Part shown: positions 1 through 64,000 of the stretch, piece by piece
How the letters are laid out: the number at the start of each line of letters is the position of its first letter
Position numbering within the stretch: position 1 is the first letter of the stretch
Source of the DNA: a phage
Length of the DNA stretch: 64,000 nt
Reading direction: 5' to 3' (one strand)
Assembly (NCBI GenBank): GCA_026066175.1
Contig: GCA_026066175.1_4721.1
The notes under the pieces: model-generated
What the model saw: the letters and a program-made list of their open reading frames with translations, nothing else
Databases searched by the model: none
Told to the model about the DNA's origin: nothing
Position numbers and translations under genes: made by a program

Positions 1-559
1 AGAACTGATAGAAACTGTGGCATGCAGGAAGCGCCATATCGTCTAAATTGCCTACGTTCCATGCGCTAACGATAATCCGTCGAGAATCAGGATCTTCTTT
101 GAGTTGACGCATCACGTTTGCAATTTGGTCATGGTGTTTAACATACAAGAGATGTTTAACCATACCGTCGTTAACAATACCGCAATACTCATAACCGCGT
201 TGCATCAAAGTACGGGTACGTTCGGTGTCGTGCGGAACAACAACTTTGTAGTCGATCCATTCACGCCATTGTCTACCGTAAATCGGCCCTAGGTTCCCTT
301 CTTTATCAGCCCACTCATTCCAAATACGTACGCCGTTATCCTGAAGATACGCGACGTTCGTATCACCGTTAAGGAACCAGAGTAGTTCGTGAACAACGCT
401 CTTAAGGTGAATCTTCTTGGTGGTGACCAACGGAAACCCTTTCTTTAAGTCAAAATGCATTTGACGTCCGAATACCGAACGTGTGCCGGTACCGGTACGA
501 TCAGCTTTATCGCGACCGCTATCCATGATGTCTTGTAAGAGATCTAAGTACTGTTTCAT
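1..559 (-). CDS. thyA: Thymidylate synthase, N-terminal part; gene runs off the window start
   Basis: Minus-strand translation from ATG at 559..557 reads [31 protein letters not shown]...FPLVTTKK...[12 protein letters not shown]...[14 protein letters not shown]...[11 protein letters not shown], which matches conserved ThyA blocks. About 45 extra residues lie before the DPDSRR block relative to E. coli ThyA as recalled. No stop inside the window. Confidence 0.85.
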
Positions 560-768
560 TTCAATCCTCTAAACGCTTTAGGTAGTTCCTGAAGTTTGTC
601 ACGATATTTAGAATCGCTTAACGTGTAACAACAACCACGTAACACGTTGTATGCGTAATCAGCTTGTAAACCACGAACCATCGGATCCGACGATAGATTC
701 AATGGTACATCATCAAAAATCCACACTTCAACGTTCTTCTTGTGTTCCTTCGTTAACATCGTTTTCAC
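556..768 (-). CDS. Hypothetical protein (70 aa)
   Basis: ORF on the gene strand; its TGA overlaps the thyA ATG in an ATGA arrangement. Confidence 0.4.
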
Positions 769-828
769 CTCACGATAAAGTAAATAGGATTTGTCGAGAC
801 GCCCTATTCTTTTATCGTTGGTTTTCCA

Positions 829-1692
829 TTAGTAATAATATCTGATACGTTCGGGTTTTGCTAAAACACTCTGTTCGAATGGCCTTACATGTACGCAAAC
901 ATCGACAGAATAATAGATACTACCATCGCCACACCATCGCATTACCACACATCCCTTTCTTGTACGAATATGGTAAAACGTCCACTGTGTTTGCCAGTTA
1001 TCGTCTGTGGATTCTTCCGTTCTTTCTTCCGCATCAAGAATCTTTTCACCGACAATATCGCTTAAATCACCATCGATATCGCTGAGATATACCGTCTCGC
1101 AACACTCACGGCTGTGGTACATTTCTACCACGTTATCGTCTTCGCGATGAAAAAGGATAGCTTTACAGTATTCCAGCTGTTCCTCGGTTATTTCTGACGC
1201 GTTAAGTAATTCGTCGTTATCAGTCACCATCCAGATATTTTTGATTACATGCCCGTCGAGCTCCTCCATTGTAAATACCTCGATATTCGGACGAACGGGT
1301 TCAGGTTGAACAATCGGAATACGAACACAACCAATTAAGGCCATCCGTCCTTTCTTTGGTCTAACCGCAAGGTAAGGTGATTTTCTTGGGTGGTTATGCA
1401 GACGTATTTCTAATTCGTCGAATTTAATCCCGTATATACCTAAGAAACGATCGAACAACCGATGAAACTCATCTGTTGCTTCTTCCAACGTTATGGCGTC
1501 TACCGTGAGTTTATGTCCCCTGAACACTCTGGTTAAATCGATAACGTCCAGTGTCTTGAAATATATTTCCGTAAGGGGATGATTTGTATTTTCCAGGTAC
1601 GTAATGGTTCTTTGAACCCAGATTTTAGGCGCAGCGCCTTTAAAACGTTTCAGGTATTTAAAGCGATAACGGGTATGATCTGATGTTATCAT
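829..1692 (-). CDS. Hypothetical protein
   Basis: ORF track gives 829..1779, but the N-terminal extension is encoded by the hairpin at 1765..1789. Start trimmed to ATG 1692..1690, preceded by AGAGAGGAGG. Confidence 0.45.
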   Translation of the reverse strand: MITSDHTRYRFKYLKRFKGAAPKIWVQRTITYLENTNHPLTEIYFKTLDVIDLTRVFRGHKLTVDAITLEEATDEFHRLFDRFLGIYGIKFDELEIRLHNHPRKSPYLAVRPKKGRMALIGCVRIPIVQPEPVRPNIEVFTMEELDGHVIKNIWMVTDNDELLNASEITEEQLEYCKAILFHREDDNVVEMYHSRECCETVYLSDIDGDLSDIVGEKILDAEERTEESTDDNWQTQWTFYHIRTRKGCVVMRWCGDGSIYYSVDVCVHVRPFEQSVLAKPERIRYYY

Positions 1693-1764
1693 TTTAGCCT
1701 CCTCTCTTAGCTTCAGAGAATTCTCAAAATCCGTTAGTTTTGATAGACCGAGTAAGACGGCATA

Positions 1765-1789
1765 AAAGCCTCCCTCCATGGGAGGCTTT
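1765..1789. terminator. GC-rich intergenic hairpin (aaagcctccc / gggaggcttt), putative intrinsic terminator
   Basis: Perfect inverted repeat with a 5-nt loop, followed by T-rich sequence, just downstream of the stop of the 1801..2349 gene. Confidence 0.45.
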
Positions 1790-1800
1790 ATTACGATAAT

Positions 1801-2349
1801 TTACATTACGCGGACAGCGAATTCAAGGACGTATACGTCATCGGCGTCCATTGGGTTTGTGGTCGAATAACCAATGAAACAATACCCCATCGCTGAAACG
1901 AAATCTTCGAGTTTATCAATGCTATTTGCGAGAATGCGATCATCGATGCTCAAACGGCATTTACGCGTTATTTTGTTACCGCGCGGTACGGCGGATAACA
2001 AACACATGAAATGCGTGATGCGGTTGTTATGGATAAACTGCGAATAGACATCAGAAGGATTGAGACTCCCCATAACGTCCTGAATGTGTGCACGACGTCC
2101 AGGTGATACATATTCCGAGTATGCGAATGTCGCTACCGTACGACGATCTTCAGTGAAATACGTATTACCTTCAGGGTGGTAGCTCTCCACGGTTCCATCT
2201 TCGCGGGCGACGGTTACGATAGGTGCACCGTATTCGTCACGGCTGAAATCAACTTTGCATTTATCCGTGAGTGGTAGTATCGTGCACGGCTTCGCGGTGT
2301 TCTCATCCGGGAGATCATAACCACTCATCATTTTCAAGAACATAGACAT
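1801..2349 (-). CDS. Hypothetical protein, paralog of 2436..2975
   Basis: ATG with GAGGT Shine-Dalgarno. Shares the MS(M/V)(F/I)(L/V)KMM N-terminus, a KP(C/F)T(I/L) block and TVAT(F/Y)AYS with the neighbouring ORF. Confidence 0.5.
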   Translation of the reverse strand: MSMFLKMMSGYDLPDENTAKPCTILPLTDKCKVDFSRDEYGAPIVTVAREDGTVESYHPEGNTYFTEDRRTVATFAYSEYVSPGRRAHIQDVMGSLNPSDVYSQFIHNNRITHFMCLLSAVPRGNKITRKCRLSIDDRILANSIDKLEDFVSAMGYCFIGYSTTNPMDADDVYVLEFAVRVM

Positions 2350-2401
2350 AATAGAACCTCATGGTAATAGAAGATAGAGTTAATAGATACTACAACAGAT
2401 T

Positions 2402-2425
2402 GAGGGGGTATTATCCCACCCCCTC
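2402..2425. terminator. GC-rich hairpin (gagggggt / accccctc)
   Basis: Inverted repeat in the intergenic gap between the two paralogous genes. Confidence 0.4.
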
Positions 2426-2435
2426 GCAGGGATTA

Positions 2436-2975
2436 TTACTTCTTATAAGGCGTGACTCTAAAGACACCCTCATTCTGATCATAAACAACCACGAACTGTC
2501 CGGCGAATAGATGACGGAGTAATGAGTCGATATTGTTTATAAATTGACTGTCATTTATCTGTACAAAATCGATTACGCGATCTCGCTTCAAACTACGATC
2601 GATTAAGCGTATTTCAAGCAACGCCATGATAAGTTTATCGTTAAGATATCCGCCTGCCTCCAAGGCTTTTCCATAACTGACGTTTTTGATATCAGCACGC
2701 ATACGCTCGACGTCTACCATGGGGAAACCGCAAGAATACGCATATGTTGCGACAGTGTTACCGTTATCCATCACGTAGACGTTACCGCCGGGATAATCGA
2801 TAAAACGTTGGGTTTTGTCACCATGAACAGCGATTTCTAACGTCGGTTTACCCATCGAATTGCGGTTGAATTCGATGGTCGTCAAGCGATCCGGCACCAC
2901 ATGCAGTGTAAACGGTTTCGAGTTGTTTTGATCGCTGGTATCGCAGTTGCCCATCATTTTTACAATAACACTCAT
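2436..2975 (-). CDS. Hypothetical protein, paralog of 1801..2349
   Basis: ATG at 2975 preceded by TAAGGAG; shared sequence blocks with the 1801..2349 product. Confidence 0.5.
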   Translation of the reverse strand: MSVIVKMMGNCDTSDQNNSKPFTLHVVPDRLTTIEFNRNSMGKPTLEIAVHGDKTQRFIDYPGGNVYVMDNGNTVATYAYSCGFPMVDVERMRADIKNVSYGKALEAGGYLNDKLIMALLEIRLIDRSLKRDRVIDFVQINDSQFINNIDSLLRHLFAGQFVVVYDQNEGVFRVTPYKK

Positions 2976-3050
2976 GTTTAACTCCTTAGTAGTCCTAGTA
3001 GTAGTTAATGAGGGAGTTCACCTCATCAGATAACCTATACTGGTAAGATC

Positions 3051-3362
3051 TTACCGAAACGTTACGTGAAATGAAACAATGTAACCTTCTGGTTTGTCAG
3101 CCTTATATCGAGTACAGAAATAACCAAACTTCGTTAGGAATTCACACAACGCATCGGCCTGATATAACGGTATACGGTCGTCATCGAGTAACGAGCATTG
3201 ATGTGTAATCTTCTCCGAAGGATCGACACGACACAAATAAAGAAGGAATCCTACTATAGCCTGATTACTCGTAAAGTTGTCGAACTCGTCTTTGGCTTTA
3301 AACTCTTTAATGGACGTTAGCGTTTTCGTCAATCGCTCACGATCAAGCATGTTAACCTCCAT
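3051..3362 (-). CDS. Hypothetical protein (103 aa)
   Basis: ORF on the gene strand, flanked by hairpins. Confidence 0.4.
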   Translation of the reverse strand: MEVNMLDRERLTKTLTSIKEFKAKDEFDNFTSNQAIVGFLLYLCRVDPSEKITHQCSLLDDDRIPLYQADALCEFLTKFGYFCTRYKADKPEGYIVSFHVTFR

Positions 3363-3372
3363 ACAAACATAA

Positions 3373-3404
3373 CCCTCCTCCTTCCCTTACGGGTTGGAGG
3401 AGGG
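3373..3404. terminator. GC-rich hairpin (ccctcctcc / ggaggaggg)
   Basis: Inverted repeat between 3415..3729 and 3051..3362. Confidence 0.45.
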
Positions 3405-3414
3405 GATTATGCTG

Positions 3415-3729
3415 TTATTCTGTTTTAGGTGACGAACCGTTCTTCTTGAAGTCGGATTCGTATTTCACATTAGAATCGAGAACCTCACGAACGGTTTTAT
3501 CTGTACAACCGCGGGCGATATACGCGTTCAAATCGTCACGCAATTTACGCATCGTTGTTTTATCCACATCAGAAACATCTGACTTGGTAAGACGGAATGC
3601 AATCGCATCACGAATTTTATTCAACGTTGCTGGATTATTACGCTGCTCTGCAAATACCGCTTTGATGAAGGTACCGCTGTCTTTCGAAGCAACGGCAGCA
3701 TCAAGAATCTCAATATGCTTTTCAGACAT
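3415..3729 (-). CDS. Hypothetical protein (104 aa)
   Basis: ORF on the gene strand. Confidence 0.4.
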   Translation of the reverse strand: MSEKHIEILDAAVASKDSGTFIKAVFAEQRNNPATLNKIRDAIAFRLTKSDVSDVDKTTMRKLRDDLNAYIARGCTDKTVREVLDSNVKYESDFKKNGSSPKTE

Positions 3730-3780
3730 TTTCTTTCCTTTAATAAACGATCATCGTCATATTCATTGCGCAGGATACCG

Positions 3781-5094
3781 TCACTTAGACACCGCCATGC
3801 TTCGCGCTAACGCAACGTCGTACGCATCCATGATTGCGTCGCCGATAGCAGTATGACGAATCAACGGAATACCTACGTCTGGATACTCTTTGGTACCCAT
3901 GATCGATACCGGTTTGTCCTGATAGGCTGCGATCATCGAACGAATGTCCTGAACCTGGTTGTATCGGCAGATGGGTTTAAAGCCTGCTTTACGGAACCAA
4001 TACTCTAATTGAGGCCAATCGGTTTCACCGCGGGCAAGATAATAGAAGGTATCTTTACCGTAGTATTCTGTCATTTTGTCACGAATATTGTTAACGAACG
4101 CATTGACTTCAGCAATGGCTTCTTTATAGCCCATTACCTTACCATGCTGGAAACAATAATCACGTGCTTCTTTCGGTGCTTTGGTTTGCCACCACTCTAC
4201 CGTTGATTCGCTGATACGACCACCGTCAGCGATTTGACCGTGCACGTCAGGGAAGACATCAATACGCGGACCGTTAACGATGGATTCTGGATTAGCCAGA
4301 TCGAAGAACACGATACCGATTTCTAACAACACCCCGTTCTTTTCCAGACTAAGGTTCTCAACATCCAAACAGAATGCAGGCTTCTCTACCGCTAATGGCT
4401 CGAATGAATGGTTGCTGGTATCCGACTCAGCTTCGAGTTCGGTGGCGTCCAGATCGGTATCCGCAGGTTTCAGTTCTAATACAGCATTATCAAGCCCGGT
4501 TAACGAAAAATAGTCTTCGAAGAAATCGGGTACCGTCATGCCATGCAAATCGATACCACAATCTTCCATCCATTGTTTAAACTGGCACTCATCGACATCG
4601 ATCGCTAAACGGCATGGTCCGTAACGATTATCCAATGACGCATCAATCCAGAAGAAAGTGCGTATAAGTAAGTAAGGATTATGCTCCGCGATGATTTCTT
4701 GGCTAGCGTGAGCATCATACACCATTACCTGTATTATTTCCTTACGTGTGTTATACGGATCAACCATCAATCGCCGCACGACTTCTCCCAGGTATTCCAG
4801 CGCACGTGTGTACACGGTAGATCCAACTTGTCCGTACGCGCTTATACCCGTCAATAGTTCCTTATAAGACGCGTCTGAAAGCGAAGACGATAGCACACGC
4901 GCCAGCTCGGCATTGTATATACTGCATGATTTCTTCGGGGCGATAGCATCATGTAACGCTTTAATAAACGCTGGTCCATCAATATCAAACAACCATCCTT
5001 GGCGTCGGTGGGCGGTATATCGTAATAACGCACCGATAGCTGCCTGGGGTGGTGTATATTCTTTTTCGTTAATTTCAAACAGTAGTTCGCTCAT
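3781..5094 (-). CDS. Protein with a C-terminal DnaQ-like DEDDh 3'-5' exonuclease domain
   Basis: Motifs LDVENLSL (Exo I, D-x-E) and HTAIGDAIMDAYD (Exo III, H-x-A-x-x-D-A) in the translated ORF. Confidence 0.5.
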   Translation of the reverse strand: MSELLFEINEKEYTPPQAAIGALLRYTAHRRQGWLFDIDGPAFIKALHDAIAPKKSCSIYNAELARVLSSSLSDASYKELLTGISAYGQVGSTVYTRALEYLGEVVRRLMVDPYNTRKEIIQVMVYDAHASQEIIAEHNPYLLIRTFFWIDASLDNRYGPCRLAIDVDECQFKQWMEDCGIDLHGMTVPDFFEDYFSLTGLDNAVLELKPADTDLDATELEAESDTSNHSFEPLAVEKPAFCLDVENLSLEKNGVLLEIGIVFFDLANPESIVNGPRIDVFPDVHGQIADGGRISESTVEWWQTKAPKEARDYCFQHGKVMGYKEAIAEVNAFVNNIRDKMTEYYGKDTFYYLARGETDWPQLEYWFRKAGFKPICRYNQVQDIRSMIAAYQDKPVSIMGTKEYPDVGIPLIRHTAIGDAIMDAYDVALARSMAVSK

Positions 5095-5110
5095 TTTAAC
5101 ACCTTTTTTG

Positions 5111-5446
5111 TTATTCTGGTTTATCTGCTGACAGACCGAGACCCGCCAGTATTACGTAGTCGTACCACGCTTTTACTTTTGCTTTCGCGTCATCTAAACT
5201 GAATTCGGTGACGTAAGGAAATTCGCCGTTGACTTGGAAAGGCAGCTCGCAGGTGTAGCCGGTATGATCCTTCCAACCTTTCCATTCGATAATCAGAAGA
5301 CCAAAAACAGTCTCAGCGGTAACATGATTGTAGCGGCACGCTTCGTTTGGCGGATATTCTTCCGACCAGGTAATCTCCTGCTGTGCTAAAAGCTGTTGTA
5401 CGACCGCTAACGGTTGTTCCTCATTAAGTTCGATACTATCGATCAT
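5111..5446 (-). CDS. Hypothetical protein (111 aa)
   Basis: ORF on the gene strand; 4-nt overlap with the upstream gene. Confidence 0.4.
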   Translation of the reverse strand: MIDSIELNEEQPLAVVQQLLAQQEITWSEEYPPNEACRYNHVTAETVFGLLIIEWKGWKDHTGYTCELPFQVNGEFPYVTEFSLDDAKAKVKAWYDYVILAGLGLSADKPE

Positions 5447-6039
5447 CGGATACCCTCTTTCTCTTTATCGTAATCACTGCAAACATTAACGAATGCCGTA
5501 TTGCTGGATAGCACACTTACCATCTTACGGATTGCATCCAGCGGTTCAAGTTTAGGATCAATTAACGCACCGGTCAACACGCTGATTGCTCGTGCGATCT
5601 CAGCCAAATTAACATTTGGGTCTTTGTCGTCAATAATGAGCAAACTCTTTGCTGACTTCCGGCGACGCTTGACGATCAACAAGAACGTAATCAGGTTCTC
5701 ACGCCACGCATCAGAATCCAGATTACGTATCAGGGTTAATGCCCGACGTTCTTCTGCCCAGGATGGTTTCTCACGGATCACCGGCATGTAAGCTAATTGT
5801 TCGGCAAGTCCTTTCAGACTGACGCGGTTGGTCCCACCAGGATGTTCGCTGATCCTCAACATCTCGGTTAATATACGCACATATGCGGTTGTTGTTGATA
5901 CGCCACGTAGCGGCAAGAACAAATTATGTCCTGGAACACCATCATGGCTCAACGGTGCGATATAAGTCATGAACCAGCGAATATCATCGTCGGTTTGTTC
6001 TCCAACGACGAATGTAAACGCCTCACGTAAAACACTCAC
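5443..6039 (-). CDS. Hypothetical protein (198 aa)
   Basis: ORF on the gene strand. Confidence 0.4.
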   Translation of the reverse strand: MSVLREAFTFVVGEQTDDDIRWFMTYIAPLSHDGVPGHNLFLPLRGVSTTTAYVRILTEMLRISEHPGGTNRVSLKGLAEQLAYMPVIREKPSWAEERRALTLIRNLDSDAWRENLITFLLIVKRRRKSAKSLLIIDDKDPNVNLAEIARAISVLTGALIDPKLEPLDAIRKMVSVLSSNTAFVNVCSDYDKEKEGIR

Positions 6040-6325
6040 GATGAAATCTCCTTAACGCTTCTTGTATACGTAATCTCTTCGGTAGGTACAGACGTTTGTA
6101 CAAATCGATTAACAGATAACGCAACACTGACGCGACCACCAGGTACTCACCCTCGGATTCGGAATAGCGGATCATGTTAATCGGGTAATTCAAATAAGAA
6201 TAAGAAAAGAGATCATCGTTAGTAAGGCGATGATCCTCAAGATACTGACGAAATATGTTTGCTAAGGCATCGTACTCCATTCCGTAGTAACGCAACGACA
6301 CCTGTCTTGCAGACAGTCGTTTCAT
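6023..6325 (-). CDS. Hypothetical protein (100 aa)
   Basis: ORF on the gene strand; start may be internal. Confidence 0.35.
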   Translation of the reverse strand: MKRLSARQVSLRYYGMEYDALANIFRQYLEDHRLTNDDLFSYSYLNYPINMIRYSESEGEYLVVASVLRYLLIDLYKRLYLPKRLRIQEALRRFHRECFT

Positions 6326-7164
6326 GCTGGGTTACCTTTTAGTTTTTCGCGTATCGCTTCAACAACGCTTGAAGGATCAGTAATAATGGCCGCGATAAGA
6401 TAATCGATAGGTATGTCAAGAATGATTTTCTTCAATTGAAAGGTCGTATCTTTACGACGTACACCGTAAAACACACCATCCTTAAACACGACTTCGTATG
6501 AAATTGGGAGCTGGCTAATGATGGTATTGGCGTAATCCCCTAACCACATCGACCCCGCCATCAAGTGCGCACAAATTGCATGACTGATACGCACATCCTT
6601 GTTCTTCTGGCTGACATCTTTGATTTTAGCCATGGCGACCAGAAGTTCACCAACCTTATTCAGCATGTCGTCGTATACCCCGAAGAACTTAATCAACTGC
6701 CGCGTCCCTAACGACATATACGTCTCTCGAGGTAACACACAACACACCTGTGGTAACGTACCGACACCATAGACGCAACTGTGGGGTGATAACGGAAGCA
6801 GGTCAGCAACCGCATTTTTGATGTTGTTGTAAGCCGTGATATCGTTGAAGGGTGAAAGGCCTTTTGTCATTGGCTTATCGATCGCTACATCGAACTCGGC
6901 AAACGTCCATGCGGCTTTACGAAGTTGCCCCTTTTGGTAGGGCGGGGCCAATACCGCAACAACACGAAGACGGTACTCATGGGTATCACGCAATGTGAGT
7001 TGAATGCCTTCATCATCCCCTTTACGTACAAGCAGATAACGACTTGCGCATCCATCACACACCACCGTGGGTTCATGTTGACCGTACGCGGCGAGGATCG
7101 GTTTACTAAGATCTTTATCGCAGTGTTTACAATGATGATCTTGTTCCTGATAACAGATTTTCAC
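6322..7164 (-). CDS. Hypothetical protein with N-terminal Cys-rich (zinc-ribbon-like) segment
   Basis: HHCKHC ... CDGC spacing near the N-terminus. Confidence 0.4.
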   Translation of the reverse strand: MKICYQEQDHHCKHCDKDLSKPILAAYGQHEPTVVCDGCASRYLLVRKGDDEGIQLTLRDTHEYRLRVVAVLAPPYQKGQLRKAAWTFAEFDVAIDKPMTKGLSPFNDITAYNNIKNAVADLLPLSPHSCVYGVGTLPQVCCVLPRETYMSLGTRQLIKFFGVYDDMLNKVGELLVAMAKIKDVSQKNKDVRISHAICAHLMAGSMWLGDYANTIISQLPISYEVVFKDGVFYGVRRKDTTFQLKKIILDIPIDYLIAAIITDPSSVVEAIREKLKGNPA

Positions 7165-7178
7165 GATTAACCCCTCTG

Positions 7179-8135
7179 TTAATGTAAAACGCGATTTGCC
7201 GGAGCTACAACGGCGTTATCCATAGACAGATTCGTTGCTTTACGATCAGGACTGAATCGACGCGCATTTTCTTCGTGATGGTTAGCAGGGTTATCTTGTC
7301 CCATCAGTTCCTCTGCCTCACTGAACGAGAGTTCTCGAAAGCCTTTCGGATACAAGAACAACGGCTCATCAACATCCAACCCTTCGACAAATCCATGCGA
7401 TAACCAGACACTACCATCTACACTGTAAAGAATCGGTTCGATATCATAATCCAGAACGTACTGATACCAGTAGTTAAACAACTGGGCAATCCAACGGTTA
7501 CGCAGTAAGTAATCAATGACAATCGCGCTACGTACGCTGTGACACCAGCCGATTTTACCGTCAACTCTCTGCAGCAAGGTGCCGTCATTTGCTTGCCGGA
7601 TAACCGCATTAAACAGCCACACGAGATCGGTTGCGAAACTTGCCGCGTCTCGGATGTCGGGGATGTAACGCATGGGTATCGTCAGATGAGAACGGTATTT
7701 AGCCAATGCTTCTTCACCGTTGTCCCCTTCAACACAGAGAATACCATTCGCCGATAGATGACCTTGATTCAACGACTGGGCGATGTAAAGCTCGCCAATC
7801 TCGTTAACATGTTCGACTGTCCCTAGGGTTAACTCGGACATAAAACGGTCGAGATCAATAGGCATCGTCGTGCTCGCAATAAACGGATTCATAGGTCGGT
7901 TTTTATCCGAGAAAACGATCGACCAAACAGCTGCACATTTCTCATCGGTTGGCACAAACGAAACATGCCATTCCTTACGTTTATTCACCACGGACACTTT
8001 CGATGCTTTCCAGCAATGCGTACAAACATAACCGGTGTCTTGTAATGGCGTATCCGAAAACACATCGTAACGAATCGATGCAATTGCGATATCATGCCCG
8101 CAGTGAGGGCAGGTGGTATCAATAAGCGTTTTCAT
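7179..8135 (-). CDS. Hypothetical protein with N-terminal CxxC...CxxC zinc-ribbon-like segment
   Basis: Start trimmed from 8198 to ATG 8135..8133, preceded by AAGGA; CPHCGH ... CTHC. Confidence 0.4.
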   Translation of the reverse strand: MKTLIDTTCPHCGHDIAIASIRYDVFSDTPLQDTGYVCTHCWKASKVSVVNKRKEWHVSFVPTDEKCAAVWSIVFSDKNRPMNPFIASTTMPIDLDRFMSELTLGTVEHVNEIGELYIAQSLNQGHLSANGILCVEGDNGEEALAKYRSHLTIPMRYIPDIRDAASFATDLVWLFNAVIRQANDGTLLQRVDGKIGWCHSVRSAIVIDYLLRNRWIAQLFNYWYQYVLDYDIEPILYSVDGSVWLSHGFVEGLDVDEPLFLYPKGFRELSFSEAEELMGQDNPANHHEENARRFSPDRKATNLSMDNAVVAPANRVLH

Positions 8136-8139
8136 TTTG

Positions 8140-8400
8140 TTAAATTCCTTTTGATAAAAATACGTGGATGTCTGTAAGCTGTTCTTCGGGGATATCATCA
8201 GCTGCTGTTAGAACCTTGGGACCATGTTCGTTGAGGTAGGCTTCCCGCTGAAGCTGATGGAATCGATTGGCTTCTTGGAACTCGGTGTCCGTCATGTAAA
8301 CCAACTTGTACTTCGAACGTTTATTCGGATTATATCTCTTATTACGTTTCTTTGGTTTCTTCGCCATAATAGCCTCGTGAAGGTGGATGGCGCGTACCAT
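8140..8400 (-). CDS. Hypothetical small basic protein
   Basis: K/R-rich N-terminus (AKKPKKRNKRYNPNKRSK); start uncertain. Confidence 0.3.
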   Translation of the reverse strand: MVRAIHLHEAIMAKKPKKRNKRYNPNKRSKYKLVYMTDTEFQEANRFHQLQREAYLNEHGPKVLTAADDIPEEQLTDIHVFLSKGI

Positions 8401-8415
8401 CCACCTTCCTCCATG

Positions 8416-8946
8416 TTAAAGTGCGTTCAATTCTTCAGGTGTACGTACGGTACGGGTGTTAGGATCAACCATTGCCGGTGTGCCAGCAGGACATTTGCGA
8501 ACATCGATCCGCATCTCAGGTTCGATCGGACGAATACGGTATGTTTTACCGTCATCGGTTAATACCGAAATCGTCAACGCCTGGTTCAGTTCATTAACGA
8601 AGTTCACCAAACGTTGTTGACCTCCTTTCGCCCAGAAGTTAAGATCGGTTTCTCCATTGAAATAGCTGATCCCTTCAGCGGTGCCAATCGTGATCTTAAC
8701 GATGCCAGGATAATCACGAAGAAGAGGTGCTTGATAACCTTCGTCCTCTGTATCCAGTTTTACCCACGCACCACCTGTGGACAAGCAATTAACTTCTAAC
8801 GCGGTTGGTGCACTAACCTCCGCTGATGACCAGGTATACATGGTACCTAGTTTTGCGTGTCCGGTTTCCAGTTCGCTGTAATCCCAAGCCTGTGCTGACG
8901 CGGTAATAAAGAAAGCAGCAAGAAACAACTTTTTCATTCTTTTCAA
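8416..8946 (-). CDS. Putative secreted protein with N-terminal signal peptide
   Basis: N-terminus MKRMKKLFLAAFFITASAQA has a basic n-region, a hydrophobic core and an AxA-type cleavage site. Confidence 0.5.
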   Translation of the reverse strand: MKRMKKLFLAAFFITASAQAWDYSELETGHAKLGTMYTWSSAEVSAPTALEVNCLSTGGAWVKLDTEDEGYQAPLLRDYPGIVKITIGTAEGISYFNGETDLNFWAKGGQQRLVNFVNELNQALTISVLTDDGKTYRIRPIEPEMRIDVRKCPAGTPAMVDPNTRTVRTPEELNAL

Positions 8947-8991
8947 TTCCTATTAGAGTGACCGATTATAGTGGTCGAGATTGCTAATAAC

Positions 8992-9426
8992 TTAATTCTG
9001 GTATTGTTTTCGTAATGCGCGATTACGTTTGCGTTCTTGGTTTTTAACGGTACCAAGAAACAGCTTCAATTCTGACGGTTTAAGCGTACCCTCACGTACC
9101 GCACCGTTTTGTTCGATGTGGTACGTCCAATGATCAACTTCCGCGGTTAAGACTAACGTGGTAGGTTGTTCGTCAGGTAGCGCACGCGGCGAGAAAATAA
9201 ACAACAACTCAAAAGGCGTTTCTCGGCTAATAACAGGACGGATGCTCACATCGAGACCCTCCCATCGCTGGGGTTTAAGCATACCGCCAGCAGCACTGAT
9301 CGTTTCCGAACGTTGATCTACAAACTCAGCGAGTTCCCGATCGTCATTAAAGTAGATCTCATGCAAGATATCCGTGTCGATATAAAACCCGCGTTTAAAA
9401 TCGTGACGAACAATTGAATTCTTCAT
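8992..9426 (-). CDS. Hypothetical protein (144 aa)
   Basis: ORF on the gene strand. Confidence 0.4.
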   Translation of the reverse strand: MKNSIVRHDFKRGFYIDTDILHEIYFNDDRELAEFVDQRSETISAAGGMLKPQRWEGLDVSIRPVISRETPFELLFIFSPRALPDEQPTTLVLTAEVDHWTYHIEQNGAVREGTLKPSELKLFLGTVKNQERKRNRALRKQYQN

Positions 9427-9478
9427 TTTAACGCCTTTTGTTGTTTGCTATCATGTCCTATACGAACATGAAAAATCG

Positions 9479-9754
9479 TTAATCTTTACCGTTGAACGTA
9501 ACGCCACGGCCGGTTACCGACGAAGGAACCTTGAGATAATAGAAGTAAATGTAATTGTCGCGATGGCTAAAATGGTTTTTGCAAGCATAGTACTCTCCAG
9601 CTCCAATGAATGATTTAATACGTGTAATTTGAGGGTGTCGTGCAAGCAACGCACGTATCACGATTTCCATCTGATGGTCATTCAAACCCGGTCGTGCGTC
9701 GACGTGGAAATGAAGGTCCTTGAGGAACCGTTTCCAGGGATCAGGCTTTGACAT
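9479..9754 (-). CDS. Hypothetical protein
   Basis: Start trimmed to ATG 9754..9752, preceded by AAAGGAGGTG. Confidence 0.4.
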   Translation of the reverse strand: MSKPDPWKRFLKDLHFHVDARPGLNDHQMEIVIRALLARHPQITRIKSFIGAGEYYACKNHFSHRDNYIYFYYLKVPSSVTGRGVTFNGKD

Positions 9755-9794
9755 CGTCACCTCCTTTAATAAGTAGCAGGAATGCGGCATAGAA

Positions 9795-9812
9795 CCCTCC
9801 CCGGAGGGAGGG
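9795..9812. terminator. GC-rich hairpin (ccctccc / gggaggg)
   Basis: Inverted repeat in the intergenic gap. Confidence 0.4.
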
Positions 9813-9821
9813 TATGTAATG

Positions 9822-10379
9822 TTATTCCATCCAGACTTCTTCGTCGTAATGGTTCTCTATTGCGTTGCGCCAGAAGCGAACGGTATCCAAACTGATCGGC
9901 GTATAGAAATGTTGATCAACACCGACGTTGAGTCCGTTTGCTTTCGCTAACATACAACGATGGATATGTCCAAACAGATTGAAATACCCTGGGTTTCTTT
10001 CACTGGGTTTATGGCATAACCAATAAGACTCGTCGTTATTGATCGGCAATACCAACGGATGTTCATAAACCGCAGCAAATCCCATATCAAGGAGCTTGTC
10101 GCGGAAAGCATCAAAACTCAACCCGCTCGCCTTGCAGGCGTCCTCGTCCCAATTCCCGAGTACTAACTGAACCTGGATATCAGAACGAATGGCTTCAATG
10201 AACTCGAACTTGCCCCAATCGCCCAGATGCCACAACACGCTGTTCTTAGGGAGATTGTTGATGGCTTTCAGCATGTGTTGGTTCATGTCAGCCACGCTTG
10301 CAAACGGACGACGTGAATACACCCGGGTGCGTTCGCTGTCAAAATGCGTATCTGAAGTAAAGAAGATAGATGGGATCAT
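9822..10379 (-). CDS. Calcineurin-like metallophosphoesterase
   Basis: Motifs SDTHFD, HLGDWG, VLGNWDED and GHIH in the expected order. Confidence 0.55.
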   Translation of the reverse strand: MIPSIFFTSDTHFDSERTRVYSRRPFASVADMNQHMLKAINNLPKNSVLWHLGDWGKFEFIEAIRSDIQVQLVLGNWDEDACKASGLSFDAFRDKLLDMGFAAVYEHPLVLPINNDESYWLCHKPSERNPGYFNLFGHIHRCMLAKANGLNVGVDQHFYTPISLDTVRFWRNAIENHYDEEVWME

Positions 10380-10858
10380 CGATCTAATTGCTCCAGAAAT
10401 GCACGCCCTGATTTACTTGCACGCAAATGTTGTTCTGCGGAAGTCAGCAGCACGTCGGTTGGCGTATAGGCTACACTGCCTTTCCACTCCGTCTTCAGCT
10501 TACCCTCTTCGATGCTGAACTGAATCAGTTGTTGGGTGCCAAAATTAAGCGTGTTGGTTGCTGCGCTGAATACACCACCCATCATGCTGTAACCAAAGAC
10601 TTTCGCATCTTCTGCATAGAAGTCGTTGTCGATCAATTTGTTCTGTAGTTCCAGCTGATCGGACGGCAGCAGTCCACCATCAAAGACACTTAGAATACCG
10701 GCTAAGCGATAAATACTCACCTTTCCTGAAACACCCACCACGTAATTGCCGTATGGTGTTTCCTCAAGCTTCGCGACGACGGTGCGATCATCGGAGGTTT
10801 TCATTGAAACCTCAATGCCATCATCGATTTCCGTTAATGTTAAATCAACAATACTCAT
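10376..10858 (-). CDS. Hypothetical protein (160 aa)
   Basis: ORF on the gene strand; 4-nt overlap with the downstream gene. Confidence 0.4.
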   Translation of the reverse strand: MSIVDLTLTEIDDGIEVSMKTSDDRTVVAKLEETPYGNYVVGVSGKVSIYRLAGILSVFDGGLLPSDQLELQNKLIDNDFYAEDAKVFGYSMMGGVFSAATNTLNFGTQQLIQFSIEEGKLKTEWKGSVAYTPTDVLLTSAEQHLRASKSGRAFLEQLDR

Positions 10859-10879
10859 TTGTTTTCTCCGCGTTCATGT

Positions 10880-11566
10880 TTAACACATGATTTCACCATG
10901 TTTCTTTTCAACATACGTATAAACATCATCCAAATAAGCGATGAGTTTATCACGATTCGCACAAAGCGATTTGATCGTTGCAATCTCTTTCGTATAAAGC
11001 TGCTGGCCCAGGGCTGGATAAGTAATCCAAGCATAACCATCAGGTGCGAACTTAGAGATAAGGTAATCGGCGGTTTCCTGTAATGCGAACTCCTTGCTCA
11101 TCTGGCCGTAGCGGTGTTCGATAGCACGAATACCAAAACGTTCACTATCAAGACGACCCATATCCGCCAAACGAAGAACCTGAGAAGCCACAGAACTACG
11201 TGGACCGGAATACGAAGCACGATGTTCAGCAATGAGTACGCGTATCTCCTCGATATCTTCCGGTGTGAAAATATGTTGCTCATTACGAAGTAAGATAATC
11301 GACGCGCGAATACCGCCAATAAGGTGGTGGTATGTTCTGTTCTCATGACAAGCGATATCATGCATGAACGCTGCGGTTAACAGACGACGGCGTTCAACCG
11401 GTCGAATGATACCAACCACATCAGCAAGTTCATTTGCCAGTTCGACAACAGCAAGGACATGTTCTTCTTGATGGGCAAGATCGTTCTTTTTAATGTTATC
11501 AATAACTTCAGTGCGTGTTTCCTGAGATAAGAAATTTAAGCAGTCTAACGAAAATAAAGATTTCAT
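10880..11566 (-). CDS. HD-domain phosphohydrolase-like protein
   Basis: An N-terminal H (EEHVLAV) followed by the HD dyad in AAFMHDIACHE; ATG preceded by AAAGAGGT. Confidence 0.5.
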   Translation of the reverse strand: MKSLFSLDCLNFLSQETRTEVIDNIKKNDLAHQEEHVLAVVELANELADVVGIIRPVERRRLLTAAFMHDIACHENRTYHHLIGGIRASIILLRNEQHIFTPEDIEEIRVLIAEHRASYSGPRSSVASQVLRLADMGRLDSERFGIRAIEHRYGQMSKEFALQETADYLISKFAPDGYAWITYPALGQQLYTKEIATIKSLCANRDKLIAYLDDVYTYVEKKHGEIMC

Positions 11567-11604
11567 CGTACGTACCTCTTTGACTGTATTAATAAATCGT
11601 GTTT

Positions 11605-11645
11605 ACTCACGTAAGTAATATAGCCGTGAAAGGATTTGTATTGGC
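11605..11645 (-). promoter_or_regulatory. Candidate phage early promoter, copy A (minus-strand TTTCACGGCTATATTACTTACGTG)
   Basis: One of four copies of a conserved motif with a TATATTAC core, each 50 to 100 nt upstream of a minus-strand start codon. Confidence 0.4.
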
Positions 11646-11772
11646 ACGTTCGACGTTCATCGTATTTTATGGATTGTCGAATGACGTCATTTTAAGGGAC
11701 ATCCCCGGCCTCCTCCCCAGGAAAGGTGTGGGGAGGAGTTTTTACCAGACTTTTATTAATTCGAGTGCGAGT

Positions 11773-13854
11773 ATGTTAGATAGAATAAATCGCCTAATGA
11801 ACCGGATAACGGTTAAAAATCAAAGCAACAATACCGTGCATGTTGGGGGTATCGATGCCTGGCGTCTTTCGGACGATATCCAGCGAATCTGGGGTACCTC
11901 TCGGTTTATGAAATATATGTTTCGTAACTTCTCTTCCAGCGGTCTTAGCATTCACAACTTCTATCTGCCTGATTTCGTTTATATTCTTGAAACGATCATT
12001 GATGCAAAGAACACCCGCAGCAACAAGCGGATGCTAAAACGCCTTGTTGAAGTCTTGTTAGAAGAAACCTGGCTGCAAAATACCACCATCGAACAGCCAG
12101 CCATTCTTGATAAAGCGCGCATGAAGAAAATGATGACGCTTTCTTTGTTCGATTATCAAGATGAGTATCTCGACATTTATAACCGCAACGTTCCGAAATA
12201 TCGATTAAAAGGCCATGTGTGTGCGATGGGTGCCGGGGCGGGTAAAACAATTACCGCGTTGGCGTTAAGCGCTGCCTTGGGTGTTGACGTCTTCGTGGCA
12301 TGCTGTCCTAAGAACACCATGCGTTCGGCATGGCAATCAGATTTACATAAAGCGCTTGTGGATCCTGCAACCGAATCCGCATTCTGGTCTGATGTGATGC
12401 CCCCAACCCAGTTACAGAAAAGCGATAAATATTACTTCCTGCATTACGAGCAGATGGGATTGTTAAACGAGATCATGCTCAAGCATAAACGCACAGCAAA
12501 ACGTGTGTTGATCGTTGTCGATGAAAGCCATAACTTCAACGATAAGAACAGTCAACGTTCTCAGCGTTTGGTTGATCTGGTACAGACGATGCGTCAAACC
12601 ATGAATGCGGACATACATGTCTTATTTATGTCGGGTACGCCTGTTAAACAGATGGGTTCTGAAATGATCCCATGTTTAGGTTGCATTGACCCGATGTTCC
12701 AAGGCCAGGTGGTTGATAGCTTCAAGTCGATTTACGGTTTAACCAGCAGTCGTGCTAATGATATCTTAAGGCATCGTCTTGGATTCATGATGCATGTCGT
12801 ACCCAAAGAAGCTTACCGTAAGACACGGCCTGAGGTTCAGGACGTATACGTGAAACTGCCTAACGGTAGTGATTACACCATCTCAAGTATCCGTGACGAT
12901 ATGGCGGTGTTTGTGCGTGACCGTGCAAAATACTACAAAGATAACTGGGGGCATTACCGGAAGATTTTCGATGATGCGCTGGATTTCTATCGTCGGACCA
13001 TACGGACGGAAGGTGAGCGTAAAGAACTGTCTCGTTATGAATCCATCGTCGCCCGCTTTCAGAAAGGTTACGATCCTGTCAGGGATAAAGAAGACGCCAT
13101 GTTCTGCAACGTGTTCGAGAAACGAGCGATCATGCCGATTCTTCCTCCCGATTTACGGATTGCGTTCAAAGACGCCAAAAGCGTCATCAAGTACGTCGGA
13201 TTGAAGATTCAAGGGGAAGCCTTGGCAAGGGTTCTTGGCGCAGCGCGCATTCAATGCCACGTTGATATGGTCGAGTATATCGATTTTGAAGGGTATATCA
13301 ACAATGCTGAAGCCAAAGTGCTGATCTTCACGTCATACGTTCAGGTAGTTGAACGCGTTGATAACCTGCTTCGCGATGCGGGCTTCTTACCAGAACCGAT
13401 CTACGGGAAGACCAACAAGAACATTAACCAGATCCTCGCGCGATTACGCGATGATCCTGACAGCGGTCCCGCTATCGCAACCTTTGATAGTTTAGCGGAA
13501 GGGGTTCCTATGTTAATGTGTAACGTCGGCCTTTTCTTAAATAACCCCTGGCGTTCCTCCGATGAGATCCAAGCCATCAGTCGTCTCGACCGTGTTGGTC
13601 AAACCCAACCTGTTCGTATCTATCGTTTCATGCTGGATACTGGCAGCGAAGGTAACGTTTCAACACGAAGCCAAGAGATCATGGAGTTAAGTCGTCAGCT
13701 GGTTGAAGAAATCACAGGTGTTAAATACAATGTGAATAAACAAGCCGACGTTAACCTACAAGAAACGCTGGCTATGGAAGGGTACGATAGATACTTGACG
13801 ATTAATACCCCTGGGTTTGAAATCAAACCGCGTTCCACGTTCTTAGAATGGTAA
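11773..13854 (+). CDS. SNF2/Rad54-family helicase-like ATPase
   Basis: Walker A GAGAGKT, DExH box VVDESHN, motif VI QAISRLDRVGQ. ORF track start 11599 is GTG and reads through an intergenic hairpin and the promoter motif; first ATG after them is 11773. Confidence 0.55.
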   Translation: MLDRINRLMNRITVKNQSNNTVHVGGIDAWRLSDDIQRIWGTSRFMKYMFRNFSSSGLSIHNFYLPDFVYILETIIDAKNTRSNKRMLKRLVEVLLEETWLQNTTIEQPAILDKARMKKMMTLSLFDYQDEYLDIYNRNVPKYRLKGHVCAMGAGAGKTITALALSAALGVDVFVACCPKNTMRSAWQSDLHKALVDPATESAFWSDVMPPTQLQKSDKYYFLHYEQMGLLNEIMLKHKRTAKRVLIVVDESHNFNDKNSQRSQRLVDLVQTMRQTMNADIHVLFMSGTPVKQMGSEMIPCLGCIDPMFQGQVVDSFKSIYGLTSSRANDILRHRLGFMMHVVPKEAYRKTRPEVQDVYVKLPNGSDYTISSIRDDMAVFVRDRAKYYKDNWGHYRKIFDDALDFYRRTIRTEGERKELSRYESIVARFQKGYDPVRDKEDAMFCNVFEKRAIMPILPPDLRIAFKDAKSVIKYVGLKIQGEALARVLGAARIQCHVDMVEYIDFEGYINNAEAKVLIFTSYVQVVERVDNLLRDAGFLPEPIYGKTNKNINQILARLRDDPDSGPAIATFDSLAEGVPMLMCNVGLFLNNPWRSSDEIQAISRLDRVGQTQPVRIYRFMLDTGSEGNVSTRSQEIMELSRQLVEEITGVKYNVNKQADVNLQETLAMEGYDRYLTINTPGFEIKPRSTFLEW

Positions 13855-13860
13855 TTAAGA

Positions 13861-13882
13861 AGCTCTGCCCGAAGGCAGAGCT
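13861..13882. terminator. Hairpin (agctctgcc / ggcagagct) followed by T-tract
   Basis: Immediately downstream of the stop of the plus-strand helicase gene. Confidence 0.5.
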
Positions 13883-13948
13883 TTATGCCGGATTTACCAC
13901 GAAATCGTATGACGCGATATGCGTCTTTAATTAAAGGAAAAGCGCGAA

Positions 13949-15403
13949 ATGAAAATCAAACAAAGCTGGAAAGACGAATTACTTGCATTAGTTAACAGCA
14001 AAAACAGTTTACAACTGACATTAGACGACGTAAAGTTTGAATTAACCGAACCGGTAAGCGAAGTGCCCGGAACGGTCGTTGTTACAATCAAACCGAACGA
14101 TAATAGTCGCTACTTTAACGAGCAGTCTCTGACCTACGTCCGTCGAGACATTGCTAAAAACTTCACCGGGATTCCGTTACGGGTTATCGTTAAGCAAGAT
14201 ACCGCTGTAAGGGATATCATCAATACGATTGCTGAACGTTACGGATTGGTATTTGACACAACCGTCGACTTCCTCGAATCAGAGCTGAATAAACAAATTA
14301 CTTTCGCAGACACCGGTATTAAAGACGTTACTGTTCCGGTTGCAAACACGTCTTATGTTTGGGCTGGTAATCTTCAGTTCAATATTGCGAACGATACGTT
14401 AAGCTTGATTACTATCATCAAGAAAACCAATCTTACGAATCTGGTTTATCTGGATGGTGTTGAAGCTGACACATCGGGGTCGTTACTGTTAGCCACCACA
14501 GCACTTGTTAACGATAGCGTAAATAAGCCGATGGTTGAAAACGAAGATATCGTCGATGAATTCTACAACGTTCTTAATGCTCTAGCCAAATATGGTGACA
14601 TAACTGGCGATGAATTAAATGCCGCCTTACATGCGTACGATGAAGCAGAAAACAGGAATAAAACCACGGTAATAACTCTTGGTGATATCCAGTGTGTTGC
14701 AACAGAAAAAGACGATTGGGAAATTGGACGTTTACGCGGTCAGATGGTTCTCGCGCTCAAATCCGACAAACAACCTGAGCGCGAGAACACGTTAAGGTTG
14801 TTTACGAATGGCGGTGACGTCTCACTAACGTTAAACACAATGAAAGATATCAGTATCGATTGGGGTGATGGGAATAAAGTAACGTTGGATGCTGAAGAAA
14901 GATACGCGCACCACACATACGCCGACAATAACCAGTACCAAATCGAAATTGTGTCTCGTACGGACCCAGATGTGCTGCGACCAAATTATATTTCTGGGAG
15001 TGAGATAACCGAAGTAATTCACTGGGCTACTACTTCAACAATAGCTCTGAATTTTGTTGGATGCGATAATTTAGCGACTGTTCCAGATGAGATCCCAACT
15101 TCGTGGACAACGTTGGACAGCATGTTTGAAAGTTGTACGAATTTGAATGATCCGTCTATCTCTAACTGGAATACAAGTAACATCACATCAATGAATGGTA
15201 TGTTCGGCGGATGCACTAAATTTAACCAACCTTTAGCTGCCTGGGATGTCAGCTCAGTAACTGACATTGGTGGTATGTTTGTCGGATGTGACAGTTTTAA
15301 CCAAGATTTAAGTGGGTGGCGATTACCGTCAGGAGTAAACCACACCAATTACGATGATGGTGCTTTCTCGTGGCAGACGGAACATAAACCGACATTCCAG
15401 TAA
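13949..15403 (+). CDS. Protein with C-terminal DUF285/BspA-like repeats
   Basis: Repeated units TSMFESCTNLN...WNTSNITSMNGMFGGCTKFNQPL..WDVSSVTDIGGMFVGCDSFNQDLSGW; ATG preceded by AAAGGAAAAG. Confidence 0.5.
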   Translation: MKIKQSWKDELLALVNSKNSLQLTLDDVKFELTEPVSEVPGTVVVTIKPNDNSRYFNEQSLTYVRRDIAKNFTGIPLRVIVKQDTAVRDIINTIAERYGLVFDTTVDFLESELNKQITFADTGIKDVTVPVANTSYVWAGNLQFNIANDTLSLITIIKKTNLTNLVYLDGVEADTSGSLLLATTALVNDSVNKPMVENEDIVDEFYNVLNALAKYGDITGDELNAALHAYDEAENRNKTTVITLGDIQCVATEKDDWEIGRLRGQMVLALKSDKQPERENTLRLFTNGGDVSLTLNTMKDISIDWGDGNKVTLDAEERYAHHTYADNNQYQIEIVSRTDPDVLRPNYISGSEITEVIHWATTSTIALNFVGCDNLATVPDEIPTSWTTLDSMFESCTNLNDPSISNWNTSNITSMNGMFGGCTKFNQPLAAWDVSSVTDIGGMFVGCDSFNQDLSGWRLPSGVNHTNYDDGAFSWQTEHKPTFQ

Positions 15404-15422
15404 AAAAAAATAGTTAGCATAA

Positions 15423-15456
15423 CTTCCTCCCTACCCATAACGGGCGGGGAGGAAGG
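15423..15456. terminator. GC-rich hairpin (cttcctccc / ggggaggaagg), bidirectional position
   Basis: Lies between the convergent genes 13949..15403 (+) and 15473..15811 (-). Confidence 0.5.
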
Positions 15457-15472
15457 TTTATGTGGTTATGAC

Positions 15473-15811
15473 TTAGAACCAGAGTTCTTTCATGAAGTAG
15501 GCTTCCATATCGTAAATAAGCCACTCATCTGGGATTTCTAAAGGATCGTCTTCGGTTAAGGTGAGCATGTGCAGGGCGAACGCACGCTTAATATCTTCCA
15601 ACAGCTTATCATCACCGTAACCTTCGGGTAGTTTACGGTCAACCAGCTGGGTTTGTTTATAGACATCGCGGAACGCTTCAGGATTATGTTTATCCATCGG
15701 GAATTGTTCAGCAGCCTGAACCATCGAAAGCGTCCAGCTTACAACATTGTAACGCTCACCGTTAATTTCACTGAACTTATCATCGATTAAACAGATTTGT
15801 TGTATATTCAT
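15473..15811 (-). CDS. Hypothetical protein (112 aa)
   Basis: ORF on the gene strand. Confidence 0.4.
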   Translation of the reverse strand: MNIQQICLIDDKFSEINGERYNVVSWTLSMVQAAEQFPMDKHNPEAFRDVYKQTQLVDRKLPEGYGDDKLLEDIKRAFALHMLTLTEDDPLEIPDEWLIYDMEAYFMKELWF

Positions 15812-16701
15812 ACATTTTCTCCATTCTTATCTTGGCCGCAATCACACTCTTCGGTGTCTTTCTTACTTAAACGTAAGACACCGAGTGCGGCATGCTTGAG
15901 TTCTTGCAAAGCGCTTTTCAGCTGACCTTCTTCATCGAAATCAAAATACTTCTCGTTGTAGCTTAATGCTGGAATCATATTTACGAGAGGTTCGATGGCA
16001 GGCATCAGCATCTCAATCACAACCTTAGGATCAACGAAACGTTCGAACCCTTCAGGAAGTTTACTGGTGATAACTTTGTCGTTCTTGATGAAGAATTTAT
16101 TCTTGAACAGATCGTCAAGGATAGCATTCTCTTCATCGGTACGTTCAGCGTAAGGCCGATCGATCATCTGTACGAAAACACCGTTAAGGGCTTCAGGCAT
16201 TGCGGGGTTCTCACGAAGGTTAAACCCTGCTGGGATTTCGATATCGATCTTCGCCCAGTCGATAACCTGATGGTCTCGCGTATAGATGACGTCAACCTCC
16301 CACGCCAAGCCATCGGTACCTTCTACGGTATAACGTGTTTTAGCTTGACCTTCTGGTGCCATACGCTCGATAGCATCGAACATCTCGACCGGAATTTCCA
16401 CTTCGCTTTCCATGGCATCCCCTGGACCGCGATAAACCTTCGTGGTCATGAAGTACTTCGGTTCTTCGTTGTCGATCTGGATTGCTCGAGCACGTACCTG
16501 GCCTTTAACACCACCCACCGACGTGTTATCGTACAACCACTGGTGTTGCACCATGTGTTCAATTTTCGTGGCGTTCTGACGTAGGATATCTACACCGTCT
16601 TCAGCCAGTTTACCAAAGAAGACCAGCTCACGTTCCTGCTGTGTCTCTCCGCTCAACATCATTAAATTGGCGATTTGTCTCACGCCTTTTACTTTCGACA
16701 T
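15808..16701 (-). CDS. Hypothetical protein (297 aa)
   Basis: ORF on the gene strand; 4-nt overlap with the downstream gene. Confidence 0.45.
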   Translation of the reverse strand: MSKVKGVRQIANLMMLSGETQQERELVFFGKLAEDGVDILRQNATKIEHMVQHQWLYDNTSVGGVKGQVRARAIQIDNEEPKYFMTTKVYRGPGDAMESEVEIPVEMFDAIERMAPEGQAKTRYTVEGTDGLAWEVDVIYTRDHQVIDWAKIDIEIPAGFNLRENPAMPEALNGVFVQMIDRPYAERTDEENAILDDLFKNKFFIKNDKVITSKLPEGFERFVDPKVVIEMLMPAIEPLVNMIPALSYNEKYFDFDEEGQLKSALQELKHAALGVLRLSKKDTEECDCGQDKNGENV

Positions 16702-16716
16702 ACATGCTCCGGTTAC

Positions 16717-16738
16717 AAGGGCTTCATCGGAAGCCCTT
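16717..16738. terminator. Hairpin (aagggcttc / gaagccctt)
   Basis: Inverted repeat downstream of the helicase gene. Confidence 0.45.
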
Positions 16739-16749
16739 CTGCTTTAATA

Positions 16750-19011
16750 TTACAATTCGAAATCTTCATCGATAACGCGTTGGGTTAGCACCTTGTCGCT
16801 GAAGAACTCCACCTTACGTTGATGGTATTTCCGATGTGCTTCAATCGACGTACACACCAGATACCAGAACGTGGGTGTCATACCCTCGAACTTCCCTTTC
16901 AGCTGACGTAGTCGACCTAACACCTGAATGTTACCAGTTCTCGACCCCATCGCTAACGTCATGAACGTCATCACCAAGTCAGGAAGATCGATTCCTGTAC
17001 CAGCCGATTTTACCGTTGTCACACTGATATCATTATCCAGTAACACCATGAAATCTTCTTCAGCGGTATAAGGACCTATCTCCAACTCAGGGATACGTTC
17101 ACTTAAGTAATGCGATAACGACTTGCACATATCAACGGTTGCACAATACACCAACATCTTCATGCCTTCCTGATATTGGTTCATGAAACCTTTGATAATA
17201 ACCGTATAGATAAAGTTGAAATAGGCGAGTTTGAGTTGCTTATTCTTCATGATAGACTGTTCGAATACCGTGTGAGAATAAGAACCTCCAAAGCCTTTGT
17301 ATCGGACTTTATCCGTACTGCGTAGTCGATACGTCACCGCATTTACCGCGATGTATTTCTTGTATTCACATTTCGCATAACGTGCTTCTTTCGGATACAT
17401 CAAATACAGCATCCGCTCGATGAACGGATCGTCAGACACCGCCGTTGCCGACAGATAAATGATTTCCGGAATATTCGCGTAACACTTCACTTTGAACAAG
17501 AAATGCAGAGCTTCGTGACATTCATCGTGGATTAACAATCCAATGCCTGTTTTCTCCCAGAACTCGACTGGATGGAAAACATAAGGTGCGACACAGTTGT
17601 TCTTTTCATAATCGGTTATATAACGCTGAAACATGTTCAGTGAGAATAACGCAATTTTGAAATCCAACTCACCTTGTTCTACCAACGTCTGAAATTCCAA
17701 CATGCTGTAACGAGGAATGTCGGGATGCGGTGGGTCAGACTGGGCTGTACCACGTATCTCGATAACATCACCTGGTTCCATACCGAAGAAACTTAGCAGT
17801 GAGCTACGCCATCCAGGCATGTACCTCGGTGACAGAATGATGCCCGTCCGTACACCACGTCGGAAGGTGATCTCCTGCGACATTGCGGTGTTGTGCGTGA
17901 CGATATGGTCTTTAATAACATAAAGGCTTTCGTCGTTGTCCACCGTGATGCAACGTGCCTTCGCTTTCACCGTCGGCACGATGCCGCCAATCGCTAAACC
18001 AGGAAGCGTGTTAACGGGAAGATCATCTGGAATCTCAATGCCGTCAGGAATAAGCTTAAGCAAATCGGAATGGTAAATTAATGTCTCCATCGTGTAACTA
18101 TTGATGGGGCATTTATACGCGATTCCCCCTAACCGATAAGCCAACTCCCAGACCTCGGTCATTATCTGCGAATCGGTGGTTCTGACCGCAAGGTGAGCCC
18201 ACCCTTCTTCAACACGCAGCACGCAACGATCTTTGATGAGTTCTCTGAAACGATCAAGACCCACGAGTTCTTTCGGTTCGTAAAGTCGGATTCTTACCGG
18301 ACGAGATCGTGACGATCTGTCATTAAGACGTTCCATGATTTCACTCGTGCTGAGCACCTTGTCAGGATCCGTGCATTGCCAGAGATGATCACCACACGCT
18401 TCAACCATTCGTCCATCTTCAAAGAAGACAGCGTAAAGCTGAATATCGTCATGATCAAAGATAGCAGTTACGTTCGTCGGTAAACCATCCGCGCCGATGA
18501 CCTCATCACCCACCTGGAGCTCACCAATCGGCTTCCAACCGCTTGGAACCTTAACGGGTGTATGGAGAGCCAATGCTTTCCCAGACCCCGTGCCTGCGGT
18601 GTTTAGGCTCATTCTGAAAGGGGTATCCTTACCCCCATCCATGTACTCCAACCATTCTTGCTGATCTTCACGCCACGGAAACTTCCAGTTCTTCACAAAC
18701 TCCACTTCCTTACCTGGAACCGGATCGTGGTAAACGATTTCCAACCACTCCTTTCGAATTCCTCGAGAAAAGATAAAATCCAAAAACGACTTCAGCTGTT
18801 CACGAAGTAAGTAGACCTCGCTATAATCGCTTCTTGCTGCGGCGTAGGTGTTGATGGTATCGGTGACCATTCTCCGTGTACGAGGGTCGCGTCGTTTCCG
18901 TAGATGCAAACAACGGTCTCGAAGGTAATGGCCAATCAAATGGGCAAATCGAAGTCCGTATCCGCTCAGCTTCATGCCATGCGAGAAGACGTCGATACGA
19001 GCTAACTTCAT
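16750..19011 (-). CDS. DExH-box helicase with an intein-like insertion in the Walker A motif
   Basis: GTGSGK is followed by a 229-residue insert ending VTHN, then T; removing the insert gives GTGSGKT. Downstream DExH box LLIHDECHEAL. Confidence 0.55.
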   Translation of the reverse strand: MKLARIDVFSHGMKLSGYGLRFAHLIGHYLRDRCLHLRKRRDPRTRRMVTDTINTYAAARSDYSEVYLLREQLKSFLDFIFSRGIRKEWLEIVYHDPVPGKEVEFVKNWKFPWREDQQEWLEYMDGGKDTPFRMSLNTAGTGSGKALALHTPVKVPSGWKPIGELQVGDEVIGADGLPTNVTAIFDHDDIQLYAVFFEDGRMVEACGDHLWQCTDPDKVLSTSEIMERLNDRSSRSRPVRIRLYEPKELVGLDRFRELIKDRCVLRVEEGWAHLAVRTTDSQIMTEVWELAYRLGGIAYKCPINSYTMETLIYHSDLLKLIPDGIEIPDDLPVNTLPGLAIGGIVPTVKAKARCITVDNDESLYVIKDHIVTHNTAMSQEITFRRGVRTGIILSPRYMPGWRSSLLSFFGMEPGDVIEIRGTAQSDPPHPDIPRYSMLEFQTLVEQGELDFKIALFSLNMFQRYITDYEKNNCVAPYVFHPVEFWEKTGIGLLIHDECHEALHFLFKVKCYANIPEIIYLSATAVSDDPFIERMLYLMYPKEARYAKCEYKKYIAVNAVTYRLRSTDKVRYKGFGGSYSHTVFEQSIMKNKQLKLAYFNFIYTVIIKGFMNQYQEGMKMLVYCATVDMCKSLSHYLSERIPELEIGPYTAEEDFMVLLDNDISVTTVKSAGTGIDLPDLVMTFMTLAMGSRTGNIQVLGRLRQLKGKFEGMTPTFWYLVCTSIEAHRKYHQRKVEFFSDKVLTQRVIDEDFEL
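17890..18576 (-). other. Putative intein (229 codons, Ala1 ... His-Asn, +1 Thr)
   Basis: Hint-like blocks GELQVGDEVIGADG near the N-terminus and CITVDNDESLYVIKDHIVTHN at the C-terminus; sits exactly inside the P-loop. Confidence 0.5.
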
Positions 19012-21047
19012 AACGTGATTACATCCTCCGGTTTAGGTTCTTTACGCGGTAGAAGCATGTAGTCGATCGGATGATCTGGCTTCATGGTTGGGATATAACT
19101 GTTCGGGTTTTGGAACGCATCCAGTTGCTCTTGGTGAGCGAACTTCATACTCAAGGAGCGCATGTTCATGTTCTTCTTGAAGGTACTGAAATAACGAGTC
19201 GTTCCCTGTTTCGGCATGCGGTAATCTTTCGTGTGTGGTGAACGAATCATACTCGCGTAGAGAATAACGTCCAGATGCGATAGATTCATTCGTAAACGTT
19301 GCGCACACAGACGATGCCAATAATACAGTACGTTGGCTACTTCTTCTGGTGTCGCTTCATCTTCCGAAAGGAATCCTGCACTGAACGAACCTTTCCCGAA
19401 TTTGAATTCACGTTCGATTTCTTTTGCGTATTCCATCATGTTTTTATGGATGAGTGGCATCTGGAATAGCGTCCGTGAATTGTCCCAATGTTTCAAGTCG
19501 AAGATCACAATCCCGTCTGCTGTTACTTCCCAGCTATGGCGTTTGAGATAACGGATAAACGCTTTGCTTGGTACAACAGGACGTCCACAGAAATCGAAAT
19601 TGACTTTGAGTTTACGATAGCTCTCATCTTTCCTGTCGTAAATCTCCATATCGCAAAGCGTCATGTTGAACAGACGTTGCGGGATAAGCGAACTGATCTC
19701 TTCCGCTTCAGCTACATCGTACAACATGTTCGCCAGACCGAGTTTCATCTTAATCAGCACGTGTTTGCCTTTCAGCTCACGGGCTAATTTGATGTCGTTC
19801 ATGTTCTGGCTGTAACGAAGGATATGTTGATATTCCGGCGGGATTGGTGACGTAGACACGGTGGACGAACCATCGTGATGTTTGGTCGAAAGAATGTTCT
19901 GGGTAACCTGTTGTGAACCTGTACGTGCTGAGCAGTCTCCGATGTTGTCGGTCAATGCAAAGTTATGGCTTAATTCACCATAGCACGTTGCACAGACACC
20001 AGCAGGATCAGAATGATGACAGTAACAAACGGAACGCATGTTCACAATGGTACCGATCAATTCTTTCATGTGAGGCTGTATCGACAACAGCGAACCATCT
20101 TCACGTAAGATGAATCGACCGTGGAAACCTTTAAGATCGGTTTCATCACGTATCGGCATCGGAATGGTTTCTCTGCTTCCACAATCACCAGGATGCAGAC
20201 GTTGTACAACCGCCGTTGCGATTTGCAGCTCACGTCCGAAATATTCTGACTTCTTAATCTGCTCCTTGTTGAACAACAAAGATTTTGCCGCAGAGCGACT
20301 TTCTTTTAAGCTGTCCGGAAGCGAGATCAAGCCTGCTGCATACGAGCGCATCACTGGGTCACGGAAGATCTCCGAGTTGATATCGGTTAAGAAACCACGC
20401 ATCCCAATACACTGCAATACCTGTCCGATTGACACGTGTTCGGTTCTTACCGCACGTGCGATCGGGTTGGCATGCAATGTTTTATCGGTACTTAAAACTT
20501 TTGTTAGTTTCTTGTATGCGCTCTCAATACCTTCGCGGGTGGGTTCCGCTTCAGCGATGATTTTCTTCACTTCGGGATGTACGGTAATCTGATAAAAATC
20601 ATCCGCACAGATGGTCGTTACGTATTCCTCCAACGCATACGTAAAGAAGTTATAAACGTGGTTAAACATATCGAACAACGCTTTCCAGAGAACCTCACGA
20701 TTCTCTTGCGGATACGCATACATGCATTGACGATAGGCTGCGCTTTGTAATGCAACGGAAGAACCTGCCGTAAACTTGCGTTTATCCACCAGGTTCTCTT
20801 TCGTTAACGGTGTCTCAGGATACATGCGATGTAAAGACCAATGCATGTAGCTAAAGAAAATGCGTCGCGCACGCAATTCATGAACACCATCGTCCATCTC
20901 GATATACACACGGTCATTAGGCTGTGCCCACTCGAACACCTCATCAACCGGCCAATGCATAAGCTCTCGCGCCCGTACACGGCGTTTCGTGGTGATCGTC
21001 TGTACTGTATTCATTATTTTTACTTTCCGATTAAGTGGTTTTATCAT
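19008..21047 (-). CDS. Large hypothetical protein (679 aa), Cys-cluster containing; possibly a polymerase subunit
   Basis: ATGA overlap with the helicase start; contains CYCHHSDPAGVCATC. Function not assignable from sequence alone. Confidence 0.4.
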   Translation of the reverse strand: MIKPLNRKVKIMNTVQTITTKRRVRARELMHWPVDEVFEWAQPNDRVYIEMDDGVHELRARRIFFSYMHWSLHRMYPETPLTKENLVDKRKFTAGSSVALQSAAYRQCMYAYPQENREVLWKALFDMFNHVYNFFTYALEEYVTTICADDFYQITVHPEVKKIIAEAEPTREGIESAYKKLTKVLSTDKTLHANPIARAVRTEHVSIGQVLQCIGMRGFLTDINSEIFRDPVMRSYAAGLISLPDSLKESRSAAKSLLFNKEQIKKSEYFGRELQIATAVVQRLHPGDCGSRETIPMPIRDETDLKGFHGRFILREDGSLLSIQPHMKELIGTIVNMRSVCYCHHSDPAGVCATCYGELSHNFALTDNIGDCSARTGSQQVTQNILSTKHHDGSSTVSTSPIPPEYQHILRYSQNMNDIKLARELKGKHVLIKMKLGLANMLYDVAEAEEISSLIPQRLFNMTLCDMEIYDRKDESYRKLKVNFDFCGRPVVPSKAFIRYLKRHSWEVTADGIVIFDLKHWDNSRTLFQMPLIHKNMMEYAKEIEREFKFGKGSFSAGFLSEDEATPEEVANVLYYWHRLCAQRLRMNLSHLDVILYASMIRSPHTKDYRMPKQGTTRYFSTFKKNMNMRSLSMKFAHQEQLDAFQNPNSYIPTMKPDHPIDYMLLPRKEPKPEDVITL

Positions 21048-21122
21048 ACAGTGTATTCATTCCGTTGGAATTTACTCCGGGAGTCCCTTCCCTTAGGTTA
21101 TATAGGTGTTAATATATCTCGG

Positions 21123-21608
21123 TTATCCTGCTTTCTTCTGAAGGCTATAAGGATCCATCGCATCGGAGCGGTCGGCAACGATGGTAAGAATGAAGCCTTT
21201 TATCTGTCTCACTTCGGTAACCCGGAGTCCCCTATCGTTACGATAAACATTTTCTTCGCCGACCAGTTTTGGTCGAATAACATAAACCCCATCAACGAAC
21301 GGAAACGTTGAATACGGATAAATACCAATACGAATAATATTCGGATGATCACCTCGAGGGTCACGTCCAAACACATCAACTCTACCGTAAATCGTGCCGT
21401 CCGCACCTTCCACTTCAATAAGGTCGTTGCGAATATCCTGAAACAGTTGTTCTAAGGTCTCTACGGGATATGTATAAGCGACGCCTAATGCAACATCCTC
21501 AATGGTCTTAACGCTAAATCCGTTAAGCCAAATAATCCGATCATCTGTCCATGTTTCTTCATACGCTGTTAATCCGTCGCCGTATATGTTGGCGTGTGCT
21601 ATCTCCAT
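21123..21608 (-). CDS. Hypothetical protein (161 aa)
   Basis: ORF on the gene strand. Confidence 0.4.
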   Translation of the reverse strand: MEIAHANIYGDGLTAYEETWTDDRIIWLNGFSVKTIEDVALGVAYTYPVETLEQLFQDIRNDLIEVEGADGTIYGRVDVFGRDPRGDHPNIIRIGIYPYSTFPFVDGVYVIRPKLVGEENVYRNDRGLRVTEVRQIKGFILTIVADRSDAMDPYSLQKKAG

Positions 21609-21720
21609 AATCTCATTTCCTCTTCTCTGTTAGGATAAATGACATGCTGGATAACGTTGCCTTTGCATATATTGCTTTATTTCCGTCAGAAATAACGGAA
21701 AATAAAAACAACGGCATAAA

Positions 21721-21751
21721 CCCCTCCCACCTCCACATGGGAGAGGGAGGG
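21721..21751. terminator. GC-rich hairpin (cccctccc ... gggaggg)
   Basis: Inverted repeat in the intergenic gap. Confidence 0.45.
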
Positions 21752-21757
21752 TGTATG

Positions 21758-22120
21758 TTATTCTACATTATCTTCTACGGCTTCGGATTCATCCGCTTCT
21801 GCGAAGCTTTCCTGAACCGCAGTGGTATCCCAGTTCGCTGCGTAATCAGCCATGGCTTCGCGCAGCGCTTCTTCACCCGCATCACCAGCCAGGTCAAGTA
21901 CAACCAACCCTTGTGCGACGTTCTGCGCTACGGTATCGATAACCGTTGCATCCTCTTCAAAGCTACGTACCGGTTCAATGGTACCAACATCAACAGCGTA
22001 GTTCGTGGTTGCGGTAAGGACAGCAACCTGTAATGCGTTGCTGTCTTCGTCATGAAGTGCTGCTTCAATACCGATTGGACGGGCCAGTTCTTGCAGTGTC
22101 AATTTACGAATTAAGTTCAT
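21758..22120 (-). CDS. Small highly acidic protein (120 aa)
   Basis: Very D/E-rich throughout, especially the C-terminus (ESFAEADESEAVEDNVE). Confidence 0.4.
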   Translation of the reverse strand: MNLIRKLTLQELARPIGIEAALHDEDSNALQVAVLTATTNYAVDVGTIEPVRSFEEDATVIDTVAQNVAQGLVVLDLAGDAGEEALREAMADYAANWDTTAVQESFAEADESEAVEDNVE

Positions 22121-22143
22121 TATGTCTTTTCCTCAGGTGAATG

Positions 22144-22572
22144 TTAGCAATCGTTTAAAACTTTTTCGATACGATGGTTGACAAGCTCATTGAACGACTC
22201 TTCTGCTTGTTCGATAATTTCATCAACGTCAATATCTAATCGTTGGGGTTGGATGACGTGCTCTTTCATGGTTTCCAGCCAGTATTCGGCTTTAATCATG
22301 ACGTTAACAACATGTTCAACCTGACTGCGTAGGTCGATAATCTGGCAATCAGGATTATTAATATCGATGACGTGTCCGTGGTGGTTGATAAACCCAAGCT
22401 TATTCGATGCTTTTACGGCATCGCGAGTAAGTTCTTGCAGGATTAACGCATTTACGTAATTCACTGCGACGGAACGATTTTCTTTATCACTCATACCAGG
22501 GATCCTCTTTAAGTGTTCACATTCTAGTGTTAAGCAGTTAAAATAAACCGTTCCTTTAATCAGCATAAGCAT
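22144..22572 (-). CDS. Hypothetical protein (142 aa)
   Basis: ORF on the gene strand. Confidence 0.4.
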   Translation of the reverse strand: MLMLIKGTVYFNCLTLECEHLKRIPGMSDKENRSVAVNYVNALILQELTRDAVKASNKLGFINHHGHVIDINNPDCQIIDLRSQVEHVVNVMIKAEYWLETMKEHVIQPQRLDIDVDEIIEQAEESFNELVNHRIEKVLNDC

Positions 22573-22601
22573 CCTCCTCCCACCGCACGGGCAGGAGGAG
22601 G
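22573..22601. terminator. GC-rich hairpin (cctcctcc / ggaggagg)
   Basis: Inverted repeat in the intergenic gap. Confidence 0.45.
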
Positions 22602-22612
22602 CGTAATATGCG

Positions 22613-23080
22613 TCAGAAAGGAAGACGATCTTTATATTCTAACAACGTATCTTCGAAGCAGGCTGCTAGCTCAGACTGCAATTCGATTCGACCTTGTTCA
22701 CCAAACAACTCCAACAGCATCAATCCACGCGCTGTTTTCGTTGCGACCTCTTCACAAATACAAAGGTCGTGTGCAACGTCATCACCAACATCCTTACGTA
22801 ACTGTGCTGCAATGGGCTTAAGATTGCCGTCCTCGTCGTATTCGTCACGAAACGCATCATAAGCCGCATCAATGTTCGCCGTCCGCGTCAATCCTTCGGA
22901 ATCTCGCCAGTCTCGATAGAGTCCAAGCAGACGATTGTGATTCTTCGTCTTGACGTTAGGTGCTGGAAGATTGCGCAATAGATGCGGAGTAATCAATGCA
23001 ATCACGCTGTCTGAATGATCCATATCTACCTCGTTAGCTTTCGCAATCATCCGCATCGATGATCTGACCACCAGCAACAT
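22613..23080 (-). CDS. Hypothetical protein
   Basis: ORF on the gene strand; start uncertain because it overlaps the 3' end of the upstream gene. Confidence 0.35.
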   Translation of the reverse strand: MLLVVRSSMRMIAKANEVDMDHSDSVIALITPHLLRNLPAPNVKTKNHNRLLGLYRDWRDSEGLTRTANIDAAYDAFRDEYDEDGNLKPIAAQLRKDVGDDVAHDLCICEEVATKTARGLMLLELFGEQGRIELQSELAACFEDTLLEYKDRLPF

Positions 23081-25202
23081 TCAACTGGTGATACAATATC
23101 CTCAACGCACGGTTACCCCCAATGGGATACTTCTCGAAGTTGGTCGCAATCGGAATCGCAGAGGGTTTGTCGGTTGCATAGATGCTTTCCGTGATGCTAT
23201 CCACCTGTTTCGGGTTGTTCGCGTAATCCATGAATACGCTTGCGAACCATCCACCGGCGAAGGCGGTGACTTCGCGATGTTCAGATTCACCACAATAACG
23301 TGTTGGTTGCTCTTTACCAGGAGAACTGTACTTATCACTGTTGCTGAGTTTCGACGGCAAACCATGTGCTTGCAGTTTAGGAATACCTACCGCAGACCAA
23401 TCGTTTGCTGTCTTCTCCAACATCATGATGTACGTATCACCAATCGCAATATCGTTCTTGGTGGTTCGCCATTGACCAGAACGACCACGATAGCGTACAG
23501 GGCCTTTCTTCAACGGGAACTCTCGAATCAGGTTCTCCATACGCTCCGAGCCTGCTGCGATACTGTCTGTCGGGATATAGACTTCTGTACCATGGCGTTG
23601 TACGTAACGTAGATGGTCCCATTTATCGTCATCTGTGATACAATGTTTCTCAACAACCTGCTCCACAAACTCAGGACTAACGATATAGTAGTAACGCATC
23701 AATGTGTTCCATGCGGTTTCCAGATCGCCTGCATCCATTACCGGTTTCAGTTCACGCATGATCTGGTCGCCAACACCATTGATATACGGTGCGTTAACAC
23801 GACTTAAACTCATCCTTTTAATTACCGTGCTGTCGTCGAACATAAAGTCCGCAACATTCCCCCATTGGTCTACGGGCATCTCGTCATCTTCCATGATATC
23901 CGTTACGACGAATTTATCACCCGCCATACCGGTAAATTTAAATCCGATACCAGGGACCACATCGTAGGTATACGTGATGGTCACACGCCAGTCATCAAGA
24001 TTCTCCTTACGATAATCACGGGTCGGCAACACATGACGTAGCTGACCGTTCGGATTGCGAATGTCAATACCATGCTCAGCATCAGCGAGGTTCAACCACC
24101 ACATCACCGTCTGATGATGTCTGATGGGTGTACCAGCACGTTCACGTTCGTATTTACGCACCGCATCCTGAATACGGGTATACAGCAGACCGATGGCGTT
24201 TTCATATTTCAGGAATTGACGATACGGAGGACGCATCTTCTCTTCCATCATAATCGCACGCTCGCGGGCTTGACATCCAGAACGACGATGTCGATCGCTG
24301 ACAACATCGATATCCGTTACACGCGCATTCGGCTCAGCGTAAGTGAGATCATCGTAAACATAATCCACACGCTGAAGATTGCACGTCATCATGTCAACGA
24401 CGCTGAGGATAGGATCGATTTCGCGTGTTGCTGCAAGTAACCCATCTTTACGAATACGCTCACCGTTCTCGGGTATTGCTTGATATACCTCGTCATCACC
24501 GTAGAGATTGATTGGGTATCGCGATTTACCTGATGTAATTGTTCGCTTCTCAATACCGGTACTGGTGAAATGCTTCAATACACCACGACGAGCAACACCA
24601 CCATCTTCAATACACTGGTAGAAGCTACCGAAACACACCTTGCAATCGCGACCGTAACCCCACTCGCGTGTTTCTTGATTGATCGCTGGGCTTTCCATCA
24701 AACGAGAATATCGCGGTACAATCTGGCCTCGACGAAGGGAATGGAACAAGTTGGTTGGTCGAAAACGGAAACCGTACTGCTGATGCATGATGTGATGCTC
24801 AGGCACTTCAAGCAAGCGTAGCTCGTGACGGTTACCATCCTCTTGGTTTTCATACAGCACGTAATGCATCGTGTTTGTTTTGATGCTGTTTGCTGTATGT
24901 CCTGGTTGAAACCGCGGAATGATATCTATGATGCGAGATTCAACTGGAAACTCTACTGACCAAGTGTTCTGTCCGTACTGGTATTCAATCCCCGTCGTTA
25001 ATCGGGACGGCTTCGCATCTTTGATAACCAACGCTTGGCTAAGATGTCCACCAAACATCGCAGCGCGCTGTGCTGAGTTATAATGCAATAGCCCGTTAAG
25101 TCCAGTCCCTACACCCGTATACTCCTGTTTAATGGGAATGATTTTACCTTCAGCGATTGCCTGCTTCACAGATTCATAAAGAGGTTTTTCTTTATAATGC
25201 AT
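23034..25202 (-). CDS. Multisubunit RNA polymerase beta-subunit-like protein (C-terminal beta motifs)
   Basis: FTGMAGDKFVVTDIMEDDEMPVDQWGNVADFMFD resembles the beta GDKxAGRHGNKGV...ED.P...G.P.D region. Start trimmed from 25367 to ATG 25202..25200, preceded by AGGAAG. Confidence 0.5.
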   Translation of the reverse strand: MHYKEKPLYESVKQAIAEGKIIPIKQEYTGVGTGLNGLLHYNSAQRAAMFGGHLSQALVIKDAKPSRLTTGIEYQYGQNTWSVEFPVESRIIDIIPRFQPGHTANSIKTNTMHYVLYENQEDGNRHELRLLEVPEHHIMHQQYGFRFRPTNLFHSLRRGQIVPRYSRLMESPAINQETREWGYGRDCKVCFGSFYQCIEDGGVARRGVLKHFTSTGIEKRTITSGKSRYPINLYGDDEVYQAIPENGERIRKDGLLAATREIDPILSVVDMMTCNLQRVDYVYDDLTYAEPNARVTDIDVVSDRHRRSGCQARERAIMMEEKMRPPYRQFLKYENAIGLLYTRIQDAVRKYERERAGTPIRHHQTVMWWLNLADAEHGIDIRNPNGQLRHVLPTRDYRKENLDDWRVTITYTYDVVPGIGFKFTGMAGDKFVVTDIMEDDEMPVDQWGNVADFMFDDSTVIKRMSLSRVNAPYINGVGDQIMRELKPVMDAGDLETAWNTLMRYYYIVSPEFVEQVVEKHCITDDDKWDHLRYVQRHGTEVYIPTDSIAAGSERMENLIREFPLKKGPVRYRGRSGQWRTTKNDIAIGDTYIMMLEKTANDWSAVGIPKLQAHGLPSKLSNSDKYSSPGKEQPTRYCGESEHREVTAFAGGWFASVFMDYANNPKQVDSITESIYATDKPSAIPIATNFEKYPIGGNRALRILYHQLNVAGGQIIDADDCES

Positions 25203-25233
25203 AGGACTTCCTATTATCGAATTGAGGTACGTC

Positions 25234-25587
25234 ATGTCTAATACGCCCCTGAACGACTTTCTTAAGACAAACCCCGATGACCTCATCCACAACCTTGATT
25301 TCAGGAACGTTGTTGAGATGCATCTGGAATATTTCAAAAATGCCGGTTTGGTTTCTACGATAGACATACCACCCGAACGCGCCTACGAATTCGATGGTAA
25401 CTTTTATGGATTATGTCGGGTTATGCTTGGCGAAGGCAGTGAACCTATGCACTGGGTTACCCTAAGAATCAACGGTTATCGTGATCCTACGGAATACACC
25501 GCCGATGTCCTAACGATGAAGATTGTCGATTCAAGCGCCATCAACACGTTAAAACAGCAATATCGCACAATCCACTACAGCGCTTAA
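25234..25587 (+). CDS. Hypothetical protein
   Basis: Track start 25222 is TTG; first ATG at 25234 is preceded by GAGGT. Followed by a hairpin. Confidence 0.4.
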   Translation: MSNTPLNDFLKTNPDDLIHNLDFRNVVEMHLEYFKNAGLVSTIDIPPERAYEFDGNFYGLCRVMLGEGSEPMHWVTLRINGYRDPTEYTADVLTMKIVDSSAINTLKQQYRTIHYSA

Positions 25588-25592
25588 GATAA

Positions 25593-25621
25593 CCCTCCCA
25601 CGGCGTAAAGCGGCGGGAGGG
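25593..25621. terminator. GC-rich hairpin (ccctccc / gggaggg)
   Basis: Lies between convergent genes. Confidence 0.45.
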
Positions 25622-25653
25622 CATTTATGCCGTCGTTCGATGCTTTTAGCGCA

Positions 25654-26934
25654 TCAGAAGCGATTTACAGGACGACCTGTCCACGCGTTCAGGATAGTGT
25701 TACGTTCCATCTCAGCGCGACGACGCAGCCCGTTCGGCGTCTGCGGTGCTGGTGGCATCCCCCATCCTGCAGGTTGCGCACCCATGCCTGGCCAAGCCCC
25801 AGTATTGAACATCGTACCGTTACGTTCCGCTACACGGTTCATCAGCATATCGAACGTACTATTACCTCCTGGTTGGTTAGCACCTCCTTCCCACGGATTA
25901 GGTTGAACCGGCGCGGTCTTACCTAACAGGTTATCGATGACATTACCTGATGCAGTAGGACGTGGTTGCATACCTTCATGTGCGGCGGCTGATGGATTTG
26001 GCTTAACCGTAGGTTGCGGTCGACTGTTGAGCGTTACACCCATGTTGTATTTCGCTGGAGGAATCTGTCCGCGATGCTGATTAATCGGTTCAAAGTCCTC
26101 AACCCAGGTAACGTCGCAATACCCATTCTCTTTACCGTCGTACTTATCACCAAACAGTTTGATGAGGTTATTCAACGGTTCCATCAGCTTAGCGAAGCTG
26201 TGGATAAGGCAATCGAAATACGGTGCATGCGGATCGCTTGACCCAGCGTTATACGTTTCACTGACTTCGCTTGCGTGCGGGATAACATACTCAACCAGGT
26301 TTCTCAGCATGTTAAGATCTTTCTTGGAGATCTCAACACCACACCAGTACGTTTTCTTATCTTTCGTGCTGATGTGTTCTTCTTCCATGAACGGGAAAGT
26401 AACAACGGCAACACGGGTCATCTTCTTACCCATGTAGGTTGCACCAGTACGACGAAGATAGATTTTAGACAGCGTATACGGTGTATCACGTTTCAGCCAA
26501 ACGGTAACCAGTTTACCCAGGGTCGTTAACGTCTTATCGCTGGCGTCCGCAAGGATGTTGAAGAACTCTTTCTGCTTCGGACCGAAACGTTTTGCTTCTT
26601 TCGGGTTGATCGCGGTTTCAACCATCCAAATCAGCATGGAGCACAGCGTAGCGTTAAAACGGACAACCATCGCACGACGCAGGAACTGCAGCACTTCCGA
26701 TTCGCCGTTCATCACGTCTTCACTTAACGGATGGAACAGCACACGTTCGGCAAGATGGCTTCCTGTACGCACTTCGGTAACCGGCATCAGCAACGGCATG
26801 CTTTCCACGGTAGCGGCAACTGCAACAACCTTACCATCACCATCTGTAAAGCGGTACTCTAACTCATGAGCATCGTTTTCAAAATAGTTAACGCTTTGTA
26901 GCGCTTTACGATAAGCTTCAATAAGCTTCGACAT
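25654..26934 (-). CDS. Hypothetical protein (426 aa)
   Basis: ORF on the gene strand; Pro/Gly-rich C-terminal tail. Confidence 0.45.
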   Translation of the reverse strand: MSKLIEAYRKALQSVNYFENDAHELEYRFTDGDGKVVAVAATVESMPLLMPVTEVRTGSHLAERVLFHPLSEDVMNGESEVLQFLRRAMVVRFNATLCSMLIWMVETAINPKEAKRFGPKQKEFFNILADASDKTLTTLGKLVTVWLKRDTPYTLSKIYLRRTGATYMGKKMTRVAVVTFPFMEEEHISTKDKKTYWCGVEISKKDLNMLRNLVEYVIPHASEVSETYNAGSSDPHAPYFDCLIHSFAKLMEPLNNLIKLFGDKYDGKENGYCDVTWVEDFEPINQHRGQIPPAKYNMGVTLNSRPQPTVKPNPSAAAHEGMQPRPTASGNVIDNLLGKTAPVQPNPWEGGANQPGGNSTFDMLMNRVAERNGTMFNTGAWPGMGAQPAGWGMPPAPQTPNGLRRRAEMERNTILNAWTGRPVNRF

Positions 26935-26962
26935 ATTGTATTTCCTTTTCTTTTACGACAAT

Positions 26963-26983
26963 GGTCCCCCATGACAGGGGACC
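26963..26983. terminator. Hairpin (ggtcccc / ggggacc)
   Basis: Inverted repeat in the intergenic gap. Confidence 0.4.
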
Positions 26984-26989
26984 TATGGA

Positions 26990-28576
26990 TTAGAAGTTGC
27001 CTTTGGTGGTTACAGCATCAACCAGGTTGAACAAATCGATGCTCAGCTTATACACTTCCTGCTGGCTACGGTTAAGCAGCGGGCTATAAGCAGAAGGGTT
27101 GATGTTCGGCATGGTGTATGGAATCGGGGCAGAGCCATCAACGCTGATCTTGAACTGGCTATCCAGGAACAGGTTAATTGCGCCACTTACCATAACCGCA
27201 TTCGGGTTGTTCCCTAACATCGACGGTAAGATGTTGATGATCATATCGGAACGCATCTGCTCAGCAGCACGGTTACAGTCGTAGCCTTTAATGAACGGTA
27301 CCGCATCGGTAACCGCAACCGCCCACTGGCCTGGCATGATGCCCAGCTCTGGGTGACCGTGGTTGTCTGCAATGAAACGGAACGATTCCAGCATGCGATA
27401 CGTCATCGCCGCAGGCATCATGGACGCCAGCGAGGAGCAATAGATCGTTGGATAATCGATCACATCCCAGCTTTGGCTATCCGTTGGCATCCAACCGAAT
27501 TCGGTGGTTGCTGATGTACCGCGACGGGCTTCCACATACGGGAACAGCGTCAGGACATCACGGATATGTTCACCGAAATGCCGTTTCATTTCACCCCAGC
27601 TCAGGCTACCGTTAAACGAAAAGCCCTCATCACGCATGATCTCATTGAACATCGTGTGCGCAACCAGCGGTTGTTCACGGACGTATTGAGAAGCCTCAAC
27701 GTAAACATCCTCGTTGTTGGCCTCGCCGGGATGAGAACCTAGCTCGAAGGTCTGACGAACGGTACCCACGCTATCGAACGCTTTCTTCAGATAGATGGTT
27801 GGGATATTTGTATCGATGCTGGCGGGTTTTACCTTCTCTGTTGCAAAACACAGCGCAGCATCCATACCACGAACAACCGGTTCCTGTTGTGGTCGGTATG
27901 TTGAGTGGTTCACGACGTCCGCATACATCGGGTCGAACTGTTGCATCACGTTCTGCATCGAAGGATCCATGAACTGATTGTCCATACCACCATTACCGAG
28001 CCAACGTGCAGTCGATGCGTAGGTCAGCGTATCCTGCACACGGGTACTGAACTGAACGTCGTTGTTCATTGGGTCATACGCCCCGGTAAGCAGATGGATA
28101 GCATCTTGAGGAGCTGCACGTACAACCTGTTTACCGAACATATCAACGGTGGTTGTTTCCAGCACGATAATGACGTTGGTGAAGAAGAACTGCAATTCGT
28201 TCGGTAGATCTTGTACGCGGGTTGTGTATGCATCCAACGGAACAGAATAATCGGTGTATCCAGACACGTAATGAACACGTTTGCTTCCTGGAGCTAACGC
28301 AACCGATTCTTCTGCTGCCATCATGAAATGGAAACGACGGGTACCCCAACCATTAGCAATCTCTGAAACCCCTTCCGGCTGTGCGGTTTGCTCTAACATC
28401 CCGGCAGCCAGTTTATTGATCGCTGATGGTGTTGTCGCGGTGCCGAATCGCGTTGTGTTAATAAACTCTTCCAGGCTATGCATGCTGTCAGCGTGGAACT
28501 GAATTGGACGACGGTGCACATTGTTGTATGGTGCGGTTTCAACCATCAGGATTTCACGAACATTCATCGATACCAT
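26990..28576 (-). CDS. Hypothetical protein (528 aa)
   Basis: Long ORF with consistent coding composition. Confidence 0.45.
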   Translation of the reverse strand: MVSMNVREILMVETAPYNNVHRRPIQFHADSMHSLEEFINTTRFGTATTPSAINKLAAGMLEQTAQPEGVSEIANGWGTRRFHFMMAAEESVALAPGSKRVHYVSGYTDYSVPLDAYTTRVQDLPNELQFFFTNVIIVLETTTVDMFGKQVVRAAPQDAIHLLTGAYDPMNNDVQFSTRVQDTLTYASTARWLGNGGMDNQFMDPSMQNVMQQFDPMYADVVNHSTYRPQQEPVVRGMDAALCFATEKVKPASIDTNIPTIYLKKAFDSVGTVRQTFELGSHPGEANNEDVYVEASQYVREQPLVAHTMFNEIMRDEGFSFNGSLSWGEMKRHFGEHIRDVLTLFPYVEARRGTSATTEFGWMPTDSQSWDVIDYPTIYCSSLASMMPAAMTYRMLESFRFIADNHGHPELGIMPGQWAVAVTDAVPFIKGYDCNRAAEQMRSDMIINILPSMLGNNPNAVMVSGAINLFLDSQFKISVDGSAPIPYTMPNINPSAYSPLLNRSQQEVYKLSIDLFNLVDAVTTKGNF

Positions 28577-28577
28577 T

Positions 28578-30164
28578 TTATTTTTTTCCTCTTAAATTTA
28601 CTACATGTTCATTTAATCGAACAACTAATTGCACAAGCTGCTGACGGATATCTGCTGGGCAAAGCATCAATCCTTTACGATCAGCGGGGACTTTCTCAAG
28701 GATTTCAGGGCCTGCTGCTGAAACATCCCAATCCCATTCACAAAACGCATCGGCTACCATGTTAATACCGACAACCGGTAAAGTTGTACGTTCATCTTCA
28801 TACATGGCATGCGGATACAATTTATTGACGGTAATAATCTCCTGTGGTTTTAATTGGTGGATAATCTGATAAACATCATCACGTTTAACCTGGATGCCTA
28901 CGGTTAATGCGGCCAGTTGAGGGAAACCCCAATGGTCTAACAAGCATGCCGCAATCGCTAACGCTTTTGCCTGATGCACGGCTTCAATCGGTGCCAGACT
29001 TCTCGCCGGAAGATGGCTGTCCAACAACCATTGCGCCAGTGCTCGGCATCCGCGATTGATCGGTTTTAACTCAACGGTATCATCATGCTTCGCGTAGGTG
29101 TATCCGTCGTAACGTTTTGCGATACGCGCATACATGTCTTCAACCTTACCGTACGGTGCGGTTTCATCAACGTCGTGTAACACCCGTTCCATCTGGGTAA
29201 GATAAGCGATATCAAGAATGAGTACACGTGGTGAACGTTTATCTTTCACCATCAGCGCATCAATCACACCTTGGCTATCTTCATCTTGCGCATTCCCTCG
29301 CGGAGTTTTCTCACGTATGGGTCCGCTGAAACGACGTTCCGTACAGAGGTTATTCACATAACTGAAAATCAGCGTCACCAGATGCGTACAACTGACCAAC
29401 ACCCCATCTTTAACGACGGGCTGCACGGCTTGGTCCAAATCACGTACCGCAAGGCGTCTGACGATGGCTTGCGAACGCAACCAACCCGGCACTTTTTCTG
29501 TTGACATGTAATCCACGGTCATCGACAACGTGATCTTTTTATCGCCTGTCTGTGCACGGATATAGTCTTCCAGTCGGTCATAAGCTGCGATATCATGAAT
29601 GCGTGTTTTATACATCAGCGACATCGCCACTTCTTCTTTACGTACTGTCCCGTACGTTTTCCCCGCATCAATCAGGAACTCAGCCCAGATAGGCACCATC
29701 AAACGAACGTAAATCGCTAACGCGGTTAACTCAACATAATCGTTTCGTAAATAGGTTTTCTCTGGGATATCATCCTCGCCTAATGTCGTTTTCATATCCG
29801 GCGGTAATTTTACCCAACCTGGGGTATTACACAACGCCAGAATCTCTTCGTATACAACAGGTTTGTAGATTTCACCAACAGCGCGGCTCAGCTCCTCCAT
29901 TTGTTGTTGTGGCGCAATGTAATTATCCATCGCTTCACGTGCTTTAACGAACCCTTCAAAGATATCATCGGTTCGACGTGGGTTCTTTTGCTCTATCCAG
30001 GCAAGATACTTGTTAATCTCTCGCATCTGATTGCTGGCCATATCCCCATCGATCTTGATATACCCTTGGCCTGAAAATTCCACGGTACGTCCATCACGAT
30101 GTTTGATAAGATAATGGTCTAGCTTTTCTTTGCCTTGCGTCGTAATGACGGGCACAATGTGCAT
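28578..30164 (-). CDS. Hypothetical protein (528 aa)
   Basis: Long ORF; promoter motif copy D lies about 55 nt upstream. Confidence 0.45.
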   Translation of the reverse strand: MHIVPVITTQGKEKLDHYLIKHRDGRTVEFSGQGYIKIDGDMASNQMREINKYLAWIEQKNPRRTDDIFEGFVKAREAMDNYIAPQQQMEELSRAVGEIYKPVVYEEILALCNTPGWVKLPPDMKTTLGEDDIPEKTYLRNDYVELTALAIYVRLMVPIWAEFLIDAGKTYGTVRKEEVAMSLMYKTRIHDIAAYDRLEDYIRAQTGDKKITLSMTVDYMSTEKVPGWLRSQAIVRRLAVRDLDQAVQPVVKDGVLVSCTHLVTLIFSYVNNLCTERRFSGPIREKTPRGNAQDEDSQGVIDALMVKDKRSPRVLILDIAYLTQMERVLHDVDETAPYGKVEDMYARIAKRYDGYTYAKHDDTVELKPINRGCRALAQWLLDSHLPARSLAPIEAVHQAKALAIAACLLDHWGFPQLAALTVGIQVKRDDVYQIIHQLKPQEIITVNKLYPHAMYEDERTTLPVVGINMVADAFCEWDWDVSAAGPEILEKVPADRKGLMLCPADIRQQLVQLVVRLNEHVVNLRGKK

Positions 30165-30210
30165 AACAACCTCTTTTCGCGGTTCCCTGTTAAACGTTTT
30201 CTATAACGCC

Positions 30211-30248
30211 ATCAAGGAGGTAATATAAGCGTGAATAATTTTGGATTC
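30211..30248 (-). promoter_or_regulatory. Candidate phage early promoter, copy D
   Basis: Plus-strand ggaggtaatataagcgtgaataatt matches the motif shared with copies A to C. Confidence 0.35.
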
Positions 30249-30366
30249 CTGCTGAGTCATCGCTCAGCATGCAAGGCATCCCGCCGAAGCGAGACACCTT
30301 GCACTAACGGAAAATACTCGCGTTACCTTCTGAATCGAAGACCCAGAATGCGATACTAAAGCATCA

Positions 30367-31155
30367 TTAGAATGCTAAGCCATCAAAGGCGATTGACGGA
30401 TCATCATCGTCATTTGCGCTAGGCGCGTCCCAACGCGTGTCAGGGGCTGCTGGAGCCGAACTTGAGGCATTAGAGTTACCGTTGTACTGGCCGTTACCAG
30501 CATTACGGTTACCGCCACCGTTGTTATTGTTACGATTGTAGCTGTTGTTACCATTACTTACGCTACGGCTTTCACCGTCAAAGTTGGTTGCGAGGATGCT
30601 TGGTAACACCGCACGATGAATACGTACGAATTCCAGCGCACAAAGCGGAGAAACAACACCGATCTGCAAAGGTTGTCCAGACTCATCAACCAAAGCGTGG
30701 AAACGCGGTGGTTTGAACACGAATTGGATGTTCGGTTTTTGGTATGCGGTTACCGCGATGTACACCGAACCATCGTCATTCTTACCGACCCACGTTGTGC
30801 TCTCGGTAATCTGCTTTTTCTTACCTGGGTTATTGCGATCATCGATAACCTTTTCGTTCTTCATCGCAAAGCGTTGACCAGGTTTACCCTTAGCAACCTG
30901 CTCAAGGATCGCCAGTAGGTTATAGAACGCGTATGAACTCATACGTGCCCAAATGCTTTCAGCACGACCCTGTTGGTCTTTACGTCCTGTATAAACCGTA
31001 ATACGTGGTTGATTTTTAGCGACGCTAATTTTCAATGATGGAATTGAATTACCGCCCTCAACCTTCTCGTCCGCCCACAGTTTCCAGTTGTTGTCGTCAT
31101 AAGCCGTAGGAATGATATTTCCTTGTGGTTTACTGCCCGAATTCCAATTGCTCAT
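30367..31155 (-). CDS. Putative ssDNA-binding-like protein with Gly/Asn-rich linker and acidic C-terminal tip
   Basis: C-terminus ...NGGGNRNAGNGQYNGNSNASSS...DDDDPSIAFDGLAF resembles the disordered linker and acidic tail of bacterial and phage SSBs. Confidence 0.3.
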   Translation of the reverse strand: MSNWNSGSKPQGNIIPTAYDDNNWKLWADEKVEGGNSIPSLKISVAKNQPRITVYTGRKDQQGRAESIWARMSSYAFYNLLAILEQVAKGKPGQRFAMKNEKVIDDRNNPGKKKQITESTTWVGKNDDGSVYIAVTAYQKPNIQFVFKPPRFHALVDESGQPLQIGVVSPLCALEFVRIHRAVLPSILATNFDGESRSVSNGNNSYNRNNNNGGGNRNAGNGQYNGNSNASSSAPAAPDTRWDAPSANDDDDPSIAFDGLAF

Positions 31156-31229
31156 TTTCAGCCTCGTTACGTAGTGTGAATCAATTTCTGACTTCAGATG
31201 ATAGTCAATATTAGTTAAAAATTACAGCC

Positions 31230-32018
31230 TCAACGAAACATGTCCAACAGAAAACGTTTCGCAAACGGGTCTCGTAATTGGTTAACGCCGAAGCGGGTAC
31301 GGTCTTCCGTGGTTAACGGATTCCATTGACTTTGTTTCGCAAGGTCTAATAACATCCTTTTTACTTTCACCGGTCCGCTATTGAACTGTACCGCTTGGTC
31401 ACCGAACGTACCCAGGGTCATTTTCGTAAAGGGGAGGTTCGCAACCTCTGGACGATCACCCCCCGTCAGTTTGGTTGACCATTGATGTTTTCGTTTCAAA
31501 GTTCCGGTATGGCTCTCTACCAAAATAAGTTCACCAAAACCGGTTCTTGCTAACAGGTCAGAAACATAATGGGTGGTGATATACGACGTCTTGGTTATCG
31601 TGGGTAATTTACAATCCATTGATTCGATATTCGGAAACTTCTCTACCGACGATAGCAACCCATGATAAAGTGCTGCAAGCCCTTTTTGTTTTTCGGTATG
31701 CGGCTCCTTGTGTATGGCGTGCGGATAAACACGCTTGATCGATGCGTAGGTTGGCGCATAAATCCGTAAACGAATATGCGGGATAACTTCGTTAGCCAGT
31801 TGCCGTAATTGCGACAATTCGTTTTGGAAATCACCAGCAATCATTGACACCGGTAATCGGTGCTGCTCAACATCCTCGTAGCTTTCAACGAAGTTACGTG
31901 CTAACGTACGCAGGTTAAAAAGCCAATCCATCGGCGTCTCCGGCTGTTGCTGTATTGCCGTGAGTGTTACCGACGTCCCTACCGATAACGGATAATCACC
32001 TAACGAGCGGGTGTACAT
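31230..32018 (-). CDS. Hypothetical protein (262 aa)
   Basis: ORF on the gene strand. Confidence 0.4.
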   Translation of the reverse strand: MYTRSLGDYPLSVGTSVTLTAIQQQPETPMDWLFNLRTLARNFVESYEDVEQHRLPVSMIAGDFQNELSQLRQLANEVIPHIRLRIYAPTYASIKRVYPHAIHKEPHTEKQKGLAALYHGLLSSVEKFPNIESMDCKLPTITKTSYITTHYVSDLLARTGFGELILVESHTGTLKRKHQWSTKLTGGDRPEVANLPFTKMTLGTFGDQAVQFNSGPVKVKRMLLDLAKQSQWNPLTTEDRTRFGVNQLRDPFAKRFLLDMFR

Positions 32019-32029
32019 ATCACTCCCTC

Positions 32030-33175
32030 TTATAGCGGTAACGTATCAAGCCATGCAGAAACCTTCAGGGCATCAACGTTCGGATATTTATTGCGTACAC
32101 GTTCAACCAATAAACGCTTCACGTTGTCTTTTGTCAAGTCCCCACCTTTCTCGATAACGTTGTTAACAAAACTGTTCTTTAATAACGATTGGTTATTTTT
32201 GGCATCGGTTTTAATCGACCAAATGAAACCTGGGTATAAAGCAGGAATAGAACGGAACGTTTTCGCTGCATCATCTTCCTTATCGCAACGGATTCGGATA
32301 TGATCCCCTTTTTTCAATGAGGCAAGTTCCCGTTCCAAAACACGTACGATTTCATCGCCAACAAGACCATGCAATTTTATCGTCTTGTAGACATCGGCTT
32401 TCTTGTTCTCAACGAACTCCCATTGGTCATTGAACGATTCGGTTAATGCGTATCGAAGATAACCTTTCGGACCTTCTTCTCCATGCGCAAGACGTCCGAA
32501 CGAACCTCCCACCATGATACGCCCTTTCTGCGACTGTAAGTGAATATGCCCACTTACAATCCATCCTTGCGTTTTCTCCACCATCACGTTATACGCATCG
32601 CTGCTATGCACACATGTTGCTTTTAACGCTTCGGGTGGTAGTTGATACTCAAACGCACCGTGCATCAGAATAAAGTCGGGCGATCCTTTCTCATCAATGA
32701 GTTTGTTCACAGCTGCTAACGTCACGTCTGGGTCATGGCTGTAGTTATCAGGAAGATAAAGCACTTTCAACCCGAAGTCTTCATCGACCATGCAGAGATC
32801 GTCATAGTAACGAACTTTCGCACCGATTTCCATGACTTCATTCTGTTCCACAAACCACTGGCTTTGCTTCTGATCGTGTAAGTTGGTGCCCTCAAGAAAG
32901 ATCAACGTAATATCGTGTTTTCTTGCGTATCTTAACAGCCAGGTACCCCAGGCACGAACAGCAACCACATCGCTTGTTACAAAGGTCGTAATACGGTCGA
33001 AGACATCACCACTGAATGTAATCACGTCGAGTAACGCCGGGTCCTCTTTCGTGATGTAATAACGCAGCTGGCTAATCAGGTTTACCGTTGGCGTTTGACG
33101 ATGGATAAAATGAATATCCGATAAATTGATTCCTCGTAATACCCCAGGCGTTTTATTTCGGCTGAAGTCTCGCAT
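32030..33175 (-). CDS. Calcineurin-like metallophosphoesterase, Mre11/SbcD-like nuclease candidate
   Basis: Ordered motifs LSDIHF, FSGDVFD, EGTNLHD, LMHGAF and VSGHIHL. Confidence 0.45.
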   Translation of the reverse strand: MRDFSRNKTPGVLRGINLSDIHFIHRQTPTVNLISQLRYYITKEDPALLDVITFSGDVFDRITTFVTSDVVAVRAWGTWLLRYARKHDITLIFLEGTNLHDQKQSQWFVEQNEVMEIGAKVRYYDDLCMVDEDFGLKVLYLPDNYSHDPDVTLAAVNKLIDEKGSPDFILMHGAFEYQLPPEALKATCVHSSDAYNVMVEKTQGWIVSGHIHLQSQKGRIMVGGSFGRLAHGEEGPKGYLRYALTESFNDQWEFVENKKADVYKTIKLHGLVGDEIVRVLERELASLKKGDHIRIRCDKEDDAAKTFRSIPALYPGFIWSIKTDAKNNQSLLKNSFVNNVIEKGGDLTKDNVKRLLVERVRNKYPNVDALKVSAWLDTLPL

Positions 33176-33951
33176 TAGAATTCCTCTAAATCGTTGCTGC
33201 TGATCGTCCCGGTTGTCGACGGAATATTGCTACGACCTGCTGTTGTCGAAGCCGGTGCGGCCAGGTTCAGTCCGTTCAATAACCCACGCTCTTTTACCGT
33301 ACGACGTGAGCCGTCACGAACATCATAAAGAGGTACGTTATAATGGTCGAAAATCCGAAGCCATTGTACGTAATCCGCAACCACATGTTCTTTGCTCTCG
33401 TTCGGCGCAAAACGATCGAGTTGGTGGTCAACGTAAGCTTTTGCGCTTTCAGGATTGAAATTGTACTGTCGGCGGGCCTTGTCCACCATCGCAAGAAAAC
33501 AGGTGTTAGGGTCGCGGTTGATATACGAACGCGTTCTGATGAAAATCGCTGGGACCGTAAACAGAACCTTGTTGTTATTTCCATCAGCAACAATGTTAAC
33601 AGCACGGTGTGGCTGACCGGCGATTTTACACCAGTCGTGAACGATGGTACTATTACTCAACATCTCTGCGTATTCAGGGTCCTGCGAAAACATGCCTGCG
33701 AACGGATGCAGGAAATGTCTCACGAACAACGATTCAGGCAGGATGTTGGGACGCGTCATCTCCTGTAACCCTTTTCGTAGAAGCTCGCTGTTGTCGACTA
33801 ACTCCTGCCATATGTCCGGTCGTGTTTTCGGAATAGAAGGATCCTGAGCGCGGCGGATACGTTCTTCCTCGTTTACCACCACTACCCCAGCCGGATACCC
33901 TAGTAAATCCGTTCCTTCGTTAACGTTGCTGTTAGTTTGGCGCGCCTTCAT
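33175..33951 (-). CDS. Hypothetical protein (258 aa)
   Basis: ORF on the gene strand. Confidence 0.4.
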   Translation of the reverse strand: MKARQTNSNVNEGTDLLGYPAGVVVVNEEERIRRAQDPSIPKTRPDIWQELVDNSELLRKGLQEMTRPNILPESLFVRHFLHPFAGMFSQDPEYAEMLSNSTIVHDWCKIAGQPHRAVNIVADGNNNKVLFTVPAIFIRTRSYINRDPNTCFLAMVDKARRQYNFNPESAKAYVDHQLDRFAPNESKEHVVADYVQWLRIFDHYNVPLYDVRDGSRRTVKERGLLNGLNLAAPASTTAGRSNIPSTTGTISSNDLEEF

Positions 33952-34339
33952 TTACTTCCTCCTGCCATTTAACAAAGTTACCGCGTTCAGATCGCAAAAC
34001 ACCGCTTAAATCGTACGACATGCCTTTCTCTGTGACAATCCCTCCAATCTGGAGATCGACACGTTCCGTCGTTGAATCAATATACTTAACACGGACTTTT
34101 AGTTCCACGCGATCATAATACCGCATTAAATAGTCGTACAACATTCGATACGTCGCATCTTCTAATTTAGGTGCGCTGTATTGCGATGTTGCAATCAGGT
34201 ACGGTAATGAAACGATGGAACCTTGGTAACAATACGATTGGGAGTAGTTCGATATTGCAAAATTGGTCATGAGTCCATCTAGCTTCTTACCTGACGCTGT
34301 TAAAAAGCTTGATAGTCCTGGTAATGGATTCGACGCCAT
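33932..34339 (-). CDS. Hypothetical protein
   Basis: Start trimmed to ATG 34339..34337, preceded by GAGGAG; this removes the apparent overlap with 34353..34805. Confidence 0.4.
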   Translation of the reverse strand: MASNPLPGLSSFLTASGKKLDGLMTNFAISNYSQSYCYQGSIVSLPYLIATSQYSAPKLEDATYRMLYDYLMRYYDRVELKVRVKYIDSTTERVDLQIGGIVTEKGMSYDLSGVLRSERGNFVKWQEEVNEGAPN

Positions 34340-34352
34340 GAGGAACTCCTCG

Positions 34353-34805
34353 TTATTTTCGGTTGAGCGCTGCCAGCGTTTCGTAATCAGGCATGTGCCC
34401 CAATTGAAGATCAACAGGAACAGATGTTTGTGCCGCTGGTCCGTGGAATATTCGTTTATGCATATCGATATACCCGCATTCCAAACAAACAACATCAGCC
34501 AATTCCGACGGGTGATGTGGCGGGTCAATCCGTAAACGTTTATAATATTCCAACTGCCACCAGGCATGGAAATAGTTGTTGTATGCTGCTGACTTCTGGT
34601 TCGCGCATTTAAGTCCGTAAAGCACCCAAAGCTCAGCCATGAATTTCTTCATGTTTTCAATCGCGGGTACATCAGGTTTCATCACGGTAGAAATAAAAAG
34701 CAATGGTGAGTTATTATCACCAAAACAACCTTGTAGTGTATTACCAAAACGTTCAATATCCAGGCAAAGATACTCGCTTGATTTACCCTCAAAATGAACC
34801 GTCAT
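34353..34805 (-). CDS. Hypothetical protein (150 aa)
   Basis: ORF on the gene strand. Confidence 0.4.
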   Translation of the reverse strand: MTVHFEGKSSEYLCLDIERFGNTLQGCFGDNNSPLLFISTVMKPDVPAIENMKKFMAELWVLYGLKCANQKSAAYNNYFHAWWQLEYYKRLRIDPPHHPSELADVVCLECGYIDMHKRIFHGPAAQTSVPVDLQLGHMPDYETLAALNRK

Positions 34806-34929
34806 CGATATCTCCCATTAAAAACGTTTTCTATTTCATAGAGTGCTGGAAATTCGTAGAAAATTACAAAAAGAAAAAGAAGGGCGCGGCCCCTCCCCAC
34901 CCGAGGGCAGGGAGAAACCGCAGATATCA

Positions 34930-35394
34930 TTAAACCAGCGCCGCGATAACGTCGTTGACGTTGCGACCGCGCAGCTCAGCCGCTAAGCGAATCACTTCAT
35001 CCAGGGAACGCGTTGTACGAATCTTGGCCACTTTCCAATTTTCAGGATACTGTTCGAAGTTCAGCAGCCAGGTCATGACTTTCGCTTGTTCCACACCGTT
35101 CAGCTTGATGGTCGTACGCGGATTGGCTTTAAACCACTTCTTGCTTAACTGTGCCATACGGCGAACAGGGTAAGCATAAGCGCGAGTCCAGTCTTTGGAC
35201 AGATTGTCGAGTAATTCACGATAGCTGCTGTCGTAGTCTTTGTTAATACGACGTAACAGCCAGTTGGCGGTCATCTGGTAGAGTTTATCGTCTTCACGTA
35301 AACGCATACCTGCCATCGCTAAATAAACAATAAGGCCCGCACCCATAATCAGAGACAGGATAAACAGAATTTGAGTTTCTTGAGCTAATGTCAT
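34930..35394 (-). CDS. Putative membrane protein with one N-terminal transmembrane helix
   Basis: ILFILSLIMGAGLIVYLAMAG hydrophobic segment; start trimmed to ATG 35394, preceded by GAGGAT. Confidence 0.4.
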   Translation of the reverse strand: MTLAQETQILFILSLIMGAGLIVYLAMAGMRLREDDKLYQMTANWLLRRINKDYDSSYRELLDNLSKDWTRAYAYPVRRMAQLSKKWFKANPRTTIKLNGVEQAKVMTWLLNFEQYPENWKVAKIRTTRSLDEVIRLAAELRGRNVNDVIAALV

Positions 35395-35485
35395 TTTACT
35401 ATCCTCGGATTTATTAGGATTTGATTTCCAATATAAGGACAACGCCTTATACAGTCGATTGATGTTGTACATCGCATCTGTGATG

Positions 35486-35525
35486 TATCACAGAAGTAAT
35501 ATAGCCGTGAAAATTATTGTATTAA
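35486..35525 (-). promoter_or_regulatory. Candidate phage early promoter, copy B
   Basis: Plus-strand cagaagtaatatagccgtgaaaattattgtatt is nearly identical to copy A. Confidence 0.4.
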
Positions 35526-36361
35526 CGTGTTCTCCTGTCACGATGGGTATATGACTGTAATCCGATGTCCATATGCGGTAACGTCAATGTTTGCCAGATC
35601 TGTTGTGCGTAGCGATCGAGTGTGTAGTCGTTGGTAACGCAGTCAACAGGTTCAATGAGATGCGTCGTATATTGACTTTTCTCTGAAAACGGATCAACGT
35701 TAGCAGTATCTCCTAGTCCGCTTTTCACCGTGAAAACAAGACGAGTAACCACCATCGCTTTACGTTGTTGCTCGTTATAACGAAGGCCACGATAAATCGC
35801 ATAGCTCGCGCCTTTCAGGCTTCGGGTATAACGAAGGTCAGATGTTGTCCCGCCAATTTGATGCAACATCCAGTCTAATGTATCCCGCCAGTATTTATCA
35901 TCCGTGTCAGGTACCTCGATACCGTAACGGGTGGGAAGCATATCCAGAAGCAGTTTGTAGAGTCCACGACGCAAGCCGTGTTCTTCTGTTTCTGATAACA
36001 TCTTTCCTCCAACATAACGAGAAATACGTGTTCGTAAATACGCACGAATAAACATGCACGTCATTACTGTTTTCGAGTGGCTGGTGATGTCTTCAAAAGT
36101 ATCAACACTGAAACTCGTTTCGATCAACCGTCCGTTAAAGTACAATGCAGCTACATACATCGCGCTACTGCTGTCTCGGTCGATGTTCAAACGACCGCAG
36201 ATATTGGCTGCGTCGTTCATGGTAAATTCGAGTTTGTCGTGTTCAATACGGTAGATAATATCTTCTTGGGTTGCCAGGCTCGCAATACGACGATAGCCTG
36301 GAGTAGTACGTTTAACGCTCATAATGGTCCTCGATTTCAATTTTAGGATTACAGACGGCAT
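35522..36361 (-). CDS. Hypothetical protein (279 aa)
   Basis: ORF on the gene strand. Confidence 0.4.
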   Translation of the reverse strand: MPSVILKLKSRTIMSVKRTTPGYRRIASLATQEDIIYRIEHDKLEFTMNDAANICGRLNIDRDSSSAMYVAALYFNGRLIETSFSVDTFEDITSHSKTVMTCMFIRAYLRTRISRYVGGKMLSETEEHGLRRGLYKLLLDMLPTRYGIEVPDTDDKYWRDTLDWMLHQIGGTTSDLRYTRSLKGASYAIYRGLRYNEQQRKAMVVTRLVFTVKSGLGDTANVDPFSEKSQYTTHLIEPVDCVTNDYTLDRYAQQIWQTLTLPHMDIGLQSYTHRDRRTR

Positions 36362-36364
36362 AAA

Positions 36365-36390
36365 CCCTCCCCGCGCTATGCAGGGAGGGT
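36365..36390. terminator. GC-rich hairpin (ccctcccc / gggagggt)
   Basis: Inverted repeat in the intergenic gap. Confidence 0.45.
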
Positions 36391-36412
36391 AGCCATTGGT
36401 TGTCTTCGCCGG

Positions 36413-37051
36413 TTAGCCTAATTTACCTCCGGCGATGTTCGTGAAGTCTTCACCATCAGGGACCTGCAACAGAATACGTGCCATGTCCCAGTTGGTCAAT
36501 GTGATTGCTTTATCATCGATACTCAGTTCTGGTAGGTCGAGCTCATGATCATCGAACTCGTAGGAAATGCTCCATGTTTCATCAGTTTTAGGATCAGTTA
36601 TCAGCACACCGTCTGTTACACGCATGTAATCAGGGTGCAGCTCATTACTGAACGTGCTGAACGGATCGGTGTAACATTCAGCATAACCCTCGATCTGCTG
36701 ACGCTGTGCCTTCGTACGTAACTCAGGACACGCCATGATCAGCTGTCGGGAAATGCCGTTAGCCGCTCGGAAATCTTCCACGGTGATGCACGGCATCACC
36801 ACATCGTCATGGAAGATATTCTCCGACTGTCTCAACAAGGTCTTACGAAGTTCAGTATAGTTGATCTGATTGAACGTATCGAATGTTGCTAACGATTCCG
36901 CGTAAAAATGCTTTACGTGTTCGTTTGCGCCACCGAGACTGTTCATCAGCTTATGACCATACTCCATAAAGCTTTTATCGAGCCCAGTATTCATTTCTCC
37001 GAACCGTAGTGCACGATAGCTGTCTCGTCCACCTGTAAATATTTGCGCCAT
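36413..37051 (-). CDS. Hypothetical protein (212 aa)
   Basis: Immediately downstream of the beta-prime gene; N-terminus TGGRDSYRALRFGEM...FMEYG loosely recalls the beta GGQRFGEME...EAYG block. Confidence 0.4.
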   Translation of the reverse strand: MAQIFTGGRDSYRALRFGEMNTGLDKSFMEYGHKLMNSLGGANEHVKHFYAESLATFDTFNQINYTELRKTLLRQSENIFHDDVVMPCITVEDFRAANGISRQLIMACPELRTKAQRQQIEGYAECYTDPFSTFSNELHPDYMRVTDGVLITDPKTDETWSISYEFDDHELDLPELSIDDKAITLTNWDMARILLQVPDGEDFTNIAGGKLG

Positions 37052-37066
37052 TACAGGCGTCCTCCT

Positions 37067-37304
37067 TTAGCATTGGTTATTGATTGCTTCTATTTCATCG
37101 ATATACGGTTCTACGTCATCGCCCTCCACGAATTCGTTGAACCAACAGTCAATCGTTGAGATAACCGGTGACTGATGTTCACATTTCTTAGATACCTTAA
37201 ACGGAACGTTGTTATCCATCATACCGAGTTCGGGTCGGAATCGCCCGAAATGTTTCGCAGTCCAAATGTCTGGGACGATATGGTTGTTCATAGCGTCTCC
37301 GTCG
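37067..37304 (-). CDS. RNA polymerase beta-prime N-terminal subunit, exon 3
   Basis: Frame is open upstream of the track ATG back to the proposed 3' splice site; the exon begins c-gac-gga-gac (xDGD) and continues AMNNHIVP...LGMMDNN, which aligns with beta-prime DGDQMAVHVP...LMMSTNN. Confidence 0.6.
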
Positions 37305-37683
37305 CTGTTTGTCGACTATATCTTCATCTTCATTGCGAAGAGACTCTCGTTTGGGTTTGTGTTTAACAAAGCCTACTCTACTCAACATCGCGTCTTTCGA
37401 TAGTCTGTGAGCACACATCTTAACGAATATTCGTGGGTTCCTACAGACAGGTGAATATTCTTGTTGAGATGCTTCGCTGCGGATTATTCCCGTCCTACCT
37501 CTTTTACCATACCCAGTTCATTACGCTGGCCCTCATCGATGTCACCATGATGAGTTGGTGTGTAGTCCGATTACAGAAACTTCCCGTCAATTAGAGAGTT
37601 TTAACTATGCTCCTGTTACCAGGAACCAGATCCCGACGGCATCAATAAATCAACGTAAGTTATTGATTTAATTGAAAAAACTG
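37305..37683 (-). ncRNA. Group I intron 2 (about 379 nt)
   Basis: Minus-strand core elements AAUUGACGGGAAG (P), AAUAAUCCGCAGCG (Q), GCUCACAGACUAUCG (R) and GAAGAUAUAGUCG (S). Preceding exon ends in U, intron ends in G, and an internal GAUCUG can pair with exon CAGAUU. Confidence 0.6.
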
Positions 37684-37702
37684 AAATCTGCATTATCTAA
37701 AC
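37684..37702 (-). CDS. RNA polymerase beta-prime, 19-nt mini-exon (exon 2)
   Basis: gtttagataatgcagattt supplies (C)LDNADF when joined to the flanking exons. Confidence 0.55.
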
Positions 37703-38071
37703 CTTCGATATGGTTCGCTACGCCATACCCGCACATACGTGCAGCTTACGTCTTTCACGTAAGAAGAGACTATATCTTTCACCCTCAGCTTTACCTGTTA
37801 GGGGCTCCCATTTCGGCGGTCGTTTGACCGGTGGTTTCCCACGCCGCTTGGCCCTAACGCCCGTAAGCGATAGTCGTTGAGCACATCTCCGTTCTGGAGA
37901 CTTCGCTGCGGATTCCCCAATCCTTACTGCTTTTACCGTACCTGAATGATTAGTTCAGCCCCATGCTCTGTTCCCAGGCATGGTTGGTGAGCAAGGCTCT
38001 AAGTAGGTTCCCGCTATTAGAGAGTTCCTCGTGATAGCATTACTGTGTCACTGGGCCTAATGACCCTTTCA
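37703..38071 (-). ncRNA. Group I intron 1 (about 369 nt)
   Basis: Minus-strand core elements AAUAGCGGGAAC (P), GGAAUCCGCAGCG (Q), GCUCAACGACUAUCG (R) and GAAAGAUAUAGUC (S). Proposed P1 pairs exon AUGAUCU with GGGUCAU across a UGAAA loop; intron ends in G. Confidence 0.55.
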
Positions 38072-39305
38072 AGATCATCACGCTTAACCCGATGGTATTA
38101 TCCTGCGGGTCGCGTTTAACCTTGGTGATTTCAAGACATTGGTTACTGCTACGGTCAAGTGATGGATTTCGAACAAAGCCACACACAATCCCATCGAACG
38201 GTGTATCAGCAATAAGCTCGTCATGCAGCTCGCTCATCATCGGATGATAATTGCGGACATGCTCTGCAACGAACGCACGGGCTGCTCTTGGTGAATAACC
38301 ACGATGGAATAACTTGGATTGGATATGTTCTTTATTGGTTAGTGTAAATGGTGCGTACGGAAAATGCAGATGATAATAACGATGGTTTGCTGTTATCGAA
38401 CTGATGACCGTACGTGTGGTGAATGGATGTAATGTACCTAATATGTTCTTACGTGTGATCCCTTTCTTCTTACCAATGAACTCATCGAAAATCGCCGAGT
38501 GATACTGCAACAGCTTCAATTGCACTTTCGCCATCCAGTTTTCTTTCTTTCTGGCGCTTAGTGGCGTGGTTGGATGATAGATGCTATTCAATGTTCCGAT
38601 GGCGTCTATCGCACCTTCCATTTTGCTGTCAGCGTAACGTCCTGTTGGCGTGTTCTCGATCACGAACATCATGGCTGCAGGAAAGCTGATGTACTGACTG
38701 AAGAATTTATCCCGATGAATACGGATGAATTCGCGTAGCGTATCAACCTTCTCCATGTTCTTCGGTCCACGTAGTGTTGGGCCTTTATACAAGATCTCCA
38801 TGATACGATCGAAGTTCTGTATAAAGCTATTTATACCGCGTCGTATTCCGAATACATCGAATTGCTGTTCCAGATAGTTCTTAAGTTCGATCGGTCGTTT
38901 TACGTTCGGACGGTAACTGGCATCAATGAGCCACGTCATCGTTTCAAAGCTTTTGATATTCAACTCGCTTGCCAGCACGAGATGGACCAACGGGTTAATG
39001 AACGCATCGATACCTTCCGGTACGCGCGCCCAGACCGTTGAACGAATCTCTTGTTCTGCTGGATAAGTGACAACCGTTTTACAGTTCGGGCACACCGTCC
39101 CTAATAACTCACCGCGATTATAGAAACCACAACCGCATTGCGGGGTGATATCCAAGGTATCGCTAGAGTAAACACGGGTGATGAAACTGTTTAATTTCTT
39201 CTTCTCTTCCACGACCTTCGTATCATAATCGTTCAACAATATCGGCGTAAAAGGAAGTTCTGCGAGCTGTCTATCGAAACTGACGATATCGAGCATGATG
39301 GCCAT
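38072..39305 (-). CDS. RNA polymerase beta-prime N-terminal subunit, exon 1
   Basis: N-terminal zinc-binding CGCGFYNRGELLGTVCPNC and RNPSLDRSSNQCLE matching beta-prime RQPTLHRLGIQAFE. The track ORF continues to a stop at 38040 through intron sequence (LKGSLGPVTQ). Confidence 0.6.
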
Positions 39306-39347
39306 GGGGTATCTCCTGCAAATGAAAAAGAACGTTAGGACGTATAA

Positions 39348-39371
39348 GGGAGGGAGGTTGCCCTCCCTCCC
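39348..39371. terminator. GC-rich hairpin (gggagggagg / cctccctccc)
   Basis: Immediately downstream of the stop of the 39398..41296 gene. Confidence 0.5.
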
Positions 39372-39397
39372 GTCAGTTTACATCGAACGTTCTTCCA

Positions 39398-41296
39398 TTA
39401 GAACAGGTTGAATGCCCCGCCCATGCCGTTACCGCCCACATTCGGACGATCGTTACGTGCGTAGATGTTACCGCTGATGGTACCCAGACCACGAGCACGT
39501 GCTGCCATGTTACCACGAACAGCGGTACCTGCCAGATGCTGGATGTTCTCAGGACGGATGGTGAAGCCTGCTTCAGCAGCCGCTTCAATCAGTGCCTGCA
39601 GCGCCAGCGGATCGAAATCATAACGCATCGCCCAGCCAGTTTGTTCCCAGCTACCAGACAGAACGCGGTCGATGATTTCGTGACGAGCAACCACACGCTG
39701 AGACATCGACATATCGGTACGGTCGAAGCTGTCTTCCCAAGCTTCTACGGTATCCGGGTTAGTGATGTTCATCATGTACAGATCGTCCATATCACGAATA
39801 TCGTGACGGTTACCGTCCTGGTGGTTGTAGTGACCCAGCGGGATACGGTTACCGGTCGCGTAGACCAGCGGTGAGCCGTACGGATATTTCTTGCTGAAGC
39901 AACCCAGGGTAACATCATCGAACGCACGGAAGAGGGCTTTGTAGCCTTCGGAGTATTCCTGTACGTCCCCTTCAACATTACCCGAGAAGATCTTCTCAGC
40001 CGCCGGGATCATACGCAGCAGCCAGCTGTACTCACCTTCTTCTGGTACGTCGATAGAGATCAGCAGAGACGGATACAGAACCTGTTGCAGGAACTTGTAA
40101 ATCTGCTCGTTGGTTTGCGTAGACAGATCCAGCGGTGCAGTCACTTCAGGATCCAGCACCATCGCCAGAGCACCTGGGTTATGCGGACCAATACCACGAG
40201 CTGCGTTGCTGATTAAAGACTGCGCCCACGCCATGCCGCTGTTCAGCGTAGCGATGGTACCAATCAGACCCAGCACGAAGCTGTTCGGCGTGAACGCATC
40301 CAGTTCCAGCGGATACATGCTGGTCATTACGTAGCGCGGTTGGTACTGTACAGTTGGCGGTACCGGATAACCGTTAACCAGAACAGGACCTTGCTGGAAG
40401 GTCGGGTTCTGCGGGCTGTAGGTCAGATCGATATAACCGGTGGATGCAACCAGACGCTGCTGGCTATCGTAATCGCCCATCGCTTGACGGATGCGGTTAG
40501 AGATAGTTACAGTAATGTCGGAGCGTACCGGGTTACCCGCGATATCGCTATCCTGCATGCCGCTGGTGTTATACTGAACGCTACTGATCGGCTGATCGCT
40601 TGCCATCATACCCAGGTTGAACTGAGGCAGGCCCAGTCTGTCAGCAAAACGCATTTCGGTTGCCGTCTGGATCGCGTTATCCGCTGCGGAAAGCAGGGTG
40701 GTTGCCAGATGCGCAGATTCAGCAGTGATTTCATTGGTCACAACAGCCAGACCAGCGATACGTACCGTACCGTTAGCTTTACCACCGATAGCCGCATACA
40801 TCGCTGCCATGACTTCGTTGATGAACGTGCCGTTCAGGTTATCCACCCAAGTACATGGTACCAGGATGTTACCGTGAGGACCACGTTCTTCACGACGTGG
40901 CAGCGGAGCCAGGCCAGCAACCAGCGGAAGGACGTAACCGAAGAAGTGGTTATGATCACCCACTTTTACACCGCTCATCACAACCAGAGTCGGATACGGT
41001 ACGCTGTACTGATTCGGGTCAACCGCAACAAAGATGAAGTCGTCTTTGAACTGGGTATCTTCCAGATATTTCTCCATCAGACGACGGAGATTCAGTACCT
41101 GCTCGGAGCCGGTATTACGGCTGATACGACGGCTCAGTGTACGGTTAATCGTACGCATCGTATGAGTTACTTTAGGACGGTCAGCAAAATCTGCAGCGGT
41201 TTCGACCGCCTCGTTAGCATGCTGCGCCGTGCGGGTTTCAGCCACGCGGATGTCTACGTTATCGTTACCGTTATTGTTACGTACGTCTAAGCCCAT
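39398..41296 (-). CDS. Candidate chimallin-like phage nucleus shell protein (632 aa); major capsid protein not excluded
   Basis: Size of about 70 kDa, high-expression-like codon choice, its own promoter motif and terminator, and proximity to a PhuZ-like tubulin and phage RNA polymerase genes. Confidence 0.45.
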   Translation of the reverse strand: MGLDVRNNNGNDNVDIRVAETRTAQHANEAVETAADFADRPKVTHTMRTINRTLSRRISRNTGSEQVLNLRRLMEKYLEDTQFKDDFIFVAVDPNQYSVPYPTLVVMSGVKVGDHNHFFGYVLPLVAGLAPLPRREERGPHGNILVPCTWVDNLNGTFINEVMAAMYAAIGGKANGTVRIAGLAVVTNEITAESAHLATTLLSAADNAIQTATEMRFADRLGLPQFNLGMMASDQPISSVQYNTSGMQDSDIAGNPVRSDITVTISNRIRQAMGDYDSQQRLVASTGYIDLTYSPQNPTFQQGPVLVNGYPVPPTVQYQPRYVMTSMYPLELDAFTPNSFVLGLIGTIATLNSGMAWAQSLISNAARGIGPHNPGALAMVLDPEVTAPLDLSTQTNEQIYKFLQQVLYPSLLISIDVPEEGEYSWLLRMIPAAEKIFSGNVEGDVQEYSEGYKALFRAFDDVTLGCFSKKYPYGSPLVYATGNRIPLGHYNHQDGNRHDIRDMDDLYMMNITNPDTVEAWEDSFDRTDMSMSQRVVARHEIIDRVLSGSWEQTGWAMRYDFDPLALQALIEAAAEAGFTIRPENIQHLAGTAVRGNMAARARGLGTISGNIYARNDRPNVGGNGMGGAFNLF

Positions 41297-41356
41297 TTGG
41301 GAATCCTCTTTTTCTTAACTTTTAAATGACGTCATTGAATCAGCTTTTTCTCGCTC

Positions 41357-41395
41357 ATTCACCTAGGTAATATAACCCTGAAATTTTTTTCAATA
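41357..41395 (-). promoter_or_regulatory. Candidate phage early promoter, copy C (upstream of the chimallin-like gene)
   Basis: Plus-strand cacctaggtaatataaccctgaaattttttt matches copies A, B and D. Confidence 0.4.
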
Positions 41396-41534
41396 TTGGT
41401 GCAACCTTATTGAACGATATAAACCCCCAGGTGAATGCTGCCGAGAAGCAACATTCTATCTACATATAATCAGGATATGTCTGTAAACTTTTACTTCTCG
41501 TCATATCCGTTTACTATCTTCTTACGGAGTTCGT

Positions 41535-42629
41535 ATGTTTCGTGTTTTAAATAACCTCCCGCGAACATCATCGGGTGTGCAACCCATCCCTCAGAAAGAC
41601 TACCTAATACGCGAAGTTCAAAGAAACCTACAGACAATCCAGAACCACTATCAAGGTTTTACCTTCGCGGTTCAGAGCGATCACATCCTTGCATTGCTGC
41701 TCGCACAGCTCCCTATGAGATACGACATCTCAGTACAAACTTACTACGACATGATCGCTGACCTTACACCAGAATTGGGGAATCGCGTTAAGCTAACAAC
41801 AGCGCGATACGCGGGTAAGTTATTTAACGGTGCGTTCTATCCAGGATTGCATGAAGCGATCATCGCAACCAGCGAAAGCCGTCTTATATCGCGTGACGTT
41901 CTCGATAACTGGCGTAACTGGTCTCCGGTCAGAATCGTGACACACCCCTACGCGAATCTTCGTTATATCCCTCTGCATCAAAAGCCGGTTGAAGAAGGAC
42001 GGGGTTTTGCAGTTATCATGATCGATGTTCCTTTATTAGCATTGCAGTATCGCATGTGGTCATTGGTCATGGGTCACAACGTCGATGGTAAATGGGTGGT
42101 TAAAGAACCCGTTACAAGTTTCATTGCCAGTTTTCCTTTGGTCAATGCGTTATATACACACAACGACGTGGCTATCCGCAATCGTTGCTTATGGGTACCT
42201 CCGGCTAAGAATCCGCTCAAGTCACCGATTTACGTCAACGATCTGGATAACGTTTTCAGTCAAGTGGTGCTGACCGTCCAACATCAGCTATTACGAAGAA
42301 AACGTAGTTACACCGACATGTTGAAACAGATACCGAGTTTATACGAGGATCAATTTCAAGCAACACGCATGGGTTACACGATCGATCTTCGACAAACACG
42401 GTGGGCAAGGGATCTCGGATGTTTGTCTTTATGGCAACAGCTTGTTACCTTGCAAAACGTTTCAGAAAGCGTCGGCTTCAGTAGTCAAACCGATAACGAC
42501 TTATATCGTGCAGCCGATCGAAGTCTAAAAGAAGGGAACTGGGAATCGTCTCCTTTACCCGGTGATCTACGACGTGAGGTTACCGCACAGGTTGCTGATC
42601 TTTTAAAAATTCTTCCCGCTGGTGTATAA
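41535..42629 (+). CDS. Hypothetical protein (364 aa)
   Basis: ATG preceded by GGAG; diverges from the chimallin-like gene; followed by a hairpin. Confidence 0.45.
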   Translation: MFRVLNNLPRTSSGVQPIPQKDYLIREVQRNLQTIQNHYQGFTFAVQSDHILALLLAQLPMRYDISVQTYYDMIADLTPELGNRVKLTTARYAGKLFNGAFYPGLHEAIIATSESRLISRDVLDNWRNWSPVRIVTHPYANLRYIPLHQKPVEEGRGFAVIMIDVPLLALQYRMWSLVMGHNVDGKWVVKEPVTSFIASFPLVNALYTHNDVAIRNRCLWVPPAKNPLKSPIYVNDLDNVFSQVVLTVQHQLLRRKRSYTDMLKQIPSLYEDQFQATRMGYTIDLRQTRWARDLGCLSLWQQLVTLQNVSESVGFSSQTDNDLYRAADRSLKEGNWESSPLPGDLRREVTAQVADLLKILPAGV

Positions 42630-42631
42630 TC

Positions 42632-42663
42632 CCCTCCTCCTTCCCTGATGGGTTGGAGGAGGG
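42632..42663. terminator. GC-rich hairpin (ccctcctcc / ggaggaggg)
   Basis: Lies between convergent genes. Confidence 0.45.
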
Positions 42664-42668
42664 TTATG

Positions 42669-44822
42669 TTACTCTGCGGTTTCTTTTTTCGGTTGGTAGC
42701 TTGCAGCGATATCTTGGGCTAACAGTGTGTTGTTTTTATTCGAAATGAAAATACCGTAACTTTCCATTAATGCGTAATACGAGCGAACGAGTGTAGAAAT
42801 CAATCGACGAATATCCATACCTTGGATGAAAATATCGGGAAGCCCAGAGGCTTCGATCACCGGTAATGGTATCGTTAAATTGCTTATCGTTTTCTTATCG
42901 TTACGTACAATCCAATCACGGAAACGTTGTTGTAACCCTTTATCCTCCCAGGAATCAATCCAATCATTAAGAAGCGTTTTGTTCTTCGTTGCCAATGGTA
43001 CACGAACCCCAACATAAGGCGGTTCAGGGCAATGGCCGTACGATTGCGCAAACACCTCTTCCCACATGTCGTACGACTGCTTGGTAACCGCAACATGGGG
43101 TTTTACTTTAACGCGTGTTAAGAAATCAGGATCGCCGCGTTTCATCGATTCCACGATTTCGTTTTCTAACGCGATGATATCATCAAGTACCAATCTGATA
43201 CTGATCTTCTCGTTACGTAACAGTTTATCCATGATACCGCACATCATGCGCTCAACACGTTGTACGATCATTTTTGGTGCTGATGCGTCACGCATAACGG
43301 GACCTTTCAATTCCAGTTTCGGCGGATTGATTGGAACCCCTTCACGCATGGTCATGTAACCGTAATAGTTTTTACCCATTGAAGTCAACGACAGAATCAA
43401 GAACATATACTCGTTCTTCATTTCCATCACGTACATATGCTCTTTCGCGACGCCGATATTACCCGAACACATTGCCATCAGATGAACCGTAATCTGCGTA
43501 ACCAGGTAGATAAGCGTATTCGCTAAGCGCGTTGAAATCGGATTGATCTCCATGTTGCCAAACCGCCACTGAACCCACTCCTGACAGGTAAATACCGTTG
43601 AGTCGGTATCAGACAACACACCCACTTCACGGATGGCTGACGGAAACGCATAAACACCAGCGGGTTGGTTCTCGGTACGCCAGAACGCCATAATCAGGTC
43701 AGCGTAACTCTGGATACGCTGCAACATTAACTTTGTCGTGGCTGCGGTGAGACGATAACCCAGTTCGTTGCCTTTTTCTAACGCAACGTAAATCGCTTCA
43801 CCATTTAAGAACTCGGTACACTGTGCTGTAATCCAGGCAACCGTGTTATTATCCATGGATGCAATAATGGCTTTCGCCTCTTCCATCGTTTCAACAGGTT
43901 CGGTGGCCAATTCACATAACGAATCAAGGAACCCACGAACAAACTCAGGGTTCAGTTCGCGTAACGAATACAAGTTGTTGCTATACATGTAACAAGCACG
44001 TTCCAACGGCGTTAAGCCGTTAATCAACTCCTGAATGACCAGTTCTTTTTCCGGGTCGAAAATATAGCGATGCAGGCATTTTGATACATTAGCCCAAACC
44101 TCTTCCGGTGTCGGGTAATGTAGCTGGTATTTTACCATCACCTGCTCAATGGCTTTACGGTCGCTGTTACGGACAATGCTTACGATATTTTCAATCGCGA
44201 TATCACAATCGTAATAATGAAAATTACCTGCCAGGAACCGTTCGTTATTCGCATTCGCTGAACCGGAAGCGCATCGGCATGTCGTGGTTAAACTCGGGTG
44301 TGCGATCGGGTTATAAAAAGGATTGAATTTAGATGCCTGTGTTCCCGACAAACTGTTGTTGTCTAACTTGGTATTGGTCTGTCGTTTATCATGCAGTTCC
44401 GCTTCGTCTTTACGTCCATGCGCTTGTGCAATAGACATCTGTTTCTTTTGTTTCTTACGCAGCTTACCGTTTTCAACCGCAAAGTCGCTTAACACGCTGG
44501 AACGTGTTTCACGTGGATAACAGTTCGCCCATACCGGGGTAATGATTAAATTATTTTCTTTGATATCGTTGATATACTGACTGAACTTAATAAGTTCTTT
44601 TTCGCGGTTCCCTTCTGTACGTTGTGTTAAAACAAGACAGTCGGGATCGACCATCCCATGTGCACCACCTGGCTTGATGGTATCAAGTACGAACCGTAAT
44701 GCTTCTTGTTGAGAAATACCACGCATGCGCATTAAGAACAGGGTATAATCCTGCACCGCTTCTTTGGTCATATCCAACGTACGACCGTATCCGTTTTCGT
44801 CGTAAAAGAACGGATTTTCCAT
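42669..44822 (-). CDS. Large hypothetical protein (717 aa)
   Basis: Long ORF; an isolated LSDTDS is reminiscent of polymerase motif C but not sufficient for a call. Confidence 0.4.
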   Translation of the reverse strand: MENPFFYDENGYGRTLDMTKEAVQDYTLFLMRMRGISQQEALRFVLDTIKPGGAHGMVDPDCLVLTQRTEGNREKELIKFSQYINDIKENNLIITPVWANCYPRETRSSVLSDFAVENGKLRKKQKKQMSIAQAHGRKDEAELHDKRQTNTKLDNNSLSGTQASKFNPFYNPIAHPSLTTTCRCASGSANANNERFLAGNFHYYDCDIAIENIVSIVRNSDRKAIEQVMVKYQLHYPTPEEVWANVSKCLHRYIFDPEKELVIQELINGLTPLERACYMYSNNLYSLRELNPEFVRGFLDSLCELATEPVETMEEAKAIIASMDNNTVAWITAQCTEFLNGEAIYVALEKGNELGYRLTAATTKLMLQRIQSYADLIMAFWRTENQPAGVYAFPSAIREVGVLSDTDSTVFTCQEWVQWRFGNMEINPISTRLANTLIYLVTQITVHLMAMCSGNIGVAKEHMYVMEMKNEYMFLILSLTSMGKNYYGYMTMREGVPINPPKLELKGPVMRDASAPKMIVQRVERMMCGIMDKLLRNEKISIRLVLDDIIALENEIVESMKRGDPDFLTRVKVKPHVAVTKQSYDMWEEVFAQSYGHCPEPPYVGVRVPLATKNKTLLNDWIDSWEDKGLQQRFRDWIVRNDKKTISNLTIPLPVIEASGLPDIFIQGMDIRRLISTLVRSYYALMESYGIFISNKNNTLLAQDIAASYQPKKETAE

Positions 44823-45131
44823 AAACCCTCCAAAAGTCGTGTAGCCTATCTACATCATCTCGTATATCTGTTAAAAAAGAAAGACGGCATAAAAAAGAAC
44901 CGATCCAGCCGAAGCCAGATCGGTTGAAAGGATATTAATAACAGGGAAATGAAAGTGTGACTGAAAGATATCGATGATGTTCGTGAAATAAGATCTCTCG
45001 TATACAGTGATGCCAGATCAGAGGGAGGTTGTAAACGAGAGACGGTTCACTAAAGGAGTAACAAACGCGAACCTATCTTATTTCACCGATGGCGCTAACC
45101 ACTCAAAATATATAGTGCTGTATGTAAAAGT

Positions 45132-45545
45132 TTACTGATTAATCAAGTCGTTAGCAACGATCTTGGTGTAGCCTGCTTGATTAAGAATCTGATTAATTTT
45201 TGTTACATCTGTCGCATCATCAATAACGATGCTGGGTTTATAAATCAACGTCTTGGTAACAACGATCGTACTCTCCTTAATCCAGGGAATCCCTAGGATC
45301 ACATACTCGCCATCAGCGGTGATGACCTCAACGTAGTTATATTTCGTTGGATCATTCGGAACGCTAGACGGAAGCCGGGAATAGATCTGCTGATGGATAG
45401 CGTCAACATCACGGCCGTTACGTACAGCGGTACGGTAGTTGTATACCGCACTAATTTCCACTCCGTTGAAGTTAACCCCAAGTTCTGAGGCGTACACATC
45501 AAAACTCACAACAGAGCCAATCTTTTCTAAATCAGAAGCTGGCAT
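45132..45545 (-). CDS. Hypothetical protein (137 aa)
   Basis: ORF on the gene strand. Confidence 0.4.
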   Translation of the reverse strand: MPASDLEKIGSVVSFDVYASELGVNFNGVEISAVYNYRTAVRNGRDVDAIHQQIYSRLPSSVPNDPTKYNYVEVITADGEYVILGIPWIKESTIVVTKTLIYKPSIVIDDATDVTKINQILNQAGYTKIVANDLINQ

Positions 45546-45556
45546 AATAGCATCCT

Positions 45557-45955
45557 TTATTCAAAAATGTATTCGTATCCGAACGTTGTCGCTGACCAAA
45601 CTCGGATAGATGATAATGTTCCGCCACGATAAAACGTTTTTGTAAATTCCATATCCTGGACAACACGATAATAAACACGTGCGATGATACGTACAACGAG
45701 ATTTCGTGATAACGATCTCTCTTCGCAGTATTCGTCGATAAAGTCATCGTCGATATCCGATAAGACAACATCTGCGATTTCTTGCAGGAGATTCCTCATC
45801 AGCATCTGCTTTCCTTCGATACCCCATCCCGACAAACAGTAATCGTCTTCTGCCTGACTGTAGATGTCATAGACCGCCTGTTCAAGCAGTTGCTCAAGAT
45901 AGTGATCATCGCGTTTTATAACATGGCGACGGCGCTCAGAGGCGTATTTTTCCAT
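45557..45955 (-). CDS. Hypothetical protein (132 aa)
   Basis: ORF on the gene strand. Confidence 0.35.
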   Translation of the reverse strand: MEKYASERRRHVIKRDDHYLEQLLEQAVYDIYSQAEDDYCLSGWGIEGKQMLMRNLLQEIADVVLSDIDDDFIDEYCEERSLSRNLVVRIIARVYYRVVQDMEFTKTFYRGGTLSSIRVWSATTFGYEYIFE

Positions 45956-46398
45956 CCTGTGTTTCTCTTGTTAGGCGTATGTATTAACGACGCCACCGTC
46001 TTTTCTGGATCATCCCATAATGCGCGACGAAAACTGGACACCACCATAACGGTAGGATAGATCTGTACAACCTCCCAACCGTAACGATGTGCATTCGTCG
46101 TGCGCCCAACATTGAACAAACACAATTGATTCAAGAAACAGAGCTGCATCTTCGTAAACAATAGCGTGTCTTCACGTTTCACGTAACCGAGGATATAGGC
46201 GTTCTCGAACGCTTCACGTGCTAAGACAGGACGGTTAAGATAACGTAGCGACAACACCAACAACGCGGTGATACGCAACGGATCTTCGGGTCCTTTTAAA
46301 TCATTCAGCTCATTCTGCAACCAATCCGGAATCGCCACCGTTAGGCGATAGGTGTCTGTTCCACGATCAACCACATTTAATGTTGAAAAAGGCAACAT
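45916..46398 (-). CDS. Hypothetical protein
   Basis: ORF on the gene strand; start uncertain. Confidence 0.35.
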   Translation of the reverse strand: MLPFSTLNVVDRGTDTYRLTVAIPDWLQNELNDLKGPEDPLRITALLVLSLRYLNRPVLAREAFENAYILGYVKREDTLLFTKMQLCFLNQLCLFNVGRTTNAHRYGWEVVQIYPTVMVVSSFRRALWDDPEKTVASLIHTPNKRNTGWKNTPLSAVAML

Positions 46399-46990
46399 AC
46401 CCGTGAATTCCTTCTAACTCGAGGTCGTTCTCGTCGGTTTTCGGTAAAAGTCCGTTAGCTGTCAGCATCCTTGTCATCGCGCCATCGAAGCACGGGAAGA
46501 TAAGGTTAATAGTTTCATTAATCGCATCAACGTAGCTATACACCGCTTCGAAGTAATCGCCGTCATGATCGATACTCACCAGATCCTGGCATAGGTCTTC
46601 AGCAATCGTTTCATATACCGGCGGATACCACGAATGAAACGGTCGCTGCATACGTAACGACCAATACTCATACGTCGTATACTGAAGCACGTCATAGGCT
46701 GATACGTTAATGCGGTCAAAGAAAGCATACGTGTCCATGTGTTGGTACAACATCGCCAACACGGTTTCCAAACACACAGCTATCCGCACGCCATCATCTT
46801 TCCCGTTAAGGAAATTCGGTTTCTGCCGGTAACGCACGAATGCCGATGGCCTTGATTGTACTATTCCACCACCAACCATAATGTCATACTCGTATCTAAC
46901 GTGAAATTGAAATGCCACCAATCTTCCACGCGTGGAATCCAGGTGCGGAGGATCTGATGAACCTCGCTTCGCATCACGGACAACCGACAA
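46367..46990 (-). CDS. Hypothetical protein
   Basis: Overlaps neighbours in other frames; start uncertain. Confidence 0.35.
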   Translation of the reverse strand: MSVVRDAKRGSSDPPHLDSTRGRLVAFQFHVRYEYDIMVGGGIVQSRPSAFVRYRQKPNFLNGKDDGVRIAVCLETVLAMLYQHMDTYAFFDRINVSAYDVLQYTTYEYWSLRMQRPFHSWYPPVYETIAEDLCQDLVSIDHDGDYFEAVYSYVDAINETINLIFPCFDGAMTRMLTANGLLPKTDENDLELEGIHGYVAFFNIKCG

Positions 46991-47418
46991 CGGAAATCAA
47001 ACTTCTCATCACGACCATAGTCTTCATGCAGGAAAACCTCATCCAAAACAAACTCAAGTTGTGTATCGACATCACGACCCGAGATATTTCGTTTGTACAG
47101 ATACAGTTCGATCGTGTCATAAAGCAACGTATGGATATCGTAATTGCCATTCGGTGAGAAATAAGGTAAGCGTTCATCGAACATCAAAAACAGATATTCA
47201 CTGTAGTTTAAGAACGGGATGATGTACCGACGTCCTGTCTGTGGTGCGCGAATATGTATCGAAACCTGACCTGGACGCGGAATCGCCGACGGTTTAGCAT
47301 CGTCTCTCTGAAATTGCTCTAAAGATCGCAACAAAGGTGGCCGCATTGTAACTCTCCAACGCCCAATTGTAAGGCCCTTCCAACATGTGTTCCCATACGT
47401 GAATAAACTCACTACCAA
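46861..47418 (-). CDS. Hypothetical protein
   Basis: N-terminal part looks like low-quality extension; start uncertain. Confidence 0.3.
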   Translation of the reverse strand: MVVSLFTYGNTCWKGLTIGRWRVTMRPPLLRSLEQFQRDDAKPSAIPRPGQVSIHIRAPQTGRRYIIPFLNYSEYLFLMFDERLPYFSPNGNYDIHTLLYDTIELYLYKRNISGRDVDTQLEFVLDEVFLHEDYGRDEKFDFRCRLSVMRSEVHQILRTWIPRVEDWWHFNFTLDTSMTLWLVVE

Positions 47419-47923
47419 AAACCGGTTCTAACGTCATCGTAAGATGCGTAAGTTCAGAAGCTGCAGCGTGATACGCGTCCACGTGTCTTTCCATCGAAGG
47501 TTCGTCTTCGTTGAAAATACGCTCGGTATCACCAGCACGTTCAATAAGTTCGGTAATGAGATCGATCCAAGTTTCGTGGCATGTCAGTGTTTCCTGTTCT
47601 CGACTTTGTATGCCGATGTCTGCGTGTACGCTGGACTCGAACCGGTCGAAAAGGACCCGAAGAACGTGCACCTTGTCGATGTATTTCACCGTTATCCAGG
47701 AAAGCGGTTGCCATCGACTCAACATCCATCCGGTGCTCGGGAACCCCAAACTCATATAGTACGGGTTGCACGGGGCCAAGGACGGAACGGCGTTGTTTGT
47801 AGCGTTCCTTAACGGCGAGGCCTTGTTTGACATAAATGGGTTCATTGGCGAGTTCTGCGGCTTTTCGTTTTGCGTGGGCCAATCGAAGTTCTTCCAATTG
47901 TCCAAGCCATTCAAATTGTTCAT
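47294..47923 (-). CDS. Hypothetical protein
   Basis: Overlaps 47541..48518 by about 380 nt in another frame; true start is probably internal. Confidence 0.3.
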   Translation of the reverse strand: MNNLNGLDNWKNFDWPTQNEKPQNSPMNPFMSNKASPLRNATNNAVPSLAPCNPYYMSLGFPSTGWMLSRWQPLSWITVKYIDKVHVLRVLFDRFESSVHADIGIQSREQETLTCHETWIDLITELIERAGDTERIFNEDEPSMERHVDAYHAAASELTHLTMTLEPVFGSEFIHVWEHMLEGPYNWALESYNAATFVAIFRAISERRC

Positions 47924-48518
47924 CTGTTAGCTCCTGGGGACGTTCAACAACCACGCCCGATGGGCAGACATTGATCGTAATGTTAATTGATGGCATCGCC
48001 ATCACTCGAGGATTACTATTACGTACACGGATAACATGTTCGGTTGCTGATTTACGATCAACGCAATATTCTGTCTCCTGAAACTCAAATGCTTTTAACG
48101 GTGCTGGTTTTGTTTGACGTTTTGGAACACGGCCAAGATCAACAATATAGGCATAATCGCACACACGTTCTATTCCGTAAATACGGTTATCCGACCAATT
48201 CTTACCAAACAGCTTGTTGTGATGATAAGACAAATATTCGGTTACCATACCCTGGACAACATCGAAGTCTTCTCGAAATTCAGGTTGGTACCAAATCGGG
48301 CCGAGAATATCTGCGAACGATTCATGACGATAGCGGCAATCATGCCGTGTCCAGGTCATCCTCTGATTAAGATCGAAATCAACCAGCAACTCAGTTAATT
48401 GCAGTTTTGCCTTCGGAGAAAGCTGGCGTTGATGATGCAAACTCAGGCAATCGATAAGCGGTAACGAAACCCACGACGCTAACGTATACAAATCGATCCT
48501 GGCTAATCTCTTGGTCAT
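47541..48518 (-). CDS. Hypothetical protein
   Basis: Long ORF; C-terminal Arg-rich tail may be spurious read-through. Confidence 0.4.
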   Translation of the reverse strand: MTKRLARIDLYTLASWVSLPLIDCLSLHHQRQLSPKAKLQLTELLVDFDLNQRMTWTRHDCRYRHESFADILGPIWYQPEFREDFDVVQGMVTEYLSYHHNKLFGKNWSDNRIYGIERVCDYAYIVDLGRVPKRQTKPAPLKAFEFQETEYCVDRKSATEHVIRVRNSNPRVMAMPSINITINVCPSGVVVERPQELTDEQFEWLGQLEELRLAHAKRKAAELANEPIYVKQGLAVKERYKQRRSVLGPVQPVLYEFGVPEHRMDVESMATAFLDNGEIHRQGARSSGPFRPVRVQRTRRHRHTKSRTGNTDMPRNLDRSHYRTY

Positions 48519-48609
48519 ACTCTTTTCCTAAGTCCCCATTGTTTATACACACGATATCTGGGAATAGTTAAAATATACGGCGTAAAACGAAACAGGAGAG
48601 TTTCTCGCG

Positions 48610-48930
48610 TTATTTTCTTCCTCTTTTGATACAACCGATACCCCTCTCATTTAAAGCCTCCCAGGCGCGGTTTATTTCATCTTCGGTTGCTCGCGTATCT
48701 CGCGGAACCACCATCACGCAGTCTTCTATCGGCCAATGCGTAGGACGAGGAGCAGCAAATAAATCGTCCCATTCAAACGTCCATTTCTTCTTCGAACGGT
48801 TATAGTAAAGTGTGAGGTACGTACGCGTATACGCTGGGTAGCCTTGTAACACGGCGAAGTCTTTTCGATCTTGATGTGCTTGATTCCATTCGTTAAAACG
48901 GTTTCTTATTCTTGTCCACCATTTTCCCAT
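48610..48930 (-). CDS. Hypothetical protein (106 aa)
   Basis: ORF on the gene strand. Confidence 0.4.
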   Translation of the reverse strand: MGKWWTRIRNRFNEWNQAHQDRKDFAVLQGYPAYTRTYLTLYYNRSKKKWTFEWDDLFAAPRPTHWPIEDCVMVVPRDTRATEDEINRAWEALNERGIGCIKRGRK

Positions 48931-48987
48931 AAACTCTCCTACACGGCATAAAAGCCTGCCCCGAAGGACAGGCTCATCATGATACTT

Positions 48988-49185
48988 TTAACCTTCCATC
49001 TTCAATGAGGGATGGTTGACGATATGTGCATGTTTGGTTGGGTCATACGACTGATAAGGGAAATAGCCATGCCATTGACGGCCTTGACATTTCGTACACA
49101 GGAACTGACCATCACGGCGTTGATGCTCGTATGCCAATTCAGTGCTATCAACGTGACCGCAACGTTCGCAGATAAACAGCGACAT
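48988..49185 (-). CDS. Small zinc-ribbon protein (65 aa)
   Basis: CERCGH ... CTKC spacing. Confidence 0.4.
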   Translation of the reverse strand: MSLFICERCGHVDSTELAYEHQRRDGQFLCTKCQGRQWHGYFPYQSYDPTKHAHIVNHPSLKMEG

Positions 49186-49201
49186 AGCGCATCTCCATGA
49201 A

Positions 49202-50182
49202 TTAGAAAAGCAAGAAACCGCTGTTCTTCGCTTCCGCTACGGTTTCATCACCCACCTTCGGTGCTTGTTGACGTGCGTTACGATGTTCAACAAAACGTTT
49301 TGCTTCGTCCGCGATTTGTTTGATAATACCCCCTAAACGATCGGTGCTTAATACGAACGATGTCGCTTCACGAATCGGGCTGCTTTCCGGCACAAAACCA
49401 TCACAGCTATAAATAGCATTAACACCCATGACTTTTGTTGCATCTTTCGGATACAACGTACAGAAAGCAATCGGGCTATCATGCTCTTTGGTCCACTCGT
49501 ATCCCATGAACGTGTTCAATTCGGTGATGGTCGGTTCCAAACCGGTAACACGAGGATGGTTTAAGAAGTTCTCCAGATCAGCGCTATCCAAGCGACGGTT
49601 CTCACCAGAGAACAACACACAGAGTTGGCTGATAACGATCTGGACATCCAGGTTAACGTCTTGCTCCGATTTCCCGTTTTCGCCATTCATGTGGTAGCTG
49701 ACAATCACAGGACGTTTCAACCCTTCTGCGGCTGCCATCAGTCCTTTGAACGTACGGTCAGCATTGATGGTCTGACGTTCATCGTCGAAGGAGGCAACGA
49801 TACAACAGACGACACGCTCACCGCGTTCCAGCAGGTTAGCGACCAGCGCAGGGCCTGCAACGGAACCCGAACCACCGCTTAAGCTGAAGACGACGATGTT
49901 GAATTTACCTGGCGTATGCTTATTAAGAATACCTGGGATTTGTGAGCAGATCAGTTCAGCATTCTCATCGCGTTTCTTACCGGAACCATCAAGCTCGCGG
50001 CCTGCTGCATCTTTAAAGATGTAAATGTGATCATCGTCCAGTGCGCTATCACGTAGGTTAGCACGGCTGGTATCAACATACGTCATGCTGTGTAATCCTT
50101 TCGCGACTTCGCCTTCAAATGCTGAGCCGATTTCGCCGCCACAACCACCAACCGCCCAAATATGTACTTGGTTCTCTTGCAT
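49202..50182 (-). CDS. phuZ: Tubulin/FtsZ-like GTPase, PhuZ-like
   Basis: N-terminal WAVGGCGGEIG and the tubulin-signature-like SLSGGSGSVAGP; size of 326 aa; ATG preceded by TTAGGAG. Confidence 0.55.
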   Translation of the reverse strand: MQENQVHIWAVGGCGGEIGSAFEGEVAKGLHSMTYVDTSRANLRDSALDDDHIYIFKDAAGRELDGSGKKRDENAELICSQIPGILNKHTPGKFNIVVFSLSGGSGSVAGPALVANLLERGERVVCCIVASFDDERQTINADRTFKGLMAAAEGLKRPVIVSYHMNGENGKSEQDVNLDVQIVISQLCVLFSGENRRLDSADLENFLNHPRVTGLEPTITELNTFMGYEWTKEHDSPIAFCTLYPKDATKVMGVNAIYSCDGFVPESSPIREATSFVLSTDRLGGIIKQIADEAKRFVEHRNARQQAPKVGDETVAEAKNSGFLLF

Positions 50183-50246
50183 GTGAACTCCTAACTTGAT
50201 ATGTATTTAACGCACAATGAATCTTTCTTTACTAAAGGGGTGACCC

Positions 50247-51089
50247 ATGGGTGCTATTGACTACAGTGTCGATCGTATCTGCCGTACAATACCGGCAGAT
50301 ATTCTACAGTATTGCTATATCGATCGTTACGATTGGCGTAACCGCTATCCGCGTTCCGTTGAAGATATCATTACCGATTGGGTAATCCGTAAACGGGTTA
50401 TCGGAGACATCGATATCTACGGGGGGCTACAGACCGTTATTCCTCTTGATGATGCAGGCGTTACGATTGAAGAAGTCACCATTAACTGTTATGTTTTCCA
50501 TATTCCGCTGGAAGCGACACAAGGACGTTATATCACGTCAGCCTTGTCGATTATCTCTGGGAGCGTGAATAACTACGGAATCAACTATAACGGTCAATGG
50601 GGGGCGTTCAACCAAACCCAGTTCCAACGACAGCTTTGCGGATGGAACCCCGCAAGCAACGCATTGCAACAAGGGATGAATGCATTCGGTCCGGTGAACA
50701 TCCTCAGTACTGCTAACGTTGACATCATCGCACCTAACACCATCATGGTGAACAACGTCACACCGGTTCAATTCCCGTTGAGCTTACGCTGTTTCCTTGC
50801 CCATGATCCAGAACTAACCAACCTCAGCATGGAAGTCTGGAACGACTTTTACAAGCTCTGTTTATACGCCACACAAAGTGACATCTATAACAGAACCGTT
50901 ATTCGTCTCGATCGTGGTGTTACCGCACAAGGTCAAGAAGTCGGTGCATTCAAGGAATACATCGATCGCTTCGCTGATGCGGAAAACACCTACCAGGAAT
51001 TCCTGAACGAGACGTGGGCAGGCGTTGCTGCATGGAACGACCCACAAACGAAACGTCGGGCAATACGTCTGCAAACCGGTTACTTCTGA
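50247..51089 (+). CDS. Hypothetical protein (280 aa)
   Basis: ATG preceded by AAAGGGG; followed by a hairpin. Confidence 0.45.
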   Translation: MGAIDYSVDRICRTIPADILQYCYIDRYDWRNRYPRSVEDIITDWVIRKRVIGDIDIYGGLQTVIPLDDAGVTIEEVTINCYVFHIPLEATQGRYITSALSIISGSVNNYGINYNGQWGAFNQTQFQRQLCGWNPASNALQQGMNAFGPVNILSTANVDIIAPNTIMVNNVTPVQFPLSLRCFLAHDPELTNLSMEVWNDFYKLCLYATQSDIYNRTVIRLDRGVTAQGQEVGAFKEYIDRFADAENTYQEFLNETWAGVAAWNDPQTKRRAIRLQTGYF

Positions 51090-51590
51090 TTATCTGTGGT
51101 TCCCTCCCTCGGCGAGTTCGAGGGAGGTCTCAACAAAGCCAGCAGCAACACCACTCGCCGATATCTGTAAGGTATCGTTGAAGATAAGATCGTCAGGTAA
51201 ACAATCGAAGTAAATACCATATTGCGTGTTTGTCGTATTAATGATCAATGACGGCGTCGGTCGCGTTTTCTTAATGTCGGTGATATACAAACGTAAGAAC
51301 GTTTCACCGTCTTCGCTATCCGTAAAACGATACGCGTTACCAGAAAACTCGACACGTGGCGTAACGATAAACTGCACGCGATCGTCAGCCGGATGGATAT
51401 TTAGCCACCGTGCGATATCATCTGTGTTCACGTTGTGCATACTCAGCACGGTATACGCAAACAACGTAGCATGATGTTTGGAATAATGCAGTACATAAGC
51501 CGCATCTTTCTTTTTGTGAACCCCTTCAACGTATTCTATTGTCGTGTAGCCTGATTTATAAAGCTTTACTTGCGGTTTCTCATTCATCAT
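51090..51590 (-). CDS. Hypothetical protein
   Basis: Track start 51671 is TTG; first ATG at 51590 forms an ATGA overlap with the stop of 51587..51886. Confidence 0.4.
   Translation of the reverse strand: MMNEKPQVKLYKSGYTTIEYVEGVHKKKDAAYVLHYSKHHATLFAYTVLSMHNVNTDDIARWLNIHPADDRVQFIVTPRVEFSGNAYRFTDSEDGETFLRLYITDIKKTRPTPSLIINTTNTQYGIYFDCLPDDLIFNDTLQISASGVAAGFVETSLELAEGGNHR
51102..51127. terminator. GC-rich hairpin (ccctccctc / cgagggagg)
   Basis: Downstream of the plus-strand gene 50247..51089; overlaps the 3' end of the minus-strand ORF. Confidence 0.4.
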
Positions 51591-51886
51591 AACAACCCTT
51601 CCCGTTTCATCGCAGAACGCATACTTGCGTAAAGCGCATTCTTCATTGCACCTGGACGTAACGGATAACAAATCTCATATCGACGTCCTTGTTTTACAGC
51701 GATCTTCCTTCCATTCAAAAACAACGTTCCATTATCCAGCAAGAGCTCACCTTGCAATACCATGAGCCCTGCCTTAACATGCCGTCCTTCTTCTTTGGTT
51801 AACACTTTGTAGCCGTGTTTATCCAATAACCACAACTCGTAAATACCGTGCGCAGCCTTCGGTGTTACTTTCTTTTTCGTCGTCAT
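51587..51886 (-). CDS. Hypothetical protein (99 aa)
   Basis: ORF on the gene strand. Confidence 0.4.
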   Translation of the reverse strand: MTTKKKVTPKAAHGIYELWLLDKHGYKVLTKEEGRHVKAGLMVLQGELLLDNGTLFLNGRKIAVKQGRRYEICYPLRPGAMKNALYASMRSAMKREGLL

Positions 51887-51898
51887 GATCGATACTCC

Positions 51899-52279
51899 TT
51901 AAACTCCTTGTCGGATCATCACCAACCGGAGCATATTGTATTCCAACGTGGCGCTTTCTAATTCGAATTCATATCGATACCAGAAATTCGGCTCCAATTG
52001 GTTTACAATACAACAACGCACCTCCGTTTGCACCTTCCTTGACAGCTCACGTAAGAAACGGGTTACCTCCGGTTTGAAGTAGTGCGCCAAACCTAACCGA
52101 TCGGAATAAAACAGGCCGCTGTCATTCGCAGCCTGCAGGATAACATATTCGACCATCAGATGACGTACATTCGGTTCAGGTACCGACGAACATAACGCAA
52201 GATCCAACACATCAACGATCGGACCAACGTACACGGCAGCACGGTATTCACGAATAACATCAACGTTATCCATGGCCAC
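51899..52279 (-). CDS. Hypothetical protein (126 aa)
   Basis: ORF on the gene strand. Confidence 0.4.
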   Translation of the reverse strand: MAMDNVDVIREYRAAVYVGPIVDVLDLALCSSVPEPNVRHLMVEYVILQAANDSGLFYSDRLGLAHYFKPEVTRFLRELSRKVQTEVRCCIVNQLEPNFWYRYEFELESATLEYNMLRLVMIRQGV

Positions 52280-52286
52280 CTACTGA

Positions 52287-53111
52287 TTAGTTGTTGCTTT
52301 CCGATAGGTTGATATAGTCAAACGCACGATCGCGTAAACAGGCATAACGAGGCAACGCGCTAAGGATAATCATCTTCAGCTGCATCGCAAGCGACATGCG
52401 TTCTTCCTCGGTCGCATCATCCCCCCATTTACCCGGTTTAACCTGGATGGGTTCCTGAGGATCCTGCGGAAAGATAAAACTCAACAGCAGGTAATCCGTG
52501 CGGAATTCCCATACCTCCCGTCCATCGCTATTGGTTTCTTTACGCAACGTGAACGGCTGACGCTCCGTGGTAGGATCCAACATCAGTGGACGACCACGAA
52601 CAACCTCAAGTTTACGTGGGCTGACGAACGTTGTTCGTTCTGGAAGATGCTTTTCAACCTCGTCGGTATCTAACAAGAACAAAATGATATCATCAAAATG
52701 CTCGGGTGCGAACGTGTGTATTGGCTCACCGTCGGTGTAGGAACAGATCGCCTGGAGTATGGGTGTTTTATCCGAGAAGCTCTGGCATGACCCGCGCGTG
52801 ATCGGTAAGGTATTCCAAAGATGTTCTGTAGACAACTCCACCGGCACCAACGGCTGATCATCGATGAACACCACGCAGGTCATCCCAACAGGAATATGTC
52901 CGTCGTTATTCGGTTCGAAGACCAAGCGAAGTTTACCGGTGATCAATGCTAACTCATCCGGCAGTAAACGATTCGCTGAACGCGCCAAACGGAATCCGGT
53001 TGCTTGGTGATATGGTTCGGGTTTATAACCACGGACAATAAGGGAAACCTCCGCAAGTTCGATGCTTACGAAGGCGTTTTTGATGTCCTTATTGTTCATC
53101 GTTAACGTCAT
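52287..53111 (-). CDS. Hypothetical protein (274 aa)
   Basis: ORF on the gene strand. Confidence 0.4.
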   Translation of the reverse strand: MTLTMNNKDIKNAFVSIELAEVSLIVRGYKPEPYHQATGFRLARSANRLLPDELALITGKLRLVFEPNNDGHIPVGMTCVVFIDDQPLVPVELSTEHLWNTLPITRGSCQSFSDKTPILQAICSYTDGEPIHTFAPEHFDDIILFLLDTDEVEKHLPERTTFVSPRKLEVVRGRPLMLDPTTERQPFTLRKETNSDGREVWEFRTDYLLLSFIFPQDPQEPIQVKPGKWGDDATEEERMSLAMQLKMIILSALPRYACLRDRAFDYINLSESNN

Positions 53112-54126
53112 TGTTCATTTTCTCCGTTGCAACAAATCGTTCAAGTTCATTCAGTAAACGTGCTTTTAACGTCGCATCCACGTCTGGTGCATGTTTATCA
53201 CGGTACCATTCTGTTCCGTTGTACTGTAAACTTACATGCCATGTGCCTAATGGACTATCTTCTGCCGCTGCGATGAAGTTCTTAACACCGGTTTTGGTTG
53301 GATACTCCATGATCGGCATGGCTTTATCTGGATCCATCAGCGTAAGATCCTGGAAGTTATAATCCAGAAGTGTCAACATGCGTTGCTTACGTAGTAACAC
53401 TCCGCATTGCAGGATGGTAAAATCGATTCCCCAGAAACGGAGTTTACCGCCCACGCCTATTGGCGTATGCCCACGATAAACCGCAAGATAGATTTCCCCT
53501 TTATCGGTTTCTTTGTTGTAGCCTGCGATGAACGCTGCGGTGATCAACGGCTGTTCGCCTTTCGCTAAAAAAGCAGGATGGCTACGATACAACCAATCGC
53601 TACGAATCAAATCGGTAACCTGACCTAAACGTGCGGTGGGTACCATCGTTGACCCTAAGGTTTCATCAACCGGGATCTGATAATACTCGAACAGAACCCC
53701 ATCGACTTCTTCGGTTGCATAAGGCGTACGCTCTGGATCGTTAAGTACCTTACGAAGTTTCTCATCGATTTCGTTTACACGATCGTCATGCGCTTTCTCA
53801 CGGCTTCCAACAACGAAAGCAACCAGATTGCGTACACTTACGAAGACGTCATCTTTTTCGGTCTCGGTAAGATCTTCCGCATCAGGCATCGTTGTCCAGT
53901 GCAAAGGACCTTCTACCACCTTAAGCCACTTATCTTCACGTTCAGGATAAACAAACGGTTTATGAACAGGAACATCCGTGTGTTGAACACGTAACAGTAA
54001 ATTGCATAACGGAGGTAATGTTTTCTCTAACGGTGGAACAATACCTGATGTAACAGCAATGACATAACGGTTAAGAACAAGAGAAGCGGAATAGGTAATG
54101 TTATCTAATCCTGGTAATTGATCCAT
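53089..54126 (-). CDS. Hypothetical protein (345 aa)
   Basis: ORF on the gene strand; an AT-rich region lies upstream. Confidence 0.4.
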   Translation of the reverse strand: MDQLPGLDNITYSASLVLNRYVIAVTSGIVPPLEKTLPPLCNLLLRVQHTDVPVHKPFVYPEREDKWLKVVEGPLHWTTMPDAEDLTETEKDDVFVSVRNLVAFVVGSREKAHDDRVNEIDEKLRKVLNDPERTPYATEEVDGVLFEYYQIPVDETLGSTMVPTARLGQVTDLIRSDWLYRSHPAFLAKGEQPLITAAFIAGYNKETDKGEIYLAVYRGHTPIGVGGKLRFWGIDFTILQCGVLLRKQRMLTLLDYNFQDLTLMDPDKAMPIMEYPTKTGVKNFIAAAEDSPLGTWHVSLQYNGTEWYRDKHAPDVDATLKARLLNELERFVATEKMNNDVNDEQ

Positions 54127-54129
54127 GAT

Positions 54130-54330
54130 AGAAATCCTTATTGGTTTTGATCTGTTGTTTAATTAACATATTAAGTTTTAAAGAGGTTATGTTTTACGTC
54201 ATATTCGATGTTTGTATTGATGAATTAGAATACTTGTATTTTTAAGCGAGTATAATAATAGTAATAAACCTAAATTAATCTCTGTTACTTACTGTTCTAT
54301 CTAAAGATAGTAAACTGATATAATGCTCCC
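54130..54330. promoter_or_regulatory. AT-rich non-coding region, candidate promoter cluster or other regulatory element
   Basis: About 200 nt of markedly AT-rich sequence with no ORF, containing tataataatagtaataaa and the palindrome ctatctaaagatag, followed by a hairpin near 54370..54388. Confidence 0.3.
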
Positions 54331-54463
54331 CACCACCCCATTCTCCCAAGTAATACTGGCCTACCGGCCCTCTCCTTTTTAGGGAGAGAGGTAAGCATTC
54401 AGTATTGCTCAAATGAATAAGCAAAGCTGTAGAGATTTACTGCCGCTTTACCTCTCTTATCTA

Positions 54464-54814
54464 TCAACACCCTATCTCTGCATAAACCTTCAATGCTTCG
54501 AATGCATCTCCCTTCTTTGTCATCGTCTTGTACAGACGTGATTGAGCAATGATTTTTACCCATTGCTTAGGATCATGAAAATTCACGTTTTCAAAATGAG
54601 GTGTGTGATCATCATTGAATTTGATGTACCCTAAAAGCAATCCGGTATGAGAACCTCGACGGAGTTCGATATGGGGTTTGAAGAAGATACGATTGTCTGG
54701 TGGATACCAGCTTACCGTGTAGTAATGGTTTCCCGAAACAACGATTTCATGAACCTGTTTTGTTTCGTCATCGATAACCGCGTTCACGCAAGGAATCATT
54801 AATTTTTGAAGCAT
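54464..54814 (-). CDS. Hypothetical protein (116 aa)
   Basis: ORF on the gene strand. Confidence 0.4.
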   Translation of the reverse strand: MLQKLMIPCVNAVIDDETKQVHEIVVSGNHYYTVSWYPPDNRIFFKPHIELRRGSHTGLLLGYIKFNDDHTPHFENVNFHDPKQWVKIIAQSRLYKTMTKKGDAFEALKVYAEIGC

Positions 54815-55398
54815 GGGACATAAACCTCCATCAACATCGCATAAAGCGCACCAAGCCCGTGTAGGACTCGGTTAGGGGCAAAGGTAGGTGTATAGCAGAC
54901 TTGTTCAGTGGGCGCTTGCTGACGCAGATCGAGAGGATCCCCGTTGATAAGCATTTGTAGAAGATCGGTGTCGTCCTGTAAGGTATCTTCATCGATATAC
55001 GCATCAACACAGAGCAGTCGATGTAACTGTTCGGGTTTAATTGAGATGCCGACAACCATGCAGTTGTTGTAGGTCGCGTTGTCCAGAAAGAAGTGAATAA
55101 CCCCTGCTTGCGGATCGCCGCTGTAATGCAGCCATTGAGTAAAACCCGCCGACATCATCCACAACGGGTTATGTTGCAATGCGCCGACAACACGGGTTTC
55201 GAATTCCAAACCGAACTTCTGGAAGATCGCGCCCATCTGGAAACGATCTTCATCCAAACGGTAACGGAAGATACAGGCATCAGAGCCTGTTGAGTTATCA
55301 TACACCGAAAGATACCCACGATGGATTTCCACGGTAACGTTGTTATCATTAAGCGTAGCGCTTGCGACGCCGTTAGCAAAGGTTGGTACAAAGCTCAT
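54799..55398 (-). CDS. Hypothetical protein (199 aa)
   Basis: ORF on the gene strand. Confidence 0.4.
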   Translation of the reverse strand: MSFVPTFANGVASATLNDNNVTVEIHRGYLSVYDNSTGSDACIFRYRLDEDRFQMGAIFQKFGLEFETRVVGALQHNPLWMMSAGFTQWLHYSGDPQAGVIHFFLDNATYNNCMVVGISIKPEQLHRLLCVDAYIDEDTLQDDTDLLQMLINGDPLDLRQQAPTEQVCYTPTFAPNRVLHGLGALYAMLMEVYVPCFKN

Positions 55399-55973
55399 CT
55401 TGTAATCCTTAATTTACCTGAATGAATGATTGTTGTTGGGTCGACGACGCGACCGTATTTCGCGTTACGTAGTACACGATGCCCAAAGAAGTCAGCGGTT
55501 TCTAACACAACCGTATAACAACCCAGTTGATGTTGGTGCCCCCAAAACCGCTCAATGGGAATCCAGCATGGTGTCATGCCTTTATGTCGCCAATCGGTAA
55601 CGCAACCAAATTCAGCAAACTGCTCAGTAAACCACTCGTCGATATCGGTATCCGTAAAGAGAAAGACATGATCTCTAACCAGATAAGCGAATCCAGGATA
55701 AAAAAGCTGCGGGTCGTCAGCGTCACGAAGATAGACACGAAGTTTATCTAACGTGCCCTCGATAACGATCGTATCGGGTAATCCTGGCGGTGTGAATCGA
55801 AGTTGGAAATTATCCTCGTTTGCTGAAGCGTTAACCAAATACCCCAATTGAAGAGGTCGATGCAATTCGAAGAGATTGAACGTTAGTGCATATTCGATAT
55901 ACTCTAATCCTATATTCATGTTTGACCTATGTGGTATGGATGACATTACGTTGCCTTCCGCGGATATAATCAT
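55395..55973 (-). CDS. Hypothetical protein (192 aa)
   Basis: ORF on the gene strand; 4-nt overlap with the downstream gene. Confidence 0.4.
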   Translation of the reverse strand: MIISAEGNVMSSIPHRSNMNIGLEYIEYALTFNLFELHRPLQLGYLVNASANEDNFQLRFTPPGLPDTIVIEGTLDKLRVYLRDADDPQLFYPGFAYLVRDHVFLFTDTDIDEWFTEQFAEFGCVTDWRHKGMTPCWIPIERFWGHQHQLGCYTVVLETADFFGHRVLRNAKYGRVVDPTTIIHSGKLRITR

Positions 55974-56057
55974 GAAGGTAATGTAGGTTTATTTTAATCT
56001 CCATTTCGCGATGATATGACAGTCTTTATTACGTTTACCATCTGAGGGAGCATGCTC

Positions 56058-57296
56058 ATGTCTTCTATTTTACAGGTGTTTAATGCGCATGCGGAAGGCA
56101 TTGACATCGACGAGTATTTTGTTAATCAGGTTATCCGTTACGCAACACGCTTCCGTACGCAAGACCAAGAACACATGCGTTTTTTCGGTGGGGTTTTATT
56201 AGGCGTACAGAAAATCCGATTCACAACAAGACATAACGATATGTGGTTTTCCGACGTCTTGATGATGGATGAAGAAAGCTTACGACGCGATTTAAGTAAA
56301 CTGCCCTTTTACAACACGCAAACCAACCGTGTTGCGTCAAATGCGTTTAACCTTAGCTGCTGTTGGTTGCTTCATGCGATTTTCCACAGCAAACAGATCA
56401 AAAAAGAAAAGGTTCGTGAAGCCGGGATGCTTGCAGCAATGCAAGTCCTTCATTATAAATTCATTTGTGGCCTGGTGGCACGCCGTTATCCGTACAACGC
56501 TGATCCAGCGATTGCTATTAAGGCGTATGATGAGTTGACCCTCAAATCAGGCATCAAGCGCATGAACAGCTGGAACGAGTATATCGATGAACGCTGTAAT
56601 GCTATCATCGCACGTAATAGCACCCACTTCAGTCGTTGGTCGACCTTAGAACCGGATAGCGTTGCTGAGCGTTTCGTACGTGACGTGAATACCGGGATTC
56701 GTAAAGTAATCAACCGTATCACCGACACCTATTACGCGATGTATGAAGAAGGTAAGAAAATCGGCACGTCATCACAAACCGTAGAATTAGATGACGGTCT
56801 CGCTGTTCGCGACATTAAACGTAACGAAACCACCTACCGGCAATACCTGTTCGAAATCGCTTATGACCGAACAAGTTTCGTTAAACGCGAACTAATGGTG
56901 GTTATCCTCGACGTGCATCATACAACCAACCTCCTGTCTCTTGAACGCGCATTAAGCTATATCAGCGCTAATGTAGAACGTCCAACGAAAGACGGAAAAC
57001 AGGTCTCTCAAATGCTGCGGCTTGTAATGGAACATGCGATCGAATACATCATCTTGAATAAAGTCGATATGCGTGACTTAACGTTCTTATTCTACATGCG
57101 TAACGTCTACACGTCTAACCGTACCAGCAACCCGAAACTGTTAGAACTTCGTAAGATCGGCTCTGAAGTCATTAAGAAAGCAACCAACGCAAGAAACGAT
57201 GCTGAAGCAGCAGCAACCCGCACCGGGGTCTTTCTGTATATCCTGCTTCGTGTGTTTAGCCGTAATTACTATGTTCGTCGTGCGATGTCTCGGTAA
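56058..57296 (+). CDS. Hypothetical protein (about 412 aa)
   Basis: Two ATGs at 56052 and 56058; the second has better spacing from GAGGGAG. Confidence 0.45.
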   Translation: MSSILQVFNAHAEGIDIDEYFVNQVIRYATRFRTQDQEHMRFFGGVLLGVQKIRFTTRHNDMWFSDVLMMDEESLRRDLSKLPFYNTQTNRVASNAFNLSCCWLLHAIFHSKQIKKEKVREAGMLAAMQVLHYKFICGLVARRYPYNADPAIAIKAYDELTLKSGIKRMNSWNEYIDERCNAIIARNSTHFSRWSTLEPDSVAERFVRDVNTGIRKVINRITDTYYAMYEEGKKIGTSSQTVELDDGLAVRDIKRNETTYRQYLFEIAYDRTSFVKRELMVVILDVHHTTNLLSLERALSYISANVERPTKDGKQVSQMLRLVMEHAIEYIILNKVDMRDLTFLFYMRNVYTSNRTSNPKLLELRKIGSEVIKKATNARNDAEAAATRTGVFLYILLRVFSRNYYVRRAMSR

Positions 57297-57435
57297 AGTT
57301 TTACTGCTGTTGGTTATTATTTGAAGCATAGGGCTTCACCCAGGAGTACCATCCCTTTAAGCCATTTGTCCTCTCCTGGTTAACTGTCGTTCTCTCACAG
57401 TGCTCGACAGACCAAAAATGCTCAGGCCCCATAGT

Positions 57436-57464
57436 CCTCCTCTGGGAATGGAACCCAGAGGAGG
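57436..57464. terminator. GC-rich hairpin (cctcctctggg / cccagaggagg)
   Basis: Eleven-bp stem downstream of the plus-strand gene. Confidence 0.5.
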
Positions 57465-57484
57465 CTATGTTTATTATGCTGTCT

Positions 57485-57805
57485 TTAAAACTCAATTCGA
57501 CCTTTTGTGGTAAATAATACACCTCTTTGCCAACAGAAAAGATCCTCCGATTGCGCACATACACGAATACCGGCATCGAACAAATGTTTTGTTCTGGCGC
57601 TTAAACAATCTGAATCTTCTACGTACAACAGAAGACGTTGACATTTATTCTGAATGCGTTCAACAAGAATGTTCTTATCGCTTAAAATAGAATGCGCGTT
57701 ATCCGTTAAGTTATCGTCTGTTTCCAGCTGTTTAACAAGTTTGATTAAAATACGTAATTGCTCGAGTGTGTCATGATCAAGTGAATCGCCCATGGCGTAC
57801 CTCAA
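57485..57805 (-). CDS. Hypothetical protein (106 aa)
   Basis: ORF on the gene strand. Confidence 0.35.
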   Translation of the reverse strand: MRYAMGDSLDHDTLEQLRILIKLVKQLETDDNLTDNAHSILSDKNILVERIQNKCQRLLLYVEDSDCLSARTKHLFDAGIRVCAQSEDLFCWQRGVLFTTKGRIEF

Positions 57806-57835
57806 CGTTATACGTCGTTCGTATTATAATACTTA

Positions 57836-57863
57836 GACTCCCCATCGGAATTAACGGGGAGTC
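57836..57863. terminator. Hairpin (gactcccc / ggggagtc)
   Basis: Immediately downstream of the terminase gene stop. Confidence 0.45.
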
Positions 57864-57875
57864 TGCAAATCGTGC

Positions 57876-60107
57876 TTAGAAAAAACCTCCCGGACGATAT
57901 TGTCCCATCGTCATCCACGCGTTACGAGAAATATTCCGTTCGTTTGAGGAGCGGCTTATTTGACGATACGTGTTCGCGCGTTCTTCCCTTGCTTTCGTGA
58001 TCATCGCGTCAATAGAAACAGACGCTGAATCCTCCCCACGTATCTTCCCTTTATACGTAAGAAGCTCTGCCTCCAAACGATCCAAAATGAGGCCGTTGGT
58101 TTCGGTTTTGAGCAGCTCATAGATTTCAGCAACACGTTGACGTAACTTCGCCTGCTGTTGGTTCAGATACGCTTCGTAGGGGTCTATTTCACCGGTCACC
58201 GATGCCGGTAAACGACTCATGACTTTAAGGGGATCGATACCATAATGGATCTGTTTCTTAGCACGCTTAATGAACCACATCGCCAACATCCACGCAAAGG
58301 TCATGTCGTCGTGCATTCCATCCTGGTGGTCGACACGTCCGTCTTTAATCACCAAGCCGAGAATCTCAGAACACAGCATCTTGTCGCGTAATTGTCCACG
58401 CGTTTCTACAATACCTTCCATCAAGATGTCGGAATATAATTCCATACGTTTGCGCGCATCCGTGGTGAAACCCAGATGCTTCTTACGTTGTGCGTACCAG
58501 CTTTCATCACGCATGCTTAACGGTAATTTCAAGTCTTCAAACATCGCCGGGTTGTCAGCATGTCTGTCCACAATGGTGTTATAGACACGTTTGAATACAT
58601 CGATACCCGCTTGTCTTAGGAACTCCTCGATCGCGTCTAACAGCATAATCGCACTGCTTTTACGTTCAGGAATCAACGTCACATTTTTATATCGCATCAG
58701 GAAGTTCGCTATCCAGCGCGCAAATGAAAGCAAGCTTAACTTATTAAAACGACCTGTCGCCACAACCTCTGCTGTTTCCACGTCAACCATGACCAGACCG
58801 ATAGCATCTCGACCAATCGCATCACTGGTATCCAAACCCGCAACCACCTTATTGTTCTGCATGTAGGTTTCGATCTGACCTCGAGGGATATACCAGTTAA
58901 CGCAGTAGCCTTCAGGTGAAATCTCAATGTGGTCGATTTCACGTTGTCCCGCCATGATCATTTCAACCATCTCAGCGGTTAACGGGCTTTCTGCTGAACC
59001 GTTGGTCCAGATGTTCATGTAGTCGCGGTCTTTCTGGAGTTTGTCACCTTCCGTTTCGTTCATGGTTTTCGCTAACCATTCATCACTGAATCCCAGCTGG
59101 GCATGGTTCCATTGCGCACCAATCCTGACGGTCGCCTTGCTAAGTTCGCACGGTACATTGTTCAATACCGTTTGATGTAAATGTTTTTCGTTACGGCAAT
59201 CAAAGAAACTTTCAGAGAACGGCGCTGAACGCATGAAAACTTCATACGCCCATTTTCCTTCACGTTTATCCAATTCCCCAGCCGTTGTTGTGTAGATGAT
59301 ACTGGTTAAGTCACCGTTACTTAACGCTTCATCACGTGCCGCACCCATCGCACCGATACCGGCAGGAACAATGATTTCAATGTATTTCGTAAACGCGGTT
59401 TCGTCGCTATGGAATATCGGGGTGGTTAGACCACGGCCGATGTTCGTGGCTTGTTTCTTATCCGAACGCGGAATCTTCACCGAAAGCTTGTTCTTAAAAC
59501 GTGTGTAGGTGACGTTTTCTTTGTTCGATGAGTCACGGCTATCCAGCGTCCAGAGATACGCCGGTAACAGATCACGGATACTACGCACGTCTTCTACTGT
59601 TTTCGTACGCGCATCACCGTCTTTTGTTAGCTGGATGACTTCGGTGTTACGACTGCGTACATACGTCAGATAGCAAAACAAACCTAACATGGTCATGGAT
59701 TTACCAGTCTGACGTATCTGTATCTGATACCAGTTCGTTCGTGTGAATATCCCCCACAGCATCGGAATATTACCGCGGTTAGCACGGAATGAGATTTTGT
59801 TGTCACCCGCTTTTGCTGGGACACGCATCACTTCACGGAAGAAGTACCATGGATTGAGGTAACATTCTGCACTGATCATCTGAATCTGTTCAGACGTCAA
59901 ATTCGGCGCATGAGGATCCACACCAATCAATCTTGGATTCAACAACGCCATGAAGAACGCGGAGTTACGAACGCCGAATTCACGACGGTATAAAATCGCT
60001 AAATCACGCCAACTTGTGTTTGTTGTTTCCCAGTGCGGAACCGCTTGAGGAAAATAATCCCAATCCTCCTCAAACAGAATGATTTTCTTCGGATCAACAA
60101 TCGACAT
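57876..60107 (-). CDS. terL: Terminase large subunit
   Basis: Walker A-like IQIRQTGKSMTMLG in the N-terminal ATPase region and an acidic DHQDGMHDDMTFAW segment in the C-terminal nuclease-like region; size 743 aa. Confidence 0.55.
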   Translation of the reverse strand: MSIVDPKKIILFEEDWDYFPQAVPHWETTNTSWRDLAILYRREFGVRNSAFFMALLNPRLIGVDPHAPNLTSEQIQMISAECYLNPWYFFREVMRVPAKAGDNKISFRANRGNIPMLWGIFTRTNWYQIQIRQTGKSMTMLGLFCYLTYVRSRNTEVIQLTKDGDARTKTVEDVRSIRDLLPAYLWTLDSRDSSNKENVTYTRFKNKLSVKIPRSDKKQATNIGRGLTTPIFHSDETAFTKYIEIIVPAGIGAMGAARDEALSNGDLTSIIYTTTAGELDKREGKWAYEVFMRSAPFSESFFDCRNEKHLHQTVLNNVPCELSKATVRIGAQWNHAQLGFSDEWLAKTMNETEGDKLQKDRDYMNIWTNGSAESPLTAEMVEMIMAGQREIDHIEISPEGYCVNWYIPRGQIETYMQNNKVVAGLDTSDAIGRDAIGLVMVDVETAEVVATGRFNKLSLLSFARWIANFLMRYKNVTLIPERKSSAIMLLDAIEEFLRQAGIDVFKRVYNTIVDRHADNPAMFEDLKLPLSMRDESWYAQRKKHLGFTTDARKRMELYSDILMEGIVETRGQLRDKMLCSEILGLVIKDGRVDHQDGMHDDMTFAWMLAMWFIKRAKKQIHYGIDPLKVMSRLPASVTGEIDPYEAYLNQQQAKLRQRVAEIYELLKTETNGLILDRLEAELLTYKGKIRGEDSASVSIDAMITKAREERANTYRQISRSSNERNISRNAWMTMGQYRPGGFF

Positions 60108-60119
60108 ATAAACTCCTCC

Positions 60120-60146
60120 GATGGAGGGTGCCGAGCACCCTCCATC
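60120..60146. terminator. Strong hairpin (gatggagggtgc / gcaccctccatc)
   Basis: Twelve-bp stem between 60158..61897 and the terminase gene. Confidence 0.5.
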
Positions 60147-60157
60147 GTTGTATTACC

Positions 60158-61897
60158 TTATGCGACTTTACTAATAACGACGGCAGTGATACCGAGATGG
60201 AGGTCAACGCCGTTCTGTACTTTAATCCAGCGGATATACAGGTTAGCGTTATCCTGTCCCGTACCACCTGGGACGTTATTGTTCTTATTCCATTGTGAGA
60301 TTTCGAAACGTTTCTGCACGTTAGGGCCAACCATGATTTCAAAGTGGGTTGGTTCTGGTGCTTTCGATTCCGTCTTCTCAAGATAAAGCGGATGGGTTGA
60401 GTAGTAAAGCTGATTCAACCATTCACCCAGGTCTGAGTGTTTGTTCGTCAAGTCAACGTACGCGTTACCGGCAACGTCGTAAGAGAACAACGCTTTCGTA
60501 TTACGGCCGTATACATCCGTTGTTGTTGGGGTGGTCTGCGAACTGAAGGTAACTGTCCAGTAATCACCGGATGTTGCCGAACCGGCTTGCAGCAACGTCA
60601 TGCGAATCGTCTGTGTATGACGTACACGTTTGTAAACGGTAGGGTCGACTTCATCCAGCCAGATGTTGTACGCAAACTCTTGAGGTTGTCCGTATTTCTT
60701 CGGACTGAACTCAGGACTGTTCAACGCTAATTGGACTTTGTCGGTGACGTTGTAATACCGTTCACGGTCAACGTTATACAGCCAGAACACCAGCTCGTAA
60801 CCCACAGCGTCAGATACCCATTGCGGATAACAGAACAGCTTAACGCTATACGCGCCCTTCGCTTCTTTCGAAACGACGGTGTATGGAACACTGATGTGTT
60901 TCACTGCACCTGGTAATGCGTAGGAGGTATCTTCATCATCATCCAGGTAGTAGTGCAGCGCCAGTGGGTGTTTGCTGTTAATGACCTGAGACGTGAAGAC
61001 GTTAAGACCATCCAACACAACCTTGTTCCCGGTAACAGGCCAGTACTTGATAGAACCGTCGCTGTACGTGACTTCTGCCTGAAGGTCGACGGAGTCCAAG
61101 TTGACGTTGATTGGTAGCTCAAGGAGTTTGGAATCGCTGCTGCTAAGCCAGGTCGATTTCAGTCGTACTCCGTCTTCCAGGATGTACTTAATACCTTGGT
61201 CTGGTGTACGGACATAATCAGTAATACGAACGATCATGCGTTTCATCGACAACGGTTGTGGACCATCACCGTAACCGACCACCATCACTTGTTCGAAGTC
61301 TTCTACAGGTTTAATGCAGTAGCCTTCACGGGGTGCCCAGATGGCTTTGTTCGTTCCGTCTTTATAAGCGATAAGCTGACAGGGAATAAAATCGCTGATC
61401 TTATTACCGCTATTGTCATACATCGCACTGATGATTTCGCCGTTAGCGCTGATATCAGAACCACGGAAGACCGCAATACGTCGAATATCCGAACCGTGTA
61501 GATGGAAACGACGGTCAATGTTCATCGTTGCTGGAATGGTGTTCGTATTAATCAATACCCGCCAGGTATCGTACGACCAGGTTGGATCGATCCCTTCAAA
61601 GGTCGTTGTTTCATCACCTTGACCATCGAAGGGTGCTGACAATTGACCGATGAGCTTAAGGGTACTCAGTTTCGTTCTGTCATCAACAGCGATAACCCGG
61701 TACACCGCGTTGGTGTCCCAGTCTTCAACTTTATCATCCACGTTGGGAACATAAAGCTTCCAGTCTTCTTCAACACCATTGTAGATCTCTTTATACGCAT
61801 ATGTGGTATAGCGTCTGTCGAGATCCTGAATAGCGAGTTTATCCGGATGCTGTTGTGCGTAAAGCACCGGATTGGTAATCTCTCTTCCCATTATCAC
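60158..61897 (-). CDS. Hypothetical protein (579 aa), possibly virion-associated
   Basis: Long ORF adjacent to the terminase gene; ATGA overlap with the upstream gene. Confidence 0.4.
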   Translation of the reverse strand: MIMGREITNPVLYAQQHPDKLAIQDLDRRYTTYAYKEIYNGVEEDWKLYVPNVDDKVEDWDTNAVYRVIAVDDRTKLSTLKLIGQLSAPFDGQGDETTTFEGIDPTWSYDTWRVLINTNTIPATMNIDRRFHLHGSDIRRIAVFRGSDISANGEIISAMYDNSGNKISDFIPCQLIAYKDGTNKAIWAPREGYCIKPVEDFEQVMVVGYGDGPQPLSMKRMIVRITDYVRTPDQGIKYILEDGVRLKSTWLSSSDSKLLELPINVNLDSVDLQAEVTYSDGSIKYWPVTGNKVVLDGLNVFTSQVINSKHPLALHYYLDDDEDTSYALPGAVKHISVPYTVVSKEAKGAYSVKLFCYPQWVSDAVGYELVFWLYNVDRERYYNVTDKVQLALNSPEFSPKKYGQPQEFAYNIWLDEVDPTVYKRVRHTQTIRMTLLQAGSATSGDYWTVTFSSQTTPTTTDVYGRNTKALFSYDVAGNAYVDLTNKHSDLGEWLNQLYYSTHPLYLEKTESKAPEPTHFEIMVGPNVQKRFEISQWNKNNNVPGGTGQDNANLYIRWIKVQNGVDLHLGITAVVISKVA

Positions 61898-63987
61898 TCA
61901 CCTTTGATTGTGTAAAACTTCGTGAAGTCCACGCGATCTTTCAAGAACTCACGACTGACACGTTCTAAGAACCGCAACTGTTTAACTGTTACTTCAAGCG
62001 GTCTCCAACTGTCGTGTGGATGAATAGAAACCATCCGCCAATCGTAATTGCGTAACGCAGGATCGTAATCATAGAACCATTTATACGGTTTCATGAAGTC
62101 CATCAACTTAACGTCCTGCATATCGGGATCGGGATCGATAACACCGTTGATAAGATCGTACGTTACCGCCATCAGCGTTGGACTGATCAGCTGATATTTG
62201 TTTTCGATCGTGACCGGCGTATCGTACTTCACGCGAGGGAAATACAATGACATATAGTCTTCAACGCGTTTGTCGGTTTCAAGACTTTTGTCGCGTAGAT
62301 AATACGTGTCTGTGTTCACGAGACCACGGATAGGGGCAATAACATGGTAAATCGCATAAGGCACCCCATCGTTGACTTTGATGTCGGCAGGGTATTGCGT
62401 GTCCTCTGCGGTAACCACTTCGCTACGATCGTAAATACGTCCACCAACCACAATACGAACAACATGGTCGTCACGAACATTAAACACGTCGTCGTAAGAA
62501 AGCTGATTATGCATCGTCCAACCGGTATCGTAAACGGTTTCACCGGTTAAGTCCGTACGTGGGAAACCGGTGCATCTCACGGTAACCGTGTGCGTGTTCC
62601 CTTCACTGAAATACCGTTTCGCGTTGATCATGATCGTTGGCCATTTTACGATATAATCGATATCGCGTACCAAGCTGTAGCTTTTGGTTGCTCGCTCGTC
62701 ACCTAACCATACTTCGATTTGACCAGGTTCGAAAGGCAGCGGATATTCAACATCAATACCCGTCGTAACATCCAACCATACGGTGTGGTTACGATGTTGT
62801 ATTGTGGTCTTATACGCTAAGAAGTAGGTGTCGAACAATACCAACCCGGTTTGTTTTCTTCCATCCAACGACCACTTAATCACACCGCTCTCTTCCGTTA
62901 CCACTGAAGCATCGTCGGTAACATCCTTCCATGTGTTTGCGACAGGTTGTCCGTTACGAAGATTGACGCTATAGCAACGATAGCTTGCCCATTCACGAAC
63001 AGGTACGTCGGCAACACCCTTCACGTAATCAAGCGTTCTTCCGCCGACGCCTGAACGACCCTCAACATACGACGTTGTTGGGTATTGCGGATAGAAATAG
63101 CGTCCAGCAGGATGTTGGGTAATCCCTAATAAAAGACCGCTACTGTCATATTCGAAGAACGTTGCGTTTGCACGCAGCCCCCACGGGACTTCAGCAGCCG
63201 GTGTACCCATATCGTCGGTAACACGTTGTGGGCTATCCGCAACCAGTTTCGCCATCGCGTTATACCCGTAAGCAGAAGTCACCATGTCGATCGTGATATT
63301 GCTTTCCTTATTACGCATGATGCGTGTATAATTGCTGGCTTCAAGTGTGCGTGCAAAGAACTCGGGTATATTCGCGTTCTGTTCTAACATCGCACCGACA
63401 ATGACATCGTCAGGAAGTTTATACAACTCGTGGATGCGATTATGCTCGAAGGTCAAATGCGTTTTCAAGCCGCTATCACGGACAATAACTTCCAACGTTA
63501 AATCGCGAAGTGATTCAGCACCATCAGCACGTTCAACGAAATAGCTGACGTAATCAACAGGAATCCCGTAATCACGATGCGTAAGCATGCGGATACTATT
63601 TTCCTGGTTGGTGTGGTAGTAACGTCCTTTTCCGTTAGGGCCTTTCACGTAAATATCGACATCATCACGATACTGAATCTTAATATCTTTCTCATCTTTC
63701 GGTGGATGAATCAGATACTTCACTTTCTTGTCCAGATCGCTGTTATACGTTTTAAGGTCTTCGACACGGAAACTGTAACGATGGACAACCGTACCGTCGT
63801 AAACGACCTGAATGCTATCACCGATCTTAAAACTTGACGGCGGGATATCTTCAACCGCTTCACCGTTGATGCTACAATGCGTCCAACCGATTCCGGTTTC
63901 CTGGATCTTTTTACGCCATGCGTATAGCTGACGTTGCCACTGCAGAACCTGTGTGGAACTCGTCACGATACCGCCCAGGATATGCAC
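61894..63987 (-). CDS. Hypothetical protein (at least 697 aa), possibly virion-associated
   Basis: Long ORF; the reading frame may continue beyond the window end, so the true start may lie outside. Confidence 0.4.
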   Translation of the reverse strand: MHILGGIVTSSTQVLQWQRQLYAWRKKIQETGIGWTHCSINGEAVEDIPPSSFKIGDSIQVVYDGTVVHRYSFRVEDLKTYNSDLDKKVKYLIHPPKDEKDIKIQYRDDVDIYVKGPNGKGRYYHTNQENSIRMLTHRDYGIPVDYVSYFVERADGAESLRDLTLEVIVRDSGLKTHLTFEHNRIHELYKLPDDVIVGAMLEQNANIPEFFARTLEASNYTRIMRNKESNITIDMVTSAYGYNAMAKLVADSPQRVTDDMGTPAAEVPWGLRANATFFEYDSSGLLLGITQHPAGRYFYPQYPTTSYVEGRSGVGGRTLDYVKGVADVPVREWASYRCYSVNLRNGQPVANTWKDVTDDASVVTEESGVIKWSLDGRKQTGLVLFDTYFLAYKTTIQHRNHTVWLDVTTGIDVEYPLPFEPGQIEVWLGDERATKSYSLVRDIDYIVKWPTIMINAKRYFSEGNTHTVTVRCTGFPRTDLTGETVYDTGWTMHNQLSYDDVFNVRDDHVVRIVVGGRIYDRSEVVTAEDTQYPADIKVNDGVPYAIYHVIAPIRGLVNTDTYYLRDKSLETDKRVEDYMSLYFPRVKYDTPVTIENKYQLISPTLMAVTYDLINGVIDPDPDMQDVKLMDFMKPYKWFYDYDPALRNYDWRMVSIHPHDSWRPLEVTVKQLRFLERVSREFLKDRVDFTKFYTIKGE

Positions 63988-64000
63988 TTCACGACCCGTC

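Follow-up and report, generated by a model that had tools for sequence, protein, structure and literature searches.

ATGA overlaps between co-directional genes of a Goslar-like jumbo phage: an ordinary gene junction, likely to couple translation

The closest described counterparts of the junctions reported here are the E. coli gene pairs that overlap by four nucleotides in the motif ATGA (stop-to-start distance -4), such as menD-menH and hyfH-hyfI (Huber et al. 2019, 2023; PMC6728339, PMC10666635), for which coupling has been shown by experiment. In reporter tests carried out in E. coli and Haloferax, 13 of 14 natural overlapping pairs were strictly coupled (PMC6728339); reinitiation is supported at distances from -8 to about +10 nt, and coupling collapses within about 20 nt of spacing (PMC10666635). 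The distance -4 is by far the most frequent one in E. coli and across 1,695 species, and 24% of the E. coli unidirectional pairs lie within -8..+6 nt. Phages offer cases of the same kind, the coat-lysis pair of MS2/fr and genes V-VII of IKe (PMC12548453), where termination on a polycistronic mRNA activates the next initiation by host ribosomes. However, in the RNA-phage cases the overlaps are long (-38 to -50 nt) and defined RNA structures are involved, whereas the junctions described below are minimal, 4 nt, with no special structure predicted.

The DNA analysed here—a stretch of 64,000 nt, hereafter the window—is 85-88% identical to phage Goslar (NC_048170.1) over its full length, i.e. its DNA differs by 12-15%, and its source genome is that of a Goslar-like nucleus-forming jumbo phage of E. 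coli. It differs from Goslar by an intein carried by the helicase (gp164 homologue, 16750..19011), by the lack of the HNH gene gp186 and by an extra ORF at 829..1779; its RNA polymerase beta' gene is interrupted twice. A preliminary description of this DNA had listed nine 4-nt overlaps, four of them with ATG and TGA sharing TG. All nine gene pairs are co-directional on the minus strand, and at eight of the nine sites TGA closes the upstream ORF while ATG opens the next one within a shared ATGA. The sharing of TG is found at 556, 19008 and 51587 but not at 61894, where 61894..61897 reads GTGA; each of the five other predicted overlaps (5443..5446, 6322..6325, 10376..10379, 15808..15811 and 55395..55398) does read ATGA. 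Our own gene model of the window contains no -4 junction that had been overlooked. One more ATGA, at the stop codon of the gp167 homologue (21613..21616), is due to chance, its frame closing after 5 codons.

The eight junctions, all read on the minus strand, are as follows. ATGA 556..559 joins the stop of a 67-aa hypothetical gene (556..759, homologue of Goslar gp142) to the start of thymidylate synthase (..559, gp141 homologue), with the Shine-Dalgarno (SD) sequence GAGGA placed 6 nt upstream (dG -5.8); 5 synonymous changes relative to Goslar occur within the first 8 codons after this thyA start. At 5443..5446, the gp149 homologue (5443..6039) ends where the gp148 homologue (5111..5446) begins, behind AGAGGG 6 nt upstream (dG -6.3), and the latter gene has no other in-frame start within 120 nt. 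The junction 6322..6325, between the stop of the gp151 homologue (6322..7164) and the start of the gp150 homologue (6023..6325), has the weakest SD among the eight, AAAGG (dG -3.9). A metallophosphoesterase (9822..10379, gp157 homologue) starts at 10376..10379 on the stop of the gp158 homologue (10376..10858), with GGAG 11 nt upstream (dG -5.6). Similarly the stop of the gp163 homologue (15808..16701) overlaps at 15808..15811 the start of the gp162 homologue (15473..15811), GGAG being located 7 nt upstream (dG -6.4). At 19008..19011 the gene of an RNA polymerase beta-like subunit of the phiKZ-gp74 type (19008..21014, gp165 homologue) ends on the start of the DNA helicase; its SD, GGAGGA, is strong (dG about -9.4) but lies 13 nt upstream. 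ATGA 51587..51590, between the gp231 homologue (51587..51886) and the gp232 homologue (51090..51590), with GGGAAGGG as SD (dG -7.0), is included in ATGATG 51585..51590, so that 51585..51587 constitutes a second in-frame ATG whose use would give a TGATG (-1) junction. Finally, at 55395..55398 the stop of the gp225 homologue (55395..55919) meets the start of the gp226 homologue (54799..55398), TAAGGA being 7 nt upstream (dG -5.9).

The ninth site departs from this pattern. The minus strand at 61889..61897 reads GTGATAATG, not ATGA, the gp220 homologue ending on the TGA at 61894..61896. For the virion structural gene that follows (gp221 homologue, 60158..), the most likely start is the ATG 61889..61891 rather than the GTG 61895..61897, a choice that would turn the overlap into a spacer of +2 nt. 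The GTG is formally a possible start, being the first start codon after the in-frame stop, but the ATG has the better-placed SD (AAAGGTGA, 6 nt upstream). ATG opens 236 of the 247 Goslar genes, and Goslar gp221 is annotated in RefSeq from the matching ATG, with 2 nt between gp220 and gp221. The whole 61889..61897 region is identical in all four genomes compared, so that conservation cannot choose between GTG and ATG here.

This case raises the question of whether the overlaps at large could come from longest-ORF calls, the true starts lying downstream and the overlaps vanishing once they are corrected. At the ninth site such an explanation is true or likely true. Besides, the start codons of gp240 and gp238, annotated in Goslar with longer overlaps, lack a conserved counterpart in the window, so that start calls in this genome are not uniformly reliable. 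For the eight ATGA sites, on the other hand, we consider it very improbable. The overlapping ATG is the first in-frame start past the upstream in-frame stop in seven of the eight junctions, and it has the best SD among the candidate starts; the candidates that come next, 24 nt or more further downstream, have a poor SD, and no other SD-bearing start is found within 24-120 nt. The sole exception, the second ATG at 51587, would still overlap. Synonymous substitutions relative to Goslar occur in the downstream genes from codon 2 onward, codons 2-8 included, and every one of these ATGs is kept in three or four genomes. The 16 genes of the eight junctions are all under purifying selection: together with the two of the ninth site, they make 18 genes with orthologues at 73-99% amino-acid identity and a dN/dS of 0.01-0.34 versus Goslar, for a dS of 0.3 to >1. 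The use of the ATG of each ATGA as start codon is strongly supported by these sequence comparisons. Corrected starts, which the preliminary description had named as what would refute it, thus leave the overlaps standing at the eight ATGA sites and likely remove the one at 61894.

The preliminary description also called these overlaps frequent. Tabulating the stop-to-start distances with our own gene model, we found that -4 is the largest single class in the window, with 8 of 63 co-directional pairs (12.7%), while the 20 other bins between -14 and +6 hold just 5 pairs (binomial P = 2.7e-8 for the -4 excess). Throughout the Goslar genome 22 of 207 pairs (10.6%) are at -4, all of them ATGA (P = 9e-16), and 50 of 207 (24%) lie within -8..+6 nt. 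The overlaps are therefore far above a flat expectation, but at the normal prokaryotic level. The Goslar distribution is the same as that of E. coli: it peaks at -4, -1 comes second, a shoulder is present around +10 to +15, and the share of pairs within -8..+6 is equal. Local enrichment in the window is ruled out: it accounts for 27% of the genome and for 8 of the 22 -4 junctions of Goslar (binomial P = 0.22; Fisher test by pairs, P = 0.62). The overlapping upstream genes stop with TGA in 8 of 8 cases, versus 11 of 65 for the other genes of the window (Fisher P = 5.6e-6). A reassignment of TGA is unsupported: read with the standard code the ORFs have normal lengths, the stop codons of Goslar are TAA in 71% (175/247), TGA in 24% and TAG in 5% of genes, and the window contains no tRNA gene.

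Among relatives, the eight junctions correspond in Goslar to gp141/142, gp148/149, gp150/151, gp157/158, gp162/163, gp164/165, gp231/232 and gp225/226, annotated as 4-nt overlaps with an identical ATGA. Goslar and UViG_3300011560 keep the motif intact at 8 of 8 sites and UViG_3300045988 at 2 of 2, against a difference of 10.6% in the flanking sequence. The junctions 51587..51590 and 55395..55398 are kept in four genomes, the window included, and the remaining six junctions in three; at 15808..15811 the base preceding the ATG is T in the window and A in the other two genomes. At a larger distance the picture changes. The order RNA polymerase-helicase is common to phiKZ, Ea35-70, Eowyn and PCH45, with junctions of -17, +14, +100 and +62 respectively, and the phosphoesterase of the Erwinia phages Yoloswag and SNUABM_5 has another upstream neighbour, at -8 and +11. 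Such variation of spacing among chimalliviruses, and of neighbours in Erwinia phages, rules out a deep conservation: beyond the genus, i.e. outside the Goslar lineage, the overlaps are evolutionarily labile. IMG/VR provided no intermediate relatives, the two extra genomes being both at the level of Goslar.

Were these overlaps to suggest translational coupling, as first proposed? The prerequisites visible in the sequence are present at the eight junctions: co-directional real genes, an exact ATGA, a SD inside the upstream gene, and no strong terminator-like hairpin less than about 100 nt away from a junction. Around the junctions, sigma-70-like promoters match no more often than expected from shuffled sequence, in a scan confined to this promoter class. 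The distance falls everywhere inside the reinitiation range, being -4 at the eight ATGA sites and, at the ninth, +2 (-4 if GTG is used). Motif, ribosomes (the host is E. coli) and position of the SD are those of the E. coli pairs, whose coupling was demonstrated by experiment. By analogy, translational coupling through termination-reinitiation is the likely outcome. A single polycistronic mRNA would carry both genes of each overlapping pair; when it terminates on the upstream UGA, a host ribosome would already be positioned on the AUG that follows; this ribosome, or its 30S subunit, may be retained with the help of the SD embedded in the final 6-13 nt of the upstream coding sequence and may reinitiate, tying the output of the downstream protein to the translation of the upstream one.

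Other features bring no sign of coupling and have to be weighed against this reading. The SD upstream of overlapped starts is far above background (median -6.4 versus -1.8 kcal/mol, P = 1e-11), but the -4 class does not differ in SD strength from leading genes and genes without overlap (MWU P = 0.75), a genome-wide comparison that is partly circular in that RBS signals are already used by the pipeline that annotated the projected Goslar starts. The weakened SD that SD-independent reinitiation would let one expect in overlapped genes is thus not seen. Neither is a stronger masking structure around overlapped starts: the predicted opening energy of -15..+5 has a median of 6.4 kcal/mol in the -4 class against 5.5-6.7 in non-overlapping genes (P = 0.86). 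Independent de novo initiation is possible, since neither value differs. The overlaps might then be real but mere by-products of compaction, born from the loss of a stop codon or the shift of a start codon with ATGA as a stable end state, each downstream gene initiating through its own SD without meaningful coupling. Besides the equal SD strength and accessibility, the generic prokaryotic frequency of the overlaps and the other spacings or partners met in the distant phages fit such a neutral origin. We nevertheless hold it for rather unlikely. In a genome that prefers TAA, pure compaction should favour TAATG (-1) at least equally, whereas the ratio of -4 to -1 junctions is 8 to 1 in the window and 22 to 7 in Goslar; when a ribosome stops on UGA it physically covers the AUG, so that some interaction is hard to avoid; and nearly all the natural overlapping pairs submitted to reporter tests were strictly coupled.

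Coupling might also take another route, the upstream ribosome melting a hairpin that masks the downstream RBS and a new ribosome initiating in place of the same one. A 2025 review treats both models as open (PMC12548453) and, according to PMC12908238, the mRNAs of nucleus-forming phages are exported and may fold before meeting ribosomes, so that masking structures could matter more in these phages. Yet the opening energies give the -4 class no special structure to melt, and at this distance the terminating ribosome blocks the site needed by a new 30S subunit, as argued in PMC12548453; unfolding thus appears an improbable explanation for the junctions considered here. On the whole, the eight ATGA sites are best read as genuine overlaps of real co-directional genes in long same-strand arrays, where termination-reinitiation probably operates, in a standard arrangement that is not special to this phage.

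The ATGA overlaps are indeed ordinary, since they are the commonest gene junction of bacteria and their phages, present at the usual frequency, and as such they were already known. Subunits of heteromeric complexes are over-represented among the E. coli pairs; by contrast the phage partners are mostly lineage-specific with no assigned function. Pfam and PHROGs searches gave almost no matches for them, and a function could be assigned to 4 of the 16 junction proteins: thymidylate synthase, phosphoesterase, RNA polymerase subunit and helicase. As most partners have no known function, no stoichiometric requirement can be argued. A bolder proposal would be that, the phage nucleus splitting transcription from translation, termination-reinitiation at ATGA could be the main setter of relative protein output in the same-strand arrays of chimalliviruses, with junctions tuned to the E. 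coli ribosome. If true, this tuning would explain a distance spectrum identical to that of the host; we see it as a speculation with little chance of being right.

The phage thus follows the junction grammar of its host, and the import of the finding beyond annotation quality is small. The gain in annotation consists of eight start codons strongly supported by sequence and of the likely correction of the start of the gp221 homologue to ATG 61891. If the coupling is true, one should expect a knock-down or a nonsense mutation in an upstream gene, e.g. that of the RNA polymerase subunit (gp165 homologue), to have a polar effect on the downstream partner, in this case the helicase; this possible polarity may be relevant to the reading of CRISPRi-ART or antisense experiments in Goslar-like phages.

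The only relative of the window retrieved by megablast of its whole length against the phage collection is Escherichia phage vB_EcoM_Goslar (NC_048170.1 / MK327938.1); the two are collinear over Goslar positions 132,094-195,662 at 85-88% identity. Goslar is a chimallivirus, a jumbo phage of E. coli that forms a nucleus, and its genome measures 237 kb. The homologous Goslar region codes for thymidylate synthase, several phiKZ-type RNA polymerase subunits, the nuclear shell protein, PhuZ tubulin, DNA polymerase and the large terminase; no tRNA gene lies within the window. For our gene model, the Goslar proteins were placed on the window by tblastn and every frame was followed until it closed; the model has 74 genes, of which 67 are minus-strand.

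The preliminary description listed nine 4-nt overlaps between neighbouring genes, and eight of these stand. ATGA is present on the minus strand at 556, 5443, 6322, 10376, 15808, 19008, 51587 and 55395, its TGA closing the upstream ORF and its ATG opening the next one at every site. In seven cases this ATG is the sole start from the upstream in-frame stop to at least 24 nt downstream, and in the same seven its Shine-Dalgarno pairing is energetically the best (-3.9 to -9.3 kcal/mol for the ATGA starts, against -4.0 to +1.2 for later candidates). The eighth, 51587, reads ATGATG, and both ATGs yield a canonical overlap (ATGA or TGATG). At all eight junctions a Shine-Dalgarno-like motif lies 6-13 nt upstream, within the preceding gene.

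Selection and conservation agree with these starts. Purifying selection relative to Goslar acts on the 16 genes of the eight junctions and on both genes of the ninth site (dN/dS 0.01-0.34, synonymous divergence 0.3 to >1). The substitutions that directly follow each ATG are synonymous for the downstream gene, as in thyA with five in its first eight codons. The ATGA is identical at 8/8 sites in Goslar and in the IMG/VR relative UViG_3300011560, and at 2/2 sites in a further one, UViG_3300045988; as 10.6% of the 30-nt flanks differ (51/480), the lack of any change in 32 ATGA positions has P = 0.03 in a single comparison. Start context, selection and conservation thus make corrected starts that would erase the overlaps very unlikely at these eight sites, which belong squarely to the -4 nt ATGA sequence class. 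A chance ATGA at 21613..21616 (-), where the gp167 homologue stops, offers a natural negative control: the frame of its ATG runs for 5 codons before closing, and the true next gene begins 4 nt on.

The ninth site, 61894..61897, does not share the ATG and TGA it was credited with: it reads GTGA, inside AAAGGTGAGTGATAATG, and the overlap itself is probably wrong too. The GTG is the first start past an in-frame stop, but a mere 0-3 nt separate it from the Shine-Dalgarno-like AAAGGTGA; for the ATG at 61891 this distance is 6 nt, and that ATG is also where the RefSeq annotation of Goslar begins the gene, leaving a 2-nt spacer. Besides, 236 of the 247 Goslar starts are ATG. The region is invariant across all four genomes at hand, so that conservation is uninformative on GTG versus ATG.

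By analogy with characterized pairs, coupling by termination-reinitiation at the ATGA junctions is quite probable. The translating ribosomes are those of E. coli, and one stopping at the UGA already covers the AUG. Reporter assays showed strict coupling of this kind for 13 of 14 natural overlapping pairs from E. coli and Haloferax, the Shine-Dalgarno contribution being gene-specific (PMC6728339), and coupling drops steeply with spacing to be nearly lost at about 20 nt (PMC10666635). That the overlaps are real yet uncoupled seems unlikely to us, even if the Shine-Dalgarno strength fits it equally. Goslar-wide, the median for the -4 class (-6.4 kcal/mol) compares with -6.0 to -6.2 for non-overlapping genes (P = 0.75), and in Goslar this class is far stronger than the random coding background (-1.8; P = 1e-11). 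Such strength suits assisted reinitiation and independent initiation alike, and therefore does not discriminate between them. A variant of coupling acting through RNA unfolding finds no support, the predicted opening energy of the -15..+5 region being alike between classes (P = 0.86). No strong terminator-like hairpin was found near any junction.

The junction at 19008 joins an RNA polymerase beta-like subunit (gp165 homologue) to a helicase (gp164 homologue, 16750..19011, -) of 753 aa, whereas that of Goslar has 524 aa. An in-frame insert of 227 aa (17893..18573) sits within the P-loop (GTGSGK|T), with ALALHTPV at its N-end and VTHN|T at its C-end; Pfam does not recognize it, and solved structures of DnaB inteins (6rix, 6riy, 6bs8), which also start with Ala, match it at E about 1e-13. 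The insert is an Ala-1 intein, of which UViG_3300011560 has a diverged form and Goslar none.

The phiKZ-type RNA polymerase beta' gene (37067..39305, -) also departs from Goslar and appears to be interrupted twice, giving three exons. Exon 1 (39305..38065) is followed by a 363-nt insert (38064..37702), absent from Goslar, which scores weakly as a group I intron (27.9 bits) and has splice sites inferred from the reading frame only; then come an 18-nt mini-exon (37701..37684) that codes for LDNADF, a group I intron of 379 nt (37683..37305; 49.1 bits, gathering score 50) and the last exon (37304..37067), which is the "hypothetical" gp185 of Goslar. The 379-nt intron is homologous to the annotated Goslar intron but lacks its HNH homing endonuclease gene gp186 (Goslar L002 4235..5245), missing at 37292..37310. 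Once joined, the exons give 498 codons (495-519 aa in uninterrupted homologues) and restore the catalytic NADFDGD motif.

Two other regions differ. At 45916..48518 (-), five consecutive genes (gp242-gp237 homologues) have long overlaps in the Goslar annotation (-19 to -53), but the gp240 start (TAATG) is GTA in the window and that of gp238 (ATGATG) is ACA CTG, so that the starts of those overlaps are doubtful; the gp238 frame, +1 relative to gp237, is open for 211 codons, and may reflect a frameshift product or mis-called starts. At 829..1779 (-), the window has an ORF of at most 316 aa with DUF7448 / phrog_2650, likely starting at 1692 where the Shine-Dalgarno is strong; Goslar lacks it and carries just an intergenic terminator in that place.

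The overlaps themselves are specific to this lineage. In phiKZ, Ea35-70, Eowyn and PCH45 too, an RNA polymerase subunit of the phiKZ gp74 type is followed by a helicase of the gp75 type, but the annotated junctions there are -17, +14, +100 and +62 nt respectively, against -4 in the window; in the Erwinia phages Yoloswag and pEa_SNUABM_5 another small gene precedes the phosphoesterase (gp157 homologue), at -8 and +11 respectively. Short overlaps have been associated with heteromeric complexes; 12 of the 16 partner proteins have no recognizable function.

The overlaps had also been called frequent, which is true against chance only. Among the 63 co-directional adjacent pairs of the window, eight lie at -4 (P = 2.7e-8 against a flat distribution over -14..+6), one at -1 and single pairs at other short distances. 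In this genome, which prefers TAA, TGA closes 8/8 overlapped upstream genes and 11/65 others (Fisher P = 5.6e-6). The -1 pair is the sole TAATG, at 33175 (-) between gp179 and gp178, where reinitiation could occur; it could likewise at the spacers of +1 (gp175/gp174, 28577) and +4 (gp153/gp152, 8136..8139; gp167/gp166, 21609..21612). In a tabulation of the whole Goslar annotation (247 CDS, 207 co-directional pairs), -4 accounts for 22 pairs (10.6%), every one of them ATGA, and -1 for seven; overlaps number 51 altogether, 50 pairs (24%) lie within -8..+6, and there is a shoulder at +9..+16. The window is not locally enriched, holding 8 of the 22 Goslar -4 junctions in 27% of the genome (P = 0.22). 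This is the usual level: -4 leads all other distances by a wide margin in E. coli and across 1,695 species, -1 comes second, and E. coli has 24% of its unidirectional pairs within -8..+6 and a small peak near +10 (PMC10666635). In most groups of prokaryotes, overlaps concern about 15% of the co-directional pairs (PMC6728339). Nothing separates these junctions from thousands already described, and they are not novel; the agreement of the Goslar figures with the literature indicates that the phage mirrors the junction spectrum of its host.

What the first reader, a model, noticed from the sequence alone, without database searches (positions are those of the whole stretch)
1765..60146. Stereotyped CCCTCC...GGAGGG hairpins punctuate almost every gene boundary
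At least 18 intergenic gaps contain a perfect GC-rich inverted repeat built on the same words (cctcc, ccctccc, gggaggg). Examples are 1765..1789, 3373..3404, 9795..9812, 15423..15456, 21721..21751, 22573..22601, 25593..25621, 36365..36390, 39348..39371, 42632..42663, 51102..51127, 57436..57464 and 60120..60146. Many sit between convergent genes and could act bidirectionally; some lack a clear U-tract, so they may be processing or stability elements rather than intrinsic terminators. The purine arm gggagg also resembles a Shine-Dalgarno sequence on one strand.
Basis: seen in the sequence. Interest (0 to 1): 0.45.

Follow-up and report, generated by a model that had tools for sequence, protein, structure and literature searches.

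The report
Jumbo-phage transcription terminator hairpins
The CCCTCC…GGAGGG hairpins are real and far from random, but they are the conserved "hairpin + TTATG-YYGT" transcription terminators already mapped in phiKZ-type nucleus-forming giant phages, found here in an E. coli relative of phage Goslar.

Summary
The window is a relative of the nucleus-forming jumbo phage Goslar (85% identity). All 13 cited hairpins exist. I count 21 GC-rich hairpins of this kind. Fourteen use the CCTCC/GGAGG words, and 20 lie in intergenic DNA, most 5-32 nt after a stop codon. That is about 28% of gene junctions, not "almost every" one.

The stem is followed by T(T)TATG, often TTATGCCGT. Eight of 13 TTATKYYGT sites follow a strong hairpin, against 1.8% of random positions.

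This matches the phiKZ terminator motif found by 3'-end mapping (BCCYCCCC-loop-GGGRRGG-YTTATKYYGT). A covariance model built from five phiKZ sites retrieves 14 hits on nine window hairpins. The same hairpin-plus-tail occurs in at least 120 viral stretches, mostly from 220-325 kb contigs.

G·U pairs occur only in the sense-strand fold (13 vs 0), which indicates an RNA-level function. Nine hairpins carry tails on both strands and are probably bidirectional. The ATG in the tail is usually not a start codon, so the GGAGG arm is not a general Shine-Dalgarno.

Verdict: a new member of a known kind. The open point is why the tail overlaps the nvRNAP promoter word TATG.

The parts
1765..1789 (.). Terminator hairpin AAAGCCTCCC-loop-GGGAGGCTTT. 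The minus-strand tail is TATGCCGTC; the plus-strand tail is (TTT)ATTACG. It lies 11 nt after the stop of gene 1801..2349 (-).
   Evidence: Model hits on both strands (E 0.0013 on +, 0.02 on -). The Goslar ortholog is annotated 'putative transcriptional terminator'.
2402..2425 (-). GC-rich hairpin GAGGGGGT..ACCCCCTC with a T-rich, non-consensus tail AATCTGTTGT. It lies 10 nt after the stop of gene 2436..2975 (-).
   Evidence: One sense-only G.U pair. Annotated as a terminator in Goslar.
3373..3404 (.). Hairpin CCCTCCTCC..GGAGGAGGG with TTATG tails on both strands (- TTATGTTTG, + GATTATGCTGT). It lies 10 nt after the stop of gene 3415..3729 (-).
   Evidence: Model hits on both strands. The tail ATGs open ORFs of 7 and 13 codons.
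9794..9813 (.). Hairpin ACCCTCCC-loop-GGGAGGGT. The minus-strand tail is TCTATGCCGC; the plus-strand tail is (T)ATGTAATG. It lies 8 nt after the stop of gene 9822..10379 (-).
   Evidence: Model hits at E 4.3e-05 (-) and 0.062 (+). The true start of the next gene is probably the ATG 12 codons downstream, behind AAGGAGGTGA.
11710..11738 (+). Hairpin CTCCTCCCCA..TGGGGAGGAG followed by TTTTTACC. It sits in the divergent region, 34 nt before helicase gene 11773..13854 (+). It may be a leader terminator or attenuator; its role is less clear than the others.
   Evidence: Identical in Goslar, where it is annotated as a terminator.
13860..13883 (+). Hairpin AAGCTCTGCC-CGAA-GGCAGAGCTT with tail TATGCCGG. 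It lies 5 nt after the helicase stop (13854).
   Evidence: It is the best hit of the phiKZ-trained model (29.6 bits, E 3e-05). Annotated as a terminator in Goslar.
15423..15456 (.). Bidirectional hairpin between convergent genes (+ gene ends 15403; - gene ends 15473). Tails are + TTTATGTGG and - TTATGCTAA.
16717..16738 (-). Hairpin AAGGGCTTC..GAAGCCCTT, 11 nt after the stop of gene 16750..19011 (-). It has no consensus tail.
21721..21751 (.). Hairpin CCCTCCCTCTCC..GGAGGTGGGAGGGG (minus-strand reading). Tails are - TTTATGCCGTT and + TGTATGTTA. It lies 6 nt after the stop of gene 21758..22120 (-).
   Evidence: Model hits on both strands. One sense-only G.U pair.
22573..22601 (.). Hairpin CCTCCTCC..GGAGGAGG. 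Tails are - ATGCTTATGCTG and + CGTAATATGCG. It lies 11 nt after the stop of gene 22613..23023 (-).
   Evidence: Two sense-only G.U pairs, and the sense fold is 4 kcal/mol more stable.
25593..25621 (.). Bidirectional hairpin between the gp172-like + gene (ends 25587) and the - gene ending at 25654. Tails are + CATTTATGCCGTC and - TTATCTTAAG.
26963..26983 (-). Hairpin GGTCCCC..GGGGACC, 6 nt after the stop of gene 26990..28576 (-). The sense tail is ATTGTCG (non-consensus); the antisense tail is TATGG.
36364..36390 (-). Hairpin ACCCTCCC..GGGAGGGT with the full-consensus tail TTATGCCGTC. It lies 22 nt after the stop of gene 36413..37051 (-).
   Evidence: The sense fold is 4 kcal/mol more stable.
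39348..39371 (-). Reversed-polarity hairpin GGGAGGGAGG-loop-CCTCCCTCCC with tail TTATACGTCC. It lies 26 nt after the stop of the nuclear-shell (chimallin) gene 39398..41296 (-) and is nested in a longer outer stem.
   Evidence: Identical in Goslar.
42632..42663 (.). Bidirectional hairpin between convergent genes (+ gene ends 42629; DNA polymerase gene on - ends 42669). Tails are + TTATGTTAC and - GATTATACA. It is a near-copy of hairpin 3373.
44898..44925 (-). Hairpin AACCGATCTGG..CTGGATCGGTT followed by CTTTTTTATGCCGTC. This combines a canonical U-tract with the consensus tail.
   Evidence: Two sense-only G.U pairs, and the sense fold is 5 kcal/mol more stable. Annotated as a terminator in Goslar.
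48952..48975 (-). Hairpin GAGCCTGTCC-TTCG-GGGCAGGCTT with tail TTATGCCGTG. It lies 12 nt after the stop of gene 48988..49185 (-).
   Evidence: Two sense-only G.U pairs. Annotated as a terminator in Goslar.
51103..51127 (+). Hairpin CCTCCCTCG..CGAGGGAGG, 13 nt after the stop of + gene 50247..51089. It lies inside the last codons of the convergent - ORF and has no consensus tail.
57436..57464 (.). Hairpin CCTCCTCTGGG..CCCAGAGGAGG between convergent genes (+ gene ends 57296; - gene ends 57485). Tails are + CTATGTTTATTATGCTGT and - ACTATGGGG.
57835..57864 (-). Hairpin AGACTCCCC..GGGGAGTCT, 11 nt after the stop of terminase gene 57876..60107 (-). The tail is AAGTATTATAAT (non-consensus).
   Evidence: Two sense-only G.U pairs.
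60119..60147 (-). 13-bp hairpin CGATGGAGGGTGC-TCG-GCACCCTCCATCG, 10 nt after the stop of gene 60158..61891 (-). It is followed by GAGGAGTTTAT-ATG, the SD and start of the terminase gene.
   Evidence: Conserved in Goslar with one loop change.

Best explanation
These hairpins are factor-independent transcription terminators of the class conserved in phiKZ-like, nucleus-forming jumbo phages (Chimalliviridae).

Each element has three parts:
- a stable RNA stem-loop, usually with a pyrimidine-rich CCYCC 5' arm and a purine-rich GGRGG 3' arm;
- a short U-rich stretch (UUAU) directly after the stem;
- a conserved G-Y-Y-G-U after that.

The proposed mechanism is as follows. The polymerase is probably one of the phage's own multisubunit RNA polymerases working inside the ribosome-free phage nucleus. 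When it transcribes the element, the hairpin forms in the exit channel while the 3' end sits in the weak UUAU/GYY segment, and the transcript is released.

The stem is a near-palindrome and CATAA often precedes it, so about nine elements present the same hairpin plus TTAT(G) tail on the opposite strand. These should also stop convergent or antisense transcription. The retained 3' hairpin should additionally protect the mRNA end from 3'-5' exonucleases.

What is shown here: the anatomy, the non-random placement, the strand asymmetry, and the match to the phiKZ motif. What is shown in the literature, for phiKZ and 201phi2-1: RNA 3' ends map at this motif, and terminators from 201phi2-1 are active in a terminator trap. 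What is inferred: that termination occurs in this phage, which polymerase is involved, and what the GYYGU part does.
For: Identity of the genome. The window is 85% identical to phage Goslar over 87% of 25 kb. The region encodes RNAP beta-like subunits, the nuclear shell protein and PhuZ.

Placement. Twenty of 21 hairpins lie in the roughly 7% of the window that is intergenic, most 5-32 nt after a stop codon.

Tail. Eight of 9 TATGCCG sites follow a hairpin. Eight of 13 TTATKYYGT sites are preceded by a hairpin of dG <= -16, against 1.8% of random positions (binomial p = 1e-11).

RNA-level and directional. In 16 hairpins with a single gene direction, the folds contain 13 G.U pairs in the sense RNA and 0 in the antisense RNA. 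The sense fold is 1.8 kcal/mol more stable on average (Wilcoxon p = 0.006).

Conservation. At orthologous Goslar sites the stems are kept while the loops change. Six orthologs are annotated there as putative terminators.

Published motif. ONT-cappable-seq of phiKZ gave 61 intrinsic terminators with the motif BCCYCCCCHWWDGGGRRGGBYTTATKYYGT. The paper on 201phi2-1 says its motif A (n = 59) strongly resembles the phiKZ motif, and eight 201phi2-1 terminators worked in a terminator trap.

Cross-genome test. A covariance model built from five phiKZ sites gives 14 window hits at E <= 0.11, all on my curated hairpins. It hits the orthologous Goslar sites and gives 25 hits in 50 kb of phiKZ.

Breadth. 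CCCTCCC-loop-GGGAGGG-TTATG occurs in at least 120 IMG/VR stretches, mostly from contigs of 220-325 kb. The bases after TTATG are Y (84%), Y (88%), G (62%), T (59%). The same holds for hairpins with unrelated stems: 78 of 884 have a TTATG tail against a background of 0.34%.
Against: No RNA data exist for this phage, so 3' ends at these sites are inferred from phiKZ and 201phi2-1.

The literal 30-nt phiKZ consensus, which has a fixed 4-nt loop, has no match in the window at up to 3 mismatches. The window stems and loops are longer.

Only 8 of 26 sense-direction tails have a canonical U-tract, and a generic terminator scan finds no excess (19 against 18.5 expected in the first 20 kb). By E. coli rules, termination efficiency would therefore be doubtful.

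Mapped 3' ends cannot by themselves separate true termination from exonucleolytic trimming back to a hairpin.

Seven hairpins lack the consensus tail in the sense direction (2402, 11710, 16717, 26963, 51103, 57835, 60119) and may work differently. Hairpin 11710 sits in a 5' leader rather than after a gene.
Confidence: 0.8

Rival explanations
1. The elements are combined terminator and restart-promoter cassettes. The TATG in the tail would be the nvRNAP late-promoter word, with G as +1. Transcription would stop at the hairpin and a new transcript would start a few bases later. A variant is that the same TATG-reading pocket of the polymerase makes it pause there.
For: In phiKZ the late promoter consensus is 5'-TATG-3', with the G as the start site, and it is essential in vitro. 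The beta-like subunit GP123 binds TATG of the non-template strand sequence-specifically. In the window, the tail is TATG at most consensus sites. Several tails are followed by a leader of 50-110 nt before the next gene's own SD, for example at 1765, 21721 and 13860.
Against: Full-consensus tails also point where there is no gene to express. This applies to convergent junctions (25593 +, 15423, 42632, 57436) and to the antisense side of co-directional junctions (3373 +, 9794 +, 21721 +).

The phiKZ model late promoter P119L has neither an upstream hairpin nor YYGT after TATG.

In jumbo-phage hairpin tails, G follows TTAT in only about 59% of cases, so TATG is not obligatory.

TATGCCG almost never occurs in the window without a hairpin.
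Confidence: 0.15
2. The elements are RNA stability or processing elements only. Polymerase would read through, and the hairpins would act as barriers to 3'-5' exonucleases or as nuclease sites that define stable mRNA ends.
For: Most lack a long U-tract. The phage encodes an Rv2179c-like 3'-5' exoribonuclease (window 3781..5094; Goslar gp147). 3'-end mapping cannot tell trimming from termination.
Against: A stability barrier needs only a stem. Here, 9 nt downstream of the stem are conserved across more than 100 phage stretches. Terminators from 201phi2-1 reduce downstream reporter expression in a terminator trap.
Confidence: 0.1
3. The elements are translational control hairpins. The GGAGG 3' arm would be the Shine-Dalgarno of the next gene, hidden in the stem and exposed by ribosomes finishing the upstream gene.
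For: GGAGG followed by 3-6 nt and then ATG looks like an ideal ribosome-binding site. Upstream stops are only 5-26 nt away. At four sites (9790, 22572, 25627, 36361) the tail ATG is in frame with a long ORF.
Against: Twenty of 24 tail ATGs open ORFs of 1-92 codons that are not the neighbouring gene. The ORF from 25627 overlaps a real convergent gene and is spurious. Downstream genes carry their own SD 12-150 nt further on, for example GAGAGGAGGCTAAAatg and AAGGAGGTGACGatg. Tails and hairpins occur on the antisense strand. Stems without GGAGG carry the same tail.
Confidence: 0.03
4. The elements are DNA-level palindromes, acting as cruciforms, recombination sites or protein-binding sites rather than as RNA.
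For: They are near-perfect palindromes. The inner segment of hairpin 3373 is exactly inverted between the window and Goslar, and 42632 shows the same polarity switch. This suggests that recombination happens at the arms.
Against: G.U pairs occur only in the sense-strand fold (13 against 0), which is not expected for a DNA structure. The elements are placed just after stop codons.
Confidence: 0.02

Closest known systems
Conserved intrinsic terminator motif of Pseudomonas phage phiKZ (Putzeys et al. 2024, PMC10914365) and motif A of 201phi2-1 (PMC11512511)
   Same: Both have a GC-rich stem-loop with a CCYCCCC 5' arm and a GGGRRGG 3' arm, followed at once by YTTATKYYGT. Both lie just after genes. 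Both include bidirectional cases at convergent genes. Both occur in a chimallivirus genome with its own multisubunit RNAPs. A model trained on phiKZ sites retrieves the window sites.
   Different: The host and genus differ (an Escherichia Goslar-like phage). Stems and loops are longer and often interrupted, so the literal 30-nt consensus does not match. G after TTAT and CCG after that are more uniform here (TTATGCCGT). No transcript mapping exists for this phage.
Canonical bacterial Rho-independent terminators
   Same: Both have a stable GC-rich hairpin shortly after a stop codon, with a U-rich proximal tail. Bidirectional versions have an A-rich 5' flank and a T-rich 3' flank.
   Different: The U-tract is only 3-4 U (UUAU). 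It is followed by a conserved GYYGU, which ordinary terminators do not have. Only 8 of 26 tails pass a '5 T in 8' rule.
phiKZ nvRNAP late promoter (TATG, G = +1)
   Same: The four-base word TATG is present in most tails.
   Different: The model promoter P119L has no hairpin and no YYGT. Many tails face away from any gene.
Promoter/stem-loop cassettes (PeSLs) of T4-type phages. This comparison is from my own knowledge (Arbiol, Comeau and Krisch 2010) and was not tested here.
   Same: Both are repeated intergenic stem-loop modules at gene boundaries of large virulent phages.
   Different: PeSLs are described as mobile early-promoter cassettes that mediate gene shuffling. Here, the breakpoints between the window and Goslar do not coincide with hairpins.

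Membership tests
phiKZ-type conserved terminator motif | GC-rich stem-loop with a pyrimidine-rich CCYCCCC 5' arm and a purine-rich GGGRRGG 3' arm | tested here: met
   Fourteen of 21 hairpins use CCTCC/GGAGG-type arms. Twelve have C-rich 5' polarity and two (39348, 60119) are reversed.
phiKZ-type conserved terminator motif | Tail YTTATKYYGT immediately 3' of the stem | tested here: met
   Eight of 13 TTATKYYGT sites in the window follow a hairpin of dG <= -16 (p = 1e-11). Further hairpins have partial tails (TTATG, TTATA). Seven hairpins lack it in the sense direction.
phiKZ-type conserved terminator motif | Match to the published 30-nt IUPAC consensus (fixed 7-bp stem, 4-nt loop) | tested here: not met
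   There were 0 matches at up to 3 mismatches. The window stems and loops are longer, so the failure is one of geometry, not of the parts.
phiKZ-type conserved terminator motif | Recognised by a sequence-plus-structure model trained on phiKZ sites | tested here: met
   Model R1 was built from 5 phiKZ sites. The top 14 window hits (E 3e-05 to 0.11) all fall on curated hairpins. The orthologous Goslar sites are also hit. I chose the five training sites from the phiKZ sequence. I could not check that they are among the 61 published sites, because the supplement is not held.
phiKZ-type conserved terminator motif | Located after genes or in intergenic DNA of a chimallivirus genome | tested here: met
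   Twenty of 21 hairpins are intergenic, most 5-32 nt after a stop codon.
phiKZ-type conserved terminator motif | Primary transcript 3' ends map at the element | not testable with these tools
   No transcriptome data for this phage or for Goslar were found.
Canonical Rho-independent terminator | U-tract (at least 5 T in 8 nt) directly after the stem | tested here: not met
   Only 8 of 26 sense-direction tails pass. A generic scan shows no excess over shuffles.
SD-sequestering translational hairpin | The 3' arm GGAGG lies 4-12 nt before the authentic start codon of the downstream gene | tested here: not met
   Twenty of 24 adjacent ATGs open ORFs of 1-92 codons that are not the neighbouring gene. 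The real starts have their own SD. Hairpin 22573 is a possible exception.
phiKZ nvRNAP late promoter | TATG with transcription starting at the G, directed into a gene | tested here: inconclusive
   TATG is present. However, many tails face antisense or convergent genes, and P119L lacks the hairpin and the YYGT. Start-site use cannot be tested here.
Any Rfam family | Score at or above the gathering threshold | tested here: not met
   There were 0 matches in the whole window.

The most novel reading that the evidence does not exclude
The conserved tail TTATG-YYGT may not be just a short U-tract. It may be a polymerase-specific signal for the chimallivirus RNA polymerases.

One version is that the pocket reading TATG on the non-template strand at late promoters also catches it during elongation. 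The other version is that the G-rich end of the stem together with Y|G forms a G(-10)...Y(-1)G(+1) elemental-pause signal, with the 3' end 7-10 nt from the stem.

In either version the enzyme stalls exactly where the hairpin can release it. That would explain how terminators without a U-tract work in a compartment with no ribosomes, and probably no Rho. Some sites could also double as restart promoters.
Probability: 0.2. Interest if true: 0.6.

Novelty: new member of a known kind. Interest (0 to 1): 0.3.

Why it matters
In nucleus-forming phages, transcription is physically separated from translation and is carried out by phage-made polymerases. Transcript ends must therefore be encoded in the nucleic acid itself.

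The phiKZ terminator design, including the unexplained TTATG-YYGT tail, recurs in an E. coli phage and in over a hundred mostly jumbo-sized viral stretches. This gives three practical results:
- a simple rule for annotating transcription units in these genomes; Goslar's own annotation flags the orthologs of only 6 of the 21 hairpins;
- a set of compact, often bidirectional insulators for engineering;
- a concrete sequence to mutate in order to learn how these unusual polymerases terminate.

It is not a new kind of element.

Tried and rejected
- Literal phiKZ consensus search in the window: 0 hits. I replaced it with tests of the separate parts and with a covariance model.
- Generic sigma-70 and terminator scan: no enrichment, so not informative for this polymerase system.
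- Rfam: nothing at the gathering threshold.
- Shine-Dalgarno or start-codon role of GGAGG...ATG: rejected as a general role.
- Restart-promoter role of TATG: weakened by the orientation of the tails and by P119L, but not excluded.
- A link to the mRNA-binding protein ChmC: the eCLIP study found no motif, and binding peaks lie near start codons, so there is no support.
- Hairpins as boundaries of gene cassettes: the breakpoints between the window and Goslar (828-1709, 17892-18574, 37291-37309, 37708-38065) do not coincide with hairpins.
- Supplementary TSS and TTS tables of the phiKZ and 201phi2-1 papers, and Ceyssens et al. 2014, are not held. I could not check whether published start sites fall on terminator tails.
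- MAFFT alignments A1 and A3 misaligned stems of different polarity or length and were discarded. My first loose hairpin criteria (dG <= -9 or -12) were too permissive, with 28% of random positions passing, so I tightened them.

Full report
**What the window is**

A megablast of bases 1-25000 against phage genomes finds only Escherichia phage vB_EcoM_Goslar, at 85.1% identity over 87% of the query. The matching Goslar region (131-201 kb) encodes several RNA polymerase beta-like subunits, the nuclear shell protein, the tubulin PhuZ, a DNA polymerase and the terminase. The window therefore comes from a Goslar-like member of the nucleus-forming jumbo phages (Chimalliviridae). Most genes are on the minus strand.

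**Checking the observation**

All 13 cited coordinates hold GC-rich stem-loops. CCTCC followed by GGAGG within 8-45 nt occurs 28 times, in 13 clusters, against 1.5 +/- 1.3 in shuffles. The words themselves are not over-represented.

Going through every intergenic gap on the coding strand, and adding a search for perfect stems, gave 21 hairpins of this kind. Fourteen are built on the CCTCC/GGAGG words and seven on other GC-rich stems. Twenty lie in the roughly 7% of the window that is intergenic, most 5-32 nt after a stop codon.

This corresponds to about 28% of gene junctions, not almost all of them. Only five hairpins lie between convergent genes. One more hairpin (8379-8408) belongs to a different class and is described at the end.

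Read in the direction of the genes, the stem is followed at once by one to three T and then TATG, very often TATGCCGT.

- TATGCCG is not enriched in the window as a word (9 found, 7.3 expected). However, 8 of the 9 copies sit directly after a hairpin.
- With a strict criterion (hairpin of dG <= -16 ending within a few bases), 8 of 13 TTATKYYGT sites qualify, against 1.8% of random positions (p = 1e-11).
- Nine hairpins have CATAA before the stem as well as TTAT(G) after it. The opposite strand therefore presents the same hairpin and tail.

**What it is**

ONT-cappable-seq of phiKZ identified 133 termination regions. Sixty-one of them share the motif 5'-BCCYCCCCHWWDGGGRRGGBYTTATKYYGT-3', a stem-loop followed by TTAT. 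The paper on 201phi2-1 says its motif A (59 of 132 terminators) strongly resembles the phiKZ motif. Eight 201phi2-1 terminators reduced read-through in a terminator trap in uninfected host cells. The window elements have the same arms and the same nine-base tail.

I tested membership in three ways.

1. The literal consensus does not match at up to 3 mismatches. The window stems and loops are longer than its fixed 7-bp stem and 4-nt loop.
2. A 50-kb piece of phiKZ shows the same anatomy, including the CATAA...TTATG symmetry.
3. A covariance model built from five phiKZ sites only gives 14 window hits with E between 3e-05 and 0.11, all on curated hairpins. Nothing else appears until E of about 1. 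The model also hits the orthologous Goslar sites and gives 25 hits in the phiKZ piece.

One caveat applies. I picked the five training sites from the phiKZ sequence and could not check them against the published list, because the supplement is not held.

**Breadth**

Most are from contigs of 220-325 kb, and several contigs carry many copies.

In 169 unique instances, the bases after TTATG, which were not part of the query, are Y (84%), Y (88%), G (62%) and T (59%).

In the same loci, hairpins with unrelated stems also carry the tail. TTATG follows within 9 nt in 78 of 884 cases, against a background of 0.34%, and YYGT again comes after it. After TTAT alone, the next base is G in 59% of cases.

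The defining parts are therefore the hairpin and the tail. The CCYCC/GGRGG arms are a strong preference, not a requirement.

**RNA or DNA, and in which direction**

For the 16 hairpins with a single gene direction, the predicted folds contain 13 G.U pairs when read as sense RNA and none when read as antisense. The sense fold is on average 1.8 kcal/mol more stable (Wilcoxon p = 0.006). This is the classic signature of selection on an RNA structure in the direction of transcription.

Between the window and Goslar, stems are conserved while loops change freely. At 85% identity there are few informative compensatory changes. The structural support therefore comes from the variety of stems among the copies and from the G.U bias.

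**Rivals**

*Shine-Dalgarno.* GGAGG, a few bases and then ATG looks like a ribosome-binding site. However, 20 of 24 stem-adjacent ATGs open ORFs of 1-92 codons that are not the neighbouring gene. One of the four long ones (25627) overlaps a real convergent gene. The true downstream starts have their own SD further on.

*Restart promoter.* TATG, with the G as +1, is the phiKZ late promoter word. [quoted passage not shown] Against this reading:
- Full tails also face antisense or convergent genes.
- The model promoter P119L has no hairpin and no YYGT.
- G is not obligatory after TTAT.
- TATGCCG hardly ever occurs without a hairpin.

I therefore treat the tail as part of the terminator. A double role at some sites remains possible.

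*Stability element only.* A stem would be enough for that role. The conserved nine bases downstream, and the terminator-trap data, argue for an action on the polymerase. Protection of the 3' end is a likely extra benefit, since the phage encodes a 3'-5' exoribonuclease.

*ChmC binding.* The published eCLIP study found no motif.

**Mechanism, with its status**

- Shown here: the anatomy, the placement, the strand bias and the family match.
- Shown elsewhere, for related phages: RNA 3' ends at the motif and termination activity in vivo.
- Inferred: that termination occurs in this phage, by its own polymerases.
- Inferred from general knowledge of multisubunit RNAPs: if the RNA ended at the second Y of GYY|G, the 3' end would be 7-10 nt from the stem, which is the canonical distance. 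The G-rich end of the stem would then sit near -10, and the next base would be G. This resembles the G(-10)/Y(-1)/G(+1) elemental pause consensus (my own knowledge; not tested here).
- Alternatively, the TATG-binding pocket could stall the enzyme.

Either idea would explain why a short UUAU is enough. Neither can be tested with these tools.

**Verdict**

This is a real, strongly non-random and well-explained feature. It is a new member of a known kind, the phiKZ-type terminators, now seen in a Goslar-like E. coli phage. Goslar's annotation marks the orthologs of only six of the 21 hairpins. Interest is modest. The one open thread is the function of the conserved TTATG-YYGT tail.

**Seen in passing**

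- A 12-bp hairpin covers the SD and start codon of gene 8140..8400. Its loop is fully changed in Goslar while the stem is kept.
- Two group I intron-like segments lie between the RNAP beta' exons.
- The window has an extra DUF7448 gene and an in-frame insertion of about 680 nt in a helicase, relative to Goslar.
- The inner segment of hairpin 3373 is exactly inverted between the two phages. Its near-copy at 42632 has the same inner-arm polarity as 3373 within each genome.

Noticed in passing
window 8379-8408 (minus strand): A perfect 12-bp hairpin (about -22 kcal/mol). Its 5' arm contains part of the SD and the ATG (8400) of gene 8140..8400, and its 3' arm is codons 4-8. The upstream gene stops 15 nt before the start codon. 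In Goslar all six loop bases differ while the stem is identical. This looks like occlusion of the start site, or translational coupling, and not a terminator.
   Followed up: partly
window 37305-37674 and 37746-38083 (minus strand): Two group I intron-like matches lie between the exons of an RNAP beta'-like gene (49.1 bits and 27.9 bits; the gathering score is 50). Goslar has one annotated intron plus an HNH endonuclease gene here. The window lacks the HNH gene (Goslar 167846-169282 has no counterpart) and has an extra 357 nt at 37708-38065, which is the second intron-like segment.
   Followed up: partly
window 828-1709: A gene-sized insertion relative to Goslar. It encodes a 287-aa protein with a DUF7448 domain (E = 6e-18) and lies just downstream of terminator 1765-1789.
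   Followed up: partly
window 17892-18574: An in-frame insertion of about 680 nt in helicase ORF 16750..19011 (753 aa, against 524 aa for Goslar gp164). There is no Pfam hit. It could be an intein or an inserted domain.
   Followed up: no
window 3373-3404 and 42632-42663; Goslar orthologs at L001 about 3584-3615 and L002 about 8250-8310: The two hairpins are near-identical 32-mers (29 of 32 bases) lying 39 kb apart. In Goslar the inner segment of the 3373 ortholog is the exact reverse complement of the window's. The 42632 ortholog is a longer hairpin whose inner arms have the same flipped polarity. This suggests flipping at the palindrome arms, or gene conversion between copies.
   Followed up: partly
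window 3781-5094 (minus strand): A phage-encoded Rv2179c-like 3'-5' exoribonuclease (Pfam PF16473, E = 3e-16). It is relevant to a possible 3'-end-protecting role of the terminator hairpins.
   Followed up: no
window 16702, 26935, 49186, 60108 (minus strand): Several genes start with TATGTCG (Met-Ser), which also fits the TATGYYG part of the terminator tail. At 60119 and 16717 this start lies 9-16 nt after a hairpin. This is probably coincidence with codon usage, but it blurs the counting of tails.
   Followed up: no

Follow-up and report, generated by a model that had tools for sequence, protein, structure and literature searches.

Two adjacent genes of a 64,000-nt stretch of phage DNA (further referred to as the window) encode, as judged by sequence comparison, a real pair of lineage-specific proteins, A and B, which carry putative zinc-ribbon-type heads and have mutually unrelated bodies. 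The bodies resemble neither each other nor anything known outside two lineages of jumbo phages. Our best guess at their role, to which we assign a probability of about 50%, is that they are zinc-ribbon proteins with a binding role that are expressed together and act at an early stage of infection. The window shows 82% nucleotide identity to Escherichia phage Goslar, and its source is evidently a relative of Goslar, i.e. a chimallivirus (nucleus-forming jumbo phage). Most genes of nucleus-forming jumbo phages are expressed early, and the majority of those are without known function.

Both open reading frames are present as given in the first-pass annotation, an earlier description made from the sequence alone, and lie on the minus strand, which it had left unstated (Table 1). 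They are co-oriented within a long minus-strand operon, in a neighbourhood that includes genes for an HD hydrolase, a metallophosphoesterase, a 3'-5' exonuclease and a thymidylate synthase. Gene A starts with GTG just downstream of the Shine-Dalgarno sequence AGAGGGG, and its stop overlaps the start of the next gene by 4 nt. The ATG of gene B is located 4 nt past the TAA of the upstream gene, with AAGGA just 5' of it. The start of gene B was set at 8135 given the Goslar annotation and the fact that all homologs begin with MKTLID or MKQVF. The mechanical open reading frame of gene B runs on to 8198. The direct orthologs in Goslar are gp151 (QBO63944 / YP_009820836) for A and gp152 (QBO63945 / YP_009820837) for B, both annotated as hypothetical proteins; their order, spacing and flanking genes are the same. 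The amino acid identity to these orthologs is 87% for A and 75% for B. Purifying selection acts on the two genes (omega of 0.04–0.08 for A and 0.10–0.12 for B), and gene A is conserved to a similar degree as the neighbouring genes.

Table 1. Position of the two genes and of their main features in the window.
Feature	Position	Strand	Description
Gene A	6322..7164	-	280 aa; ortholog of Goslar gp151 (Goslar_00151 / HOV27_gp151)
A zinc-ribbon-like cluster, residues 12-39	7048..7131	-	CKHC-x20-CDGC; conserved LAAYG between knuckles
B-A intergenic spacer	7165..7178	-	14 nt; holds the Shine-Dalgarno sequence of A (AGAGGGG)
Gene B	7179..8135	-	318 aa; ortholog of Goslar gp152 (Goslar_00152 / HOV27_gp152)
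B conserved C-terminal region, residues 199-298	7242..7541	-	motifs DYLLRNRW and R(F/Y)SPDR
B zinc-ribbon-like cluster, residues 9-41	8013..8111	-	CPHCGH-x22-YVCTHC

Protein A begins with MKICYQEQDHHCKHC...VVCDGC and protein B with MKTLIDTTCPHCGH...YVCTHC. The resulting Cys layouts, C12-x2-C15-x20-C36-x2-C39 in A and C9-x2-C12-x25-C38-x2-C41 in B, both fall within the two-knuckle C4 spacing (CxxC pairs ~10–30 residues apart). The four Cys of each protein are unchanged in all Goslar-group homologs and in a second phage lineage described below, where the identity is 23–31%. Invariant positions among the A homologs, including the 25–31% identical protein P0016, are C12, C15, L24, A25, A26, Y27, G28, C36 and C39; those among the B homologs of both lineages are C9, P10, H11, C12, G13, C38 and C41. 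The motif CxxC-x(8-40)-CxxC was sought in residue shuffles that retained the composition of each protein. Counted anywhere in the sequence, it occurred in 0.38% of the shuffles of A and 0.07% of those of B; at the N-terminus, the values were 0.03% and 0.003%, respectively. Being rare in shuffles and invariant in all homologs, the four-Cys cluster noticed at the start of both products in the first-pass annotation stands. In the window, 3 of the 69 genes bear this motif (the third is 48988..49185), and about 0.09 adjacent motif-bearing pairs are expected by chance at this frequency; hence the adjacency of A and B taken alone is only weakly non-random.

None of the curated zinc-ribbon profiles of Pfam and NCBIfam scored above the gathering threshold for A, B or their distant homologs. 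Sub-threshold zinc-ribbon matches are confined to residues ~1–45 of the two proteins, the best scores being 16.1 bits for zf-Di19 (cut-off 27.5) and 16.6 bits for Zn_ribbon_Com (cut-off 22.9), the latter obtained from P0016 and its companion P0017. Short zinc-ribbon motifs often score under curated cut-offs. In the AF2 model of B, built from a shallow alignment and having an overall pLDDT of 43, residues 1–65 have pLDDT of 51–71 and contain β-strands; in the model of A, also from a shallow alignment, pLDDT is below 50 throughout. The heads of A and B resemble C4 zinc ribbons (Zn_ribbon_Com, zf-Di19 and Zn_ribbon_IS1595; Lar and ECs_2282_CxxC of NCBIfam) in having N-terminal CxxC knuckles 20–25 residues apart with invariant Cys, in the β-strands predicted around the knuckles by AF2 with low confidence and, in the case of B, in the CPxCG-type first knuckle. 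They differ in setting: Com and Lar are single-domain proteins of ~50–65 aa, whereas in A and B the ribbon heads a protein of 280–318 aa with a novel body. Membership of B in the Lar family (TIGR03655) was rejected, as the match, with 14.1 bits, falls short of the cut-off of 39.6 and is limited to residues 8–47 of this 318-aa protein. Zinc ribbons are frequent in phage proteins, and their ligands are many and varied.

The remaining parts of the proteins, described in the first-pass annotation as about 250 to 300 residues of unassigned function, comprise ~240–280 residues and indeed match no family. Searches of Pfam, PHROGs, NCBIfam and PADLOC with A, B and the distant homologs gave nothing over threshold; the defence-associated and anti-defence models of PADLOC-DB yielded 0 families for A and B at E up to 1; and sequence and profile searches of PDB with both proteins produced nothing meaningful. 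The AF2 models (pLDDT 38 for A and 43 for B) were too poor for use because the alignments, with 6 and 8 close homologs, were too shallow. Foldseek comparison of both low-confidence models with PDB returned noise only (best E of 0.7–1.0, TM about 0.1). In the literature searched for gp151, gp152 and their accession numbers, we found rows of an RNA-seq table and no discussion.

Homologs of A and B were sought in several collections. The word-index search returned Goslar-group relatives only, tblastn against 50,697 phage records returned Goslar only, and scans of IMG/VR, JGI metagenomes and GTDB genomes gave Goslar-group relatives or nothing. The sole search that yielded a new lineage was the exhaustive one with A, covering 1.84 billion representatives, which retrieved the distant A family P0016/P0017 with E of 6.5e-19. 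This second lineage consists of ~255-kb phages (L021–L023) with orthologs of A and B that are 23–31% identical. In each, a B-like gene for 338 aa (hhalign probability 98.7%, E 2e-16) precedes an A-like gene for 272 aa, and the spacer between them is 15 nt (9985 to 10001 in L021) versus 14 nt in the window. Downstream of A, a dUTPase gene stands in for the 100-aa gene of the window, and the small genes on the upstream side are not the same either. The gene order is kept over the whole block; hence the retained adjacency of B and A says little in favour of a specific link between them. Near the metallophosphoesterase and HD hydrolase of Erwinia phage Yoloswag and Proteus phage 10, which served as anchors, genes resembling A or B were not found. 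Outside the two jumbo-phage lineages, the bodies appear to have no detectable relatives.

The expression class of A and B was read from published RNA-seq data on their Goslar orthologs (bioRxiv 10.1101/2023.09.20.558163). In Sup. Table 2 of that study, gp151 has 1000–1131 reads and gp152 has 1043–1288 reads. Upon ChmA knockdown, the log2FC of these two genes equals +0.25 to +0.65, that of the gp142–gp159 block ranges from −0.4 to +1.2, and that of the divergent gp160 and gp161 is about −5. The Goslar operon equivalent to that of A and B is transcribed early, and the phage nucleus is not required for this.

The first-pass annotation had suggested that A and B are diverged paralogs or share a nucleic-acid-binding module, a suggestion to be abandoned if nothing but the Cys spacing was common to them. 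Comparison of the heads (N-terminal ~60 residues) by hhalign gives a score of 35.0 (probability 84%). In controls where the four Cys columns were held and the remaining columns were shuffled, the score was 13.7 ± 2.6, and the real value was reached in 0 of 200 shuffles. The ribbons of A and B are more alike than the Cys spacing alone accounts for. Most of this signal is generic and the excess is modest, given that, with an unrelated 65-aa zinc ribbon of the window, A already reaches a score of 24.7 and B one of 20.8. The bodies (residues 46–280 of A and 44–318 of B) score 11.8, compared with 14.3 ± 2.4 for column shuffles, 129 of 150 of which match or beat the real score, and 14.1 ± 2.9 for other proteins of the window; the body profiles used here spanned two deeply diverged lineages. 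In the post-ribbon N-terminal region the score is 8.3 versus 8.8 ± 1.9 for shuffles. BLASTP of A against B gave no match, and no further paralogs of either protein were found within the window. A likeness of the C-terminal halves seen by eye (a helix, then a DG-turn hairpin) was ruled out by the shuffle and background controls. Since the similarity past residue ~45 does not exceed background, paralogy of A and B is not supported; of the earlier suggestion, the shared zinc-ribbon-like module survives, largely as generic signal, and the diverged paralogs do not.

It could still be argued that A and B arose by an old tandem duplication and are paralogous over the full length, their bodies having diverged past recognition so that the ribbon alone still aligns. 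Their adjacency on the same strand, their similar lengths (280 and 318 aa), the same sort of N-terminal module and the ribbon similarity above Cys-fixed shuffles are in line with this. Moreover, broadening of the profiles lengthens the collinear hhalign alignment to 68 columns (probability 54%) and later to ~200 columns, and the low-confidence AF2 models have a similar order of elements (ribbon, β-hairpin, about 4 helices, β-hairpin, helices). However, the longer alignment scores no higher (34.8) than the ribbon by itself (35.0), the bodies taken alone score under both column shuffles and other window proteins, and the post-ribbon region is at the shuffle level. Further, an unrelated ribbon reaches 21–25 against each protein, and the shared order of secondary structure rests on models with pLDDT below 45. 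We consider such a duplication unlikely. In the reading that we prefer, each N-terminal segment would fold as a zinc ribbon and serve as a small binding head for a nucleic acid or protein partner, and the attached body, specific to the lineage, would be an effector or a scaffold. Joint transcription, the short spacer and the retention of the pair make it most likely that A and B serve one and the same process of early infection, and they may form a hetero-complex within the surrounding early block of nucleotide- and DNA-metabolism genes. A somewhat doubtful alternative is that the two proteins are functionally independent, having zinc-ribbon heads by coincidence and being neighbours through block synteny alone. 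The frequency of zinc ribbons (with a third one at 48988..49185), the weak adjacency statistic, the conservation of the whole block rather than merely the pair in the second lineage, and the discordant phylogenies of A and B speak for independence. Against it, the pair has stayed contiguous at 14–15 nt although the immediate downstream and upstream genes were replaced, the transcript levels of the orthologs are almost equal, and the ribbons of A and B score 35 with each other compared with 21–25 for the unrelated ribbon.

Gene B is a local diversity hotspot, with 53–78% nucleotide identity inside the gene versus 80–93% in the flanks. Its alleles form three types, at 100%, 75% and 60% identity, which are discordant with the flanks and out of step with the phylogeny of A. 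B alleles recombine independently of A, which counts against a tightly co-evolving interface, at least one formed via the variable N-terminal half of B. Such turnover might reflect an arms race if the pair, or B alone, took part in host takeover, countered host defence or were recognised by host immunity, an interpretation that we find improbable. Early, nucleus-independent expression of the Goslar orthologs, the lineage-restricted, accessory character of both genes, the restriction of the diversity dip to gene B and a very weak match of the B ribbon to the Lar restriction-alleviation family (E 0.045) would agree with it. It also has a precedent in JADA (Pa36 gp316 / phiKZ_124), an early, chimallivirus-restricted protein with a novel fold and few conserved residues that is sensed by Avs5 (PMC12931631). 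A and B resemble JADA in being early-expressed and lineage-restricted, and differ from it in the zinc motif, of which PMC12931631 makes no mention (the word "zinc" is absent from it). Identity of A or B with JADA was ruled out by the gene context (HD hydrolase, metallophosphoesterase and exonuclease, not nvRNAP) together with the lack of PDB sequence matches. On the other hand, PADLOC gave no matches, the Lar match remains far below its cut-off and covers the generic ribbon only, and A is strongly conserved. No positive selection on B was detected at this resolution (dN/dS of about 0.1, segment pN/pS at most 0.42). Mosaicism is not peculiar to B either, other genes of the block, e.g. that of the exonuclease (41–88%), being equally mosaic. 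A more specific version, in which the pair is an early two-protein zinc-ribbon module of Goslar-type phages operating at the interface with the host prior to formation of the phage nucleus, e.g. at the early-infection vesicle, with A as the conserved core and a cassette-like B facing host immunity as an inhibitor or a sensed trigger, is a long shot. Least probable by far is a role for A or B as a diverged enzyme of replication, e.g. a primase of the DnaG/T7 type, or as a transcription factor that resembles TFIIB and serves the phage RNA polymerase. The DnaG, T7 gp4 and T4 gp61 primases and TFIIB have an N-terminal zinc-binding domain ahead of the body, and the likeness of A and B to them is purely architectural (a ribbon followed by a body of ~250–300 aa), accompanied by the DNA- and nucleotide-metabolism neighbourhood. 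No Toprim, primase or TFIIB/cyclin match was obtained with Pfam or NCBIfam at E up to 1, and PDB sequence searches gave none. Catalytic acidic motifs of the EGxxD and DxD types are absent among the invariant residues, and A is almost devoid of conserved acidic residues. With neither domain nor motif signal, these identities were dropped.

The pair is now defined by a conserved head that putatively binds metal, by early expression independent of the nucleus and by retention in two deep lineages, and it contrasts a conserved partner, A, with a hypervariable one, B. By itself it opens no new question and overturns nothing. With these properties, and with clear orthologs in Goslar, a phage amenable to experiments, it is a fair candidate for knockdown and localisation screens.

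The best-conserved part of protein B is its C-terminal region, with pN of 0.11 versus 0.18–0.23 at the N-terminus. The two motifs of this region (Table 1) are kept in the second lineage despite 23% overall identity. Several His, Asp and Glu residues of protein B are invariant (H199, D208, D240, E273, E276, H287 and D297), so that an enzymatic body of B is possible.

A and B, the products of two adjacent minus-strand genes, form a co-transcribed, early, constrained and lineage-restricted pair (see the table). The window is related to the nucleus-forming jumbo phage vB_EcoM_Goslar of Escherichia (genus Goslarvirus, genome 237 kb). Region 5000-9500 of the window shares 82% nucleotide identity with Goslar across 97% of its length, and in the phage record search this region matched no other phage record. 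The orthologs in Goslar, both annotated as hypothetical proteins, are Goslar_00151/HOV27_gp151 (87% amino acid identity to A) and Goslar_00152/HOV27_gp152 (75% to B). Pairwise Nei-Gojobori comparison with eight relatives (dS about 1 or more) put omega at 0.04-0.08 in gene A and at 0.10-0.12 in gene B. A and B are real genes under constraint.

Features of the window considered in the analysis
Feature	Coordinates	Strand	Remarks
Rv2179c-like 3'-5' exonuclease	3781..5094, especially 5001..5150	-	mosaic
Gene A	6322..7164	-	280 aa; GTG start; Shine-Dalgarno AGAGGGG ahead
Gene B	7179..8135	-	318 aa; ATG 4 nt past the stop of the upstream gene; AAGGA ahead
86-aa protein	8140..8400	-	very basic N-terminus (AKKPKKRNKRYNPNKRSKYK); directly upstream of B
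176-aa protein	8416..8946	-	signal-peptide-like N-terminus (MKRMKKLFLAAFFITASAQA)
Divergent intergenic region	~11567..11770		between HD hydrolase (-) and SNF2 helicase (+)
Third CxxC-x22-CxxC protein	48988..49185	-	65 aa, MSLFICERCGH...FLCTKC

The two N-terminal four-cysteine clusters reported by the first-pass annotation are indeed present at these positions, both on the minus strand. In translation they read C12-x2-C15-x20-C36-x2-C39 in A and C9-x2-C12-x25-C38-x2-C41 in B. Composition-preserving shuffles produced such a motif in 0.38% of cases for A and 0.07% for B, its N-terminal placement being about ten times rarer again. Only three of the 69 window genes carry the motif: A, B and the gene of the 65-aa protein, whose sole match is a weak one to PHROG 11861, a family of unknown function. 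The four cysteines are invariant in every homolog found, in the A and B families alike.

No relatives of A or B outside Goslar-type phages were found in a 5.8-billion-protein word-index search, by tblastn against 50,697 phage records, or in IMG/VR, JGI metagenomes and GTDB genomes. When the A profile was run exhaustively as an HMM against 1.84 billion representatives, one further A family emerged, P0016 (272 aa; 31% identity across 152 residues, E 6.5e-19), which retains the four cysteines and LAAYG between the knuckles; members of its cluster sit on 255-259-kb contigs. In this second, distant jumbo-phage lineage (lineage 2, contigs L021-L023) the block order is that of the window, with a divergent SNF2 helicase, HD hydrolase, metallophosphoesterase, more genes and an exonuclease, and the orthologs are 23-54% identical to those of the window. 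There, a 15-nt spacer separates the A-like gene from the gene directly upstream, which encodes a 338-aa protein. In hhalign this protein is B-like over 282 columns (probability 98.7%, 23% identity, E 2e-16), and it retains CPHCGH-x25-CESC exactly, as well as DY(L/M)LRNxW, R(F/Y)SPDR and the C-terminal LH. Lineage 2 has kept the pair and both cysteine clusters, so that these are old features of the phage group; since the whole block is broadly syntenic, the adjacency of A and B is by itself weak evidence for specific coupling. The small genes upstream of the pair differ from those of the window, and where the window has a 100-aa gene downstream of A, lineage 2 has a dUTPase instead. The B-like gene is intact in L021-L023; on the 3.5-kb Logan contig L010 (2..764) a frame change divides it into two ORFs, which probably reflects misassembly or a pseudogene in the sample concerned.

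The first-pass annotation had suggested that A and B either are diverged paralogs or share a nucleic-acid-binding module. By BLASTP they have no similarity. With shallow profiles, hhalign aligned the heads (N-terminal cluster segments) alone, over 34 columns with probability 19%; with P0016 and the first lineage-2 fragment included, the heads aligned over 68 columns (54%), and the N-terminal domains taken alone, over 58 columns (84%, score 35.0). When the cysteine columns were fixed and the others shuffled, the score was 13.7 ± 2.6 and 0 of 200 shuffles reached 35.0; thus the profile alignment finds the heads alike beyond the cysteine spacing. Both begin with MK and have C-x-H-C; an acidic or small residue follows knuckle one, and V/Y-V-C leads into knuckle two. 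The 65-aa protein, used as an unrelated-ribbon control, had scores of 24.7 with A and 20.8 with B, so that most of the head signal is generic to zinc ribbons, and the excess specific to A and B is modest. Past the ribbon the N-terminal regions show no similarity (8.3 vs 8.8 ± 1.9), nor do the complete bodies (A 46-280 vs B 44-318) in two-lineage profiles, which score 11.8 (shuffles, 14.3 ± 2.4; other window proteins, 14.1 ± 2.9). A long collinear alignment of the rich profiles scored 34.8, with no score gained. A head signal without a body signal supports a shared zinc-ribbon type of module but not full-length paralogy, which was not detectable in sequence and profile comparison.

Each protein thus consists of a conserved C4 zinc-ribbon-type head and a novel body unrelated to that of the other. 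In Pfam, PHROGs, NCBIfam and PADLOC nothing scored above threshold for A, B or their distant homologs; all sub-threshold matches were zinc-ribbon families limited to residues ~1-45. PDB sequence and profile searches were empty. The structure prediction proposed as a check gave unusable AF2 models (pLDDT 38 for A, 43 for B, with only B residues 1-65 attaining 51-71), and Foldseek returned noise. A and B are an ordinary kind of phage feature, zinc-ribbon-headed proteins of unknown function, with novel bodies. Primase, TFIIB-like and Lar (restriction-alleviation family) identities were rejected, as was JADA, the early chimallivirus protein sensed by Avs5, which is always located downstream of an nvRNAP subunit (PMC12931631); PDB matches for A and B were nil.

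Expression was taken from Goslar RNA-seq at 30 min, non-targeting control vs ChmA knockdown (bioRxiv 10.1101/2023.09.20.558163, Supplementary Table 2). HOV27_gp151 had 1000/1131/1102 reads and HOV27_gp152 1043/1288/1167; their log2 fold changes on knockdown were +0.55/+0.65/+0.29 and +0.51/+0.47/+0.25, respectively. The entire minus-strand block gp142-gp159 behaved alike (−0.4 to +1.2), and the divergently transcribed gp160 (helicase) and gp161 were down ~5 log2 units. The framework of that paper treats knockdown-insensitive genes as early ones, whose transcription from the early-infection vesicle precedes formation of the nucleus (bioRxiv 10.1101/2023.09.20.558163). This places A and B in an early polycistronic unit, which fits the absence of strong terminator-like sites on the minus strand from 11566 to ~2425. 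The Goslar counterpart of the divergent intergenic region parts gp159 (log2 fold change ~+1) from gp160/gp161 (~−5) (bioRxiv 10.1101/2023.09.20.558163). As the early operon and the nucleus-dependent genes are parted there, the region should carry back-to-back promoters for the two phage RNA polymerases. The mechanically called helicase ORF (GTG at 11599, 751 aa) is probably ~58 codons overlong compared with the 693-aa Goslar helicase.

The pair is kept in two deep lineages with one partner conserved and the other hypervariable. A shows 87-91% identity across the same genomes, typical for the block, and B falls into three allele types (~97-100%, 75-77% and 60-61%), the closest A relatives (L003, L017, L002) bearing the most distant B. 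In a 150-nt sliding comparison the drop to 53-78% identity stays within the boundaries of gene B (flanks 80-93%). The first 100 codons of B evolve about twice as fast as the C-terminal 120 (pN 0.18-0.23 vs 0.11); pN/pS does not exceed 0.42, which does not demonstrate positive selection. B looks to have been replaced like a cassette or to have diverged at an accelerated rate. Such patterns are common among host-interaction genes, and because B is variable, it may act at the host interface or in anti-defence. The mosaic pattern is not unique within the block: the exonuclease (360, 437 or 440 aa) has 41-88% amino acid identity to relatives, and at its 5' end nucleotide identity reaches 85-90% with L003, L016 and L017 but only 16-21% with Goslar, L002, L013 and L015, which suggests replacement of the N-terminal domain. 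At 9651..9800, a 150-nt patch covering the start of the 103-aa gene 9479..9790 and the sequence upstream, nucleotide identity drops to 46-51% with all seven relatives (flanks >80%).

The heads of A and B would bind zinc and, as small modules, nucleic acid or protein; the two proteins would take part in one early process, perhaps within a single complex. A role in nucleotide or DNA metabolism is hinted at by the neighbourhood, which comprises HD hydrolase, metallophosphoesterase, exonuclease and thymidylate synthase genes and, in lineage 2, a dUTPase gene. Residues of A invariant across lineages are mostly hydrophobic, Gly or Pro, with few charged, and include the motif VYGVGT(L/M)P. Those of B include H199, D208, R212, D240, E273, E276, H287, R293, D297 and R298; given these His, Asp, Glu and Arg residues, B may be enzymatic. 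Some features make the pair a tractable target in Goslar. The 86-aa gene is also kept upstream of the lineage-2 B-like gene (L021 8536..8748, 35% identity); the conserved unit may thus comprise three genes instead of two. The 176-aa protein is apparently an exported early protein of a nucleus-forming phage; no other gene in the early block is as well conserved as its gene (96-97% amino acid identity to four relatives, 41% in lineage 2).

In lineage 2 the SNF2 helicase has a LAGLIDADG insertion (1044 vs 694 aa; L022 900..4034, L023 901..4035) and a GIY-YIG/NUMOD3 homing-endonuclease gene interrupts the thymidylate synthase gene (L022 16895..18488); mobile elements are therefore active in the block. 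A 295-aa early-block protein (L021 15480..16367) has the precomputed annotation PF26125, AcrVA2-like, contrary to hmmscan, which assigned it no Pfam family at E up to 0.1.

Follow-up and report, generated by a model that had tools for sequence, protein, structure and literature searches.

Candidate phiKZ-class early promoters upstream of nuclear shell and RNA polymerase genes in a Goslar-like jumbo phage

Four conserved intergenic motifs in a phage contig (GenBank assembly GCA_026066175.1, contig GCA_026066175.1_4721.1; the whole stretch of 64,000 nucleotides that we analyzed is called the window here) are, to judge from sequence comparison, very probably early promoters of the same class as those of phiKZ, in a Goslar-like jumbo phage that forms a nucleus (Chimalliviridae). 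The source phage is a relative, ~90% identical, of the E. coli phage Goslar, itself a nucleus-forming jumbo phage. The four sites would be new members of a known promoter class, the type of signal being already known from phiKZ, and two degenerate copies of the motif may, with less certainty, be placed in the same class. The sites, the genes behind them and the neighboring hairpins are collected in Table 1.

The first-pass annotation had reported four near-identical copies of a motif, and an exact search of the window indeed gives four matches to the octamer TATATTAC, none of them on the plus strand; both example strings that it quoted are present. The count of the bare octamer does not exceed chance (four seen versus 2.4 expected, with at least four in 21 of 100 shuffles), and the significance of the motif comes from the context that the copies share. 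This common motif of ~42 nt consists of an A-rich tract, TTTCACGGC, TATATTAC, five variable bases and TGA. Between -24 and +17 around the core start, 26-31 of 42 positions are identical among the four loci, and their outer flanks are at random identity (27-47/120). When each site was left out in turn, the extended motif still assigned it 27-39 bits, as compared to null maxima of 15-21, and of the 127,918 positions scored, only the three sites used for training ranked above the left-out one. A matrix scan of the window gave 40-50 bits at the four loci, which are not paralogous, versus a null maximum of 11.4, and no more than 3.2 bits in the rest of the window, apart from two conserved weaker copies (21097 and 55978). 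Both of these exceed the null maximum and had been overlooked in the original tally of four. The core proposed at that time, TTTCACGG(C/T)TATATTAC, is exact in sites 1 and 3 only, the corresponding sequence being ATTCACGCT in site 2 and TTTCAGGGT in site 4.

Table 1. Predicted promoter sites, downstream genes and hairpins in the window
Feature	Coordinates	Strand	Details
Site 1, predicted promoter	11605..11646	-	core 11615-11622; predicted start G 11608; 42-nt leader to HD-domain gene; 45.6 bits
Site 2, predicted promoter	30210..30251	-	core 30220-30227; predicted start G 30213; 49-nt leader to PHIKZ068-like gene; 40.2 bits
Site 3, predicted promoter	35486..35527	-	core 35496-35503; predicted start G 35489; 95-nt leader to small membrane-protein gene; 50.0 bits
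Site 4, predicted promoter	41357..41398	-	core 41367-41374; predicted start G 41360; 64-nt leader to chimallin gene; 48.2 bits
Degenerate candidate promoter	21087..21128	-	core TATATAAC 21097-21104; 20.8 bits; upstream of PHIKZ074-like gene
Degenerate candidate promoter	55968..56009	-	core TACATTAC 55978-55985; 15.5 bits; upstream of gene starting 55919
HD-domain phosphohydrolase, first gene after site 1	10880..11566	-	PF01966, E=1.5e-7; orthologue of Goslar gp159
PHIKZ068 homologue, 528 aa, first gene after site 2	28578..30164	-	E=5e-28 to PDB 7ogp_B / 9rjs_B
Orthologue of Goslar gp174 (PicA), second gene after site 2	26990..28576	-	begins 1 nt past preceding stop
154-aa protein with one N-terminal transmembrane helix, gene after site 3	34930..35394	-	orthologue of Goslar gp182
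Chimallin, phage nucleus shell protein, gene after site 4	39398..41296	-	PF25677, E=8e-26; 93.8% identical to Goslar
PHIKZ055 homologue (non-virion RNA polymerase beta-prime, N-terminal part), next after chimallin	38040..39305	-	E=9e-60
PHIKZ074 homologue, non-virion RNA polymerase subunit, gene after degenerate site 21097	19008..21047	-	E=1e-85
Two stacked hairpins, directly upstream of site 2	30252..30304	-	30269-30304 and 30252-30267; z = -5.9; conserved in Goslar
Terminator-like hairpin after site-3 gene	34885..34922		
Strong hairpin between chimallin and PHIKZ055-like gene	39348..39371		

In a window that is ~92% coding, all six sites (four strong and two degenerate) are intergenic and oriented like the next gene, and the window scan revealed no intragenic match above the null. 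The comparison with gene starts that the first-pass annotation had proposed finds the motif neither equally frequent inside genes nor randomly oriented. The distance of 50-100 nt to minus-strand start codons given there can be corrected to core-to-ATG distances of 49, 56, 102 and 71 nt for sites 1 to 4, respectively. Its gene identities were confirmed: the HD-domain and chimallin genes match Pfam families, the site-3 protein has a single N-terminal hydrophobic helix, and the 528-aa gene that it named encodes a homologue of PHIKZ068, which is subunit five of the non-virion RNA polymerase. The site-3 gene starts at 35394, the ATG of the longest ORF at 35472 not being the real start. The gene following the PHIKZ068 homologue corresponds to Goslar PicA, which acts in nuclear protein import (bioRxiv 10.1101/2023.09.20.558163), and the stacked hairpins upstream of site 2 are probably the end of the upstream ChmC-containing transcript. 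Co-transcription of the PHIKZ055-like gene from site 4 is not assured because a strong hairpin intervenes. Chimallin and the homologues of PHIKZ055, PHIKZ068 and PHIKZ074 are early-class genes by homology only, the non-virion polymerase subunits of phiKZ being early gene products (PMC4666361).

The motif is conserved in close relatives. Across the whole Goslar genome, 12 sites score strongly (44-56 bits), every one of them on the minus strand, with a clean gap in scores below them, down to 17 bits; 11 of these are intergenic and one falls within an annotated 62-aa ORF, and in a wider count of 14 Goslar sites, 13 lie between genes and each points the same way as the gene behind it. Each of the four window sites has an orthologue in the same position in Goslar (that of site 1 at 142793, for example), and both degenerate copies are conserved there too. 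Motif columns are 91% identical between the window and Goslar, as opposed to 80% for the flanking intergenic DNA (Fisher p = 1.5e-5), with indels directly adjoining the motif. Site 4 is identical to its Goslar counterpart at 42 of 42 positions, and the degenerate site at 55978 matches Goslar 187632 at 41 of 42. At the degenerate site 21097 the block is conserved in Goslar with indels on its flanks and the T just before the predicted start is missing; the promoter class of this candidate is uncertain. The sites are also kept in two more Goslar-like genomes (IMG/VR), in both of which an orthologue of site 3 is found, as it is in Goslar.

As to timing, we infer that the four sites are active early, with indirect support from the close relative Goslar, where chmA and picA are already transcribed at 5 min, also when infection is arrested at the vesicle stage, and belong to an early, vesicle-stage program (bioRxiv 10.1101/2023.09.20.558163). 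The published start region of Goslar chmA is RNA-seq-based and imprecise, lying within 91 nt of the ATG. It counts against the reading that at 5 min 175 of the 249 Goslar genes are detected, versus only ~12-14 such sites, which would call for either extensive read-through or other early signals.

To compare the motif with phiKZ, we derived the early consensus from the phiKZ genome itself. Within phiKZ 1-50,000, all seven copies of TATATTAC lie on the plus strand, between genes and upstream of a gene, including that for chimallin (gp054), and more copies are found upstream of gp058.1, gp068 and gp076. With a matrix built from the seven sites in phiKZ 1-50,000 only, the four highest-scoring positions of the window are the four strong sites, which bears out the likeness to the phiKZ early promoter consensus that had been noted at first pass. 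The AT-rich core, which spans about 8-10 nt in this class and is identical to that of the phiKZ early promoters (Ceyssens 2014, Wicke 2021), is present at all four window sites, and the T-G at +6/+7 after the core is invariant in the four window sites, in 12 of 12 Goslar sites and in seven of seven phiKZ sites. Common to both phages is a TTT block, 6 nt before the core and itself preceded by an A-tract: in three of the four window sites, T occupies all of positions 7-9 nt ahead of the core (site 2 reads ATT), and each of these positions is T in 10-11 of the 12 Goslar sites, with the same spacing as in phiKZ. In the literature, the conserved AT-rich element of phiKZ early promoters is centered near -10 (PMC7598289), and the early motif, which the primary start site of PHIKZ054 carries, is said to combine an extended -10 box with a T-rich element that lies upstream of about -19 (Wicke et al., PMC8244752). 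The window motif has such a T-rich element and fits this description, since TATATTAC would fall at -14..-7 and TTT at -23..-21. The sites of both phages are intergenic and co-oriented with genes, and they occupy syntenic positions before chimallin and before the gp068 homologue (site 2). Between window site 4 and phiKZ gp054, the chimallin promoters are ~80% identical over 36 nt, whereas the proteins are only ~24% identical. There are differences, too: most Goslar-like sites carry TTTCACGGC between TTT and the core where phiKZ has TTTAAACAG or TTTGAGAT, they are confined to the minus strand, the host is E. coli, and Goslar has ~12-14 sites as compared to the 28-32 reported for phiKZ.

The phiKZ early promoters are read by a multisubunit RNA polymerase that the virion carries and that enters the cell together with the DNA, and the four sites would be read in the same way. 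In Goslar the genes of the virion polymerase are gp78, gp196, gp205, gp207 and gp210 (10.64898/2026.04.21.720040); the matching positions fall outside the window, and the ~90% identity to Goslar suggests that the phage analyzed here has these genes as well. On this model, TATATTAC would lie at about -14 to -7, the TTT(C) block at -23 to -21 and the A-rich tract before it, and transcription would start at the invariant G seven bases past the core, inside the conserved TGA; the start region as a whole is conserved as (G/T)TGA. The resulting transcripts would have leaders of 42-95 nt and would encode products needed first in infection, namely the protein of the nuclear shell, subunits of the second, non-virion RNA polymerase, PicA, the HD-domain hydrolase and a small membrane protein.

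That the sites instead serve the non-virion RNA polymerase as middle or late promoters, or are shared by both polymerases, we consider improbable. The phiKZ middle motif AAAATTACC (PMC4666361) has ATTACC in common with half of the sites (TATATTACC), the degenerate sites (TATATAACC, TACATTACC) appear intermediate, and for PHIKZ054 a middle promoter exists beside the early one (PMC8244752). However, the full motif fits the phiKZ early sites in its core and spacing as well as in its TTT block and its T-G start, whereas the reported center of the middle motif is near -22 to -24 and the late motif TATG(+1) is unmatched. Moreover, the non-virion polymerase cannot first make its own subunits, yet genes behind the sites encode them. 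The phiKZ late promoter as such, with its G of TATG as the start and no upstream conservation, was rejected in view of the (G/T)TGA and the extensive upstream conservation seen here.

It is more improbable still that these are host sigma-70 promoters in which TATATT serves as the -10 box for E. coli RNA polymerase. This AT-rich hexamer near -10 does match TATAAT at five of six positions, and site 3 reaches 9 of 12 (TTAATA-16-TATATT), but five of the six sites match the -35 element at only 1-3 of 6 positions with any spacer of 16-18 nt, leaving no usable -35, and the TG of an extended -10 occurs in none of the six. The region shows no excess of sigma-70-like matches (20 versus 23.3 expected), and the conserved positions on both sides of the hexamer (the strongly conserved TTTCACGG, the core-final C and the downstream T-G-A) play no part in sigma-70 recognition. 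Furthermore, the development of phiKZ-type phages does not depend on the RNA polymerase of the host (PMC7598289, PMC4666361).

Equally implausible is a repeated protein-binding or recombination cassette (a regulator operator, an insulator or a dispersed repeat): even though the information content of 45-50 bits is far above the need for ~12 sites, some copies are near-identical cassettes and several have a 4-5 bp inverted repeat, TCAC(G)...(C)GTGA, around the core, the sites are strictly oriented with the downstream genes at 49-102 nt before their start codons, the inverted repeat is absent in phiKZ and shows no covariation, the unrelated outer flanks speak against mobile repeats, and the sites match a promoter class whose start sites are mapped in phiKZ. 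A hairpin promoter of the N4 virion polymerase type (extruded from DNA, with a 5-7 bp stem and a 3-nt loop) was rejected on the same two properties of the inverted repeat and because the arms of the repeat measure only 4-5 bp and are separated by a 13-15 nt spacer.

The reading as phiKZ-class early promoters also invites comparison with more distant systems. The early promoters of AR9, AAATATATATTAT-(6N)-G, keep the same distance to the G as the window motif (PMC5312081), and AR9/PBS1-type promoters share the layout of an AT-rich ATATATTA core, six bases and an initiating G, as well as a virion-packaged multisubunit RNA polymerase as their reader. In contrast to the window, the AR9 core ends in T rather than C and the upstream elements differ; AR9 belongs to a distant lineage with uracil in its genome and without a phage nucleus. 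T7-like promoters are likewise long, information-rich, phage-specific elements spanning the start site and allowing host-independent transcription, but they are read by a single-subunit RNA polymerase and are unrelated in sequence, so that the analogy is functional only.

Among the nucleus-forming phages, the core is also found upstream of chimallin in RAY, SA002 and Eowyn, and with one-base variants in PhiPA3, Noxifer and RP12; in the Xanthomonas phage RTH11 a clear match upstream of chimallin was not seen. It is about as likely as not that the virion-polymerase promoter is an almost frozen, family-wide element, in which the TATATTAC-N5-TG core in general, and the whole of -32..+4 for the shell-protein gene, would have persisted, with the same syntenic positions before chimallin and the gp068-like subunit, in phages whose hosts are E. 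coli, Pseudomonas, Erwinia, Salmonella and Klebsiella and whose shell proteins share only ~24% identity.

Few nucleus-forming phages infect E. coli, those of the Goslar type among them, and the motif provides a precise map of the early starts expected in such a coliphage, at the four minus-strand G residues listed in Table 1, tied to genes whose products form the phage nucleus and the second RNA polymerase. The finding is correct but ordinary and reveals no new mechanism. The phiKZ early-promoter model carries over almost unchanged to a distant genus, and the map can be used in annotation, in interpreting existing Goslar RNA-seq data and in the design of reporters or knock-downs. If the frozen promoter proved general and unreported, a single matrix might suffice to predict which genes are early in any phage that forms a nucleus, and the element could serve as a portable, host-independent early promoter.

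The four near-identical motifs that the first-pass annotation had described upstream of minus-strand genes very probably act as early promoters of the phiKZ class, which would be read by the virion RNA polymerase. As had been claimed, the core TATATTAC is found at exactly four places in the window, all on the minus strand (sites 1 to 4 in the table). The bare 8-mer is not enriched there (four seen, 2.4 expected; 21 of 100 shuffles gave at least four), nor are its one-mismatch variants, and a literature text search with this string returned no relevant match; only the extended motif is informative, not the 8-mer count. A gapless minus-strand alignment of the four loci shows, in order, an A-rich tract, TTTCACGGC (replaced by ATTCACGCT at site 2 and by TTTCAGGGT at site 4), TATATTAC, five variable bases and TGA. 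Pairwise, 26-31 of 42 positions are identical within this block and identity is at random level over the next 120 nt; the four loci are therefore not duplicated segments. In leave-one-out scoring each site reached 27-39 bits and ranked, out of 127,918 positions, directly behind the three sites used for training, with best scores of 15-21 bits in the 40 Markov-simulated windows that served as null.

Judging from nucleotide and protein identities, the source of the window is a new nucleus-forming jumbo phage (Chimalliviridae) resembling Escherichia phage vB_EcoM_Goslar, because its closest relatives are Goslar and Goslar-like genomes, none of which is the window itself. A 3-kb stretch around the gene for chimallin, the shell protein of the phage nucleus, is 90.5% identical to Goslar in a nucleotide search of a phage collection that gave no other nucleotide-level match to this stretch, and the chimallin protein shares 93.8% identity with its Goslar counterpart and less than 30% with all others. 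IMG/VR contained Goslar itself and two uncultivated Goslar-like genomes, UViG_3300011560_000001 (237,533 bp) and UViG_3300045988_173921 (182,865 bp), each 83-90% identical to the window, the figure for these two relatives covering the sequenced stretches L016-L017, L019, L023-L025 and L027. The same promoter sites are present in both, and Goslar is co-linear with the window from ~131 to 195 kb.

Positions of the promoter sites and neighboring elements in the window (all TATATTAC cores at sites 1-4; null maximum for the degenerate sites, 11.4 bits)
Feature	Position	Strand	Core to ATG (nt)	Description
Site 1	11615	minus	49	HD-domain protein, then a run of small genes
Site 2	30220	minus	56	528-aa PHIKZ068 homologue (28578-30164); one base later, orthologue of Goslar gp174, which is PicA (nuclear protein import; 26990-28576)
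Site 3	35496	minus	102	154-aa protein with one N-terminal membrane helix, then a terminator-like hairpin
Site 4	41367	minus	71	chimallin, then a strong hairpin, then a PHIKZ055 homologue
Degenerate site	21097	minus		core TATATAAC, 20.8 bits; upstream of PHIKZ074 homologue
Degenerate site	55978	minus		core TACATTAC, 15.5 bits
Group I intron-like match	37305-37674	minus		49.1 bits, E=4e-11; just below the Rfam cut-off of 50
Group I intron-like match	37746-38083	minus		27.9 bits, E=9e-5; in tandem with the preceding match
Palindrome AATGACGTCATT	11680-11691			upstream of the site 1 promoter
Palindrome AATGACGTCATT	41325-41336			within the chimallin leader
Hairpin	39348-39371	minus		GGGAGGGAGGG-CAAC-CCTCCCTCCC; very stable, region z = -7.5
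Hairpin	11700-11745			CTCCTCCCCA...TGGGGAGGAG; stable
Insertion, 16 nt	35472-35489			directly after the site 3 promoter

With genes called as longest ORFs (~92% of the window coding; 60 minus-strand and 11 plus-strand genes), every site is intergenic and the next gene lies on the minus strand in the same orientation. At site 1 the only overlap is with the plus-strand helicase ORF, in a GTG extension that is an artefact; the orthologous ORF in Goslar begins 160 nt farther along. Behind site 3, the real start is at 35394, which is conserved and preceded by a GAGGA ribosome-binding site; the ATG of the longest ORF at 35472 was rejected, Goslar showing frame-breaking indels there. The tabulated distances follow from this choice and correct the claimed range of 50 to 100 nt. 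The 16-nt insertion creates a small hairpin (CTGTGAT/ATCACAG) where the site 3 transcript is predicted to begin, whereas Goslar (166040-166062) has an ATG immediately after the predicted start G.

When the complete Goslar genome was scanned and sites were judged against the deposited annotation, all ten copies of TATATTAC turned out to be on the minus strand; eight of them carry the extended motif, and the two that do not both lie within genes. A matrix built from the eight retrieved four further sites with the core TACATTAC, one of which has TATATTAC as its counterpart in an IMG/VR relative; the two cores are thus interchangeable. With the resulting 12-site matrix, these sites score 44-56 bits and everything else in Goslar at most 17. 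All 12 point towards the next gene, and 11 are intergenic. The remaining one, at Goslar 49725 (L003; 47.5 bits), lies within the annotated 62-aa hypothetical gene gp047, and the presence of a strong promoter site there suggests that this ORF, or its start, is mis-annotated. Non-promoter copies of TATATTAC are rarer in Goslar than expected (2 vs 8.1, P = 0.012), as would be expected if stray promoter cores were selected against. In the window, the same matrix gave sites 1 to 4 scores of 40-50 bits, which are not independent of the window since four of the 12 training sites are orthologues of window sites; the independent tests are leave-one-out scoring and a phiKZ-only matrix. Beyond these and the two degenerate sites, nothing in the window exceeded 3.2 bits. 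Four IMG/VR matches to TTCACGGCTATATTAC (L018, L020, L021, L029), on unrelated contigs and all below 12 bits by the Goslar matrix, were treated as chance. All six window sites have Goslar orthologues, the motif columns being 91% identical vs 80% for other intergenic DNA (p = 1.5e-5), and indels between the two phages start exactly at the motif edges. The scan of the motif relative to gene starts, which had been proposed as a check, found every site in Goslar and the window co-oriented with the next gene and all but the gp047 one intergenic.

The likeness to phiKZ early promoters, stated in the first-pass annotation, is borne out by the phiKZ genome itself, from which, rather than from a published consensus figure, our consensus was derived. 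In the first 50 kb of phiKZ, each of the seven TATATTAC copies lies on the plus strand in an intergenic region ahead of a gene, and more occur upstream of gp058.1, gp068 and gp076, a count that covers these regions out of a published total of 28-32. The sites of both phages have in common the core, a TTT block six bases upstream of it with an A-tract before the TTT, and an invariant T-G six and seven bases past the core. A matrix built from the seven phiKZ sites alone ranked the window sites first to fourth (34.7, 19.7, 10.2 and 8.3 bits); null maxima averaged 5.7 and reached 14.5, and the two weakest sites are therefore within the null range of this matrix. Early promoters of phiKZ have been described as a well-conserved AT-rich element centered near -10 (PMC7598289, PMC4666361), and by Wicke et al. 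as an extended -10 box plus, upstream of -19, a T-rich element, the early motif being found at the primary start of PHIKZ054 (PMC8244752); for AR9 early promoters the consensus is AAATATATATTAT-(6N)-G (PMC5312081). If transcription started at the invariant G, the core would span -14 to -7 and the TTT block -23 to -21, positions that would match these descriptions. The predicted start G of sites 1 to 4 would then be minus-strand 11608, 30213, 35489 and 41360 in the window, with equivalents at 142786, 160777, 166055 and 172964 in Goslar.

Promoters of the middle or late class, read by the non-virion polymerase, or promoters used by both polymerases, are an improbable alternative: the TATG start of the late class is absent from the sites, and the overlap with the phiKZ middle motif AAAATTACC is limited to ATTACC, an overlap of possible relevance to the two degenerate sites. 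Recognition by E. coli RNA polymerase as host sigma-70 promoters is still harder to entertain and was rejected, since the sites do have a -10-like hexamer, yet a usable -35 element is missing from five of the six and a TG motif from all, and sigma-70-like matches are not enriched. That the repeats form a protein-binding or recombination cassette without promoter function is equally implausible given their strict orientation and spacing; the small TCAC...GTGA inverted repeat around the core was rejected as a hairpin or dimer-binding element because it does not covary and phiKZ lacks it.

Homology and helix analysis confirmed the genes said to follow the early promoter candidates (HD-domain, 528-aa, membrane-protein and chimallin-like). 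PHIKZ068, whose homologue lies behind site 2, is the fifth subunit of the non-virion RNA polymerase, and in phiKZ the subunits of this enzyme are early products (PMC4666361). Transcripts of the Goslar genes chmA, encoding chimallin, and picA are present at 5 min and also in vesicle-stage-arrested infections, in which only the virion polymerase is available (10.1101/2023.09.20.558163). The virion polymerase genes are located outside the window. The adjacent genes for the PicA orthologue and the PHIKZ068 homologue, both encoding exactly 528 aa, are unrelated in sequence and were dismissed as paralogues. The hairpin behind chimallin separates it from the next RNA polymerase gene. It probably works as an attenuating terminator and would thereby set the proportion of the two gene products; co-transcription across it is uncertain. 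In Goslar, 175 genes are detected at 5 min, for which ~12-14 sites seem a small number, so part of this expression must come from read-through or other signals.

Several other elements were noted nearby. At gathering thresholds Rfam gave zero matches in the window. The tandem intron-like matches lie between the PHIKZ055-like gene (38040-39305) and a probable second exon (~37052-37291), with no homing-endonuclease ORF at this locus; Goslar carries ~1.8 kb there, with one annotated intron and an HNH gene, which does not align to the window sequence. The 12-bp palindrome occurs exactly twice in the window, in the divergent intergenic regions of sites 1 and 4, and both copies are kept in Goslar. 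The hairpin between the divergent HD-domain and helicase genes is called a plus-strand terminator in the Goslar annotation, yet no plus-strand gene precedes it.

The chimallin promoters of phiKZ (aatgaaaaaaatttgagattTATATTACtaaattGaat) and the window (attgaaaaaaatttcagggtTATATTACctaggtGaat) are ~80% identical over 36 nt, with predicted leaders of 66 and 64 nt, respectively; the proteins share ~24% identity. Likewise, the phiKZ TATATTAC promoter between gp067 and gp068 occupies the same place as site 2. Upstream of chimallin, a matching core and T-G are found in Erwinia phage RAY, Salmonella phage SA002 and Klebsiella phage Eowyn, and one-base core variants in PhiPA3, Noxifer and RP12; no clear core match was seen there in Xanthomonas phage RTH11. 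Taken together, the sites add further members, from a new Goslar-like phage, to a promoter class that was already known, and the only mildly unexpected point is that the element appears to be near-invariant across genera.
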